From Planctomycetota bacterium (lineage in GTDB: Bacteria; Planctomycetota; MHYJ01; JACQXL01; CAKKQI01), in contig DAOWBV010000002.1 in the NCBI GenBank assembly GCA_030633885.1, forward strand, positions 1 to 47,435: DNA of 47,435 nt, given 5' to 3'. This document shows, piece by piece, positions 1-47,435 of this stretch. A program made the position numbers and the translations under genes. Each line of letters opens with the position of its first letter. Within the stretch, counting starts at the first letter, position 1. Under the pieces are notes generated by a model. That model searched no databases and was not told the origin of the DNA. It saw nothing but the letters and a program-made list of their open reading frames with translations.

Positions 1-5
1 ATATT

Positions 6-1505
6 TTGATCATCGCGGTGATCCAGGTGTTTTGTACTTTTGCTTTGATCTCTTTTTTGTTTTACCTGGTCAAGTTTTCGGTAATTAACGCTTTGTTGAT
101 CGGAACGATCAGCGTGGCGACCGCGCCGGTGGCGCTTTTTATTCTGATAAATAAAATGGGGATTGAGGGTGATCTGCGTTACAAAACGGCCACCCTCGTG
201 GTGGTCGGCAATGTTATCCAGATCATCATGTTTTCGGTTTTTGTCCAAATCGCGATGAGTTTAGATCAAGGATCGTTGTTACTCCCGACAAAGATTGTTA
301 GCCAGATGGCCACAGAGATTATTCTGGCGATGGGGCTTGGGTTGGTGGTTTTTCTGTGTTTAAAACTTTTTGTCAAGGAGACCAAAATCGAGACGACCCC
401 GGCGCCGAGTACCGAAAAAACCGGCTTGGGTTTTTTGCGGTTTATTTTTGAAGAGACCCCGACCCCGTCGGTGGAAATATTTCTGGTTATCTTAGGTATA
501 GTCTGCGCCGGTTCGGCCATTGCCTGGAATATGGGTATGCCTTTTCTGATTACTTGTTTAACGGCTGGAATGCTCGTCGCTAATTTTCATACTCGTCGGA
601 TATTTGATACTTTATTCATCGGGAATATTACGCCGATAATCAACTTGATTTTTTTCGCGCTGGTCGGCGCCAGCATTAAACTGACCGCGTACAACTGGTC
701 AATATTGTTTTATGTCAGTGTTTATCTGCTCGGACGCGGGGCGGGTAAATATTTCGGAACCAAGTTCGGCTGTCAACTGACGCGTCAGGATCTTAAGATC
801 ACCCGTTATCTGCCGGTGTTGATGTTGCCGCAGGCCGGGTTAGCCGCGGTTCAACTGGTTTTTCTGGAGACTGCTCTGCCGAAAAGCGGGGAACTGATAT
901 TCCAGATCGTTATTCCGGCCATGCTTGTTTTTGAGGTCGGCGGAATTATGGCGGCCGAACAGACATTGAAACGATGGAAATTATGGGTGGTTGGTGAAAA
1001 AGATGCTTTGCAAGGGCGGAAAGTCCTGGATCAGGAAAAGGTATTATTGCATTCGGTTATTAAGAAAAATAACATTCGGATCCCGTTAGCCGCCAGTGAT
1101 AAGAGTCAGGCAATTAACGAAATGCTGGATTGTCTGGTCGAGAACCGGGAGATCGACCGGAAGGCCAAAACAGCTTTATTCAAGCAATTTATGGCCAGAG
1201 AAAAAATTCAATCAACCGGAGTAGGCGACGGGGTCGCCATTCCTCATATTCGGACCGAATTGACCGATAAAACTATTTGCGCTTTAGGGATTAAAAAGGA
1301 CGAGGGGATTGATTTTGAGTCGATCGACGGCCAGCCGGTAAATATTATTTTTTTATTCCTGTCTGCTGATCGGGAAACGGTCACCCACTTAAAATTACTC
1401 TCAGAAATATCTTTTGTTTTGCGAAAGGACGAGAACAAAAAGTTGATTCAGGGGATAACCAATACGCAAGAAGCCTATGATTTCTTCCGGAATATTAAAC
1501 TGTAA
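6..1505 (+). CDS. Membrane protein, probably 5'-truncated by the window edge. A cation/H+ exchanger-like TM region is fused to a C-terminal PTS EIIA (EIIA-2, Ntr/Fru-type) domain.
   Basis: The frame is open to the window start and the ORF begins inside a hydrophobic helix. There are many TM helices. The C-terminal ~150 aa carries STGVGDGVAIPHIR, the phospho-His motif of the EIIA-2/PtsN family (His codon 1245-1247). Confidence 0.6.
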   Translation: MIIAVIQVFCTFALISFLFYLVKFSVINALLIGTISVATAPVALFILINKMGIEGDLRYKTATLVVVGNVIQIIMFSVFVQIAMSLDQGSLLLPTKIVSQMATEIILAMGLGLVVFLCLKLFVKETKIETTPAPSTEKTGLGFLRFIFEETPTPSVEIFLVILGIVCAGSAIAWNMGMPFLITCLTAGMLVANFHTRRIFDTLFIGNITPIINLIFFALVGASIKLTAYNWSILFYVSVYLLGRGAGKYFGTKFGCQLTRQDLKITRYLPVLMLPQAGLAAVQLVFLETALPKSGELIFQIVIPAMLVFEVGGIMAAEQTLKRWKLWVVGEKDALQGRKVLDQEKVLLHSVIKKNNIRIPLAASDKSQAINEMLDCLVENREIDRKAKTALFKQFMAREKIQSTGVGDGVAIPHIRTELTDKTICALGIKKDEGIDFESIDGQPVNIIFLFLSADRETVTHLKLLSEISFVLRKDENKKLIQGITNTQEAYDFFRNIKL

Positions 1506-1522
1506 CCCCGGCTGAGATTTAT

Positions 1523-1551
1523 TTGACTCTGGTGATATTTGATGTTATAAT
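1523..1551 (+). promoter_or_regulatory. Sigma70-type promoter for the rpsF operon
   Basis: TTGACT (1523-1528), a 17-bp spacer, then TATAAT (1546-1551). It lies 102 nt upstream of the rpsF start. Confidence 0.6.
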
Positions 1552-1554
1552 ACG

Positions 1555-1570
1555 CCCTAATTAATTAGGG
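1555..1570. promoter_or_regulatory. Perfect 16-bp palindrome CCCTAATTAATTAGGG at the predicted transcription start. It could be an operator or a 5'-UTR hairpin.
   Basis: The palindrome was read directly from the sequence. It starts 4 nt after the -10 hexamer. Confidence 0.3.
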
Positions 1571-1653
1571 TCATAAGAGCCTTTATAAGGTTAAAAGGTT
1601 TGGGGCTTAATTCGCTCTGATAACCGATTGGGGCTCATTAAAGGAGATAAAAC

Positions 1654-2040
1654 TTGAATACTTACGAAGCGCTATTCTTGGTTGATCCTACGCAGGCGTC
1701 GACCAACTGGGAGAAAACCGTTAAACATGTGGGTGATCTGCTGACCAAGCAGGAAGCCAAGATCTTAAAAGAAAGTAAATGGGCGGAACGGAAATTAGCT
1801 TATCCCGTGCAACGGCAAAAACGGGGCGCTTATTTGCTGGTTTATTTCGAAGCTCCGTCGGCCAGTATTGCGAAAATAAAAAATGACTGTCAATTATCCG
1901 AAGTTATTTTGCGGGTTCTGATCCTGAGGGCCACCCGGGAAATGATGGCCAGAATGAATAAATCATCGGAGGAGACTCCCGCACCGGGTTCGAAAGAAAA
2001 AAAGACCGTCGAAAAAAAAGAAGCTGTGAAGGAAAAATAA
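1654..2040 (+). CDS. rpsF: 30S ribosomal protein S6
   Basis: MNTYEALFLVDP... is a typical S6 N-terminus. TTG start preceded by an AGGAG RBS. Conserved rpsF-ssb-rpsR-rplI synteny. Confidence 0.93.
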   Translation: MNTYEALFLVDPTQASTNWEKTVKHVGDLLTKQEAKILKESKWAERKLAYPVQRQKRGAYLLVYFEAPSASIAKIKNDCQLSEVILRVLILRATREMMARMNKSSEETPAPGSKEKKTVEKKEAVKEK

Positions 2041-2094
2041 TACCGGCAAACAAATTGATCGGTTATTCGTAATTAACAAACAGAGGAGTTAACC

Positions 2095-2529
2095 ATGGCC
2101 AGTTTTAATAAAGCTTTATTGATGGGTAATTTGACGCGTGATCCGGAACTGCGTTATACTCCGGACGGCAAGCCGGTTTGTAGTTTCGGCCTGGCGGTCA
2201 ACAATTTTTATACCACCAGCAGCGGCGAAAAAAAACAGGACACGGTTTTTATTGATATTACGGTTTGGGGTAAACAGGCCGAGAATTGTGCCGAGTATTT
2301 GAAAAAAGGACGGACGGCGTTTGTCGACGGCCGTTTGGAAATGGATACTTGGGAAGGTAAAGACGGTCAGAAACGTTCGAAGATCCGGGTCGTGGCCATG
2401 AGCGTTCAGTTTATCGGCGGTCCGCGGAGCGAAAGCGCCGGCGCCCGATCAACGGGAAAATCAACCCCTGCTTCTCAGGACGGAGCGACGGATGCACCAC
2501 CGGAAGAAAAAGAAGATATCCCTTTTTAA
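2095..2529 (+). CDS. ssb: Single-stranded DNA-binding protein
   Basis: OB-fold N-terminus NKALLMGNLTRDPELRYTPDG, a Gly/Ser/Pro-rich linker and an acidic C-terminal tail ending DIPF. GAGGAG RBS. Confidence 0.95.
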   Translation: MASFNKALLMGNLTRDPELRYTPDGKPVCSFGLAVNNFYTTSSGEKKQDTVFIDITVWGKQAENCAEYLKKGRTAFVDGRLEMDTWEGKDGQKRSKIRVVAMSVQFIGGPRSESAGARSTGKSTPASQDGATDAPPEEKEDIPF

Positions 2530-2649
2530 AAAGTATTTTAATTTACCCAACCCTTTTGACAAAAAGAGCGGGGTTCAATTCGCGCCGATAATTTAGCGGC
2601 GCCCTAACGGGACGACGTAAGTTATACGCTCATTGAAGGAGAGAATCGC

Positions 2650-2880
2650 ATGGCTTTTAGAAAATACCAGAAGTTCCACAAAGTTAAAAAATGCCGTTTT
2701 TGTCAGCAGAAAATAGATCTGATCGATTACAAAGACGTGGCTACCATCCAGAAATATTGTAACCAGCAGGGTAAAATATCGTCCCGGAAACGGACCGGCT
2801 GTTGTGCCAAGCATCAACGGATGATTACCCAGGCCATCAAACAATCCCGCTTCATGGCCCTGATGCCGTACATCGGATAG
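2650..2880 (+). CDS. rpsR: 30S ribosomal protein S18
   Basis: CRFCQQKIDLIDYKDV...ISSRKRTG...KHQR is the S18 signature. AAGGAGA RBS. Confidence 0.93.
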   Translation: MAFRKYQKFHKVKKCRFCQQKIDLIDYKDVATIQKYCNQQGKISSRKRTGCCAKHQRMITQAIKQSRFMALMPYIG

Positions 2881-2909
2881 AATTTCCAAGCCCGATCAAG
2901 ATCGGCGTG

Positions 2910-3025
2910 TCCCGTTAGAGATCACGAAGATTGCTGGCAAAAGTACTTTAAAAATAAAACAAACTCCCATTAGAGCTGATGCGATGCGACGGTCGTTATT
3001 AAATAACGACCTATCTCTAACGGGA
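2910..3025. repeat. MITE-like dispersed intergenic element, copy 1 (116 bp)
   Basis: 13-bp terminal inverted repeats: TCCCGTTAGAGAT (2910-2922) and ATCTCTAACGGGA (3013-3025). Internal near-perfect hairpin GGTCGTTATTAAATAACGACC (2991-3011). One end, CCCGTTAGAGATAGGTCG, is shared with copy 3. Confidence 0.6.
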
Positions 3026-3066
3026 TGATACTTTTCTGATATATTTTTATTTAGGAGTCCAAGATT

Positions 3067-3543
3067 ATGAAAGAAGTTTTACTCTGGCGGGATATTGATA
3101 AATTGGGAAAAAGAGGCGAAGTGGTTAGAGTGGCTGATGGCTATGCCCGGAATTATCTTTTTCCCCATCGGTTGGCTTCCCTGCCGACCCCGCAAAATTT
3201 GAAAGAACTGGAATACGAAAAGAAACGACAGTCTAAAAAAGCGGAAAAATTAAAAACCGGCGTTAAAGATCTAGCTACTCAGATCGAAAAAACATCGTGC
3301 ACGATTGAAGTTAAAGCCAACGAAGATGGAACTCTTTTCGGGGCCGTCAGCCCCCAGTTGATCATCGACGCCTTGAAACAGGAAGGAGCGGTTGGGATCG
3401 AACCGGGAATGATCGAATTGGAAATGCCCATTAAAGAACTCGGGGTTTATCGCGTGACCGTCCGGTTGCATTCGGAAGTAAGCGCTACCTGCCGGCTCTG
3501 GGTGGTCGAAGAGTCGGAAGACGCCAAAAAAGAAAAAAGTTAA
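3067..3543 (+). CDS. rplI: 50S ribosomal protein L9
   Basis: MKEVLLWRDIDKLGKRGEVVRVADGYARNYLFP is the canonical L9 N-terminus. Confidence 0.93.
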   Translation: MKEVLLWRDIDKLGKRGEVVRVADGYARNYLFPHRLASLPTPQNLKELEYEKKRQSKKAEKLKTGVKDLATQIEKTSCTIEVKANEDGTLFGAVSPQLIIDALKQEGAVGIEPGMIELEMPIKELGVYRVTVRLHSEVSATCRLWVVEESEDAKKEKS

Positions 3544-3548
3544 ATTTC

Positions 3549-4916
3549 ATGGCCACCGTTACGAATACCAACAAACAAATAACCTCGGAATATCAGCCGC
3601 CTCATGATATTGAAGCGGAAATGTCTTTATTGGGCTCCGTCATTCTGGATAATTCGGTCCTGGCGGATATCCATCGGCTGATCAGTCCAGAATCTTTTTA
3701 TCACTCCTATCATCAAGTTATTTATGAAATTCTGGTTAAGTTCCATCTGGATGAACACCGGGCGATCGACGTGGTTATCCTGAAAGATGAATTAAGCCAG
3801 AAAGGTCTTCTGGAAAAAGTCGGCGGTATCGATTATCTGACTTCCCTGATGGAATCCGTGCCTTCGTCGGCCAACGCCGATTATTATGCCCGGATCGTCT
3901 GGGAAAAATATATTTTGCGGTCTATTATGTTGACCTGCCATCAGATTCTCCGGCAGGCGGTTCAGCCGAACGTTAAATCGAATGATCTTTTAAACGAAGC
4001 CCAGCGAATGATTTTTGATATTGCCCGTCGGAAAGAATTGGAAAAGAGCAACCAGATCAAGGATATTCTGGATGATGTTTTTAAAAATCGGATTATGGAG
4101 TCATTCGATCGGAAAACCCGTCTGCTGGGTATGCCGACGGGTCTGATTGAACTGGATGATCTTCTGAGCGGTTTGCAGGGTGGCCAGTTGATCATCGTGG
4201 CCGGACGACCCGGTACGGGCAAGTCCAGTTTCGCCTTGAAATTGCTCGACCAGATATCCCTGAAGGAAAACAAACCGGCGGCTATTTTTACCTTGGAAGT
4301 GACCGATCAGCAGCTGGTCCAGAATTTACTTTGCGCGCATAGTCAGGTGAACAGTCAACATTTACGGAAAGGCATGATCGATGATGAGGCCAAGAATCAC
4401 TTATTACTGGCCGCCGGGGCATTCCGGGAAAGCCCTATTTTTATTGATGATTCCTCGGAACTTTCCCCTCAGGATCTGCGTTTCAAAGCCCGGCGTCTCA
4501 AGGCCGATTACGATATTCAGATATTGATCGTTGATTACCTGCAGTTAATGCAGTTAAAAGGCGCGGAAAGTCGTCAGATAGAGATCGCCAGTATTTCCTT
4601 CGCGTTGAAAAGTCTGGCCAAGGAATTGAATATTCCCGTGGTCGCCATGGCCCAGCTCAGCCGGGCCGCGGAACAGCGGGACACCAAACATCCTCGGCCG
4701 CGTCTTTCCGACTTGCGGGAATCCGGCGCTATCGAACAGGACGCGGACGTCGTTTTATTGCTTTACCGCGAAGAACTTTATGATTCCAATAATCCGGCTG
4801 TTCATAATATTTGTGAGGTCGAGATCGCCAAACAACGGAACGGCCCGATCGGCCGAGTTAAGGTGACTTTCCTGCAAGAATACACCCGGTTTGAAAATTT
4901 TCACCAGGAACAATAA
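3549..4916 (+). CDS. dnaB: Replicative DNA helicase DnaB
   Basis: PPHDIEAEMSLLGS N-terminal motif, Walker A GRPGTGKSSFAL, RecA-like C-terminal domain, and position after rplI. Confidence 0.95.
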   Translation: MATVTNTNKQITSEYQPPHDIEAEMSLLGSVILDNSVLADIHRLISPESFYHSYHQVIYEILVKFHLDEHRAIDVVILKDELSQKGLLEKVGGIDYLTSLMESVPSSANADYYARIVWEKYILRSIMLTCHQILRQAVQPNVKSNDLLNEAQRMIFDIARRKELEKSNQIKDILDDVFKNRIMESFDRKTRLLGMPTGLIELDDLLSGLQGGQLIIVAGRPGTGKSSFALKLLDQISLKENKPAAIFTLEVTDQQLVQNLLCAHSQVNSQHLRKGMIDDEAKNHLLLAAGAFRESPIFIDDSSELSPQDLRFKARRLKADYDIQILIVDYLQLMQLKGAESRQIEIASISFALKSLAKELNIPVVAMAQLSRAAEQRDTKHPRPRLSDLRESGAIEQDADVVLLLYREELYDSNNPAVHNICEVEIAKQRNGPIGRVKVTFLQEYTRFENFHQEQ

Positions 4917-7322
4917 ATGATGGTTCAAAAATATCGCGTTTTATTGGTCAGTGGCCTGATCTTTTTTCTCGGCCTGGTTTTTTTACCTGTCGTTCAGGCC
5001 CAGGCGGATCAGGACCAGTCCGCCACTCCGGAAAAAAAAATAATCAAAGAAATAAAACTGGTCGGCCTGACGCATACCAACCCTCAACATATCCGCAATA
5101 AAATTCAGTCTAAGGAGAACAGTCCACTCGATTCCACGATTCTGGATGGCGATATTCAACGTTTGCATGGGACCGGTCTTTTTGCCGATATTGATATCCA
5201 GCAGGTGTCCCGGCCGGACGGTGGCCTGAACCTGATATTTGTTTTTCGGGAAAATGAATACGTGGAAGGGGTGATCGTGGACGGGATGAAGGAGTTGAGA
5301 CCCAATACCGTCAGAGAAAATTTCAAGATCGTGGCTGATCAGCCCTTTGATCCGTTTTTTATAAAACAGGATATCGATTGGATCCGGAGCGAATATCTGA
5401 AAAAAGGATTCCCTTTTGTCGAAGTGAAACACCGGGTGGAAGATGGTTTCCGGGGAAAACTTGTTTATTATTTGATTCACGAAGGACCGAAAGTTAAAGT
5501 CAAGAAAATTATTTTTACCGGCAATAAAAACTTTGCCCGCCGGCGGGCCCTGTTGTTATTTTCCAAAAACCCGCTTCTGAAAATTATTAAAACTCAGCCC
5601 AGCTACTGGTATTCTTCTTCTTATTATAATGAACAGCAATTACAGATTGATCTGGAACGACTAAAAACTTTTTATCGGGAAAAAGGCTTTCTCGATGTAA
5701 ATGCTTTTATCGCTGATGTAATCTTTAATGAAGATCGGAGCAAGGCCGAGATAGCGATCCATATTGATGAGGGCGCTCGGTATCATATTGGGGATTTAAA
5801 GATCGCCGGGAATGCCGTTTTGACTTCCGACGAAATAACTGAAAAAATTAAATTACAGGCCGGTAGTCCTTATATTTTAAAGACTATTATGACTGACCTG
5901 CGGGCTATTAAAAGTTTATACGGCCGGCAGGGTTATATCGACTGTGATATCGACATCCGGACTCACTTCCCATTGGAACCCGGGCGCGTGAATGTTACCT
6001 ATCAGATTGAAGAGGGGCATATCAAACACCTGAACCAGATCAAGATTGTTGGTAATGAGAAGACCAAAGATAAAGTTATCCGGCACCGGGTCGAACTTTA
6101 TCCCGGTGAGTTGGTTGATTACGATAAGATCAAATTAAGCCTGGATCACATCTGGTCTACCCGTTATTTTGAAATGGTTGATTTTGATCTGGAAGACGCG
6201 GCGCAACCGCATTACAAGAATATTACCTTTAAAGTCCGGGAAGGCATGACCGGGATGCTTCGGATCGGCGGCGGTTACAGTTCCACTTCCGGTTGGGGCG
6301 GTATGCTCGAGATGCAGGAGAGTAATTTTGATATCACCCGCTGGCCGACCGGGATCGGTAATTTTTTTACCCAGGCTTTTCGGGGCGGGGGCCAGCAGTT
6401 TCGCATTTACTGGCAACCGGGCAGTCTGGAAAAATCTTCCGGTGTTAACTTCCTCGAACCTTATTTTCTTAATAAACCGATAAAGTTAGGATTTAATTAT
6501 TTTAAATCCGATCGTGACTGGACTAATTATGACGAAAAACGGCAAGGGGCTTCGGTTACCCTGGCCCGCCGGTTCAAGAAAAATGTCTGGGAAATAGGGT
6601 TAACCCCCCGGGCTGAGACGATCGAAGTTTCTAATGTCAATGAGGACGCGGGCAATACTGTGATCGATGAATTAAAAGGTACCAACCGGATCCGGAGCAT
6701 TAACAGTTGGTTGACCTGGGATAAACGGAACAGTTGGATGGTGCCGTCGAAAGGCTTTAAAACCAGCCTTAGTTATGAATACACCGGCGGGAGATTGGGG
6801 GGCGATTTTAATTTCCTCAAAACTTATTATAAATTCAAGCAATTTAATAATCTTTCTTCTTTGGAAAATAAAAAAATAGTTTTGAGTTTTGAAAGTCGGC
6901 TGGGCGTGGTCAAAGAATTTGGCGATTCCGATGCGGTGCCGATTTTCGAACGTTTTTACGCCGGCGGTATCAGTACGGTTCGCGGTTTTGAGTACCGGAC
7001 TATCAGCCCGAAAGAAAACGGTCTTTCTGTCGGAGGAAGGGTCCTGGCCGTTTTACGGGCGGAATTGACTTTTCCTCTTTACACCGAAGAAGTCCAGGCA
7101 CGGCCGTTAGATATTATGCGGGGTGTTTTATTTTACGACGCTGGTAATGTGGCCAATAAATGGAAAGATCTGAAGTGGGAGACGGCTCGGTCTTCGGCCG
7201 GGCTGGGTCTTCGTTTTCAGTTGGGTCCATTGCCGATTGAAGTCGCTTTCAGTTACCCGATCAAAGAAGAAGATGACGATGAGACCGAAAGATTGCAATT
7301 GAACTTTGGTTTTAATTATTAA
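4917..7322 (+). CDS. bamA: Outer membrane protein assembly factor BamA (POTRA repeats plus Omp85 barrel)
   Basis: Signal peptide, repeated POTRA-like segments, C-terminal barrel ending in an aromatic residue (NFGFNY), and conserved bamA-skp-lpxD synteny. Confidence 0.9.
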   Translation: MMVQKYRVLLVSGLIFFLGLVFLPVVQAQADQDQSATPEKKIIKEIKLVGLTHTNPQHIRNKIQSKENSPLDSTILDGDIQRLHGTGLFADIDIQQVSRPDGGLNLIFVFRENEYVEGVIVDGMKELRPNTVRENFKIVADQPFDPFFIKQDIDWIRSEYLKKGFPFVEVKHRVEDGFRGKLVYYLIHEGPKVKVKKIIFTGNKNFARRRALLLFSKNPLLKIIKTQPSYWYSSSYYNEQQLQIDLERLKTFYREKGFLDVNAFIADVIFNEDRSKAEIAIHIDEGARYHIGDLKIAGNAVLTSDEITEKIKLQAGSPYILKTIMTDLRAIKSLYGRQGYIDCDIDIRTHFPLEPGRVNVTYQIEEGHIKHLNQIKIVGNEKTKDKVIRHRVELYPGELVDYDKIKLSLDHIWSTRYFEMVDFDLEDAAQPHYKNITFKVREGMTGMLRIGGGYSSTSGWGGMLEMQESNFDITRWPTGIGNFFTQAFRGGGQQFRIYWQPGSLEKSSGVNFLEPYFLNKPIKLGFNYFKSDRDWTNYDEKRQGASVTLARRFKKNVWEIGLTPRAETIEVSNVNEDAGNTVIDELKGTNRIRSINSWLTWDKRNSWMVPSKGFKTSLSYEYTGGRLGGDFNFLKTYYKFKQFNNLSSLENKKIVLSFESRLGVVKEFGDSDAVPIFERFYAGGISTVRGFEYRTISPKENGLSVGGRVLAVLRAELTFPLYTEEVQARPLDIMRGVLFYDAGNVANKWKDLKWETARSSAGLGLRFQLGPLPIEVAFSYPIKEEDDDETERLQLNFGFNY

Positions 7323-7332
7323 GGAGAAGACA

Positions 7333-8067
7333 ATGAAAGCAAAGATAAAATTAGTAACTATTTGTCTGGTGATAATTATGTTTTGTTTTGCCGGACAAGG
7401 CTGGTTGGTTGATCAGGCCTGGGCGCAGGAATCAGAAGAAGACGTACCTCCTTCTTTGTTGGGCCCGGAGTTGTTTCCGACTGATCCGGCCGAAGCCGAA
7501 AAGGAAACTCCGGCTGTTGAAGAGCCCGCTGTCGAAGAACCTGTGGCCGAAGAACTACCGGCGCAGGAGGCCCCGGCGGCGTCTTTGAAGATCGGCGTGG
7601 TCAATGTCGCCCGGGTGTTCAAGCAGTACAAAAAAACCAGGGAATTCGAGGCCCTGCTGGAGAACGAAACTAAAAAAGAACAATTAAAGCTGAAAGATAT
7701 TGAAGAAAAGGTTAAAACCCTGCGTGAAGAACTGGACAGTGATGTTATGTCACCGGACAGCCCGCTTCGCCGGACTAAGACTGAAGAATTAATGGTTCTT
7801 CAGTCGCGTTGGGAGTACCTGGCCAAGAATTGGAGCAAATGGATGCAGATGAAAGTTAATAAACATACCGTGCAAATATATAATGAGATCCGGGAAGTGA
7901 TCGAGCAGCACGGAAAAGACAATGATTTTACTTTTATTTTGAAGGTTGATCCGACGTTGGATAAGAATCGTGATAATTCCACAGAGGAAATTAATTTTCG
8001 AGTCCTTCTTTATTACGCGCCTTCAGTTGATATTACCGGCGAGATTATTAAAGTCTTAAACCAATAA
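7333..8067 (+). CDS. skp: Periplasmic chaperone Skp/OmpH family
   Basis: The ATG at 7333 has an AAGGAGA RBS, whereas the ORF-track start at 7306 overlaps bamA. Signal peptide, an acidic PAVEE-type low-complexity stretch, then the coiled-coil OmpH motif IGVVNVARVF. Located between bamA and lpxD. Confidence 0.85.
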   Translation: MKAKIKLVTICLVIIMFCFAGQGWLVDQAWAQESEEDVPPSLLGPELFPTDPAEAEKETPAVEEPAVEEPVAEELPAQEAPAASLKIGVVNVARVFKQYKKTREFEALLENETKKEQLKLKDIEEKVKTLREELDSDVMSPDSPLRRTKTEELMVLQSRWEYLAKNWSKWMQMKVNKHTVQIYNEIREVIEQHGKDNDFTFILKVDPTLDKNRDNSTEEINFRVLLYYAPSVDITGEIIKVLNQ

Positions 8068-8171
8068 TTAAAATAATCTTGCTTCGTCCGAGGGACTTCG
8101 GCAAGGCCCGTCTGCGGCAAACCTACGGACGGGTAAACAAGTGGTATTAAATTAATCTGTTGTTGAATTTT

Positions 8172-9200
8172 ATGAAGACAACGGTTGCGAAATTAGCGAA
8201 GTTAGTTAACGGAACAGTTTCCGGTAATAAAAACACTTCTTTAGCCGGTGTGGCCGGACTGAAAGAGGCCCGACCCGGTGACGTTTCCTTTCTGGCCAAT
8301 AAGAAATACATCAACCTTCTCAAAATCACACGAGCTTCGGCGGTGCTGGTTAATCCGGAGGTCAAAGTACCGGCTGATTTGACCGTTATCCGGGTAAAAA
8401 ATCCTGATTTGGCCTGTATCCGGGTACTGGAATATTTCAGTCCCAAACCACCCGCGTTGGTTAAAGGCGTGCATTCGAAAGCCGTGGTGGCTAAGAATGT
8501 GAGACTGGGAAAAAACGTCAGTATTCAGCCTTACGTTGTTGTTCAACCAGGCAGTCGAATTGGTGATCAAACCGTATTTTACCCCAATGTTTATATCGGG
8601 CACGATGTGACTATTGGAAAAAATTGTTGCTTTTATCCCAATGTGGTCATTCGGGAAAAAACGGTCATTGGTGATAACGTTATTATTCACAGTGGTACGG
8701 TTATTGGTTCCGACGGGTTTGGCTATACCGTGGATGATGGCCGGCAACACAAGATACCGCAGGTCGGTACGGTCGAGATCGGGGATGACGTGGAGATCGG
8801 GGCGAACGTAGCCATCGACCGGGCCCGGTTTGACAAAACGATTATTAGAAAAGGGACCAAGATAGATAATTTGGTCCATATTGCGCACAACGTTGAGATC
8901 GGCGAAAACTCGCTCATTCTTGCCCAGGTCGGTATTGCCGGCAGTTCAAAGCTTGGGCAGAATGTTATTTTTGCCGGTCAGAGCGGAGTGATCGGTCATG
9001 TCGATGTAGGCGATAACGCGATCGTGGCCGCCAAATCCGTAGCTACCCGGGATGTGCCGCCGGGCAAGACGGTTTCCGGTGTTCCGGCCCGGGATCATAA
9101 AGAAGAACTTCGCGTCCGGGCCGCCCAGATCAAATTGCCCGAACTGTTCAAGACCATTCGGGAACTCAAAGCCGAAATAGAAAAACTAAAGAAAAAATAA
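8172..9200 (+). CDS. lpxD: UDP-3-O-acylglucosamine N-acyltransferase LpxD
   Basis: N-terminal LAKLVNG...G domain followed by long left-handed beta-helix hexapeptide repeats. Start is ambiguous (TTG at 8160 or ATG at 8172). Confidence 0.9.
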
Positions 9201-9256
9201 TCTGTCGGATCAAATCAACTTGATCGCTCGTCATATTAGCACTTCAAATAATTACA

Positions 9257-9285
9257 TTGACCCGACTAAAAATATTTGTTATAGT
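9257..9285 (+). promoter_or_regulatory. Sigma70-type promoter upstream of lpxC/fabZ
   Basis: TTGACC (9257-9262), a 17-bp spacer, then TATAGT (9280-9285). It lies 43 nt upstream of the TTG start at 9329. Confidence 0.5.
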
Positions 9286-9328
9286 AATCAAAATTAATTA
9301 AGTTGAAATAAGTCCAGGAGACAGGATT

Positions 9329-10636
9329 TTGACGCGAATACCGCAACGAACGATCAAAAAAGAAGTATCTTTTGAAAACAAGGCCCTCTTTTCCGGTCAG
9401 AAGGTCAAGCTGACCCTGCGTTCGGCCCCGGCTGATACGGGCGTGATTTTTATCCGGACTGATCTGCCCGGGAAACCGCAAGTTGCGGCCGTCGCCGGTA
9501 ATATTACTTCCCATTATCGTCGGACCGGGGTCCAGAAAAACGGGGCGGCGGTAGAGACGATCGAGCATCTCCTGGCCGCCGTTAACGGCCTGGGGATAGA
9601 TAATCTTTTTATTGATATTAACGCTTCCGAAATGCCCGGGACCGACGGTAGCTCTCAACCGTTTGTTGAACTACTGAATGAAGCTGGCTTGACAGAACAG
9701 GATGTAGTCCAGGATGTCCTGGCGCTACCCAAAGCGGTTTCTTTTTCGCAGGGTGAGTCTTCCCTGGTGGCCCTGCCGCCGGAAAAAGGAGTTGAGGGTT
9801 TAACGATTGATTATACGCTCAAATATGATGCTCCGTTGATCGGCACTCAATACTTAACCGTTCACATCACCCCGGAAAGTTTTGTCAAAGAACTGGCCAG
9901 CAGCCGGACTTTTTGCCTGAAATCAGAAGTCGATCATTTTCTTAAGAAAGGATTAGGTAAAGGAGCCAGCTATGATAATACCCTGGTGGTCGATGAGGAT
10001 AAAGTGATCAAAAACAAACTGCGGTTCAAAGATGAGTTTGTCCGTCACAAAATACTGGATTTGGTGGGTGATCTGGCTCTGGTTGGTCGGCGGTTCAGCG
10101 CCCGGATCATCGCGGTTAAAACCGGACACGAGCATAATGTTAAATTTGTTGAAGAGTTGTCTAAAGTTTTAACCGAGGCCCAGCCCGGATCGGCTACCAA
10201 GACCTGGCTGGATGTACGCGAGATCCAGAATATTCTGCCGCATCGTTATCCTTTTCTGCTGATCGATAAGATCATTGAAATGGAAGGTTACAACCGGATC
10301 GTCGGGATCAAGAACGTCACGGTCAACGAACCGTTTTTTATGGGTCATTTTCCCGGTCAGCCGATCATGCCGGGCGTGTTGCAGTTGGAAGCTATGGTCC
10401 AATTGGGGGCCGTGCTCCTCTTGCGCCGGTCCGGGGCGACAAAAAAATTAGGCGTTTTGCTTTCCCTGGACAAAGTTAAATTCCGTAAGTCCGTCGTGCC
10501 CGGTGATCAGTTAAGAATTGAAGCGGAAACGATAAAAAGTAAGACCCGGACAGCTGAGATCCAGGCCCGGGCCCTGGTCGATGGCGAGTTGGCCTCCGAA
10601 GCGTCTATTAAGTTTATCTTAGTTGATAAGGAATAA
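9329..10636 (+). CDS. lpxC/fabZ: Bifunctional LpxC (UDP-3-O-acyl-GlcNAc deacetylase) / FabZ (3-hydroxyacyl-ACP dehydratase) fusion
   Basis: The N-terminal ~290 aa are LpxC-like (TIKKEVSF..., HEHNVKFV). The C-terminal part has the FabZ hot-dog motifs LPHRYPFLLIDKI and FFMGHFPGQPIMPGVL. Confidence 0.9.
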   Translation: MTRIPQRTIKKEVSFENKALFSGQKVKLTLRSAPADTGVIFIRTDLPGKPQVAAVAGNITSHYRRTGVQKNGAAVETIEHLLAAVNGLGIDNLFIDINASEMPGTDGSSQPFVELLNEAGLTEQDVVQDVLALPKAVSFSQGESSLVALPPEKGVEGLTIDYTLKYDAPLIGTQYLTVHITPESFVKELASSRTFCLKSEVDHFLKKGLGKGASYDNTLVVDEDKVIKNKLRFKDEFVRHKILDLVGDLALVGRRFSARIIAVKTGHEHNVKFVEELSKVLTEAQPGSATKTWLDVREIQNILPHRYPFLLIDKIIEMEGYNRIVGIKNVTVNEPFFMGHFPGQPIMPGVLQLEAMVQLGAVLLLRRSGATKKLGVLLSLDKVKFRKSVVPGDQLRIEAETIKSKTRTAEIQARALVDGELASEASIKFILVDKE

Positions 10637-10639
10637 ATT

Positions 10640-11515
10640 ATGTCCGTAATTCATCCCACGGCACAAGTCAGTCCCAAGGCCAGGATTGCCGACGATGTGG
10701 AAGTCGGAGCTTTTGCTTTGATCGGCGATGATGTCCAGATCGGCCGGGGTTGCCAGGTCCAGCATCACAGTACCGTGGAAGGCCAAACAACTTTAGGTGA
10801 AAATAATATTGTTTATCCTTACGCTTCGGTCGGGTCAGCGCCGCAGGATATCAGTTATAAGAACGAACCGACCAGATTAAGGATCGGCAACAACAATGTT
10901 TTCCGGGAATTTGTGACCATTAACCGGGCGACGTTGAAAGAAAAAAGCGAAACGGTGATCGGTAACAATTGTTTCTTTATGGCCTACGCGCATGTGGCCC
11001 ACGATTGTTTTTTAGGGGATAATATTGTTATCGCTAACGGCGTTCAGTTAGGTGGTCATGTGAGATTAGGTAATTACGCTGCGCTCGGCGGACTGGCCGG
11101 GGTGCACCATTTTGTCAGTATTGGCGAGTACGCTTTCATTGCCGGCATGGCCCGGGTGCTGAAAGATATCCCGCCTTTTATGATGGCCGATGGCCGGCCG
11201 GCCCGGGTGCGGGCCGTCAATACCATTGGTCTGGGCCGACGCGGTTTCAGTAACGAACAGGTTAAAGCGATCAAAGAGTCCCACAAACTTATTTGGCGGT
11301 CCGACTATACGACCGGCCAGGCTTTAAATATATTAGAAGAACAGATCAATAATTCCGGCGATGATTTGCCGCCGGATACACCAAAAATTCCACATATTGA
11401 ATCCGCTAAAGAAGAGATTCGCAAGTTGATTGACTTTATCCGGCATATGGAAAGAGGCCAACAGGGACGCGGCCTGGAAGCCCACCGGAAAATTCCCGCT
11501 CGAAGAAAATCTTAA
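10640..11515 (+). CDS. lpxA: Acyl-ACP:UDP-GlcNAc O-acyltransferase LpxA
   Basis: IHPTA start, hexapeptide repeats and a C-terminal helical domain. Roughly 30 aa basic C-terminal extension. Confidence 0.9.
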   Translation: MSVIHPTAQVSPKARIADDVEVGAFALIGDDVQIGRGCQVQHHSTVEGQTTLGENNIVYPYASVGSAPQDISYKNEPTRLRIGNNNVFREFVTINRATLKEKSETVIGNNCFFMAYAHVAHDCFLGDNIVIANGVQLGGHVRLGNYAALGGLAGVHHFVSIGEYAFIAGMARVLKDIPPFMMADGRPARVRAVNTIGLGRRGFSNEQVKAIKESHKLIWRSDYTTGQALNILEEQINNSGDDLPPDTPKIPHIESAKEEIRKLIDFIRHMERGQQGRGLEAHRKIPARRKS

Positions 11516-11518
11516 TTT

Positions 11519-12157
11519 CTACTTATCAAAATAATCATCCGCTTGTTTAGTATATTTCAGCAGAGCTTTTTCTACTTCCTCTTGTTTAAGAGCGATCATT
11601 TTTTCATCGGCGTTGGCCGGAACGGTGATTGGTTCTCCAAGAATGACTACCGCTGAAGTGAATAGTCTGGGGAATTGATATTTATCCCATGAGCGGGTAA
11701 AGATACGGCGGTGTTTAGCCCGGCTGGTTAAAGGGATGATGACGCAACCGGTTTTAGACGCCAGATAAACCACGCCTGGTTTTACTTTATGAATCGGTCC
11801 GCGAGGTCCGTCAACGGCAAATGCGGAGTTACGGTCTTTTTTGACCGCTTTAATCATGCCGACTAATCCTCTTAACGCGCCTCGGCTACTCGATCCAGCC
11901 ACAGGATGATGACCAAGCATTCTCAAAATAGTATCCTGTAATCGTCCATCGCGGCTGAGGCTGGTCATAATGGCGACACTGTCTTTGACCCAGTTGATTA
12001 ACAGGAACTGCCGACCGTGCCAGAAAGCGTAAACGAATCTTTGGCCGGACTTAATGCAGTTATTACGGACTTCTTTGTTAATTGTTTTAATCTTTATTGT
12101 TCCGTGAACAACTTTGATCAAAAGCCAGCCCAGAAGAGAGAGGATCCTGTTTCTCAT
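11519..12157 (-). CDS. DUF374-family (lysophospholipid acyltransferase-like) protein, typically associated with Kdo/lipid A loci
   Basis: FWHGRQFLL...SRDGRL...SSSRGALRGL...VDGPRGP motifs, as remembered for DUF374. Convergent with lpxA, only 3 nt apart. Confidence 0.6.
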   Translation of the reverse strand: MRNRILSLLGWLLIKVVHGTIKIKTINKEVRNNCIKSGQRFVYAFWHGRQFLLINWVKDSVAIMTSLSRDGRLQDTILRMLGHHPVAGSSSRGALRGLVGMIKAVKKDRNSAFAVDGPRGPIHKVKPGVVYLASKTGCVIIPLTSRAKHRRIFTRSWDKYQFPRLFTSAVVILGEPITVPANADEKMIALKQEEVEKALLKYTKQADDYFDK

Positions 12158-12174
12158 ATTGCCTTGACTAGGGT

Positions 12175-12203
12175 ATTATATTTTGTTATTCTTTAGTTCA
12201 CAA
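12175..12203 (-). promoter_or_regulatory. Sigma70-type promoter for the DUF374 gene
   Basis: On the minus strand: TTGTGA (12203-12198), a 17-bp spacer, then TATAAT (12180-12175). It lies 17 nt upstream of the ATG at 12157, giving a very short leader. Confidence 0.4.
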
Positions 12204-12247
12204 GTTGATATTTAAGCATATTAGATCAGATTTTGAAATAAAATTTT

Positions 12248-13255
12248 ATGAAGAAAAAAATTAATGTCGCCGTGATCGGGGTCGGTCATTTAGGGAAAAA
12301 TCACGCCCGAATATTTAAATTATTAAAAGGGCTTAATCTTGTAGGAATAGTGGATGTTGATCAAGTTCGGGCGAAACAAATCGCCAGTGAATATCAGACC
12401 AGATATTATTTTAATCATAAATCATTACTGCGCGATCTTGGTTCTGAATTGGATGCCGTCAGTATTGTCACGCCAACAATGGCTCATTATCGTATCGCCA
12501 AAGATTTTATTGGTCGCGGTATTCATACTTTTATTGAGAAACCTATTACTGACCGGGTCCCGGATGCTAAAAAGCTGGTTGCGTTAGCCCGGCGGCAGAA
12601 AACTGTGTTGCAAGTGGGGCACATTGAAAGATTTAATCCCGCTCTGGTCGCCGTTCAGCCTTATATTCGTAATCCTCGCTTTATTGAATGCCATCGGTTA
12701 GCACCTTTTTCTTTTCGGTCCATTGATATTGATGTTATTCTCGATCTGATGATCCATGATATTGATATTATTCTTTCGCTGGTCAAGAGTCCTTTGAAAA
12801 AGATCGACGCGACCGGGGTTAATATTTTTTCGACTAAAAAAGATCTGGCTAACGTCCGGCTTCTTTTTAAAAACAATTGCGTCGCTAATATTACGGCTTC
12901 CCGTGTTTCCGCCAAATCCATGAGGAAATTACGCGTTTTTTCACCGGAGGCCTATATTTCCGTTGATTACCTGGATAAAACTGTTCAGGTCTACCGGAAA
13001 GCGCCGGACCTGCCGGCTCCGGAAAAATTATTGAGCACTTTTGACCCGGCCCGGATCAAGGACTTCAAAAAGATGATGCTCCGGAAATTTTTACGGATCG
13101 AAAAACCAAAAATTTACGCCGGCGACCAGTTGCAACAGGAATTAACTTCTTTTGTTACCTGCCTGCGCCGGAGACAAAAACCAGTCGTATCCGGTGAGGA
13201 CGGACTCAAGGCTCTTGAAGTCGCTCAGCAAATCATCAAACAAATCATCAGATAA
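12248..13255 (+). CDS. Gfo/Idh/MocA-family NAD(P)-dependent oxidoreductase
   Basis: N-terminal Rossmann motif VAVIGVGHLGKNH and EKP motif FIEKPIT. Embedded between lpxA and lpxB. Confidence 0.75.
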   Translation: MKKKINVAVIGVGHLGKNHARIFKLLKGLNLVGIVDVDQVRAKQIASEYQTRYYFNHKSLLRDLGSELDAVSIVTPTMAHYRIAKDFIGRGIHTFIEKPITDRVPDAKKLVALARRQKTVLQVGHIERFNPALVAVQPYIRNPRFIECHRLAPFSFRSIDIDVILDLMIHDIDIILSLVKSPLKKIDATGVNIFSTKKDLANVRLLFKNNCVANITASRVSAKSMRKLRVFSPEAYISVDYLDKTVQVYRKAPDLPAPEKLLSTFDPARIKDFKKMMLRKFLRIEKPKIYAGDQLQQELTSFVTCLRRRQKPVVSGEDGLKALEVAQQIIKQIIR

Positions 13256-13258
13256 TCC

Positions 13259-14437
13259 ATGAAATCAATGCCGCCAAAAAAAATCCTGATTGTTGCCGGA
13301 GAAGCCTCCTCTGATTTGCACGGTTCAAACTTAGTCCGGGCCCTGAGGGAAAAGTGCCGGTCCAAAAAAATACCGTGCTTGAAAGTTATCGGCCTGGGCG
13401 GCCCAAGGATGCAAGCGGCCGGGGTGGAATTATTGTATGATTTGACCCGGCTGGCTTCGGCCGGCCTTGATCCGTTACGTAATTTTAATAAATTCACTCA
13501 AGTATTTCGGCAGGTGGTCATCAACGCCCGGCAGGAGAAGCCGGACCTGGCGGTATTAATTGACTTTCCTGATTTTAACCTGCGCCTGGCCGCAAAATTA
13601 AAGGAACAGAATATTCCAATTATTTATTACATTAGTCCTCAGATCTGGGCCTGGCGGCCGGGCCGGATCAAAACTATCGCCCGCCTGATCGATAAAATGC
13701 TGGTTATTTTTGAGTTTGAAGAAAAACTCTACCAAAAACATAAAATCCCGGTGGAATTTGTTGGTCATCCCTTGCTGGATGTAATTAGAACCGAAGTTCG
13801 AAGGCAGAAGTCAGAAGTTAGAAAACAATTAAGGTTAAAAAAAGATGATTTTGTGATGGGTTTGTTACCGGGTAGTCGGGAAACTGAAATAAAGCGCCAT
13901 TTGCCGGTGATGCTTGAGTCAGCCCGCCTGATAAAAAAAGATTGGCATAAAAAACAAATGGTTTTTTCTATTGCCGCTGCTCCAAAAATATCACCGGCTC
14001 TGATCAAACGCCTAACATCCAACTTCAATCTTCCGTGTAAAATATATTACAATCAGTCTTACGACGTTATTCAAGCCAGTGATCTGGTGATCACTTCTTC
14101 AGGGACGGCTACGATCGAAGCGGCCATTTTTGGAACGCCCATGATCGTCATCTACAAGGTTTCACTGTTGACCGCGTTGGCTTTCAGTCCGTTGATCAAA
14201 ACATCTTTTTACGCCATGGCTAATATCATTGCCGGGAAAAAAGTCGTGCCGGAACTAATCCAGCGCCAGGCCCGGCCGGAAAAGATCGCCGCGGCCGTTC
14301 TCCAGATATTACAACAAGACCAATTACCGCAGATTTCCCGCGAACTGGATACGGTCCGTCGCCGTTTGGGGTCTGCCGGAGCTTCCACCCGCGCGGCCAC
14401 CGCCATTCTTAATTTCCTTGCATTTCGCGATTTTTAG
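13259..14437 (+). CDS. lpxB: Lipid-A-disaccharide synthase LpxB
   Basis: ILIVAGEASSDLHGSNLVRAL N-terminal signature, PGSR motif, length of ~390 aa. Confidence 0.9.
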   Translation: MKSMPPKKILIVAGEASSDLHGSNLVRALREKCRSKKIPCLKVIGLGGPRMQAAGVELLYDLTRLASAGLDPLRNFNKFTQVFRQVVINARQEKPDLAVLIDFPDFNLRLAAKLKEQNIPIIYYISPQIWAWRPGRIKTIARLIDKMLVIFEFEEKLYQKHKIPVEFVGHPLLDVIRTEVRRQKSEVRKQLRLKKDDFVMGLLPGSRETEIKRHLPVMLESARLIKKDWHKKQMVFSIAAAPKISPALIKRLTSNFNLPCKIYYNQSYDVIQASDLVITSSGTATIEAAIFGTPMIVIYKVSLLTALAFSPLIKTSFYAMANIIAGKKVVPELIQRQARPEKIAAAVLQILQQDQLPQISRELDTVRRRLGSAGASTRAATAILNFLAFRDF

Positions 14438-14484
14438 GGTACAATACGACATTTCACTCGTATCTATTTTAATATAGGTGGGTT

Positions 14485-15441
14485 ATGGAATTACGATACG
14501 CGAAAGAAGTCCTGAAAACTGAAATGGCCGCTATCCGTTTGGTGGCCAGTCGGTTAAATAGTCATTTTGTCTTAGCTGTGCGTTTAATATTAAAATGTAA
14601 GGGTCGGGTCGTGGTTACCGGCATGGGGAAAGCCGGAATCATTGGTCAGAAAATCTCCGCGACCCTGGCCAGTACCGGCACTCCTTCTCTTTTTCTGCAT
14701 CCGGCGGAGGCCTATCATGGTGATCTGGGCCGGGTGACTAAGGATGATATTGTACTGGCTCTTTCCAATAGCGGGACGACCAATGAGATTATTCAATTAT
14801 TACCATCATTGAAAAAGATTGGCGTGAAAATTATTGCCGTTACCGGGTCCCGGAAATCACAGTTGGGTAAATACAGTAATGTCGTGTTGGAAATCGGTCG
14901 GGTCTCTGAGGCTTGTCACTGGGGGTTAGTTCCTTCAGCCAGTACGACGGCCATGTTGGCTTTAGGTGATGCGTTGTCTTTGACGGTCTTCCGGAACCGG
15001 AAATTGACCAAACGACAATACGCTTTGTATCATCCGGGCGGTGAATTAGGCCGGAAACTACTCCGGGTGAAAGAGATCATGCGTCAAGGTAAACAGAATC
15101 CGATAATCCCTGAGACCAAAACCGTCCAGGCCGCTTTACGAGCGATTACTAAAAGCCGGGCCGGGGCGATCAGCGTGGTGAATAAGCAAAAGAAATTGAC
15201 CGGTATTTTTACCGATGGCGACTTGCGCCGGCACGTCGGGTCCGATCCGCGTTGCCTGCAGGTCAGTATTAAAAAAATTATGACCCGCCGGCCGATCACG
15301 GTGGGACCGGAAAAATTAGCGGCCGAAGCCCTGCAGATCCTGCGCGATAAAAAGATCGATGAGATCCCGGTGGTTGATAAAAAAGGTAGACCAATCGGCA
15401 TGCTGGATGTTCAGGACCTGCTTAGCGCCGGTATCGTATAA
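14485..15441 (+). CDS. kdsD: Arabinose-5-phosphate isomerase (KdsD/KpsF; SIS plus tandem CBS domains)
   Basis: GMGKAGIIGQKISATLASTGTPSLFLHPAEAYHGDLG SIS motif, with a C-terminal CBS pair. Confidence 0.9.
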   Translation: MELRYAKEVLKTEMAAIRLVASRLNSHFVLAVRLILKCKGRVVVTGMGKAGIIGQKISATLASTGTPSLFLHPAEAYHGDLGRVTKDDIVLALSNSGTTNEIIQLLPSLKKIGVKIIAVTGSRKSQLGKYSNVVLEIGRVSEACHWGLVPSASTTAMLALGDALSLTVFRNRKLTKRQYALYHPGGELGRKLLRVKEIMRQGKQNPIIPETKTVQAALRAITKSRAGAISVVNKQKKLTGIFTDGDLRRHVGSDPRCLQVSIKKIMTRRPITVGPEKLAAEALQILRDKKIDEIPVVDKKGRPIGMLDVQDLLSAGIV

Positions 15442-15456
15442 TTTTTTAAAGTAGTT

Positions 15457-15589
15457 CGGTAAAGGTAAGGGTTAAGAAACCAGCATGGTGTTTGGGATAG
15501 GGTAAGGTTAAAACAGACCAACGACTTAACCTATTGCCCAAACCGGCACCCCTGCCTGCGGCAGGCAGGTTGACCTTAACCATAACCGG
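15457..15589 (+). other. Nested inverted-repeat (multi-stem) element in the kdsD-kdsC spacer
   Basis: F1 (15457-15476) pairs with R2 (15574-15589). F2 (15490-15511) pairs with R1 (15526-15543) as two 7-bp helices. There is also a 19-nt GC palindrome CCTGCCTGCGGCAGGCAGG (15551-15569). The core motif TAAGGTTAA recurs in both orientations. Confidence 0.45.
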
Positions 15590-15618
15590 ATAACCTGATT
15601 ATTTAAGGAAAATATCCT

Positions 15619-16131
15619 ATGAGTCTGAAACAGATCAAAATGATGATTATGGATGTTGATGGGGTTTTGACTAACGGTCAGATCGCGCTGGATGACCGGG
15701 GGATCGAAATAAAAATGTTTTACGTTCATGACGGAAGCGGGATCAAGTACCTGCAGCGAGTCGGTTTAAAGACGGCGATCATTACCGCTCGGCGTTCCCG
15801 GGCAGTTACCCATCGGGCCCGGGACCTGGGGATCAAAGATGTTTACCAGAATTATAAAAATAAAGTTCCGGCTCTGAGGAAATTGTTAAAGAAGTATAGA
15901 TTAAAAAGTCGAGAAGTATGTTATCTTGGTGATGACCTGCCGGATATTCCGGTCATGAAGTTAGTCGGTTACCCGGTAGCCGTTCGTAATGCTCGACCGG
16001 AAGTAAAAAAATGCGCTCGCTATATCACGCGCCGGAATGGCGGCGACGGCGCTGTTCGGGAAATGGTCGAAAAAATCCTCCGGGCCCAGCGAAAATGGAA
16101 GCTCATTCTGCACCGCTACGAAAAAATATGA
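15619..16131 (+). CDS. kdsC: KDO-8-phosphate phosphatase KdsC (HAD family)
   Basis: MDVDGVLTNG motif I, YLGDDLPD motif, ~170 aa. Follows kdsD. Confidence 0.9.
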   Translation: MSLKQIKMMIMDVDGVLTNGQIALDDRGIEIKMFYVHDGSGIKYLQRVGLKTAIITARRSRAVTHRARDLGIKDVYQNYKNKVPALRKLLKKYRLKSREVCYLGDDLPDIPVMKLVGYPVAVRNARPEVKKCARYITRRNGGDGAVREMVEKILRAQRKWKLILHRYEKI

Positions 16132-17738
16132 AAAAGATCACTGGCTTACTTATCACTTTAATAATTATCGGGCATGGGGTCTATCTCTGGTCCCAGTCGT
16201 CCGAACCGTCCCGGCCGAAACCGGTTGAGCTTTATCATGAAGCTACTAACTGGTCTTATTCTCATTATCAGGGTGACCGGTTAGCCTGGGAAGGAAAAGG
16301 TAAAAAAGCTCTCTTGAAAGGCGAGGCGGAGATCAAGGCTTCTGATTTTCAGTTGATTTATCATTATCTCAGCCAGGAAAATGATAATGGCCCGCCGGCC
16401 GAAGAGCTGATAAATTTTACGGCCGAACAGGGCTTAATTAATAAATTAATTAATCTGGTCGGTTTCCGGAACAAAGTTCACGTGAAAACAGAAAACCAAC
16501 TGGAGTTGCGGACCGAAGAGTTAACCGCTAATTTGGAAACGCAAGCTATTTCTTCCACGACCAGGATTATTTTGACTCAACCTGATCTGATCATTACCGG
16601 AACCGGGTTGTCTTCTCAGGTTAATCTTGATCGGATAAGTATCCACAAAAATGTTGAGACTTTACTACGGGGTAATAACCTGCCGTCTTTTTCCCTGTCA
16701 CCGGACGTTTTCGAAATACCGGTTGGTCAGGAAGAAGAAGTGACTATTCGGATTACCTGTACCGGGCCGCTGGAATTTGAAAAAATTCAAACGACCCCGG
16801 GCGAACATCCCCGCCAGCGGATAAATTTTAAAAACCAGGTCGTTTTCATCAGACAAACTAAGTCCGATCTGTTACTGGCGGAGACAAGACTTTACGCGGA
16901 TGACTTAGAGATTATTCTGACTAGTCGACCGGTTTCCGGCAGTCCGGAAACGGAATCCGTCGTTTCCCGTCTGGTCGCCACGGGTCATGTCCGGGTTGAA
17001 GATGGACTTACCCGGGCGTCTTGTCACCGCGTTAGCTGGAATGACTCAGCTCAGCAGGTATTTTTTGCCGGGGATGATGAACGGTTGGCGCAGATCACGC
17101 GGGCGGCTCAGTTTAACGGAAACGACCAGGCGAATCCAGAAACAGAACCGGCGATTATCCTCAATGCGCAGTTGATCGAAACCCGCACGGCGGAGGACAT
17201 TTTTATTCTGAAAGGTAAAAAAGAGGCCATATTTTTTAACCAGGAAAACAAAGCGGCCAATCAGCATAATAAGATTTATATTACCGCCAAGAAAGATGCG
17301 ATCATTTGCCTGAAAAAATTAAAAGCGTTTTTTAAGGAAACAGTCCGGGTTATCCAGAAAGATGAGTCGACGGGTCAGCCGGCGGATTCGGAGTCTACCT
17401 TAAGCGTGATGAAATCAGATCAGTTAACCTTGTTGCTGGATGATGAACGCAACGAGATCAAAAACGCTAAGGCCATGGGGCACGTTTTGATAATTAACAA
17501 AGACGGCAGTCAGATTAGCGGTAAAATGTTTGAGTGGGAACCGATGAATAATTTTTTTAAGATTAAGTCTGATTATCTGGTCAAAGTCTGGCACCAAAAT
17601 AATCTGATCAAAGCCAATGAGATTATTGTTTATACCAACTCAAAGATTGGTGGGCAAATCGGCAACTGGTCTAAAATCGAAGCCAAAAACAGGAACGGGA
17701 CGCCCGGCGTGATCAAGATACCCGAAGATAATAAATAG
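16128..17738 (+). CDS. N-terminally anchored LptC/LptA (OstA-like) family protein, unusually long (536 aa)
   Basis: The ATG at 16128 overlaps the kdsC stop (ATGA). Single N-terminal TM helix, then beta-rich repeats. Occupies the position after kdsC where lptC-lptA normally sit. The domain call is by context only. Confidence 0.5.
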   Translation: MKKITGLLITLIIIGHGVYLWSQSSEPSRPKPVELYHEATNWSYSHYQGDRLAWEGKGKKALLKGEAEIKASDFQLIYHYLSQENDNGPPAEELINFTAEQGLINKLINLVGFRNKVHVKTENQLELRTEELTANLETQAISSTTRIILTQPDLIITGTGLSSQVNLDRISIHKNVETLLRGNNLPSFSLSPDVFEIPVGQEEEVTIRITCTGPLEFEKIQTTPGEHPRQRINFKNQVVFIRQTKSDLLLAETRLYADDLEIILTSRPVSGSPETESVVSRLVATGHVRVEDGLTRASCHRVSWNDSAQQVFFAGDDERLAQITRAAQFNGNDQANPETEPAIILNAQLIETRTAEDIFILKGKKEAIFFNQENKAANQHNKIYITAKKDAIICLKKLKAFFKETVRVIQKDESTGQPADSESTLSVMKSDQLTLLLDDERNEIKNAKAMGHVLIINKDGSQISGKMFEWEPMNNFFKIKSDYLVKVWHQNNLIKANEIIVYTNSKIGGQIGNWSKIEAKNRNGTPGVIKIPEDNK

Positions 17739-17740
17739 TT

Positions 17741-20530
17741 GTGAAAAAATCTGAATCCGCATATAATCCTCAAGAAGTCGAAGAAAATATTTATAAGTTC
17801 TGGGAAGAAAATAATTATTTTCACGGCGAAGTAAAAATTGGCGGCAGGCCTTTTTCTGTAGTTATCCCACCACCCAATATTACCGGCATTCTTCATATGG
17901 GCCACGTTATGGATAATACCCCGCAGGACATTATTATTCGCTTAAAGCGAATGCAGGGTTTTGAGACGACCTGGGTGCCGGGAACTGATCATGCCGGGAT
18001 CGCCACCCAGAACGCGGTAGAAAAAAAACTGGCGGCGGAAAACATTAAGCGGGACGATCTCGGTCGCTACAAGTTCATTGAGCGGGTCTGGCAATGGAAA
18101 GAGCAATATGGCGGGACTATCATTAACCAGCTGAAACGCCTGGGTTGTTCCTGTGATTGGAGCCGGTTGCGTTTTACCATGGATTCAGATTATTCGCAGT
18201 CCGTCACCGAAGTTTTTTGCCAGCTTTACCAGAAAGGTTTGATCTACCGGGGTAATTATATTATTAATTGGTGTCCGCGCTGTCAGACAGCGTTATCTGA
18301 CGAGGAAGTGGAGCATCGCGAGATCGAGGGTGGGCTTTACTGGATTAAATATTCCTTTAAAAATTTACCGGGGAAAAATGATTCCCAAAATAAACCGCCA
18401 GCCGATCATATTTTGGTTGCCACCACTCGTCCGGAAACTATGCTGGGCGATACGGCCGTGGCTGTTCACCCGACCGATCAACGCTATAAAAACTTAACTG
18501 GCGCAACTCTTACTTTGCCGCTTTTGGAACGGGAGATCCCTTTAGTCAAAGATGATTTTGCCGATCCGAAATTTGGATCCGGCGCGGTCAAAGTTACCCC
18601 GGCCCATGATCCTAATGACTTTGAGATTGGTAAACGGCATGGTTTGGAAGAGATCATGGTAATCGGTCCGGATGGCCGGATGACTAAAGCGGCTGGACCG
18701 TATCAGGGCCTGGATCGTTTTGCCTGTCGGAAGAAAGTGGTCAAAGATTTAGAAGAGCAGGGATTATTTTTGAAAAAAGAAGTTCATCGTCATTCTGTTG
18801 GTCATTGTTACCGGTGTGAAACGATCATTGAACCGTATCTTTCCCGGCAGTGGTTCATTAAAATGAAACCCTTGGCCAAACCGGCCATTGAGGCCGTAAA
18901 AAAAGGACAGGTTAAATTTTTCCCGGATCGTTGGAATAAAGTTTATATGGAGTGGATGGTCAACATTCGCGACTGGTGTATTTCCCGTCAGTTATGGTGG
19001 GGGCATCAGATCCCGGTCTGGTATTGCCAGAAAAGTCAAAAAGAGGATACCCCGCCTTGTCCGCCGATTGTTAGCGCGAGTACGCCGAAGAAATGCCCGA
19101 AATGTAAAGGTGTTAAATTGGTCCGCGACCCGGACGTGTTGGACACCTGGTTTTCTTCCTGGCTTTGGCCGTTCGCAGTTTTTGGCTGGCCGCCCGCCGA
19201 GCAAAAGAAATCATATAAAAAGCATTCAACCCGGATAATAAAAGGTATTAGTTCGCTGGAATATTTTTATCCGACCAGTTGGTTAAATGCCGGTAAGGAT
19301 ATTTTGTTTTTCTGGGTGGCCCGAATGATCATGGCCGGATTAGAATTCACCAACCATGTTCCTTTTCGGCATGTTTATATTCACGGTATTGCCCGAGACG
19401 ACCGAGGGCGGAAATTAAGTAAGTCTCTGGGTAATTCGCCTGATCCCATGGACTTGATCGCCCGTTACGGCGCGGATGCCTTACGGTTTGGTATTATGGC
19501 TAACATTCCGTTAGGCGGAGATATTTCTTTATCAGATGATGTCTACGCTTCCGGCCGAAATTTTTGTAATAAACTTTGGAATGCCAGTCGGCTGGTATTG
19601 ATGAACTTGGCCGAAGCCAAATCGCCGACCGCCGAAAATGGAAAAGGACGATCCGACCCGGGCCGTTTTGAGGACCGCTGGATATTAAGCCGTTTAAATA
19701 CCACAATCCGTGATTATACCCGGGCGCTGGAAACCTATGAGTTTAGCCAGGCCGCCCATATTATTTATCATTTTTTCTGGGGTGATCTTTGCGATTGGTA
19801 TCTGGAAATGATTAAACCGCGGCTTTACCAGAAAGAGGCTTCCGCTGATCGCGATTCCGTGGCCGCGATCCTGCTATCGGTTTTTAATAATACTTTAAGA
19901 TTATTGCATCCCTTTGTTCCTTTTATTACGGAAGAACTCTGGCAAAAATTTAAGAAAACGACCAATCATGAATCGTTTAACCGACCCGTTGCGCTCATTA
20001 AAGCTGTTTGGCCCGAGGTTGATCCGTACCGGATCAATAAGACTGTGGAAAAAAACATGAGTCAGCTAATTGATATTATCCGGGGGGTTCGCGATATCCG
20101 GAACAAAATGAATATTGACGCACGTAAACCTTTAGCGGTTTTTATTTCTGCTAAATCTAAAAATCAGATTAAATTGATCAAAGATCATCTGGACCTGATT
20201 AAGCAGATGGCTTTTTTGGGCGAAGTAACTATCGGAATGCGGTTAACCAAACCGCCTCATTCCGCAACAGCGGTTCTTGACGAAGCTGATATCTTCGTAC
20301 CGTTGGAAGGGATCATTGATCTGGAAGTGGAAAAGAAAAGACTGGCGAACCGGTTAAAAAAGATCAGAGAACAGCTAATGAAAGTAAAGGGTAAACTCGA
20401 CAGCCACGAATTTCGGAAAAAAGCTCCGGCGACAGTGGTTAAGAAAGAAAGACAAAGACTGGACGATTTGACCACTCAAGTCAATAAACTCAATTCCAAT
20501 CTGCAGGATCTGACCGGCCCCACCAGCTAG
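17741..20530 (+). CDS. valS: Valine--tRNA ligase
   Basis: PPPNITGILHMGH (HIGH), KLSKSLGN (KMSKS), C-terminal coiled coil. GTG start. Confidence 0.95.
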   Translation: MKKSESAYNPQEVEENIYKFWEENNYFHGEVKIGGRPFSVVIPPPNITGILHMGHVMDNTPQDIIIRLKRMQGFETTWVPGTDHAGIATQNAVEKKLAAENIKRDDLGRYKFIERVWQWKEQYGGTIINQLKRLGCSCDWSRLRFTMDSDYSQSVTEVFCQLYQKGLIYRGNYIINWCPRCQTALSDEEVEHREIEGGLYWIKYSFKNLPGKNDSQNKPPADHILVATTRPETMLGDTAVAVHPTDQRYKNLTGATLTLPLLEREIPLVKDDFADPKFGSGAVKVTPAHDPNDFEIGKRHGLEEIMVIGPDGRMTKAAGPYQGLDRFACRKKVVKDLEEQGLFLKKEVHRHSVGHCYRCETIIEPYLSRQWFIKMKPLAKPAIEAVKKGQVKFFPDRWNKVYMEWMVNIRDWCISRQLWWGHQIPVWYCQKSQKEDTPPCPPIVSASTPKKCPKCKGVKLVRDPDVLDTWFSSWLWPFAVFGWPPAEQKKSYKKHSTRIIKGISSLEYFYPTSWLNAGKDILFFWVARMIMAGLEFTNHVPFRHVYIHGIARDDRGRKLSKSLGNSPDPMDLIARYGADALRFGIMANIPLGGDISLSDDVYASGRNFCNKLWNASRLVLMNLAEAKSPTAENGKGRSDPGRFEDRWILSRLNTTIRDYTRALETYEFSQAAHIIYHFFWGDLCDWYLEMIKPRLYQKEASADRDSVAAILLSVFNNTLRLLHPFVPFITEELWQKFKKTTNHESFNRPVALIKAVWPEVDPYRINKTVEKNMSQLIDIIRGVRDIRNKMNIDARKPLAVFISAKSKNQIKLIKDHLDLIKQMAFLGEVTIGMRLTKPPHSATAVLDEADIFVPLEGIIDLEVEKKRLANRLKKIREQLMKVKGKLDSHEFRKKAPATVVKKERQRLDDLTTQVNKLNSNLQDLTGPTS

Positions 20531-20531
20531 A

Positions 20532-20561
20532 CTCGTTAGAGATTATGATGTAAAACTACTT
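20532..20561. repeat. MITE-like element family, copy 2 (solo end)
   Basis: CGTTAGAGATTATGATGTAAAACTACTT (20534-20561) matches the reverse complement of 37289-37316 at 27 of 28 positions. It starts 2 nt after the valS stop. No partner terminus was found downstream. Confidence 0.55.
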
Positions 20562-20658
20562 GGCCATAATTATGTCCTGGTCATTAATATTGATGGGCCA
20601 AGTAATAGACGGCTTGCCTGTCCGCCGCTATGTTTTGGTATGCGGGCTTTTACTTTGG

Positions 20659-21387
20659 TTAGACCTTGATCCGAAAATGTTTTTTTAGAATCGTTGACAA
20701 TTCCCTGAAATTGCGAATGAGATAGTCTGGCCGGGTCCGTCCACGCTCGTAAAAATATTTTCCGCTCCGGGCGACCAGCACGGTCGTCATCCCGATCTGA
20801 TTAGCCGGGTCAATGTCGGTCAGGGGGTTGTCACCGACGTACATGGTTTCAAATGGCTGAACATTTAAATCCCGGCAGGCACGTTGGTAAAGTTTCGGGT
20901 TGGGTTTACTGATGCCGATCTGGTCAGAAATGAAAAGTGCTTGCGGGTCGAAAAGTGTATACAGTTTTAACCGGAGTAATTTTTCCGCCTGTTTAACCTC
21001 TAACCCGGCGGAAATGACACCGGGAATCAGATTAGTTCGTTTTAGTTTTTTGAGTAACTGAACCGCGTCCGAAAAAGGGGTCATCCCCCGGAATTTGGTT
21101 TCGTGATAAGCGATCACTGCCGCGGCGACCAGCACGACCGGATTGATTCCCTGGTAAGAACTTTTAGGGATTCGGAGCAGGAGTTTATCAAAATGATGGT
21201 CATAGTTGCTGGTAAACTCAGCGATTAATTCAGTTAATTCTTTGACCACCAATGCGTGTGGTAGCCTTAAACCGGCTTTGATCATTGCGGCGACACTATT
21301 TGCCCGGGCCCGCCGGGCGAATTCCGTGGTCGAATAAAGCGTGTCGTCAATATCAAACAAAACCGCCTTAAGTTTTTTCTTTTTCAA
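20659..21387 (-). CDS. HAD-superfamily hydrolase
   Basis: AVLFDIDDTLY motif I and YVGDNPLTDI motif IV. Confidence 0.8.
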   Translation of the reverse strand: MKKKKLKAVLFDIDDTLYSTTEFARRARANSVAAMIKAGLRLPHALVVKELTELIAEFTSNYDHHFDKLLLRIPKSSYQGINPVVLVAAAVIAYHETKFRGMTPFSDAVQLLKKLKRTNLIPGVISAGLEVKQAEKLLRLKLYTLFDPQALFISDQIGISKPNPKLYQRACRDLNVQPFETMYVGDNPLTDIDPANQIGMTTVLVARSGKYFYERGRTRPDYLIRNFRELSTILKKHFRIKV

Positions 21388-21476
21388 AGTAAACCTCGGG
21401 TGGGTGATGATGAAATGTGTCGATGGGAATAATCCCCCGTTCTATTACCCCCGCTATTTTTTTAATTTAATCCGTG

Positions 21477-24400
21477 TTATTCGACTTCTTTTTCCAGTTC
21501 AGATAATTCCAGGATCTCAGCTTTGATCATGATCATCATATTCTGCTTTTCTTTCGTTTTGGCTCTGCGCCGGAAAAACATACCGATAATTGGTATGTTT
21601 GATAGAAACGGAGTGCTCAGGCTTACATCCTGATCGACAACGTTTTTCATCCCACCGAGTAAAAGGGTGCCCCTATCCGGGACCATAATGCTGGATCGGA
21701 CTCGCTGGAGTTGGATCCAGGGAAGTTGTAATGAAAGCTGGTTATCATCAACACCCCGACCAGCCGTAATGCTGAAATTCTGCAGATCGATCAAACTGGC
21801 TAGAGTTGTGAAAATATGCAAAGTGATATATTTTCGGTCGTAACTCATGACCGGTTTAACATCCAGTACTACGCCGGTTTGAAAGGTCGCCAGAACCGTG
21901 TCATACGCCACTGCGCCGGAGACGACTTCCAGGTCCTGGATATAAGTCTGTTGTCTCAAGTAAGCCACGTGGGCCCGCTGGGCGTTGAAAACAACCAGTT
22001 TCGGGGCATCCAAAACTGTGCCTTTACCGGTTTTTTCTAAAGCCCGAAAAAGAATGTTTATCTGCGTGTTACCTAATATTGAATACTGAAGACCTATTCC
22101 CCCGGAATTAGTCAGCCTGACGCCCGGCGCGAATTGAGAAAAATTATTAGGGTTCAGAAAAGAATAAGCGCTTCGGAACCGCTGGTCACGGGCACCGCCG
22201 GGATTGGAGGTAAACCCGGCAGGATTGGGGGCAGGGAGAGTAGCATTCGAAGGATCCACATTATTCGGGGCGTCGGTCAGGTCGCGCCATGCGAACCCGA
22301 CATCTTCCAGAAAATCATCGGTCACCGCCAGGAAAATACTATCAACCGCGATCATGCTGCCGCTGAAAGAACGCATGGTTTGTAAAAATTCAGCGACTTT
22401 TCGTTGTATTTCCGGCGTGTTAATGACTATCAATCGATTGGATTCACCTATCTGTTCGATGCTGGCACCTTCGATTTCCCAATTGGACTGGACTGTATGA
22501 TTCTGAATCATTTCGATTAATTTCTCAATATCCGGTGTTGGCTTGGCGATAGTGTCAACCGGCGGAGCCTGCCAGCCTGGTCCGCCGCTGGCCGTCGGTA
22601 ATTCCATGCTCGGACCGGCGAAATCCGGTGCCTGACGGACGATATTATCAATACCGTAGACCCGGATTTGCAGATCGGCCGTGTTGCTGGCGGATTGAAC
22701 GATCCAGAGACTTTTATTTTTAAAAATGTAGGTTAAATCATACTGATTTAAAAGATGCTGCAGGCCGGCGCTCAGTGGTAATCCCCGGACGTTTAAACTT
22801 CTTTTTTCCTGCGGGACACGGGAATTATTGACTTCGGCGTCAAACTGGATCGGTATTTTATAAGTCTGCTGGAGATAGTCGATTACTTCGTACAAAGTAT
22901 TAGAACCATCCAAGTTGAAAGGATGTTTGATGCTTTCCAGTTTTCTTTTGATATCCAGGATATCAGGATCCTCAGCTATTTCGGTGGCGGTCAATCCGGG
23001 CGGCTTTCTTTTTTTGACTTCCTCCCAAATTCGGCGGTCGTACCGGATCAGTTGATCTTCCGCAAAAGGGATAGTAGAAACGTCAATGTCGTCAATAATT
23101 CGTTTCCAGTTTTCTACTTTCAATTCGACATAATCTTTCCAGGTTTTTTTATGCCGGGCCCGGATGCTGTCTTCTTTTAACTCCTGGGCCGGCCGGAAAG
23201 TGGGTGCCAGACGCAGGATCTTATCAGCCAGCCGTTCAGCATCTTCGTAATTAGTCTGTTGGAAATTTAAAATAGCTTCGTTGAATAATCTTTTTATTTT
23301 CTGGACTAATTCTTGCTGTCGTTTTTCTTCTTCCTTCCGGGCCAATTCTTCCGCGGCCCGTCGCTGTTGCTGGACCAAAACCGATTCGTGTTTCGCCTGA
23401 CGTGCCTTGACTTTTTTAATCCGTTGCCGGGCTTTGGTCCGGTATGCAGAAAGGCCGATGTCATAAGGCATCCAGCGCAGTTTTTCTTCCACGGTTTCAA
23501 ATTCCTTAAGAGCTTTCCGATATTCATTATCGCTTAAATAACGCTCGCCTTTCAGGAAATGGTTATTGATCTCCTTTTCTACCGCCTGAACTTTTATCCG
23601 CAGTTGGTTCTCCAGGAAATCCTTAACGGTTTGTATTTCGGCGGAACGGTCGCCCAGCAGATAATGGATTTTTCTTAACAATTCCTGAGCTCCTTTGTGT
23701 TGGGGGTTGAGCTCTAATGATTTTTGGATGTTATCCTCGGCTTGCTGGTACTGCGACTGTTTATATAATTTCAGGCCCGTTTCATAATATTTCTGGGCCA
23801 TAAACTCTTTTTCCTGCATCTTAATGGTTTTTTCCTGCTCTAGTTTTTCCATGACGCCGATCGGCGAATCCAAGGTGTCCGGTAATTCCGGTTTGACCAG
23901 GACAACCGCTGGTGCCGACGGTTTCGGGACCGTTGGCAAAGTTAAGGGCAAAAACGGGGTGGCCGGTGTGGTTGGCGTTGTCGGCGTCGTCGGAACGGAG
24001 GAGGTCGGGTTAAAAACCATTTTCCTGGAAGAAAATGGCAGGTCCGTGGAAAGGACTCCGAACGAGTCCGACACAGTAAAAAAATCTTCCGAAGTGATAC
24101 GAACACCCAGGGTCTGTCCGGCAACGGCCGTTTGTTTCAAGTCCGCCGTCACGAAACATATTTTCGGCTGTTCGGCGAGCGGTAAATTATTAATCGTCAC
24201 CTGCGACGTTCCGCTTTGAAAGACATCTTGACCGATTACTTGGTCTGTCATAGGATCCAAAGTGCCGTCGCCGTTATCCAGAAAGACTTTAATGGCGTTG
24301 ACGTCGGTATCATTCGCTGAACCGATCAGTTCCAATTTTAAACGAGACCAATTGACATCAGGTTCAGCCGAGGCAATTACTATCCGGGCCAGCTTGACGT

Positions 24401-24578
24401 TCTTGGTTCCGGCCGGGATTCTGTCCGGGGCAATATCCTGAACGATTACTTTAGTGCCGAACAAGTCGTCCATAATGCTCATGCCGGCCGATGATTTAGT
24501 CGGCGCGCTTCCTCCGCAACCGAATAGATTCAACAAAGCTACCAGGCTTAACGCTAACGGATAGTACTTCTTTAACAT
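21477..24578 (-). CDS. Secretin-family outer-membrane lipoprotein B (1033 aa). Domain order: Ig-like domain, PT-linker, TPR/coiled coil, N-domains, secretin domain.
   Basis: Lipobox LFGC. PTTPTTPTTPATP linker. TPR-like helices. Secretin C-terminal signature GGMKNVV...STPFLSNIPIIGMFFRRR...MMIMIKAEIL. Paralogous to the gene at 30551-33142. Confidence 0.8.
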   Translation of the reverse strand: MLKKYYPLALSLVALLNLFGCGGSAPTKSSAGMSIMDDLFGTKVIVQDIAPDRIPAGTKNVKLARIVIASAEPDVNWSRLKLELIGSANDTDVNAIKVFLDNGDGTLDPMTDQVIGQDVFQSGTSQVTINNLPLAEQPKICFVTADLKQTAVAGQTLGVRITSEDFFTVSDSFGVLSTDLPFSSRKMVFNPTSSVPTTPTTPTTPATPFLPLTLPTVPKPSAPAVVLVKPELPDTLDSPIGVMEKLEQEKTIKMQEKEFMAQKYYETGLKLYKQSQYQQAEDNIQKSLELNPQHKGAQELLRKIHYLLGDRSAEIQTVKDFLENQLRIKVQAVEKEINNHFLKGERYLSDNEYRKALKEFETVEEKLRWMPYDIGLSAYRTKARQRIKKVKARQAKHESVLVQQQRRAAEELARKEEEKRQQELVQKIKRLFNEAILNFQQTNYEDAERLADKILRLAPTFRPAQELKEDSIRARHKKTWKDYVELKVENWKRIIDDIDVSTIPFAEDQLIRYDRRIWEEVKKRKPPGLTATEIAEDPDILDIKRKLESIKHPFNLDGSNTLYEVIDYLQQTYKIPIQFDAEVNNSRVPQEKRSLNVRGLPLSAGLQHLLNQYDLTYIFKNKSLWIVQSASNTADLQIRVYGIDNIVRQAPDFAGPSMELPTASGGPGWQAPPVDTIAKPTPDIEKLIEMIQNHTVQSNWEIEGASIEQIGESNRLIVINTPEIQRKVAEFLQTMRSFSGSMIAVDSIFLAVTDDFLEDVGFAWRDLTDAPNNVDPSNATLPAPNPAGFTSNPGGARDQRFRSAYSFLNPNNFSQFAPGVRLTNSGGIGLQYSILGNTQINILFRALEKTGKGTVLDAPKLVVFNAQRAHVAYLRQQTYIQDLEVVSGAVAYDTVLATFQTGVVLDVKPVMSYDRKYITLHIFTTLASLIDLQNFSITAGRGVDDNQLSLQLPWIQLQRVRSSIMVPDRGTLLLGGMKNVVDQDVSLSTPFLSNIPIIGMFFRRRAKTKEKQNMMIMIKAEILELSELEKEVE

Positions 24579-24590
24579 TAGGACACCTCT

Positions 24591-25082
24591 TTATTCCGGG
24601 CTTTGCAGGTTTTCCGTTACCGGAGATTTAGCCGCAAATTCCACATTATCGATTCCCAAGCTCTGACAGATATTCAGGACGTGAACCACGCTCTGGAAGG
24701 GTACTTTGGGGTGGGGGTCGATTTTGAATGGGATCGGCCGTGGCGCATCTGCTTGCGAAGCGTGGATGGACGCCAATTCACCGGCTAATGCTGGCCAGGA
24801 AGCGAATTCACGGGTCCCGATCTTGATCCGCGTAAACAAGGTGCTTTTAATCGATTTGTCGAAGATCAACTGGATCCGGACTTCATCGATTATTGGATCA
24901 ACCACCACGGTACTTTCCAGTCCTTTATCTTTAGGTAAATGGGAAAAAAGCTTTCCTTCCAGTGATTTAAAAGGCGAAAGCATAAAGAAGATGAGCAACT
25001 GAAAAATCACGTCGATCATCGGGATCATATTCAGCTCGTCTTTTTTTTCTTCCGGTAAAGTACGTTTTTCTTTTCGGGCCAT
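24591..25082 (-). CDS. exbD: ExbD/TolR-family biopolymer transport protein (copy 2)
   Basis: NMIPMIDVIFQLLIFFM TM motif. The ATG at 25082 has a GAGGTG RBS, whereas the ORF-track start at 25100 is TTG. Confidence 0.85.
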   Translation of the reverse strand: MARKEKRTLPEEKKDELNMIPMIDVIFQLLIFFMLSPFKSLEGKLFSHLPKDKGLESTVVVDPIIDEVRIQLIFDKSIKSTLFTRIKIGTREFASWPALAGELASIHASQADAPRPIPFKIDPHPKVPFQSVVHVLNICQSLGIDNVEFAAKSPVTENLQSPE

Positions 25083-25107
25083 AATGTGGTCACCTCGCAA
25101 TAAAGTT

Positions 25108-25641
25108 TTAACCAGCGGGTTTAGTGGCGCCGATTTCGATTTTCCAGATCTTGGCGCGGCCGCAAGCGCTAAAGACTTTTTCTATGAACTTATAGGGGGC
25201 GCCGGCGTCTCCCCGGATCATTACCGGCCGGTTGGAAATTCCCCAGCCGCCCGATGAGGGTGGTGGGTCCCGATCAGTATCACCTTCGATCTTCAATTTC
25301 TGGATCAATTTTTCCATATTCACTGTTTCTCTTTTGATCCTGACCATCCAGTGTTTTTCGATATAACAGGGGTTGGTTAACTCTATTCGGCCCCGGTCGT
25401 TTGTTTTCAGTTGGTTGCATTCTTCATCCTCATCATGAACGACATTAATTATCAAACGGTCTTTATCCGGTTGATCATCTTCCACGGCTTCGGTGGCGAT
25501 GGGCAGGTAGACCCGTTCGATTTCCATCGCGGCGACTTCGGTGACCAGCATAAAGAAGATCAACAGCTGAAAGACCACGTCGATCATCGGGGTCATGTTA
25601 AACCCCGGGTCTTCGGCCATCTTCGCTTTTTTTATTTTCAT
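25108..25641 (-). CDS. exbD: ExbD/TolR-family biopolymer transport protein (copy 1, with an insertion in the periplasmic domain)
   Basis: NMTPMIDVVFQLLIFFML TM motif. Confidence 0.85.
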   Translation of the reverse strand: MKIKKAKMAEDPGFNMTPMIDVVFQLLIFFMLVTEVAAMEIERVYLPIATEAVEDDQPDKDRLIINVVHDEDEECNQLKTNDRGRIELTNPCYIEKHWMVRIKRETVNMEKLIQKLKIEGDTDRDPPPSSGGWGISNRPVMIRGDAGAPYKFIEKVFSACGRAKIWKIEIGATKPAG

Positions 25642-25658
25642 GGTCCAGTCCTTTTGAT

Positions 25659-26408
25659 TTATTGTTCCGCCGGGGCGTTTTCCACGGGCAGCTGTTTGAA
25701 TTTATCGATAAATTCACCGCAGATCATTCCGATTTCCAGAATATACCGGTTGACCTTATTCTTGAAAAAGAAATTGAAAGATAACGCCGGAATGGCGGCG
25801 ACCAGACCCAAGACGGTCGTGGCCAGCGCGGTGGTAATACCGCCGGCCAGCAGTTTCGGGCTCGGGGCGGCGACGCTTTTAATGACCATAAAGGAGTTGA
25901 TCATCCCGACGACGGTCCCGAGCAATCCGATCATCGGAGCCGTGTTACCGATCAGGGAAAGGTAACTGATCTTCTGGTGCAGTTTGTTGGCCTCTTCCAG
26001 GCCGGTTTCTTCCATGGCTTGGATCATCGCTTCGTAGCCGTCATTCATTTTGGACAGGGCCGCGCCGATAATGTTACAGAAAAAATTCTGGTTCGCGCTG
26101 CAGAGCGTGATCGCTTCTTCATATTGGCCTTCATCGACCAGCGCTTCCAATTCGGCGATGACCTCCGGTGGGCAGAGTTTGTTTCGGTTGATGTTCACAA
26201 AGTGTTCGATGACCAGCGCCAGGGCGGCGACCATTAACACGATAATGAAAGCGCCGATTGGCCCGCCGGCCACAACGTAGCGAGTAAATAAACTTTCCTT
26301 GGGAATATCTTGATCATCATCATCATCTTGGGCCATCAGCATTGGGCAGATGGCCATCAGGCCAACAAAAACAATTAACATCAACCAGATCACTTTTTTA
26401 CTTCCCAT
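25659..26408 (-). CDS. exbB: MotA/TolQ/ExbB-family proton channel with an N-terminal signal/periplasmic extension
   Basis: IGLLGTVVGMINSF and TTALATTVLGLVAAIPA motifs. AGGAGG RBS. Confidence 0.88.
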   Translation of the reverse strand: MGSKKVIWLMLIVFVGLMAICPMLMAQDDDDDQDIPKESLFTRYVVAGGPIGAFIIVLMVAALALVIEHFVNINRNKLCPPEVIAELEALVDEGQYEEAITLCSANQNFFCNIIGAALSKMNDGYEAMIQAMEETGLEEANKLHQKISYLSLIGNTAPMIGLLGTVVGMINSFMVIKSVAAPSPKLLAGGITTALATTVLGLVAAIPALSFNFFFKNKVNRYILEIGMICGEFIDKFKQLPVENAPAEQ

Positions 26409-26436
26409 AACGCCCTTTCCTCCTATCTAAATCTCA

Positions 26437-27567
26437 TTATTTAATTTTTTTTATCCAAGGTGAATTCGGATATCTGTTTTTCAGGTCATCGTAAAGGCCG
26501 TGAGCATAGTTTTTGTAAATCTTTCTTTTTTCTTTGGGTAAAGATTTACTTAACTTTTTAAAGCACTGGCCCGCCTGGAACATTGCTTTTTCCGCCTCAA
26601 ATGTTGACCCGTTATCTGGCGGGGGATACATTAAATAAGACCGGAGATAATTAAACAGGGGTTTCTTGTACATAGTCGGGTCCTGACCGTTGTTGGCTTC
26701 CTGAAAATTACAATCACCCAGTCCGTTATAAGCCCCGGCCCGCGCTTCAAAACTTTTATATTGTGAGATCACCGATTCAAATATTTTTTTTGCTTTGCCA
26801 TAATCCTTGTGAGCGGTAATATAACAACGACCTCGCCCGACCATTGCAATAGCTGCTATGTCTGGAAGATTTGTTGCCTGCTGGCTGATGTTGGCATAAA
26901 GCGGTTGAGCCTGGTCCGGCTGACCGTTGTTTTCGAGAATATTGGCTTTCAAGAGATCGAATTTCAGCAGTGATTCTTGATCCAAGCCAGCCGCGCTTCC
27001 TTGCTTTCGAGCCTCGACCATCGCGGCCACTGCTTTGGCGATATCCTTTTGGGCCAGATAACATTGGGCGATATTCTCGTAGGCTTCCCGGAAATAACGG
27101 GTATCCGGGATTTCTTTCAACAGGTGTTCATACGCTTTAACGGCCTGACCGAATTTTCGATCTGATTGATAACACCGGGCGATATTAAACAACATATGCT
27201 GTTTGAAAAGAGCCCGCGTTTTGCTGCTTTTGATGTCTTCCAGTATTTCCTGGTAAACCTTGATTGCCTTGTCGTACTCTCTTTGGCTCTGGCTGTTCTG
27301 AGCATTGAAATATTTGTACGGCTGGTTGGCGTATTTAATATTTTTGATTTCATTCAGTTTGAATTTTCTGGTTTTTAACTCCACGCCTTTAAAACTTTCC
27401 TTGATGATAGTTCCTTTGGCTTCCATGATCGTGGTGCCGTCTGTGGAATAAACGATCGTATCTTCCTGTTGGCCCTGGGCCAGTCCGTCTGGCGGACTAA
27501 GCATCTGGCCTAATAGCCCCAGGCTGAGCAGGATGAATATGGCGGCGATTTTTGTTGATCTCATCAT
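26437..27567 (-). CDS. Secreted TPR-repeat protein (376 aa)
   Basis: Signal peptide, a small N-terminal beta region, then multiple TPR-like A/Y/F-spaced helices. Confidence 0.7.
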   Translation of the reverse strand: MMRSTKIAAIFILLSLGLLGQMLSPPDGLAQGQQEDTIVYSTDGTTIMEAKGTIIKESFKGVELKTRKFKLNEIKNIKYANQPYKYFNAQNSQSQREYDKAIKVYQEILEDIKSSKTRALFKQHMLFNIARCYQSDRKFGQAVKAYEHLLKEIPDTRYFREAYENIAQCYLAQKDIAKAVAAMVEARKQGSAAGLDQESLLKFDLLKANILENNGQPDQAQPLYANISQQATNLPDIAAIAMVGRGRCYITAHKDYGKAKKIFESVISQYKSFEARAGAYNGLGDCNFQEANNGQDPTMYKKPLFNYLRSYLMYPPPDNGSTFEAEKAMFQAGQCFKKLSKSLPKEKRKIYKNYAHGLYDDLKNRYPNSPWIKKIK

Positions 27568-27617
27568 ACTAAACTTCCCCCTCTAAATTAGCAAGCGCTC
27601 ATTATAGCAAATTATTA

Positions 27618-30548
27618 CTACCGAGGCAAAATTTCTTTGATTTGTTTTTCCAGCTTCTTAAATTTGGTCTTAAAACCGTATTTGTCTTTATCAAGTTCCG
27701 GGGAAATAGTCATCCTCATGTCTTCAATTTTTTTTAATGCCTTAGCATATTCCCCTTGTTTATAATAAATCTCAATAATATGGTAACGGGCGTTCCACCA
27801 TTCTTCGAGGTATTCACCTTGTTCATTTTTGGGTAGAGAAATGACCAGCTCGCTCCATTCCCGCAGGGCGCTGGTCAAGTAACCTTCTTGCCCGGGCTTT
27901 TCCGCGATCTTTTCGTAAGCGGTCGCTGCCAAGGTCTTGATCAAGCCGTCATTCGGTCGTTCCTCTTTTAACCTCAAGATATGGTTCAGGGCCGAATCCC
28001 AATCATTAAGTTTCACGTAACACTTGACTAATTTATAGGATATCTTCCAGGCCGGTTGGCTCAACGGAACGTTGTCTTTTTTAAACTTATTGGTCAGGAG
28101 ACCCTTATAAATAGACACTGCTTCCCGGAAAAACTTTTCCCGGTTCAGTTCTGAAGCGGCCATATAAATCGTGTCGCCGATGGACAGGGCGGTCGATTCA
28201 TTAAGGAATGCTCCCTGTTCGATCCAGGTCAGCAGGAAATTAGCCAGTTTTTCCTGGGCTTGAGTGAATTTTTCGTGTTTTTTCGGGTTTTTGACTTTAA
28301 GTTCCGCTATTTTTGCCGGGCGATCCTCGGAAGGCACATCCGGCGGGATGATCTTGTTCGTGATCGCTTCGTAGCCCAGCACGATCAGCTGGATCGATGA
28401 GGTCGGTGGATCCAAAGTATTTTTCTCGCTGTAATCCAGTAGTGATTTAAGGTAAACTTCCGCTTTGTCCAGATCGTTCATCCAAACGGCCGCTTTTATT
28501 TTTGACCGAAAGACCTGAGTAATGATCTGATGCCGGCCGTCATATTTGGTTTCCATCCCTTTCAGTACAGTGAAAACCCGACGGTATTTTTTTATTTCTT
28601 CATGCAGATAGATCCGGGCCAGGTAAGTTTTTGAATACATGATAAAATCAGTCGCTTTCGGATCACTTTCGAATTTCTTGACAAAATTATTGATATTTAT
28701 ATCGGCCTGATGATAAGCTTTTTTTGCTTCTTTTTTTAACTGGTTTTTTTTGGTTTTATTCTTGGCGGTCAAATAATTATTCCATTGTTTTTTAGCGGCC
28801 TGAAAATACATATAACCCACGTGAAATCGGGAGTTGAGGTATTTCGGGGAAGACTCCGGTACTTCGCCGAATAGCTTGGCCGCCAGCAGGTATTCCTTTT
28901 TGATTTTGTGTTCGGTCGCGATGGGATACTTGATCTCCCGGGTTGCCTCACTTTCCGGCCAATTTTTGTTCAAATACTTGATCAAGTAACGGTATTTTTC
29001 GGTGTCAGCATTTTCCTCTTTGTTTTTACCTTTTAACTGGTGCCCCATGATTAAATATGTTTCCGCGGCCATCTTGACCGCCCGCGGGGCCCATAATTTA
29101 TCGTTCTGGTCTTTGACCTCGCGAAACTTCTGTTCCAGTGTTTCGTAGAACATGGCTGCTTCATAAAGACGATAGAGCGGTTCGCCGTCTAACGTGCCAT
29201 AATTTCGCCAGCGGCAGGCGTTACCCATTAACCAGAGTGCTTCCGGTAGATAGGTTTCTTTGATTTTGCGCGGGGCTTTTTCCAGGGCGGCCATTAATCG
29301 CTGGCCGTGTCGGACCACTTCATCATAATTGCCCCGGTCAAAAGCGTCCCGGATCGTGTTTAAACGGATATCCGGTGGGATGGCGATGCCCATCCGGCTG
29401 AATTCATCCTGTTTGTCTTTGGCCTTTCGTTTGGCCGGTCCGTTGGATTTGATGATTTCCTGGACTAGGGCAATCGCTTCGGAGCCCCGGCCAAGATTGG
29501 CGTAAGCCGTCGCCTTTTCCATAAGGGCCAGTTGAGTCAGAGATTCATTTTTAGAATCGGGATACCATTTTAATGTTTCTTCCGCGCTCTGGATGGCCTG
29601 ATTGAACTCCTGGTTGGCGTTGGCGGTCATGGCCAGGTGATAAAAACCTTTTTGAATAGTGCTTTGATAATCCATTAACCAACCCTGACGTTCCTGGGTG
29701 GTACGACTTTCTTTTTTGATCTTTTCGATCAATTTATGGGAGGCGATCTTAAAATAGATCTGCGCTTTTTTATAATCACCCAATTCATAATAACAGAGAC
29801 CGCAGAAATCAGCCACGTCAAAAGAGATAATCATTTGTCCGTATTTTAACAGGAAGCTCCGGAACAATTTGATTCCTTCTTTTAAAAGAACTTCTCGTTC
29901 CTTGTTATTTTTATCATAGAGCAGAGCGTTGAAATATAAAGTGACCGGATGTGAACGGGATGCGCCTACCAGATTGTTTTCCAACCGTTTACGTTCCGCC
30001 GCAAGTTTTTTATCTTTCGTACCCCACGGGATTTTGTTGATTCGTTTTTTATAAACCTTGATCATGACCTTAAAATAATCGGCCGCTTGGCTGTAGACTG
30101 CCTGAGTTTCTTTCTTCAGCTTTTCCTTAACTTCGGCGTCAGTTTCGTTCTTCATCCAGGCGACCAGGAAACGGCCTTTATCTTGCAACAGTTCGCCGAT
30201 TTCGAATTTGGCGTCTGTCACCGCGTCATCATCCTGGTTCGGGCTGTTTTTAATAAAAGTTTCGATTAATTTAATGGTTGTATCTAGGCGCTCTTTGCGT
30301 TCTTTCGGCGTCCGGGAAAAATTGATGCCGTATTTTTTTATCCGGATCCTGGTTAACCGGGCCTGGGTTTTAAGATTGTCCGGTACGCCAGTGATGGTGG
30401 CGTAGAAATCATCGGCCATCAGAATATAACCGTTTTCGGCTAGTTTTTCGACAAACTTCAGATCGGCCTGGACATCAGCCCGGCTGATGGAGGTGGCCAG
30501 TGTTATCAGGCCGACTGTGATGAATAAAATAATGATCGTTTTTTTCAT
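27618..30548 (-). CDS. Secreted large TPR-repeat protein (976 aa)
   Basis: Signal peptide ending ...TSISRA. All-helical sequence with repeated TPR-like W/Y/A patterns throughout. Confidence 0.7.
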   Translation of the reverse strand: MKKTIIILFITVGLITLATSISRADVQADLKFVEKLAENGYILMADDFYATITGVPDNLKTQARLTRIRIKKYGINFSRTPKERKERLDTTIKLIETFIKNSPNQDDDAVTDAKFEIGELLQDKGRFLVAWMKNETDAEVKEKLKKETQAVYSQAADYFKVMIKVYKKRINKIPWGTKDKKLAAERKRLENNLVGASRSHPVTLYFNALLYDKNNKEREVLLKEGIKLFRSFLLKYGQMIISFDVADFCGLCYYELGDYKKAQIYFKIASHKLIEKIKKESRTTQERQGWLMDYQSTIQKGFYHLAMTANANQEFNQAIQSAEETLKWYPDSKNESLTQLALMEKATAYANLGRGSEAIALVQEIIKSNGPAKRKAKDKQDEFSRMGIAIPPDIRLNTIRDAFDRGNYDEVVRHGQRLMAALEKAPRKIKETYLPEALWLMGNACRWRNYGTLDGEPLYRLYEAAMFYETLEQKFREVKDQNDKLWAPRAVKMAAETYLIMGHQLKGKNKEENADTEKYRYLIKYLNKNWPESEATREIKYPIATEHKIKKEYLLAAKLFGEVPESSPKYLNSRFHVGYMYFQAAKKQWNNYLTAKNKTKKNQLKKEAKKAYHQADININNFVKKFESDPKATDFIMYSKTYLARIYLHEEIKKYRRVFTVLKGMETKYDGRHQIITQVFRSKIKAAVWMNDLDKAEVYLKSLLDYSEKNTLDPPTSSIQLIVLGYEAITNKIIPPDVPSEDRPAKIAELKVKNPKKHEKFTQAQEKLANFLLTWIEQGAFLNESTALSIGDTIYMAASELNREKFFREAVSIYKGLLTNKFKKDNVPLSQPAWKISYKLVKCYVKLNDWDSALNHILRLKEERPNDGLIKTLAATAYEKIAEKPGQEGYLTSALREWSELVISLPKNEQGEYLEEWWNARYHIIEIYYKQGEYAKALKKIEDMRMTISPELDKDKYGFKTKFKKLEKQIKEILPR

Positions 30549-30550
30549 AA

Positions 30551-33142
30551 CTAAAATTGTTTTCTTTCTTCTTCGGTCATAATAGTGATTTTTGATTTAA
30601 TAATGATCATCAGAACGTTTTTTCCTTTACCGGTCGCTCTTCGCCGGAACAGCATGCCCAGGATTGGGATCTTGGAGAGGAGCGGGACGGCTGATTGTGA
30701 GTAGATCTCAGATCCGTGCGCGTAACAACTGATCATGATGGTTCCACCGTCCGGGACGATCACGTTGGTTCTCAGACGCTGGTATTCCATGTCCGGTATT
30801 TCGATGCTCGGGGTGCCGCCGCCGACTAGGTTGGGGTTAAGTGTTCTCAGATTCGGCGGCGGTGGTACCAAGCTGGAGATCGATGGCCGTAATTCCAGCG
30901 TTATGTATTTCAAGTCCGCGCTGATACTCGGCCGGACATCCAGCACCACGCCTTGAGCAATCACGTCCGGGATCGGGTCAACCAGCACCCGGCCCGGTAA
31001 GGCCAGGATAGTGTCGTAATCCCGGATATAAGTAAACTGTTGAGCAATATAAATATGGGCTCGCTGACCGTTAAAAATCGTTATTCTCGGGGCGCGTAAC
31101 GTTTTAGACCGTACGTCTTTTTTGACTGCTTGCAATATCATGGAAACGTCTGTATTATCCAGGATCGTGTAACTCAAGGTACTGCCGCCGGTATTACCAA
31201 GAACGCTGGTGAAAAATCGGTTGGCTAACAGGTCTCCGCCCAAGCTGGTTTCGATCCGGCCTGACAACTCGCGGTTTCCTCCGCTATAAAGACCGTAAAT
31301 ACCTGAGGATAGCCCGCCGTCCTCGCCGGGATCATTGGCAAAAGCCGGTCCGTCCGGAGCGTTCGTTCCGAAATAAGCCGGTAACACGGGAGCAGGCGAC
31401 TGAAGTCCTCGCATGCTTACTCCAATGTCTTCCAGAAAAGAGTCGACTACTTCAATGAACCGGGCTTCGATAGTGACTACCATGTCCATGGCGGTCCTGA
31501 TTTCTGTCAGCAAAGTTTCGATCTGCGACTGGATCCGCGGTAAGTGTTTAACCACCAGGACGCCACTGCTTTCCTGGAACTCGATACTGAACGGGTCTTC
31601 CCAACCTTCGGTTTCACTTTTGGCGATATTATCTTCGATTAGTTTCTTTAGTTCATCACCGGAAATCCGCGGGATTTCACTTTCTTCTTCCATCATTTCT
31701 TCTTCTTCTTCCAACCCGATTTGGGGACCAGGGAAGTCGACGATCGGGATGGTCAGATCCAGAATATCATACCAGCTGGTGACTACCTTTGATGCTTTGA
31801 TTTTTTCGTTGCTGGTAATAATGATTACTCCGTCCTGAACTATGTAGCCCCAGTCCTGAGATTTTAGCATTTCACTCAGGGCGACCCGTAACGGGATGTC
31901 AACGACATTATAAGTAACCTGTTCTTCCGCGCTGACCTCGGAGCTGATAATGATATTGATACCCGGGACATAATCGCGGACGAACTGGATGATCTCGGCC
32001 AGAGAAGCCCCTTCACCGAAGGGAAAGTTTAATCGCCGGTCAAGTAACAGTTCGGCCTCCTGGTTAAGCGGAGAAGGCGGTTTTTCTTCTTTCATTTTCC
32101 GGGGTCCGCGCCGAAGAGTTTTTTTCCATTTTTTTTTGTCCGGGAACTTAACGACCTCCACCTGAGGAATGGTTTTCTGGTACCAAAATTCAAATGTTTT
32201 TTTCCATTCTTCGGACAGGGTCTTGGTATTTAATTTCCGGAACTCGGCTTGCTTAGTAGCCAAAGCGATATCCTTTAACTTTTTCGCCACTCTATTCGAC
32301 GGATCTATACTCAGGATTTTGTTGCACAACCGGACCGATTTGTCATAATTTTCTTTTTCAAACTGTTCCTGAGATTGCCGGAAAAGCATTTCAATCTTGT
32401 GGACAAAATCTTCCCGGCGTTTGATTTCTTCTTCCTTGGTCCGGCGGCGGGCTTCCGCTTCGTGTTTCCGACGCAGGGCGATCGCCTGGGACTCTTTTTT
32501 CCCCTGGTTCTTTTTTAAATAATCCTTGGCTTGCTTCTGGTAAACCGAGAGGTCCGCGTGATAAGGAAACCATTCTACCGATTCGATCACCCATTTGAAT
32601 TCTTCTTCCGCTTCATCGTATTTCTGATCTTCGTAGGCCCGAATACCTTTGTATAAATGGTTTTCCACTTCAAGCCGAGCTTGTTGAATTTTGACTTTGA
32701 TCGCATTGATCAAGTTACGGGAAAGTCGGCCAATATTACCGTCCACGCTTTCGCCCTGGGCACTGCGGACATCATTCAGCTTGTCTTCGGCCTTGGGATG
32801 ACCCAGTTGACTGGCGCGTTCAAAATGTTTTTTCGCCTTTTCGTAGTCGCCTTCCAGGTAAAATTTCACGCCGATTCTATAATAACGTTCGGCCAGAACT
32901 GTTTTTTGTTCATTACCGATCTTCCGATCATCTTCCAGTTGCCTTATGATATCTGAATAAGGATCGGCGACCGGTTGCCCCAGTCCAAATTCCGGCAGAG
33001 CGCTGCCGTTGGCTTCCGGTAAGGCGTTTTTTTTCAGCGGGGCCGGGGCGACTGCTTCCGGGGTACTGCCGCACCCGCCCAGTAATAATAAAAAGATCAG
33101 TCCGAACTGGCTAACCATTAAAATTTTCAAGTTTTTCATCAT
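30551..33142 (-). CDS. Secretin-family outer-membrane lipoprotein A (863 aa). Domain order: TPR/coiled coil, N-domains, secretin domain.
   Basis: Lipobox LGGC. Secretin signature AVPLLSKIPILGMLFRRR...VLMIIIKSKI. The N-terminal TPR block aligns by eye with secretin B. Confidence 0.8.
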   Translation of the reverse strand: MMKNLKILMVSQFGLIFLLLLGGCGSTPEAVAPAPLKKNALPEANGSALPEFGLGQPVADPYSDIIRQLEDDRKIGNEQKTVLAERYYRIGVKFYLEGDYEKAKKHFERASQLGHPKAEDKLNDVRSAQGESVDGNIGRLSRNLINAIKVKIQQARLEVENHLYKGIRAYEDQKYDEAEEEFKWVIESVEWFPYHADLSVYQKQAKDYLKKNQGKKESQAIALRRKHEAEARRRTKEEEIKRREDFVHKIEMLFRQSQEQFEKENYDKSVRLCNKILSIDPSNRVAKKLKDIALATKQAEFRKLNTKTLSEEWKKTFEFWYQKTIPQVEVVKFPDKKKWKKTLRRGPRKMKEEKPPSPLNQEAELLLDRRLNFPFGEGASLAEIIQFVRDYVPGINIIISSEVSAEEQVTYNVVDIPLRVALSEMLKSQDWGYIVQDGVIIITSNEKIKASKVVTSWYDILDLTIPIVDFPGPQIGLEEEEEMMEEESEIPRISGDELKKLIEDNIAKSETEGWEDPFSIEFQESSGVLVVKHLPRIQSQIETLLTEIRTAMDMVVTIEARFIEVVDSFLEDIGVSMRGLQSPAPVLPAYFGTNAPDGPAFANDPGEDGGLSSGIYGLYSGGNRELSGRIETSLGGDLLANRFFTSVLGNTGGSTLSYTILDNTDVSMILQAVKKDVRSKTLRAPRITIFNGQRAHIYIAQQFTYIRDYDTILALPGRVLVDPIPDVIAQGVVLDVRPSISADLKYITLELRPSISSLVPPPPNLRTLNPNLVGGGTPSIEIPDMEYQRLRTNVIVPDGGTIMISCYAHGSEIYSQSAVPLLSKIPILGMLFRRRATGKGKNVLMIIIKSKITIMTEEERKQF

Positions 33143-33155
33143 TAGTCTCCCTGGT

Positions 33156-34145
33156 TTACTTTTCTTTTGTTCTGGGGACAGTCGCTTTATAAATGTTCCC
33201 TTTTTTATCCGCGTAACTGATAATATATATTAATTTCGTGATGAATGTATCACTGTTCCCGACTTTTACTTTCTCGGTATCTTTAGCGATATCGGTTATT
33301 TTGTATGGAGTTTCAAAAGAAGTACCGGCGCCAATAAGTTCACCTTTTTTGTAACTGCGATAAGCGTTTTTCCATTCCCCATTTTTGAATTTTTCTATTT
33401 GAATATATATCTTCATGCTTGATAATACATCAAGAGGTTTAATTTTTACATTATTAAGTGTCGTAACTGACTTGGACCGGCTCTTTTTGAAAGTAGTTTC
33501 TTGCGTGGTCACGTTTTTTCCGTCGGTTAGGGCCGCCACGTAATAAGTATAAGTGGTCCGGCCGGCGACCGTGTCATCGATATATTTATAATTGCCTTTA
33601 GCCGTGGTGGTGATGGTATCAGTTTTCATCGCTACGATCAACTTGAAATCTTTGGCTTCAACCGTGCTCCGGTAGATTTTGTAACCAGTCGTTTTGGCAA
33701 TGGTTTTTGAGGGCTCTTCGTTTTTATTCCAAACGATGGTTACCCGATCAGGCATTTTTGGATCGATCAGAATATCGCTGATCGTTGGCGCGATCAGGGT
33801 TGTTACTTGGGGTGGAGGCGGCCTGATATAATTGACTTCAAAAAACGGCTGGCGGTACATCATCCAGGCGTTGGCTGGGGTCGGTTTTTCCCGTGACTCA
33901 CCGTCCCAGATCTTTTTGATTTTTTCGTAAGTGGTTGGCGGAACCGGTTTCCTGGCCGGCGGTAGTTTGTTAGTTATTATTTTTTCTTTGACGGTATCGA
34001 TATCCGCGGCCAGTTGATTTAACTCCGGGTTGTTTGCTTGATTCGGGGAAGAAGCCAGGAAGAAATAGATCAACGTCAGGACCGCGGCGCCCAGGATGAT
34101 TCGTTCCGGATAATTACTCGTCATATTTTTTATTTTGTTGAACAT
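33156..34145 (-). CDS. Bitopic membrane protein: N-terminal TM helix, Pro-rich spacer, FN3-like beta domain, C-terminal beta domain (329 aa from the ATG at 34145)
   Basis: TM helix IILGAAVLTLIYFFLA. Pro-rich PPARKPVPPTT...RPPPPQ. FN3-like VTIVWNKNEEP...GYKIYRS...YTYYVAAL. The start at 34145 avoids a 71-nt overlap with the upstream gene. Confidence 0.55.
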   Translation of the reverse strand: MFNKIKNMTSNYPERIILGAAVLTLIYFFLASSPNQANNPELNQLAADIDTVKEKIITNKLPPARKPVPPTTYEKIKKIWDGESREKPTPANAWMMYRQPFFEVNYIRPPPPQVTTLIAPTISDILIDPKMPDRVTIVWNKNEEPSKTIAKTTGYKIYRSTVEAKDFKLIVAMKTDTITTTAKGNYKYIDDTVAGRTTYTYYVAALTDGKNVTTQETTFKKSRSKSVTTLNNVKIKPLDVLSSMKIYIQIEKFKNGEWKNAYRSYKKGELIGAGTSFETPYKITDIAKDTEKVKVGNSDTFITKLIYIISYADKKGNIYKATVPRTKEK

Positions 34146-34149
34146 AATT

Positions 34150-35115
34150 TCAGCCTTTTTTCGAGCCGGTTTTTTTAGGAGCAGGCAGTGGAGTTTCTTT
34201 AATTTCAAAGTCCATGACATTGCCGGTCAAAACTAATTGGACCAGTGGTTTTTCCAGCGGGGGTGGCGACCACTTGCCTTTTTCGTTCTCGTAAAGAGTT
34301 TTGCTTTCTTTTTCCGGGTTCCGGCTGATCTCTTCCGGGATTCGAGTGATATCAATACCTTTCAAGGTCACGAAGATATTGTCCGGGCCTGGGTTCAAGA
34401 CATGTTCGACAAATTTCGGCAGGACATCATAAGACAGGTAGACATGGGCTTTAAAATAAATGTAAGCACCCAGATTATTCGGCAACTTCTCAATACCGCC
34501 GTGTTTGGATTTTTTGAATTTTATGTAAACACACTGTTTTACTTCTGAATCCACCATGGCCTGTTTAAGTTTGTTCTGGATCCAGAAACGTTTCTGGAGG
34601 ATCTTGAAATTATTCAGGTTAGGTTCGAACCCCAGCGTGTGGCTTTCCTGCGTATAATTCATTTCACTTGTTTCCCGCAACGGAACATCACCGATCGTTA
34701 TTTCTTTTTCTTTCAATAGGTTGATAAAACTTGATGTTTGAGAGCCGTAACGGGTGTCAAAATCACCTTCATCCGGTAGGCCGTTTTTGAGCGGGAGGCC
34801 GGGAAACCATTCCTCTAACTTCGCGTCTGCTTGCCGATAATAATCCACGCATTTTCGGTTTTCTTCTTCGGTTAGTTGGACCCAATCATTATATTCTTTG
34901 GCCCAAGCCCGGCTCGGTAGATCGGGTCCTTTATTGACATATTTTTCCAGGGCCTCTTTCCTTCCGGGCAGTTCCGCTGAACCCATTAATTGGTCTTCCA
35001 GTGTGGCGATTTCGTTCCAGCGGTTATTAATATCAAGCACAAAAAATGCCACAAAAATCACGCCTGACACAAGCATGGTAATCCAAAAAGGACTTCTTAA
35101 CGTGCTTAGTTTCAT
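34150..35115 (-). CDS. Bitopic coiled-coil protein, PilO/GspM-like and possibly Amuc_1100-like (321 aa)
   Basis: N-terminal TM helix FWITMLVSGVIFVAFFVL followed by a coiled coil. AGGAG RBS. Sits between a PilM-like gene and a secretin gene. The family assignment is by architecture only. Confidence 0.5.
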   Translation of the reverse strand: MKLSTLRSPFWITMLVSGVIFVAFFVLDINNRWNEIATLEDQLMGSAELPGRKEALEKYVNKGPDLPSRAWAKEYNDWVQLTEEENRKCVDYYRQADAKLEEWFPGLPLKNGLPDEGDFDTRYGSQTSSFINLLKEKEITIGDVPLRETSEMNYTQESHTLGFEPNLNNFKILQKRFWIQNKLKQAMVDSEVKQCVYIKFKKSKHGGIEKLPNNLGAYIYFKAHVYLSYDVLPKFVEHVLNPGPDNIFVTLKGIDITRIPEEISRNPEKESKTLYENEKGKWSPPPLEKPLVQLVLTGNVMDFEIKETPLPAPKKTGSKKG

Positions 35116-35287
35116 TCAATGTCTCCTACGGGGACAGTTTTTGCCCCGTTTATAATTGTAGCAAATTTTGTACCACAACAGAGGGTAGAAGTCTAATATA
35201 TCGAATTATATCTAAAATAAAGCGATTTCCTATGTTTTTTCATTGAGTAATGTAATCATATTTAACATTGTGTAAAATATTATTACA

Positions 35288-37114
35288 TTATTTATTAATT
35301 AATGGTATTTCCATGTTAACTTCAAATCGGTAATACTTTGGATCGTTAATCGAATCGACAATATTGATTTTTTTCTCTTCATTCGGGGTGACCAATTCCC
35401 GGACAATGCGGTTAGTGCCGATCAATTTCGGGGCCCGCTCTTCGCATTTGAATTCTTCGGCCAGCGGTTTAACCAGCTTATTCTTAATAAACATTTGTGA
35501 TCCGACCGGATCCGGTCGCCCGTCTTTTTCGTGATAGATCATGCCGCAGATTATTTTTAAAACAACGACTGGATTAGTTTGACGGTTGGCTCCTTTGACA
35601 AATTTCTTCTCCGCGTTTAGACTTAATAACCAGATTTTATTTTGTTCGAAATGTTGCAGTATTTCGTCGTCTTTGGGCACGTCGCTTTCCATGAACCCCT
35701 TGTCGAAATTCGGCGCGTTTTCCAGCATGACTGGTATTTTATTAAGAGCGTTTAACAGTTTTACCCAAATATTAAGATCCGGTTCAATATACGATATAGC
35801 GGCCAGCTGTTGTTGGATCGGCGAAATTTTTTGGATGGCCTGATTGACTTCCCTGTTGATCTTTTGTGCTTTTTCGATGGTTTCTTCAGCTTTCTGGTCG
35901 AGCGCCTGCAAATTTTCATAGGTTTTTTTGCTGGCCGAATGCAAGATCATCAGGATCAGCGCGATTACTACCGCGATGGCTGCGATCACCGGTTTCTTTT
36001 TCGAAATGGCTTTTTCTTTGATGGCTTCCTGTGATAGCAGGTTGATACGGTTATTGGTTAATTCTAATCCCTGGGTGGCCAGGCCCAGAGCTACGCCCAG
36101 GGAGGGCATATTCGTGTGTAATAATTGCTGGCCATTCGGTGACCGGGCCTGGATCGCCCGGGCGGTCGGCTCGATCTTGTTCAAGCGCGTAACCCGTATC
36201 GGTTGTAACTGTAACCGCTGGGCCAGGAATTCTTCAAAAAAGACTGTCTGCGAGGCATTGCCGGCCAGGACGATCTTATCAAAATTAATTGCTTTGCCTA
36301 AAGTGGAAAGACTTTTATAATAACCGATTGAACGGTGAATTTCGCTGACCAGGTCTTTGAGGACCGGTTGAATGGCGTTAAAGATTTTGCCTGCTTCCGC
36401 GCCTTGACCGACATTGACTTTTTTTTGTTCTGCTTCCGGAAACGCCAGATCGAATTTTTGCTGAAGGGCTTTGGTGATATCATTTCCGACGATCGGAATG
36501 TTCCGGATCCAGAATGTGTCTTCGTCTACCACGATCAGGTCCGTGTTGTTGGCCCCGATATCCAGGATGATAAAACTCTGGCCCAGATCGTAATCGTACA
36601 TGATAAAATTATACAGCGCGATCGGGTTCAGCTGGAGGATGTCGATATTGATCTTGGCCAGGGTCAGCAGGGAAAGGAACTGATCGACCAGTTCCTTCTT
36701 GATGACGAATAAGCCGACGTCCAGTTCTTCGTCCGGTTGGCTCGGTTTTTCTTTCGTCGCCTGGTAACGCCAGACCACTTCATTCAACGGGAAAGGGATA
36801 TGTTGTTGGGCTTCAAACTGAATGATCTCTTTTAACCGGCCCGGTGAAACCGGCGGTAGTTTGATGAAACGGGCAATCGCTGAATGGGCCGGCAGGGAGG
36901 CGACGATCTGGTCGCCCCGCAATTTGTGGCGGCTGGTGAAAGTGCTCAGGACTCCCCGGATTTCCTGTTCCAGGCTGTGTTCGTCCCGGCCCGGTGCGAT
37001 CGAATACTCGATCACATCAATGTCGGTTAACTCGACTTTACCTTTGATAAATTGGAGCCGGACCGCCTTGAGCGATGATTTACTGACGTCTAATCCCCAG
37101 GCACCTTTCGGCAT
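35288..37114 (-). CDS. PilM-like actin-fold domain fused to a TM helix, PilN-like coiled coil and a periplasmic domain (GspL-like architecture, 608 aa)
   Basis: WGLDVSKSSLKAVRL and ILDIGANNTDLIVV (PilM/FtsA-like phosphate motifs). TM helix VIAAIAVVIALILMIL at about aa 375. Coiled coil. GGAGG RBS. Confidence 0.75.
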   Translation of the reverse strand: MPKGAWGLDVSKSSLKAVRLQFIKGKVELTDIDVIEYSIAPGRDEHSLEQEIRGVLSTFTSRHKLRGDQIVASLPAHSAIARFIKLPPVSPGRLKEIIQFEAQQHIPFPLNEVVWRYQATKEKPSQPDEELDVGLFVIKKELVDQFLSLLTLAKINIDILQLNPIALYNFIMYDYDLGQSFIILDIGANNTDLIVVDEDTFWIRNIPIVGNDITKALQQKFDLAFPEAEQKKVNVGQGAEAGKIFNAIQPVLKDLVSEIHRSIGYYKSLSTLGKAINFDKIVLAGNASQTVFFEEFLAQRLQLQPIRVTRLNKIEPTARAIQARSPNGQQLLHTNMPSLGVALGLATQGLELTNNRINLLSQEAIKEKAISKKKPVIAAIAVVIALILMILHSASKKTYENLQALDQKAEETIEKAQKINREVNQAIQKISPIQQQLAAISYIEPDLNIWVKLLNALNKIPVMLENAPNFDKGFMESDVPKDDEILQHFEQNKIWLLSLNAEKKFVKGANRQTNPVVVLKIICGMIYHEKDGRPDPVGSQMFIKNKLVKPLAEEFKCEERAPKLIGTNRIVRELVTPNEEKKINIVDSINDPKYYRFEVNMEIPLINK

Positions 37115-37143
37115 TTTTGGCCTCCATTATGTATTAAACATAC

Positions 37144-37172
37144 ACTATATTATTAATAATTAACGTGGTCAA
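37144..37172 (-). promoter_or_regulatory. Sigma70-type promoter for the PilM-like/secretin/ExbBD operon
   Basis: On the minus strand: TTGACC (37172-37167), a 17-bp spacer, then TATAGT (37149-37144). It lies 29 nt upstream of the ATG at 37114, with a GGAGG SD in between. The -35 box abuts the MITE-like terminus. Confidence 0.55.
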
Positions 37173-37319
37173 CCCCGTTAGAGATAGGTCGCCTGTTGAC
37201 TCGTTCCACTCGTTAATATTGGCGACCGGCAATAAAATTATTTTTCCCTAACAGCTTAACTGGTTTCCTGTTAGCGCAATTACGCTATAAGTAGTTTTAT
37301 ATCATAATCTCTAACGGGG
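37173..37319. repeat. MITE-like dispersed intergenic element, copy 3 (147 bp)
   Basis: Perfect 13-bp inverted termini: CCCCGTTAGAGAT (37173-37185) and ATCTCTAACGGGG (37307-37319). Internal stem GGTCGCC (37187-37193) / GGCGACC (37221-37227). Its ends match copies 1 and 2. Confidence 0.65.
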
Positions 37320-37334
37320 TCAAGAAAATTCTGC

Positions 37335-38330
37335 TTATTTAAACAGTTTTGTGCTGAAGTAACGTTCCATCCGGTCCGGTAACACGGTTACCACCGTTTT
37401 GTTCCGTCCTAATTGACGGGCTACCTGACAGGCAGCCAGATAATTCGCTCCGGAAGAAACACCGACCATTAATCCTAAGTGAGTGATCATTCGTTTGGCC
37501 ATCTTGACCGCGTCTGAGCTGTTGACTTTAACTACTGCATCAATCGTGTTTTCATCGACTATTTCCGGGACAAAGCCGTCGCCGATCCCGGCGATATGGT
37601 GACTACGCATTTCCACTTCACCGGAAAGTATGGCTGCTTCGCTCGGTTCCACCGCTACGATCTTGGCCTTGATCTTTTTTTTTCGGAACGCTTCGGCCAC
37701 GCCCATGAGTGTTCCGCCCGTACCGATCCCGGCGACAAAAGCGTCGATTTTACCTCGACATTGCCGGATGATCTCCTGGCCGGTGGTCAGGCGGTGTACC
37801 TCGGTGTTATCCGGATTGGAAAATTGGCGAGGTAAAAATACTTTCCGGTTCCGGACGGCCATCGCTTCGGCCCGTTTGACCGGTTCCGTAAACCCGCCGG
37901 ACTTGGGAGTCAGGATCACTTTCGAGCCCAGAGCCCGCATGATTTTGATCCGTTCTTCACTCATATGCTCCGGCATGATGATGACCGTTTTATATCCTTT
38001 GGCCGCGGCGACCATCGATAACCCGATCCCGGTATTGCCGCTGGTTGCTTCCACGATGATCGAATCTTTTTTTAATTCGCCTCGTTGTTCGGCCCGTTCA
38101 ATAATATATTTGGCAATCCGATCCTTGACGCTTCCGCTGGGGTTAACGAATTCCAGTTTGGCCATGATCCGGGCCATGGGCCGGTTCGGCGCCGATCGGC
38201 CCATCCGGCATTGCCGCCGGCAGGATTTCTTGCCAGAGTTTTCCCAGCAGAGATTGATCGGGATCATCGGTGTGTTCCCGATACAATCCAGGACGGAGTT
38301 TATGATTTCATGGCAATGGTGGACTTTCAT
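37335..38330 (-). CDS. PLP-dependent cysteine synthase / cystathionine beta-synthase family enzyme
   Basis: IGNTP, NPSGSVKDRIA (PLP-Lys) and TSGNTGIGL motifs. Carries a Cys/Arg-rich ~25-aa insertion near the N-terminus. Confidence 0.85.
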   Translation of the reverse strand: MKVHHCHEIINSVLDCIGNTPMIPINLCWENSGKKSCRRQCRMGRSAPNRPMARIMAKLEFVNPSGSVKDRIAKYIIERAEQRGELKKDSIIVEATSGNTGIGLSMVAAAKGYKTVIIMPEHMSEERIKIMRALGSKVILTPKSGGFTEPVKRAEAMAVRNRKVFLPRQFSNPDNTEVHRLTTGQEIIRQCRGKIDAFVAGIGTGGTLMGVAEAFRKKKIKAKIVAVEPSEAAILSGEVEMRSHHIAGIGDGFVPEIVDENTIDAVVKVNSSDAVKMAKRMITHLGLMVGVSSGANYLAACQVARQLGRNKTVVTVLPDRMERYFSTKLFK

Positions 38331-38341
38331 AAAGTTGTTCC

Positions 38342-39463
38342 TCAGTGTTTCTTGGTTAATCGTCCCCGGATGACAATATCGTCGTTGATCTGTTCAGAAG
38401 TAATCTCTTCAAGCCGGATAGCGTCTTTGATCTTTTCGATTCCGACTCCTTCAACCGGCGTCTTGGCGTCGCGACCGCCGATGATCTTCGGGGCCAGGAA
38501 GATGATCACTTCGTCCACCAACCCGGTCTCAAAAGCACTGGCCATCACTTCACCACCGCCTTCTAACATGACTTTATTGATCCCGCTTTCGGCGATCTTG
38601 CGGGCCAATTTGATGAAATTCAAACGACCGCCGACTTCTTCGATCTCCAGGATCTTGCATTTGCTTTCCCAGAGCCGTTTGACTTTTTCCTGCGGTGCCG
38701 CCGGGCCGACGGCGATAAAAGTCTCCGCCTGATCAACGGTTTTAATGATTTGAGAATCGAGTGGCAGGCGGGCGTAAGTATCGAGAATGATCCGGCGTGG
38801 GTTCTTGGCGCCGGGAATATTTTTGACCAGTAGTTGGGGGTTATCCTTGAGGGCGGTTTCGATGCCGACCATGACCGCACCGACTTTTTCCCGTAGGCGG
38901 CCCAGCCAGTTGCGGGAAGCTTCGGAGGAGATCCATTTCGATTCGCCCGTACTGGTGGCGATCTTACCGTCCGCGCTCATTGCCCATTTGGCGATTACGT
39001 AGGGTAGTCCTTCCCGGTGTAATTTGAAAAAAGCCGCGTTGGCCTGTCGGGCTTTGGGTTGAAGGACGCCTTCGATTACCTCGATCCCGGTTTTTTTTAA
39101 TCGGGTCACGCCCCGGCTGTTCGTGATCGGATTCGGGTCGCGCGTGGCGATGACGACTTTTTTTATTCCGGCCTGGATGATCATGTCCACGCAGGGCGGT
39201 GTTTTGCCCTGATGGGCGCAGGGTTCCAGGCTGATGTATAATGTTGATCCTTCGATCGATTCCTTACAGGTACTCAGAGCATTGACCTCGGCGTGCGGGC
39301 CGCCGAAATATTCATGATAACCTTCGCCGATCACCCGGTCGTCCCGGACCAGAACCGCGCCGACTACCGGGTTCGGCTCAACCCGGCCTTCGCCTTTGAG
39401 CGCTAACTCTAAAGCGCGGCGCATGTGCTTTTCGTGATACTTTTGCGTTTCTTTAGTTGTCAT
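38342..39463 (-). CDS. ribD: Bifunctional riboflavin biosynthesis protein RibD (pyrimidine deaminase/reductase)
   Basis: HMRRALELALKGEG..PNPVVGAV, HAEVNAL and LEPCAHQGKTPPC deaminase motifs, plus a C-terminal reductase domain. ATG at 39463 is preferred over TTG at 39484. Confidence 0.92.
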   Translation of the reverse strand: MTTKETQKYHEKHMRRALELALKGEGRVEPNPVVGAVLVRDDRVIGEGYHEYFGGPHAEVNALSTCKESIEGSTLYISLEPCAHQGKTPPCVDMIIQAGIKKVVIATRDPNPITNSRGVTRLKKTGIEVIEGVLQPKARQANAAFFKLHREGLPYVIAKWAMSADGKIATSTGESKWISSEASRNWLGRLREKVGAVMVGIETALKDNPQLLVKNIPGAKNPRRIILDTYARLPLDSQIIKTVDQAETFIAVGPAAPQEKVKRLWESKCKILEIEEVGGRLNFIKLARKIAESGINKVMLEGGGEVMASAFETGLVDEVIIFLAPKIIGGRDAKTPVEGVGIEKIKDAIRLEEITSEQINDDIVIRGRLTKKH

Positions 39464-39579
39464 ATTGTTCACTTTGTAACTCAACTCTTTAGCCGAAGGA
39501 CTGACCCCTGCCCGACTGCGTCATTCAGGCGGGCGTCCTCTGGCGGATTAAAGTTGATAAAGTCTCCGTCTTTAAAAAG

Positions 39580-41781
39580 TTACGATTTTTTTTCCTTGAA
39601 TAATTCTTCTTCCCGGGACGCGATCAGCGATATTATTTGTTCGGGCGATCGGCTCGCCAGGACTTTTTTGCGGAATTGGTTATTATCAAAAGTGCACGCG
39701 ATGCTGCTCAGTATGTTCAGATAATCCGTGTTCCGCTTTTCTTCCGCTGCGATCAGGAATATCAGATGCGCTGGTCGTTCATCCGCCGCCTCAAAATCTA
39801 TCCCTTGATGAGACAAGCCCAGGCAAACCACCACGCCATTCACCGCGAAACTCCGGGCATGCGGGATCGCGATCCCTTTGCCTATGCCCGTGGTGTCAAT
39901 CTTTTCCCTTTCCACGACCCGGTTGAGCAGTTCATGTTTATCGGTCACCTTGCCCATCCGCGCGGCCAGTTCGATCAGCTCCTTGATCGCTTCTTCTTTT
40001 GTCGCGGAAGTTAGTTTTGTCGTGATGACTCTCGGTGAAAGCGTTTGCGAAAGAGAAGGTGGCCCGAAGTAACGCGATTTCAGCACGTCGTGCCTTTCTA
40101 CCCTGATCGTGTTCACCTCCTGTTTTATTCTTGTCTCCTCGATGCCGAGATTTTTCAGCGTTCGGACCAGGACCTCAAGGCTGGATTCGAATTCTTCCTG
40201 GATAACCTCATCAGCCCCGACCTCAAAAAGTTCTTCCACTTCCTGGCTGAACCTGGTCAGGACCACGATGAAGACTTTCGGGTTGAGCATACGGGCGTTC
40301 CTGATTATCGCCTGCGTGGCCGGGTCATCCAATAGGGTGACCACCACGGTCCGGGCGTGTTCGGCATTTGCTTTTTTCAGCACCTCATACGAGGTCGCGT
40401 CACCATAGAAACACGGGATGTCTATTCCCCTCATCGCTTCCACGGTCTTCGCGTTAAGTTCCAGGGCAAGGAATGGGAATTTCAGTTCATTGAGCACTTG
40501 TCCTAACGTCATGCCGATCGGCCCATACCCGCAGATGATCACATGATCTTTCTTCGTGCGAGCCCGGTCTTCCAGATCCGGATCTATCTGCGCGGACAAT
40601 ATTTTTTTTAATATCTTGCACCGGCCCAACCGGTCCACGATAACCGGCGATATCTTGATGAGCAGCGGGGCGACCAGCATCGTGATAATGGCCGCTGAGA
40701 TGGTCAGCGTATAAAGGTATTCGGAGATCAGGCCTTGGTCCAGACCGAGCTTGACCAGGATAAAAGAGAACTCACCGATTTGGGCCAGGCCGATACCTAT
40801 CAATAACGCCGTTCTCAACGGATATTTCACGATCAAACACGCCACCGCGGCAATAATAAACTTTCCGACGAGTATGGCCGTCACCAGGAACAATACATCC
40901 AGAGGGCGCCGGACGATAAATAAAGGATCGAATAACATCCCGATGGATACGAAAAATAAACATAGAAATCCGCTTCGTAGCGGCATCACGTCGGCCAGGA
41001 TCTGATGGCTGTATTCCGAACCGCCGATGACTATTCCCGCGATAAATGCCCCGAGCGCAAAAGAAAGTCCGAACTGGTCACTGAGCGCGGCGGTGCCCAG
41101 GCAGAGCGCGATGACCGCTAAAAGAAAAAGCTCGCGGCTACCGCTAGAGGCGATCCAATGGAGCATGCGAGGTACTATTTTCCAGCTGAACAAGACAAGC
41201 GCCGTCAGGAAGACCGCCGCCTTACCGAGCGCGATCAGTAACGGAACCACGACCGAACCCGCGTTCCCTTGGATGACCGGCAGGATCGTGACCATCGGGA
41301 TGACACTCAGATCCTGGATCAGGAGGATGGAGACGATTATCCGGCCGTGCAGAGTGTGAAGCATCGCGTGGTCCATCAGGACCTTGATGACGATGGCCGT
41401 ACTGCTGAGGGCGATCAGGCAGCCCAAATAAATCCCGCTATAGGTATCCCAATCCAGAAGTGAGGTCACCGCCAGCGTGGCGCCCAGGGTCAGGATGATC
41501 TGCAAGCTTCCCCCGCCTAAGGCCTTGGTCCCGAGCCGGATAATCTTTTTCGGGGAAAAAGTCAGCCCCAGGGTGAACATCAAAAGTATCACACCCACTT
41601 CGGCAAGGATGTTGATCTGCTTGGCTTCCGTGATAAAGCCCAACCCGAAAGGCCCGGCCAGCACCCCGATAAGCAAATAAGCGGTGATGACCGATTGTTT
41701 GAGCCTTTGAAAAAGCATGCCCATGGCCAGCGCCGCGGCCAGGAGGATGGCGATGTTCAGGATGATCAGGCTGGTATCCAA
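39580..41781 (-). CDS. CPA2 (Kef-type) cation:proton antiporter fused to an RCK/TrkA-N domain and a C-terminal PTS EIIA (Ntr-type) domain (733 aa)
   Basis: About 390 aa of Na+/H+-exchanger-like TM region. Rossmann VIICGYGPIGMTLG. C-terminal TTGIGKGIAIPHARS motif (His codon 39859-39861). Confidence 0.8.
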   Translation of the reverse strand: MDTSLIILNIAILLAAALAMGMLFQRLKQSVITAYLLIGVLAGPFGLGFITEAKQINILAEVGVILLMFTLGLTFSPKKIIRLGTKALGGGSLQIILTLGATLAVTSLLDWDTYSGIYLGCLIALSSTAIVIKVLMDHAMLHTLHGRIIVSILLIQDLSVIPMVTILPVIQGNAGSVVVPLLIALGKAAVFLTALVLFSWKIVPRMLHWIASSGSRELFLLAVIALCLGTAALSDQFGLSFALGAFIAGIVIGGSEYSHQILADVMPLRSGFLCLFFVSIGMLFDPLFIVRRPLDVLFLVTAILVGKFIIAAVACLIVKYPLRTALLIGIGLAQIGEFSFILVKLGLDQGLISEYLYTLTISAAIITMLVAPLLIKISPVIVDRLGRCKILKKILSAQIDPDLEDRARTKKDHVIICGYGPIGMTLGQVLNELKFPFLALELNAKTVEAMRGIDIPCFYGDATSYEVLKKANAEHARTVVVTLLDDPATQAIIRNARMLNPKVFIVVLTRFSQEVEELFEVGADEVIQEEFESSLEVLVRTLKNLGIEETRIKQEVNTIRVERHDVLKSRYFGPPSLSQTLSPRVITTKLTSATKEEAIKELIELAARMGKVTDKHELLNRVVEREKIDTTGIGKGIAIPHARSFAVNGVVVCLGLSHQGIDFEAADERPAHLIFLIAAEEKRNTDYLNILSSIACTFDNNQFRKKVLASRSPEQIISLIASREEELFKEKKS

Positions 41782-41817
41782 TTTGATCTCCCTTTTGGAA
41801 TTTTGAGATTTTTGACC

Positions 41818-42291
41818 CTACCCATTTTGTGCCTTCTGATCATCTTTTTCTAATGTTTCTTTCGCGGCGTTTTGATATTTTTTAACTTTTTCTTGGATTT
41901 GTTTATCACCCAAACCCAAGATTTTGGCAGTCGCTAACGCGGCATTGTCCGGTTCTAAAATCACCATGGGCGCTACGGCAGACGGCATCCTGAGACTGGA
42001 ATAAATATCGCCTCCACCAAATTTATCACTATAGGGAGGACACGCGATAACCGGACAGTGGGTCTGGGCGTCGGTAAATCCGCTTAAAGCATTGCTTCTC
42101 CCGGCCACAGTAATAAATACCACATTTTCCTTTTCGGACTCTTTTATTAATTCATAACATTTTAAAGGCACTTTATGTGCCGAAGCAATCCTTAATACAC
42201 TTTTAATTCCAAATCCGTCTAAAGTCTTTGCGATTTTTTTCGACCACTCCAGATCACCTTTCGAACCCATGATTATTATCGCTTTACCCAT
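41818..42291 (-). CDS. purE: Class II PurE-type AIR carboxylase (157 aa from the ATG at 42291)
   Basis: MGKAIIIMGSKGD start with an AAGGAGA RBS. VAGRSNALSGF...CPVIACPP and SSLRMPS resemble the metazoan PAICS/class II PurE motifs (AGRSNGLGPV...YPVISCPP) rather than the class I motif AGGAAHLPG. Confidence 0.75.
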   Translation of the reverse strand: MGKAIIIMGSKGDLEWSKKIAKTLDGFGIKSVLRIASAHKVPLKCYELIKESEKENVVFITVAGRSNALSGFTDAQTHCPVIACPPYSDKFGGGDIYSSLRMPSAVAPMVILEPDNAALATAKILGLGDKQIQEKVKKYQNAAKETLEKDDQKAQNG

Positions 42292-42387
42292 ACATTTATC
42301 TCCTTCAAAATAGGTTACTCTGGATTTTTCCGAACCATTATTCGTTACCAGAAACTTTCTTGTCATTCATGTTTTTCATTCGAAAGA

Positions 42388-42867
42388 TCAAGCTTCATAT
42401 GAAATTTCCCGCACCTCATACCTTAACAATCCGGCGGGAACCTTCACTTCGAATTGATCACCGATCTTTCGGCCTATGAGCGCCTGTCCCAAAGGGGATG
42501 CGACCGAAACGGCCTCGTTATGCAAAGTGGTTTCGCCTTCACCCACTAACCGGAACACCCCGACCTCTTTCGAATCGATGTTCTCGAGTGTAACTTTAGC
42601 CCCGAAGGTAACTTCGTCAGTGGTTTCTTGGTGAGATTCCACCACCTCTGCATATACGAGCCTCCCCTCAAGGTCGGCTATTTGCTTCTCCAACAGCCAG
42701 ATCTCCTCTTTTGCGGCGCTGAATTCGCCACTGTCGCTTATGTCACCATGATCTCTCGCTTCTCCCAGGGCACGTTCCAATCTGGGCATAGCCACGGTCT
42801 TCATATGTTTAAGCTTTTCCTCTAGTTTTTCGTAGCCTTGTCTGGATATCGGTTTTCTTTGTGCCAT
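42388..42867 (-). CDS. greA: Transcription elongation factor GreA
   Basis: Coiled-coil N-terminus with DISDSGEFSAAKEE (the acidic-tip region) and a C-terminal FKBP-like domain, ~159 aa. Confidence 0.9.
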   Translation of the reverse strand: MAQRKPISRQGYEKLEEKLKHMKTVAMPRLERALGEARDHGDISDSGEFSAAKEEIWLLEKQIADLEGRLVYAEVVESHQETTDEVTFGAKVTLENIDSKEVGVFRLVGEGETTLHNEAVSVASPLGQALIGRKIGDQFEVKVPAGLLRYEVREISYEA

Positions 42868-42904
42868 TTTTCTGTATCTTCCTTGCCGTGATCCCGGGCT
42901 CTAT

Positions 42905-44740
42905 TTATTTTAAAAACTCGTTATGTGTTTCCAGTTCCTGGAGAGCTTCGGTTCGAATCGCGTCCAGATTATCAGCCAGCGCCTGTTCGACCACTGGAAT
43001 AAGAAAATTTGCCGCCAGAGCCGAAGTCTGAATGACCAGATCCGCCCCGGCGTCGTACAAGGCCCTGGATTGAAGATCGTTTTCTCCGGTGACAATGATT
43101 TTGGCTTCAGGACAAAGGCGGCGGACCACGCCAATAAATTTATGATTACTGGTCCCTTTTAAAAAAGCATCCGGGATGGTACACAAGACTACCCGGGCAT
43201 GGGAAATTTTCGCGTGATGAAGCGTGTCCGGATGTGAGACATCCCCGTAGACACAAGGGATACCCTGTTTTTTCAGCTCTTGCTTGACGACCGGGTTAAA
43301 ATCGACCACCATGATCTGGTCGAGCAAATTTTGTTTTTTACGGGAAATGTGGTCCAGAAAGGCGCTGCCGATCCGGAAGAATCCTAACATGATAATCGGT
43401 CTTTGTTTTTGCGCCTCTTTTTCTTTTTCCGGGGCGCTTAAATCTTTGATCCCCAGGCGGCTTAATCGCCGGCTGAGAAATCCTTGAATGCCGTGACTGT
43501 ATTTTACCAGGTAGGTAGATCCCACGGCCAGGATCACAAAAACCCAGATCACGGTGGTGAGCGATGCCTGACCAATGTGCCCAAACCCGATTCCCAGAGT
43601 TAAGATCACCAGTGAGAACTCGCTAATTTGAGAAAGATTGAAGCTGGCCAGCAGGCTGGTTCGATGCCCGCCTCTTAAGGTATAAAGCACCGCAAACACG
43701 CCAAAAATTCTTAGTAGAATGACTACCCCGGCAATTAATAACGCCAGTCCTAAAATCCCGACATGGGGTATCGGAATCTGCATACCCAGGGCAACGAAAA
43801 ACAAGGTAATAAAAAAATCACGGATGCTGGTCACCTTGGCAATGACGTCTAAGTTATAGGGAAAAGTAGCTAAAGCGACACCCGCGATCAAGGCGCCCAT
43901 TTCCATGGACAGGCCTACCTTCGGATGCGCGGCTACCAGGCAAATTAAAAAGCACCAGGCCAGGGCCAGCACCATCATCAATTCGGGAAGTTTTGCCGCC
44001 GATTTAAAAATTACCGGCAGTACGTATTTGCTGATGACCAACGCCGCGGCCACTAAGAGGCCGCCAATGCCAAAGGTTTTTAAAATACCCATGACCTGGG
44101 GGTTGGAAAGATTGGGTTGAATGGTCAGAATGATGATCGCCCAAATATCCTGAAAAATTAAAATGCCAATAGTAATCCGGCCCGGGAGAGTATCCAATTC
44201 CATTTTGTCATAAAGAAGCTTGACCACAATCATGGTGCTGCTGATACTGACGGCAATGGCCAGATAGAAACGATTGTATCCGTCTCCCAGGTCCAGACCC
44301 ATTTGTCCCAACCCCGAGAAAATCAGAAATCCCAGCCCAAGACAAATAGGGAATTGAAGTATCCCGGTTAGAATGACCAACTTCCCGGCCGAAAACATCT
44401 TCTTTAAATCGATTTCCAGTCCGATCATAAACAACAACAGGATTAATCCGATCTCGGCAATGGTAATGATTTCTGAAGGGCCGGTAATGTAGCGAAACCC
44501 GATCGGACCAATGATCACCCCGGCCAGGATGTATCCCATAATCAAGGGCTGGCGAAGCGTTTTCATTATCAGCCCCAGCAGGCCGGCGGTGACCATGCAC
44601 ACGGCAATGTTAGAGATTACGCTATGTCCGCCCTCGGTTCCTTCGCCGGCAAAAACCGGTGTCGCAGCGAATAACAGAAACATTAATAAAAAATATCCGG
44701 TTTTTAAGGGTTTCATTGCTATTAGAATTGATCCGCTCAT
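42905..44740 (-). CDS. CPA2 (Kef-type) cation:proton antiporter with a C-terminal RCK/TrkA-N domain (611 aa)
   Basis: Multi-TM exchanger region followed by a Rossmann-like domain. The start overlaps the miaB stop (ATGA at 44737-44740). Confidence 0.8.
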   Translation of the reverse strand: MSGSILIAMKPLKTGYFLLMFLLFAATPVFAGEGTEGGHSVISNIAVCMVTAGLLGLIMKTLRQPLIMGYILAGVIIGPIGFRYITGPSEIITIAEIGLILLLFMIGLEIDLKKMFSAGKLVILTGILQFPICLGLGFLIFSGLGQMGLDLGDGYNRFYLAIAVSISSTMIVVKLLYDKMELDTLPGRITIGILIFQDIWAIIILTIQPNLSNPQVMGILKTFGIGGLLVAAALVISKYVLPVIFKSAAKLPELMMVLALAWCFLICLVAAHPKVGLSMEMGALIAGVALATFPYNLDVIAKVTSIRDFFITLFFVALGMQIPIPHVGILGLALLIAGVVILLRIFGVFAVLYTLRGGHRTSLLASFNLSQISEFSLVILTLGIGFGHIGQASLTTVIWVFVILAVGSTYLVKYSHGIQGFLSRRLSRLGIKDLSAPEKEKEAQKQRPIIMLGFFRIGSAFLDHISRKKQNLLDQIMVVDFNPVVKQELKKQGIPCVYGDVSHPDTLHHAKISHARVVLCTIPDAFLKGTSNHKFIGVVRRLCPEAKIIVTGENDLQSRALYDAGADLVIQTSALAANFLIPVVEQALADNLDAIRTEALQELETHNEFLK

Positions 44741-46050
44741 TTTTGGATTTTTCCCCGTAACGTCAACGCCGTCGCCGCGTCGATCTTGACCTGAACCAGC
44801 TGTCCGGCCAGGTCTTCGTCGCTTTCAAAAACGACGATAAAATTATTTTTCGTCCGGCCCGTCTGTCGTTCCGGTTTTTTTTTGCTTGGTCCTTCAACCA
44901 GGACTTCCAGTGTTTGCCCGATCAGTTCCTGTTTCCGGGCCGCTGAGATCTCCGATTGGATCTTCAATAACAGGTTGTTGCGTTCTTTTTTGCTTTCGGT
45001 TGTGACGTTATCGTCCAATGACATTGCTTTTGTGCCCGGCCGCGGTGAATATTGAAAGACAAAACAGTTCTGGAATCGGGCTTTTTTGATCAGCTCGGCC
45101 GTTGCTTCAAAATCTTTGGCTGTTTCACCCGGGAACCCGACGATAAAATCGCTGGCGATCTCGATCTCCGGTACGATCTTTCTGGCCTGGTTGACCAATC
45201 CCAGATACTTTTTCGCCGTGTAACCCCGGCCCATTTCTTTCAGGATCCGATCTGAACCGGACTGGGCCGGCATATGTAAATAAGAACAAATTTTATCATG
45301 CCCACCCATGGTTTCAAGTAATTCTTGCGTCACGTAAGCCGGGTGTGAAGTAATGAACCGAACCCGGTCCAGACCGCTGACCCGGCTGACTTTTTTCAGA
45401 ACATTGGTTAGTGTGTTTTTGCCTGATTTATATGTTGTAATGTTTTGTCCCAACAGGGTAATTTCCCGGCAACCGTTATCGGCCAGTAATTTTACTTCAT
45501 CAACGATCTCCGCGACCGGCCGGCTGGTGACCGGACCCCGGACCGACGGGACAATGCAGTAACTGCAACCGTTATTACAGCCGCGCATAACGCGCACGTA
45601 ATTCTGGAAAGTATTTGTTTGGGCCTGCGGGTTCCGGGTATAATTGCCATTATCAGTTAATCCTTTGAGCGAAGTCTCGATCACTTTCTGTCGCTGGTCG
45701 GCGGCGGCCTGGATCAAAACCGGTAGGATCTTATAACGATGGGGACCGCAGACCAGATCGAGATGAGCGATCCGGTTCAGGGCGTTTTTTTTCTCCTTTT
45801 GCGCCATACAGCCCAGCAGGCCGATGATCACGTTCGGCCGTTCCTCTTTCAGCTTTTTTAACGAGCTTAATCGGGAATAGACCCGTTCTTCCGCGTGCTC
45901 GCGGACACTGCAGGTGTTAAACAGGATCACATCCGCGGTGGACTCTTCGTCGGCCAACTCGTAACCGTTTTCCAACAGTTCGCCCAGGATAAGTTCCGAG
46001 TCGAGTTTATTCATTTGGCAACCGAAAGTGTGGATATATACCTTGCGCAT
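44737..46050 (-). CDS. miaB: tRNA-i6A37 methylthiotransferase MiaB (radical SAM)
   Basis: MRKVYIHTFGCQMN (UPF0004 Cys), radical-SAM CNNGCSYC motif, C-terminal TRAM domain. Confidence 0.92.
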   Translation of the reverse strand: MRKVYIHTFGCQMNKLDSELILGELLENGYELADEESTADVILFNTCSVREHAEERVYSRLSSLKKLKEERPNVIIGLLGCMAQKEKKNALNRIAHLDLVCGPHRYKILPVLIQAAADQRQKVIETSLKGLTDNGNYTRNPQAQTNTFQNYVRVMRGCNNGCSYCIVPSVRGPVTSRPVAEIVDEVKLLADNGCREITLLGQNITTYKSGKNTLTNVLKKVSRVSGLDRVRFITSHPAYVTQELLETMGGHDKICSYLHMPAQSGSDRILKEMGRGYTAKKYLGLVNQARKIVPEIEIASDFIVGFPGETAKDFEATAELIKKARFQNCFVFQYSPRPGTKAMSLDDNVTTESKKERNNLLLKIQSEISAARKQELIGQTLEVLVEGPSKKKPERQTGRTKNNFIVVFESDEDLAGQLVQVKIDAATALTLRGKIQK

Positions 46051-46067
46051 GGGCCTAATTGTACAAT
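46019..46067. repeat. Direct repeat copy A (miaB first 10 codons plus -10 region)
   Basis: Matches 47387-47435 at 46 of 49 positions, at a constant offset of 1368 bp. The mismatches are at 46021, 46027 and 46054. Confidence 0.85.
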
Positions 46068-46086
46068 TTTACGGACAGATTTGCAA
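46058..46086 (-). promoter_or_regulatory. Sigma70-type promoter placing the TSS at or next to the miaB ATG (leaderless candidate)
   Basis: On the minus strand: TTGCAA (46086-46081), a 17-bp spacer, then TACAAT (46063-46058), 7 nt (TAGGCCC), then the ATG at 46050. No Shine-Dalgarno sequence. Confidence 0.5.
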
Positions 46087-46137
46087 GAAGCTGAGCTGTT
46101 TTTAACGGGCTGATTTGCTCGGGGTCTGCTGCGTCCT

Positions 46138-46192
46138 GACCGCGAAGCGACCACGAAGTGACCGCGAAGTGACCGCGAAGCGACCTCGAAGA
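46138..46192. repeat. Tandem repeat, five copies of an 11-bp unit GACCGCGAAGY, with degenerate flanks
   Basis: Units are gaccgcgaagc / gaccacgaagt / gaccgcgaagt / gaccgcgaagc / gacctcgaaga, read directly from the sequence. It lies in the rsgA-miaB spacer. Confidence 0.85.
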
Positions 46193-46233
46193 AGCCACGA
46201 CAGCGCACCCAGAGTGGTACAGGGACCATAGAA

Positions 46234-47382
46234 CTAGTTTTTGTATTTTTTCAGTTGTTTTTTTGTCGTTTTAATAAATTTCCCAAATTTACGGTCTTTT
46301 TCTCTCTTTTCAAGTTTAGTCATAGTATTAAAATCATTTTCCTTTACGAGTCTCATATAGTTATCATATTTTTCTTTTTCCAATTCACCTGTGCTGACTG
46401 CTCCCAGCACCGCACATCCGGGCTCATGCATGTGCGTACAATCAGAATATTTGCACTTTTTAGATAGATCTTGAATTTCAGAAAACACACTTTTTATACC
46501 TATATTCGAATCTAATAATCCAATCTCTCTCATTCCAGGAGTGTCTATTAACAACCCACCGTTCTCAAGAATGAAAAGTTGTCTGTGTGTAGTTACATGC
46601 TTTCCCCTGTTCGAATGGGAACTTATTTCCTCGGTTTTAATTAAATTTTCGCCTACAAGCGCATTAATAATCGAAGATTTTCCCACACCGGACGAACCCA
46701 AGAAACAATAAGTAAGCCCTTTTTTAATATCTTTTTTTAACTCAGCTATACCTTTGCCGGAAACGGTGCTTGTCAGATATAGGTTAATATTTTTGAATCT
46801 ATCTTTTATTTCGGATATTTTATATTCCAAATCTTCTTCACTTATCAGATCTGTTTTATTTAAAACTATGGTTGGTTTTATATTACTTGACTCAGCCAAT
46901 GCAAAATATCGTTCAAATCTGTTTAAACTGTAATCCCTACCGGGTGCCTGGACGATAAAAGCCATGCCAATGTTTGAAGCTATTATTTGAGCTTCTGATT
47001 TACCGGCTGATTTTCTTTTCAACACTGTCTTTCTGGGCAATATTTCGCAGATGAGAGCCTGTTTTTCATCAAGGATTCGTACTAAAACCCAATCACCAAC
47101 TGCCGGATAATCTTCTCTGGCTGAAGCCGCAAACATCATTTTCCCTGTAATTTTTGCTGAGAGTTCAGATGTCTCATTTTTTAAAACATATAATCCCCTG
47201 TGTTCCGCTATAATTCGAGCTGGGGTAAGACTGGCGTCCTCTACAGATAGTTGGTTATTTTTAAAGAAATCGCTATAACCTAAATCTTCTAATTTAATTT
47301 CCTTATTTTGTTTATTCATATTATTACACCTGACATCCTGCGTTAAACTATTTTCAAAATCATCTCGAGTAGCCGTATCCAT
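46234..47382 (-). CDS. rsgA: Ribosome small-subunit-dependent GTPase RsgA (YjeQ)
   Basis: Circularly permuted GTPase: NKTDL (G4), GSSGVGKSSIINAL (G1), DTPGMRE (G3), and Zn knuckle CKYSDCTHMHEPGCAV. An alternative and perhaps better start is the ATG at 47319 (AGGTG RBS). The gene is visibly much more AT-rich than its neighbours. Confidence 0.88.
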   Translation of the reverse strand: MDTATRDDFENSLTQDVRCNNMNKQNKEIKLEDLGYSDFFKNNQLSVEDASLTPARIIAEHRGLYVLKNETSELSAKITGKMMFAASAREDYPAVGDWVLVRILDEKQALICEILPRKTVLKRKSAGKSEAQIIASNIGMAFIVQAPGRDYSLNRFERYFALAESSNIKPTIVLNKTDLISEEDLEYKISEIKDRFKNINLYLTSTVSGKGIAELKKDIKKGLTYCFLGSSGVGKSSIINALVGENLIKTEEISSHSNRGKHVTTHRQLFILENGGLLIDTPGMREIGLLDSNIGIKSVFSEIQDLSKKCKYSDCTHMHEPGCAVLGAVSTGELEKEKYDNYMRLVKENDFNTMTKLEKREKDRKFGKFIKTTKKQLKKYKN

Positions 47383-47385
47383 CGG

Positions 47386-47418
47386 TCAGCCGAAGGTGTG
47401 GATATATACCTTGCGCAT
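47386..47418 (-). pseudogene. Duplicated miaB 5' fragment: 10 codons MRKVYIHTFG followed by TGA
   Basis: It lies within direct-repeat copy B (47387-47435, running off the window end). Its two differences from miaB codons 8 and 10 are synonymous, and the Cys11 codon is replaced by a stop. Confidence 0.5.
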
Positions 47419-47435
47419 GGGTCTAATTGTACAAT

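Follow-up and report, generated by a model that had tools for sequence, protein, structure and literature searches.

A ten-gene cluster on the minus strand of a planctomycete contig sets an ExbB-ExbD-ExbD stator and two secreted TPR proteins between the genes for two lipoprotein secretins, in an arrangement that is conserved across Planctomycetota and combines two evolutionary modules. Module A (PilM fusion, g2, g3 and the two TPR-lipoprotein secretins) is, judged by its sequences, the counterpart of Akkermansia Amuc_1101/1100/1099/1098, and module B (T9-T3-ExbB-ExbD-ExbD) is a self-contained power pack placed between the two secretin genes. Gene content, gene order, conservation, Amuc-family homology and the intact stator residues are direct observations. 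We propose that the cluster encodes a secretin-based conduit energised by the proton-motive force, probably for macromolecule uptake and with transport most likely directed inward, a reading that we hold to be about evenly poised between right and wrong.

Gene cluster and apparent transcription unit

The window, by which we mean the whole 47,435-nucleotide stretch analysed, contains ten minus-strand reading frames running from 37114 to 21477, and an open reading frame check recovers intergenic gaps of 172, 4, 13, 2, 50, 28, 17, 25 and 12 nt when two internal ATG starts (g3 and ExbD2) are adopted. Together with profile searches, in which Pfam matches were counted only above curated cut-offs, this bears out the ten-gene cluster, the gaps and the family assignments of a preliminary description of this DNA; the secretin, ExbB/ExbD, PilM and TPR assignments, for which it had called for such searches, all lie above those cut-offs. 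The genes, the downstream neighbour and two promoter-like sites are as follows:

37144..37172, minus strand: candidate sigma-70-like promoter, TTGACC-17-TATAGT, upstream of the PilM fusion gene, 10/12 matches
35288..37114, minus strand: PilM fusion, 608 aa (Pfam PilM_2, 1.3e-31)
34150..35115, minus strand: g2, 321 aa bitopic inner-membrane protein in the PilN/PilO position (TM helix)
33156..34145, minus strand: g3, 329 aa bitopic protein in the Amuc_1099/PilP/GspC position (TM helix, Pro-rich stretch, FN3)
30551..33142, minus strand: Sec1, 863 aa lipoprotein secretin (Pfam Secretin, 7.6e-23; TPR_2, 1.1e-09)
27618..30548, minus strand: T9 (TPR976), 976 aa secreted TPR solenoid protein (TPR Pfam matches, signal peptide)
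27601..27629, minus strand: possible internal promoter TTGCCT-17-TATAAT with upstream TG at the T9/T3 junction, 10/12, pattern match only
26437..27567, minus strand: T3 (TPR376), 376 aa secreted TPR protein (TPR_12, 8.2e-14; signal peptide)
25659..26408, minus strand: ExbB/TolQ-type proton channel subunit, 249 aa (PF01618, MotA_ExbB, 2.1e-28)
25108..25641, minus strand: ExbD/TolR paralogue 1, 177 aa (PF02472, 1.9e-20)
24591..25100, minus strand: ExbD/TolR paralogue 2 (ExbD2), 169 aa from TTG or 163 aa from ATG (PF02472, 9.8e-15)
21477..24578, minus strand: Sec2, 1033 aa lipoprotein secretin (Pfam Secretin, 3.9e-25; TPR_2, 7.5e-10; weak STN, 2.2e-4)
20659..21387, minus strand: HAD hydrolase of the TIGR02253 family, downstream of Sec2 (170.3 bits vs cut-off 169.75)

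The g3 frame reaches 34220 by way of an upstream ATG (354 aa), which would make it overlap g2, and the ExbD2 frame has its first start, a TTG, at 25100 and an ATG at 25082.

The ten genes are presumably co-transcribed: as far as can be judged from sequence, they form one apparent transcription unit, given the gaps and the absence of minus-strand terminator-like sites from every intergenic gap of the cluster. The near-consensus promoter proposed earlier at 37172-37144 is the top match in the region, but promoter-like matches are not enriched over shuffles (32 vs 23.9 +/- 6), and we therefore treat it as a pattern match only.

Two modules and their conservation

The PilM fusion joins a cytoplasmic actin-fold PilM-like domain to a single TM helix (residues 376-394) and a periplasmic coiled-coil/alpha-beta part; it passes the TIGR01175 pilM model (141 bits vs cut-off 133), matches NF045709 Amuc_1101_fam at 4e-66 and finds the PilM chains 3jc8 and 2ych in the PDB. 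For g2, with its TM helix at residues 9-27, the window's own sequence gave no Pfam and no NCBIfam match, while 5/20 of its orthologues matched NF038287 Amuc_1100_fam (best 8.1e-07) and the L002 orthologue carries a weak precomputed match to PF28028 Amuc_1100; by these sequence matches, g2 is a distant Amuc_1100-family relative. In g3 a TM helix (16-34) is followed by a Pro-rich stretch (15 prolines/75 residues) and the C-terminal part is a beta-rich region. A profile of 20 orthologues searched against the PDB identified an FN3 domain (titin FN3, 5.4e-13), with a weak precomputed fn3 match on the L084 orthologue, so that topology and profile search both back the earlier view of g3 as a Pro-rich/FN3-like protein. 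No cluster protein matched the PilN, PilO or PilP families in the Pfam/NCBIfam profile searches.

In Sec1 (lipobox LGGC), an N0-like domain and the secretin domain are preceded by a TPR/helical extension at the N-terminus. Its AF2 model displays a helical region at 61-320 and an N0-like region at 360-460 with pLDDT 80-95, Foldseek matches include InvG, GspD, EscC and PilQ N0, and its best NCBIfam model is Amuc_1098_fam (1.1e-25). Sec2 (lipobox LFGC, judged by eye) likewise has PDB secretin matches and, on the strength of 28% identity over 830 aa (E 2e-97), is a full-length paralogue of Sec1, beyond which it has a Pro/Thr linker and, at the N-terminus, an additional beta-rich domain. Upstream and downstream secretins form separate clusters within lineages; the pair is an ancient duplication. 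Amuc-family scores lie far below the NCBI equivalog cut-offs (224 vs 650 bits; 90 vs 750 bits), so the cluster proteins are distant relatives of these families and not orthologue-level members.

In module B, T9 belongs to a small and specific family (273 matches at E<=1e-3 among 1.84 billion representatives) and nearly always precedes a T3-like gene, usually followed by ExbB-ExbD-ExbD. T3 itself has weak YbgF/CpoB- and BamD-like TPR matches (tol_pal_ybgF 1.3e-07, below cut-off). ExbB has three TM helices and an N-terminus resembling a signal sequence, and for it and both ExbD proteins the TolQ/TolR models score best (TolQ for ExbB, 2.5e-22, below the equivalog cut-off). The stator looks functional from its sequence, because the ExbD TM Asp is invariant in 131/131 sequences and conserved in ExbD2, and Thr165 in TM2 and Thr198 in TM3 of ExbB are invariant in 56/56 homologues.

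The secretin-ExbBD linkage, whose conservation the preliminary description had left to a survey of related genomes, extends across the phylum but is not obligatory. The ExbB-ExbD-ExbD stator lies between or beside secretins in 56/86 related Planctomycetota loci, including those of the cultured Engelhardtia mirabilis (Planctomycetia) and Kuenenia stuttgartiensis (Brocadiia), whereas 11/86, among them the closest relative L003 (64% identity), have both secretins without a stator; about eight more single-secretin loci have none within their ~10-kb flanks. The full ten-gene order is kept at 44-48% secretin identity (L001, L005, L007, L084), and the order secretin, T9, T3, ExbB, ExbD, ExbD, secretin, HAD can be followed down to 27% and is found in Engelhardtia mirabilis and Kuenenia; a reverse search from ExbB homologues returned the secretin-flanked cluster again (L084, L085). 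Such conservation of gene order across relatives indicates that chance alone does not account for the arrangement, and since the genes around the cluster vary between loci and from the window's own neighbours, the clustering looks selected rather than inertial. T3 stays between both secretins even in loci lacking ExbBD (L009 group).

In most loci the gene after the second secretin encodes a HAD hydrolase and as a rule has the same orientation. It is a conserved neighbour of Sec2 and may be a component of the system.

A proposed conduit and its alternatives

Physical coupling between stator and secretins, the direction of transport and the substrate are matters that we infer. In the mechanism we favour, ExbB/ExbD would turn the proton-motive force into motion of the ExbD periplasmic domains; because the cluster has neither TonB nor TolA, we propose that T9 and T3 would carry this work through a wide periplasm as far as the secretins' TPR/N0 regions, where it could gate or drive a macromolecular substrate through the pore, and the PilM-g2-g3 platform would tie the secretins to the inner membrane. 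Transport would most likely run inward, importing polymers, e.g. glycans, into the periplasm, by analogy with Akkermansia, in which mucin uptake needs both the ExbBD-adjacent MUL1 and the pilus-like locus. According to papers citing Davey et al. (2023, Nat Microbiol 8:1450), mucin import requires both MUL1 and the pilus-like locus MUL2 (amuc_1099-1102, with the secretin Amuc_1098 adjacent), and MUL genes for pili and a periplasmic complex are needed for mucin to accumulate inside the cell; mul1A is Amuc_0544 and lies beside Amuc_0546 (ExbD/TolR) and Amuc_0548 (MotA/TolQ/ExbB).

The locus might instead hold two independent systems, a T4P/T2SS-like machine with its ATPase elsewhere and a Tol-like or TonB-less envelope energiser, the latter serving outer-membrane tethering, constriction or lipid homeostasis and lying between the secretins without direct mechanical coupling. 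pilMNOPQ operons normally lack their own ATPase and pilins, which here, too, may be located in another part of the genome. T9-T3-ExbB-ExbD-ExbD occurs without secretins at L083, L086, L087 and L089, and either module B or T9-T3 alone sits beside unrelated genes at these loci and L090, so module B is not dedicated to secretins; secretin pairs, for their part, exist without the stator. A Tol-like envelope function would also fit, because ExbB and ExbD score best against TolQ/TolR and T3, like T9, matches YbgF/CpoB weakly. Yet the nested position holds across the phylum against a changing gene neighbourhood, the intergenic gaps are tight (2-50 nt apart from the first, of 172 nt) and free of terminator-like sites, T3 stays between the secretins where ExbBD is gone, and the window contains no TolA, TolB or Pal. 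The Akkermansia genetics moreover join an ExbBD-adjacent and a pilus-like locus in one phenotype, and we regard two separate systems as rather unlikely.

An exporter or fibre-assembly device, in which the secretins release protein, polysaccharide (holdfast, capsule) or a pilus-like fibre and the stator replaces a cytoplasmic ATPase in powering assembly, extension, retraction or rotation, would accord with the fact that, to our knowledge, the characterised secretin systems (T2SS, T3SS, T4P, filamentous phage) all move cargo outward or house a fibre. ExbBD/TolQR-type stators, however, are otherwise known to power outer-membrane import or envelope maintenance, and no pilin-like gene (Amuc_1102 equivalent) or cargo gene was noted within the cluster or next to it in the gene tables of the window and of the related loci inspected. 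The pilus-like locus to which module A is related, MUL2, has been interpreted as an attachment pilus (ISME J 2026 paper), but the sole genetics of a homologous system point to uptake, and we think export improbable. Most doubtful of all is a DNA-uptake (competence) device with PilQ/HofQ-like secretins and translocation driven by the proton-motive force: both secretins match the HofQ and PilQ models weakly, and a TonB2 mutant affects natural transformation in Acinetobacter according to the title of PMC8811193, but those scores are far below cut-offs, the best secretin model is Amuc_1098_fam, and the window has no ComEA, ComEC, pilin or ATPase.

Comparison with known systems

Like T4P and T2SS loci, the cluster encodes two bitopic proteins and then a secretin; its PilM passes the T4P model, its fusion of an actin-fold domain, TM helix and periplasmic part recalls GspL, and by fold Sec1 shares the N0, N-ring and secretin domains. 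It differs in its secretins, whose scores fall far short of the equivalog cut-offs for PilQ and GspD, and in the window's lack of pilins, of a prepilin peptidase and of a PilB/PilT/GspE ATPase; we know of no T4P or T2SS operon that carries within it an ExbBD stator together with two large TPR proteins. With TonB and Tol systems it shares ExbB/TolQ and ExbD/TolR proteins that pass Pfam cut-offs with conserved proton-relay residues, although the equivalog models of these systems all score below their cut-offs, neither cluster nor window encodes TonB, TolA, TolB, Pal or a TonB-dependent receptor, and the stator's conserved partners are instead the secretins along with two TPR proteins specific to their families. 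Two ExbD paralogues also occur in the ExbB-ExbD1-ExbD2 systems of Xanthomonas and Bacteroidota, and the TPR proteins recall CpoB or the TtpD of Vibrio TonB2 as periplasmic TPR partners. Myxococcus Agl-Glt/Nfs combines a TolQR-type stator with TPR-rich periplasmic proteins and outer-membrane parts, which are beta-barrels and not secretins, making the likeness an analogy only.

The closest precedent comes from Akkermansia, a member of the same PVC superphylum. The earlier statement that no described system pairs such a stator with secretins was overstated in view of the Amuc_1098-1101 homology, the MUL1/MUL2 genetics and the position of mul1A beside ExbB/ExbD; for the fused two-secretin planctomycete operon itself, we found no describing paper in the literature. 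The order PilM, 1100-like, X, secretin is common to both, and in Akkermansia an ExbB/ExbD locus with hypothetical periplasmic proteins is required for the same process as the pilus-like locus. MUL1 and MUL2 are about 550 locus tags apart, whereas the planctomycete genes form one apparent operon, which, unlike its counterpart, encodes a pair of paralogous secretins that both carry a TPR extension and includes no Amuc_1102-like pilin gene. Polysaccharide import has been reported for Planctomycetota, with no mechanism given; because it looks like a fusion of the two Akkermansia mucin-import loci, the cluster is a candidate, open to experimental test, for the route by which these bacteria would take up large polymers.

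Organization and components of the cluster

The ten consecutive minus-strand ORFs running from 37114 to 21477 are present as the preliminary description claimed, and its gaps of 172, 4, 13, 2, 50, 28, 17, 25 and 12 nt are reproduced given two internal ATG starts, at 34145 for g3 (the 329-aa third gene product, whose full ORF reaches 34220) and at 25082 for ExbD2 (the second ExbD, whose ORF has its first start, a TTG, at 25100). Its family assignments were all confirmed by Pfam above curated cut-offs. The promoter proposed at 37172-37144 is indeed the top consensus match of the region, but such matches show no enrichment relative to shuffled sequence. The intergenic gaps of the cluster contain no terminator-like site on the minus strand. 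A mobile or phage element was rejected on account of the core housekeeping context (bamA-lpx-kds-valS, cysK, ribD) and the uniform GC of 0.42-0.53.

Features in and around the cluster
27629-27601: second promoter-like site with an extended -10, in the junction between T9 and T3, the 976-aa and 376-aa TPR proteins
20659-21387, minus strand: HAD hydrolase of the TIGR02253 family, after the second secretin gene
One side of the cluster: housekeeping genes rplI, dnaB, bamA, skp, lpxD, lpxC-fabZ, lpxA, lpxB, kdsD, kdsC, lptC-like and valS
Other side of the cluster: housekeeping genes cysK, ribD, cation antiporters, purE, greA, MiaB-like and rsgA

The HAD gene also follows the second secretin in most Planctomycetota loci (for example at 21728-22489 in L001 and 15037-15786 in L084), usually on the strand of the cluster and on the opposite one in L051, L059, L075 and L077, and its conservation (E 1e-80 to 1e-110) is much stronger than that of the cluster proteins. 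About 3 kb from it, with valS (17741-20530) in between, lies a plus-strand outer-membrane biogenesis supercluster (4917-17738) of bamA, skp, lpxD, an lpxC-fabZ fusion, lpxA, lpxB and kdsD (SIS+CBS), together with a kdsC-like HAD gene and a gene for a 575-aa LptC-domain protein, interrupted by an opposite-strand DUF374 gene and a GFO/IDH/MocA oxidoreductase. PTS EIIA-type regulatory domains occur at the C-termini of membrane proteins at 6-1505 (plus strand), where Pfam confirms a PTS_EIIA_2 domain, and at 39580-41781 (minus strand), where the EIIA-like domain of a 733-aa cation/proton antiporter-like protein is apparent by eye.

Simple hydropathy analysis places one TM helix in each of the PilM fusion, g2 (321 aa) and g3, the last of which also has a Pro-rich stretch. 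The PilM fusion matches Pfam PilM_2 (110 bits, 1.3e-31, cut-off 27) and TIGR01175 (141.1 bits vs. a cut-off of 133). The FN3-like domain ascribed to g3 is upheld by a profile of 20 orthologues that matches PDB FN3 domains (5.4e-13), while the single-sequence AF2 model of the protein has a pLDDT of 38. The corresponding g2 profile retrieved only spurious TM-helix matches from the PDB, and a concatenated g2+g3 query gave no matches in the protein database.

Sec1 (863 aa) and Sec2 (1033 aa) have the build of the secretin superfamily, with a C-terminal Secretin domain (PF00263, cut-off 27.5) scoring 81.4 bits (7.6e-23) and 88.8 bits (3.9e-25), respectively, and N0 and ring-building N domains upstream; both match secretin chains in the PDB and carry a Pfam TPR_2 match in their N-terminal part. 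The AF2 model of Sec1 contains alpha/beta domains at residues 360-460 (pLDDT 82-90) and 495-565, and Foldseek matches its periplasmic domains to those of InvG, GspD and EscC and to PilQ N0; Sec2 has a weak STN match in Pfam. The long helical/TPR extensions and N0-like domains of the secretins are predicted with confidence, whereas the secretin domain of Sec1, modelled as a monomer, is of low confidence. Topology analysis further identifies a lipobox in Sec1. Since the two secretins are full-length paralogues (28% identity over 830 aa, E 2e-97) and upstream and downstream copies form separate clusters within lineages, we infer that the duplication is old and that both copies have been kept. Sec2 additionally has an N-terminal beta-rich domain (residues ~35-235, window 24000-24480) that is absent from Sec1 and gave no family match; a Pro/Thr-rich linker (PTSSVPTTPTTPTTPATP...) comes after it.

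The stator proteins share the hallmarks of their families. ExbB combines a MotA_ExbB domain (PF01618, 99.1 bits, 2.1e-28, cut-off 22.9) with the three TM helices of ExbB/TolQ/MotA proton channels and with threonines in TM2 (Thr165) and TM3 (Thr198) that are invariant in 56/56 homologues. ExbD1 and ExbD2 match PF02472 at 73.7 and 55.2 bits (cut-off 25.4), as expected of ExbD/TolR proteins, and their one TM helix carries the protonatable Asp, which is invariant in all 131 sequences compared; judged by sequence, the stators look functional. Database matches to ExbB come almost exclusively from Planctomycetota. T9 and T3 each have a signal peptide and belong to TPR families by Pfam, with T9 representing a small and specific family (a search of 1.84 billion representative proteins gave 273 matches at E<=1e-3).

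Conservation and modularity across Planctomycetota

Homologues of Sec1 are found in MAGs of Planctomycetota and Ca. Brocadiia, and a Sec1-alignment scan with one genome per species yielded 79 loci, including those of Kuenenia stuttgartiensis and of Engelhardtia mirabilis Pla133, a cultured strain (L025; NZ_CP036287.1:2,310,411-2,332,852). Almost all are labelled Planctomycetota, a few only "bacterium" or "uncultured bacterium", and L042 "Proteobacteria bacterium". Gene order, established with phmmer and jackhmmer searches of the window proteins against all six-frame ORFs of the loci, follows the consensus PilM, g2, g3, Sec, T9, T3, ExbB, ExbD, ExbD, Sec, HAD, sometimes with one or two further ExbD genes. 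In L001, a 470-kb Brocadiia contig (46% identity), all ten genes and the HAD gene are present with their order kept. The ExbD paralogues after ExbB number two to four, varying by lineage (L085 10796-13128; L011, L025, L031, L033, L034, L036, L040).

Arrangement of stator and secretin genes in the related loci
Stator between two secretins: 26 of 86 loci
Single secretin in range, stator adjacent: 30 of 86 loci
Both secretins, without stator: 11 of 86 loci
One secretin, no stator seen: 16 of 86 loci, with flanks too short to judge in about half
Module present, no full-length secretin (ExbB-anchored): 3 of 86 loci

The secretin-ExbBD linkage is thus conserved in related genomes, as the first two arrangements attest, and the reverse search anchored on ExbB recovered the secretin-flanked cluster twice (L084, L085). 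As the flanking genes differ between lineages, with glycogen genes in L001, DegT/radical-SAM/UDG genes in L002 and cysK and ribD in the window, it is the cluster itself that is conserved. The linkage is real as well as conserved, and it is probably functional.

It is also modular rather than obligatory. Sec1 is followed directly by Sec2, with no stator module, in L002, L020 and L003; in the last, from a Brocadiaceae MAG that is the closest relative (64% Sec1 identity; 3507-9605), the entire five-gene TPR/stator module is missing and the Sec1-Sec2 gap is only ~295 bp. L035 retains T9 alone between its secretins, and L009, L015, L018, L026, L027, L029 and L030 have T3 alone there, with neither T9 nor ExbBD; all of these T3-only loci save L018 carry a tandem duplication of g3 (e.g., L009 5302-7522 and 10513-11892). 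Conversely, T9-T3-ExbB-ExbD-ExbD occurs without secretins in L083 (1906-15011), L086 (1915-12478) and the P0131 contig. In all three the module is flanked by genes for proteins with a weak squalene-hopene-cyclase-like repeat, for conserved unknowns of ~330 and ~540 aa and for an H+-pyrophosphatase; in L083 and L086 two of the repeat proteins (~560-585 aa) are encoded upstream and the others downstream, a context that may represent another envelope machine on the same power pack. The ExbB proteins of L083 and L086 are nested within the secretin-linked clade of the NJ tree.

More distant T9-like proteins of 1105-1437 aa are encoded on metagenomic contigs with no secretins nearby. L089 (10001-16664) has the module alone, with T9-like, T3-like and ExbB-ExbD-ExbD genes, and in L087 (10001-16275) a 1437-aa TPR protein, perhaps a T9+T3 fusion, directly precedes ExbB-ExbD-ExbD. 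L088 (10001-14592) has a T9-T3 pair on a contig that ends soon after T3, and L090 (10001-14688) a T9-like followed by a T3-like gene with no stator. A separate case is L082 (3783-5500), on a contig binned as Bdellovibrionales, where T3-ExbB-ExbD (ExbB 52% identical to that of the window) is followed only by short secretin-like ORF fragments and then by hydrogenase genes; possible causes are decay of Sec2, a chimeric assembly or a planctomycete contig that was binned wrongly.

From this module survey and the specificity of the T9 family, we conclude that T9-T3 and ExbB-ExbD-ExbD form an evolutionary unit, or power pack, and that one copy of it usually sits within the secretin pair. The eleven stator-less loci and the secretin-less modules argue against a strict one-to-one dependency between stator and secretins, which we reject. 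The pack is portable, occurring next to no fewer than two other sets of neighbours, which suggests TonB-independent delivery of proton-motive force to the outer membrane.

A possible mechanism and its alternatives

The cluster encodes an inner-membrane platform made up of the PilM fusion, g2 and g3, with one TM helix each, as well as two lipoprotein secretins, two secreted TPR proteins and an intact stator. We propose that proton-driven movement of the stator would be passed via T9 and T3 to the periplasmic regions of the secretins, the TPR proteins being cast as transmitters because no TonB or TolA is present for that role. The transmitted movement would in turn gate or drive the passage of macromolecules, probably inwards by analogy with Akkermansia genetics. 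We consider the chances of this mechanism to be roughly even. More tentatively, and with less than even confidence, the cluster could encode the long-sought apparatus that brings whole polysaccharides or other macromolecules into the enlarged periplasm of Planctomycetota through an inward-directed secretin pore, gated or driven by an ExbB/ExbD proton motor via dedicated TPR transducers and not by TonB; such an apparatus may be the molecular basis of crateriform structures.

The main competing explanation casts the power pack as a Tol-like envelope system merely located at the secretin locus. It draws on the best scores of the ExbB and ExbD proteins, which are against TolQ/TolR models, on the weak YbgF/CpoB score of T3 and on the ability of the power pack and the remaining module (PilM fusion, g2, g3, Sec1 and Sec2) to exist apart, and we regard it as rather unlikely. 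An export or fibre-assembly device appears improbable, and a DNA-uptake device highly so. Overall, the observation behind the preliminary description is confirmed, and its interpretation is partly supported.

Secretins are the exit gates of ATPase-driven machines (T2SS, T3SS, type IV pili, filamentous phage), and ExbBD/TolQR stators energise TonB-dependent receptors and Tol-Pal. A phylum-wide operon with a stator nested between secretin genes argues, on genomic grounds alone, that coupling of the two is possible, and comparative genomics lends strong support to a secretin machine coupled to proton-motive force. Should the import reading be true, this would be a secretin machine powered by proton-motive force, not by a cytoplasmic ATPase, and working inwards. 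Planctomycetota are also major polysaccharide degraders. According to a 2024 genomic survey, some of them take up polysaccharides "via an unknown mechanism"; the survey also cites the binding of dextran by crateriform structures. The cluster offers a concrete candidate system for the uptake of macromolecules by Planctomycetota and, through its presence in the cultured E. mirabilis Pla133, a deletable one for selfish polymer import.

Comparison with known envelope systems

A canonical TonB system was rejected: the window contains neither TonB nor a TonB-dependent receptor, with no match to either family among the ten proteins and all other window ORFs of at least 150 aa. Canonical Tol-Pal was likewise rejected, as TolA, TolB and Pal are absent from the window and scores fall below the cut-offs for TolQ (79.7 bits vs. 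221 for the cluster ExbB) and TolR (38.7 and 33.4 bits vs. 127.3 for the two ExbD proteins); T3 reaches 32 bits against the YbgF cut-off of 90. Among the components of the type IV pilus PilMNOPQ set, PilM is represented by the PilM fusion, whereas neither g2 nor g3 matches PilN, PilO or PilP even at E<=10, and the two secretins score 81 and 71 bits with TIGR02515 PilQ (cut-off 284) and are not equivalogs. Neither pilins nor PilB/GspE or PilT ATPases are encoded within the 47-kb window.

The closest likeness is to Akkermansia muciniphila. The best NCBIfam model is that of the Amuc_1101 family (PilM-like pilus complex protein, 4e-66) for the PilM fusion and of the Amuc_1098 family (type IV pilus outer membrane protein, 1.1e-25) for Sec1, and g2 orthologues match Amuc_1100_fam in 5/20 cases (best 8.1e-07), that of L002 also having a precomputed Pfam Amuc_1100 match. 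The order PilM, 1100-like g2, g3 and secretin corresponds to Amuc_1101-1100-1099-1098, so that homologues of Amuc_1101, Amuc_1100 and Amuc_1098 occur in the same order. They are distant homologues, since all scores lie far below the equivalog cut-offs (224 vs. 650 bits for Amuc_1101_fam, 89.8 vs. 750 for Amuc_1098_fam). No Amuc_1102-type pilin-like gene lies upstream of PilM in the window, where cysK and ribD are found, or in L001 and L002, which have unrelated metabolic genes there.

Of the mucin utilisation loci MUL1 and MUL2, we take the former to include the ExbB/ExbD genes formally, and its products Mul1A and Mul1B to be TPR proteins. In A. muciniphila, amuc_1099-1102 constitute MUL2, and papers citing Davey et al. 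2023 tie it together with MUL1 to mucin import; mul1A (Amuc_0544) has been termed a mucin transport gene, and an annotation table places ExbB/ExbD genes next to it. An ExbBD-adjacent locus and a PilM/secretin locus are thus functionally paired in the PVC literature, at two separate loci, and a precedent exists; as far as these sources extend, the earlier statement that no described system pairs such a stator with secretins was overstated. Our literature search found no description of the planctomycete operon. The planctomycete cluster is best classed as an Akkermansia MUL-type system in fused form, with two secretins and without the pilin gene. Its stator-secretin linkage is neither unprecedented nor obligatory, and in joining the same kinds of components that Akkermansia keeps at separate loci, the cluster provides independent support for the poorly understood MUL model.
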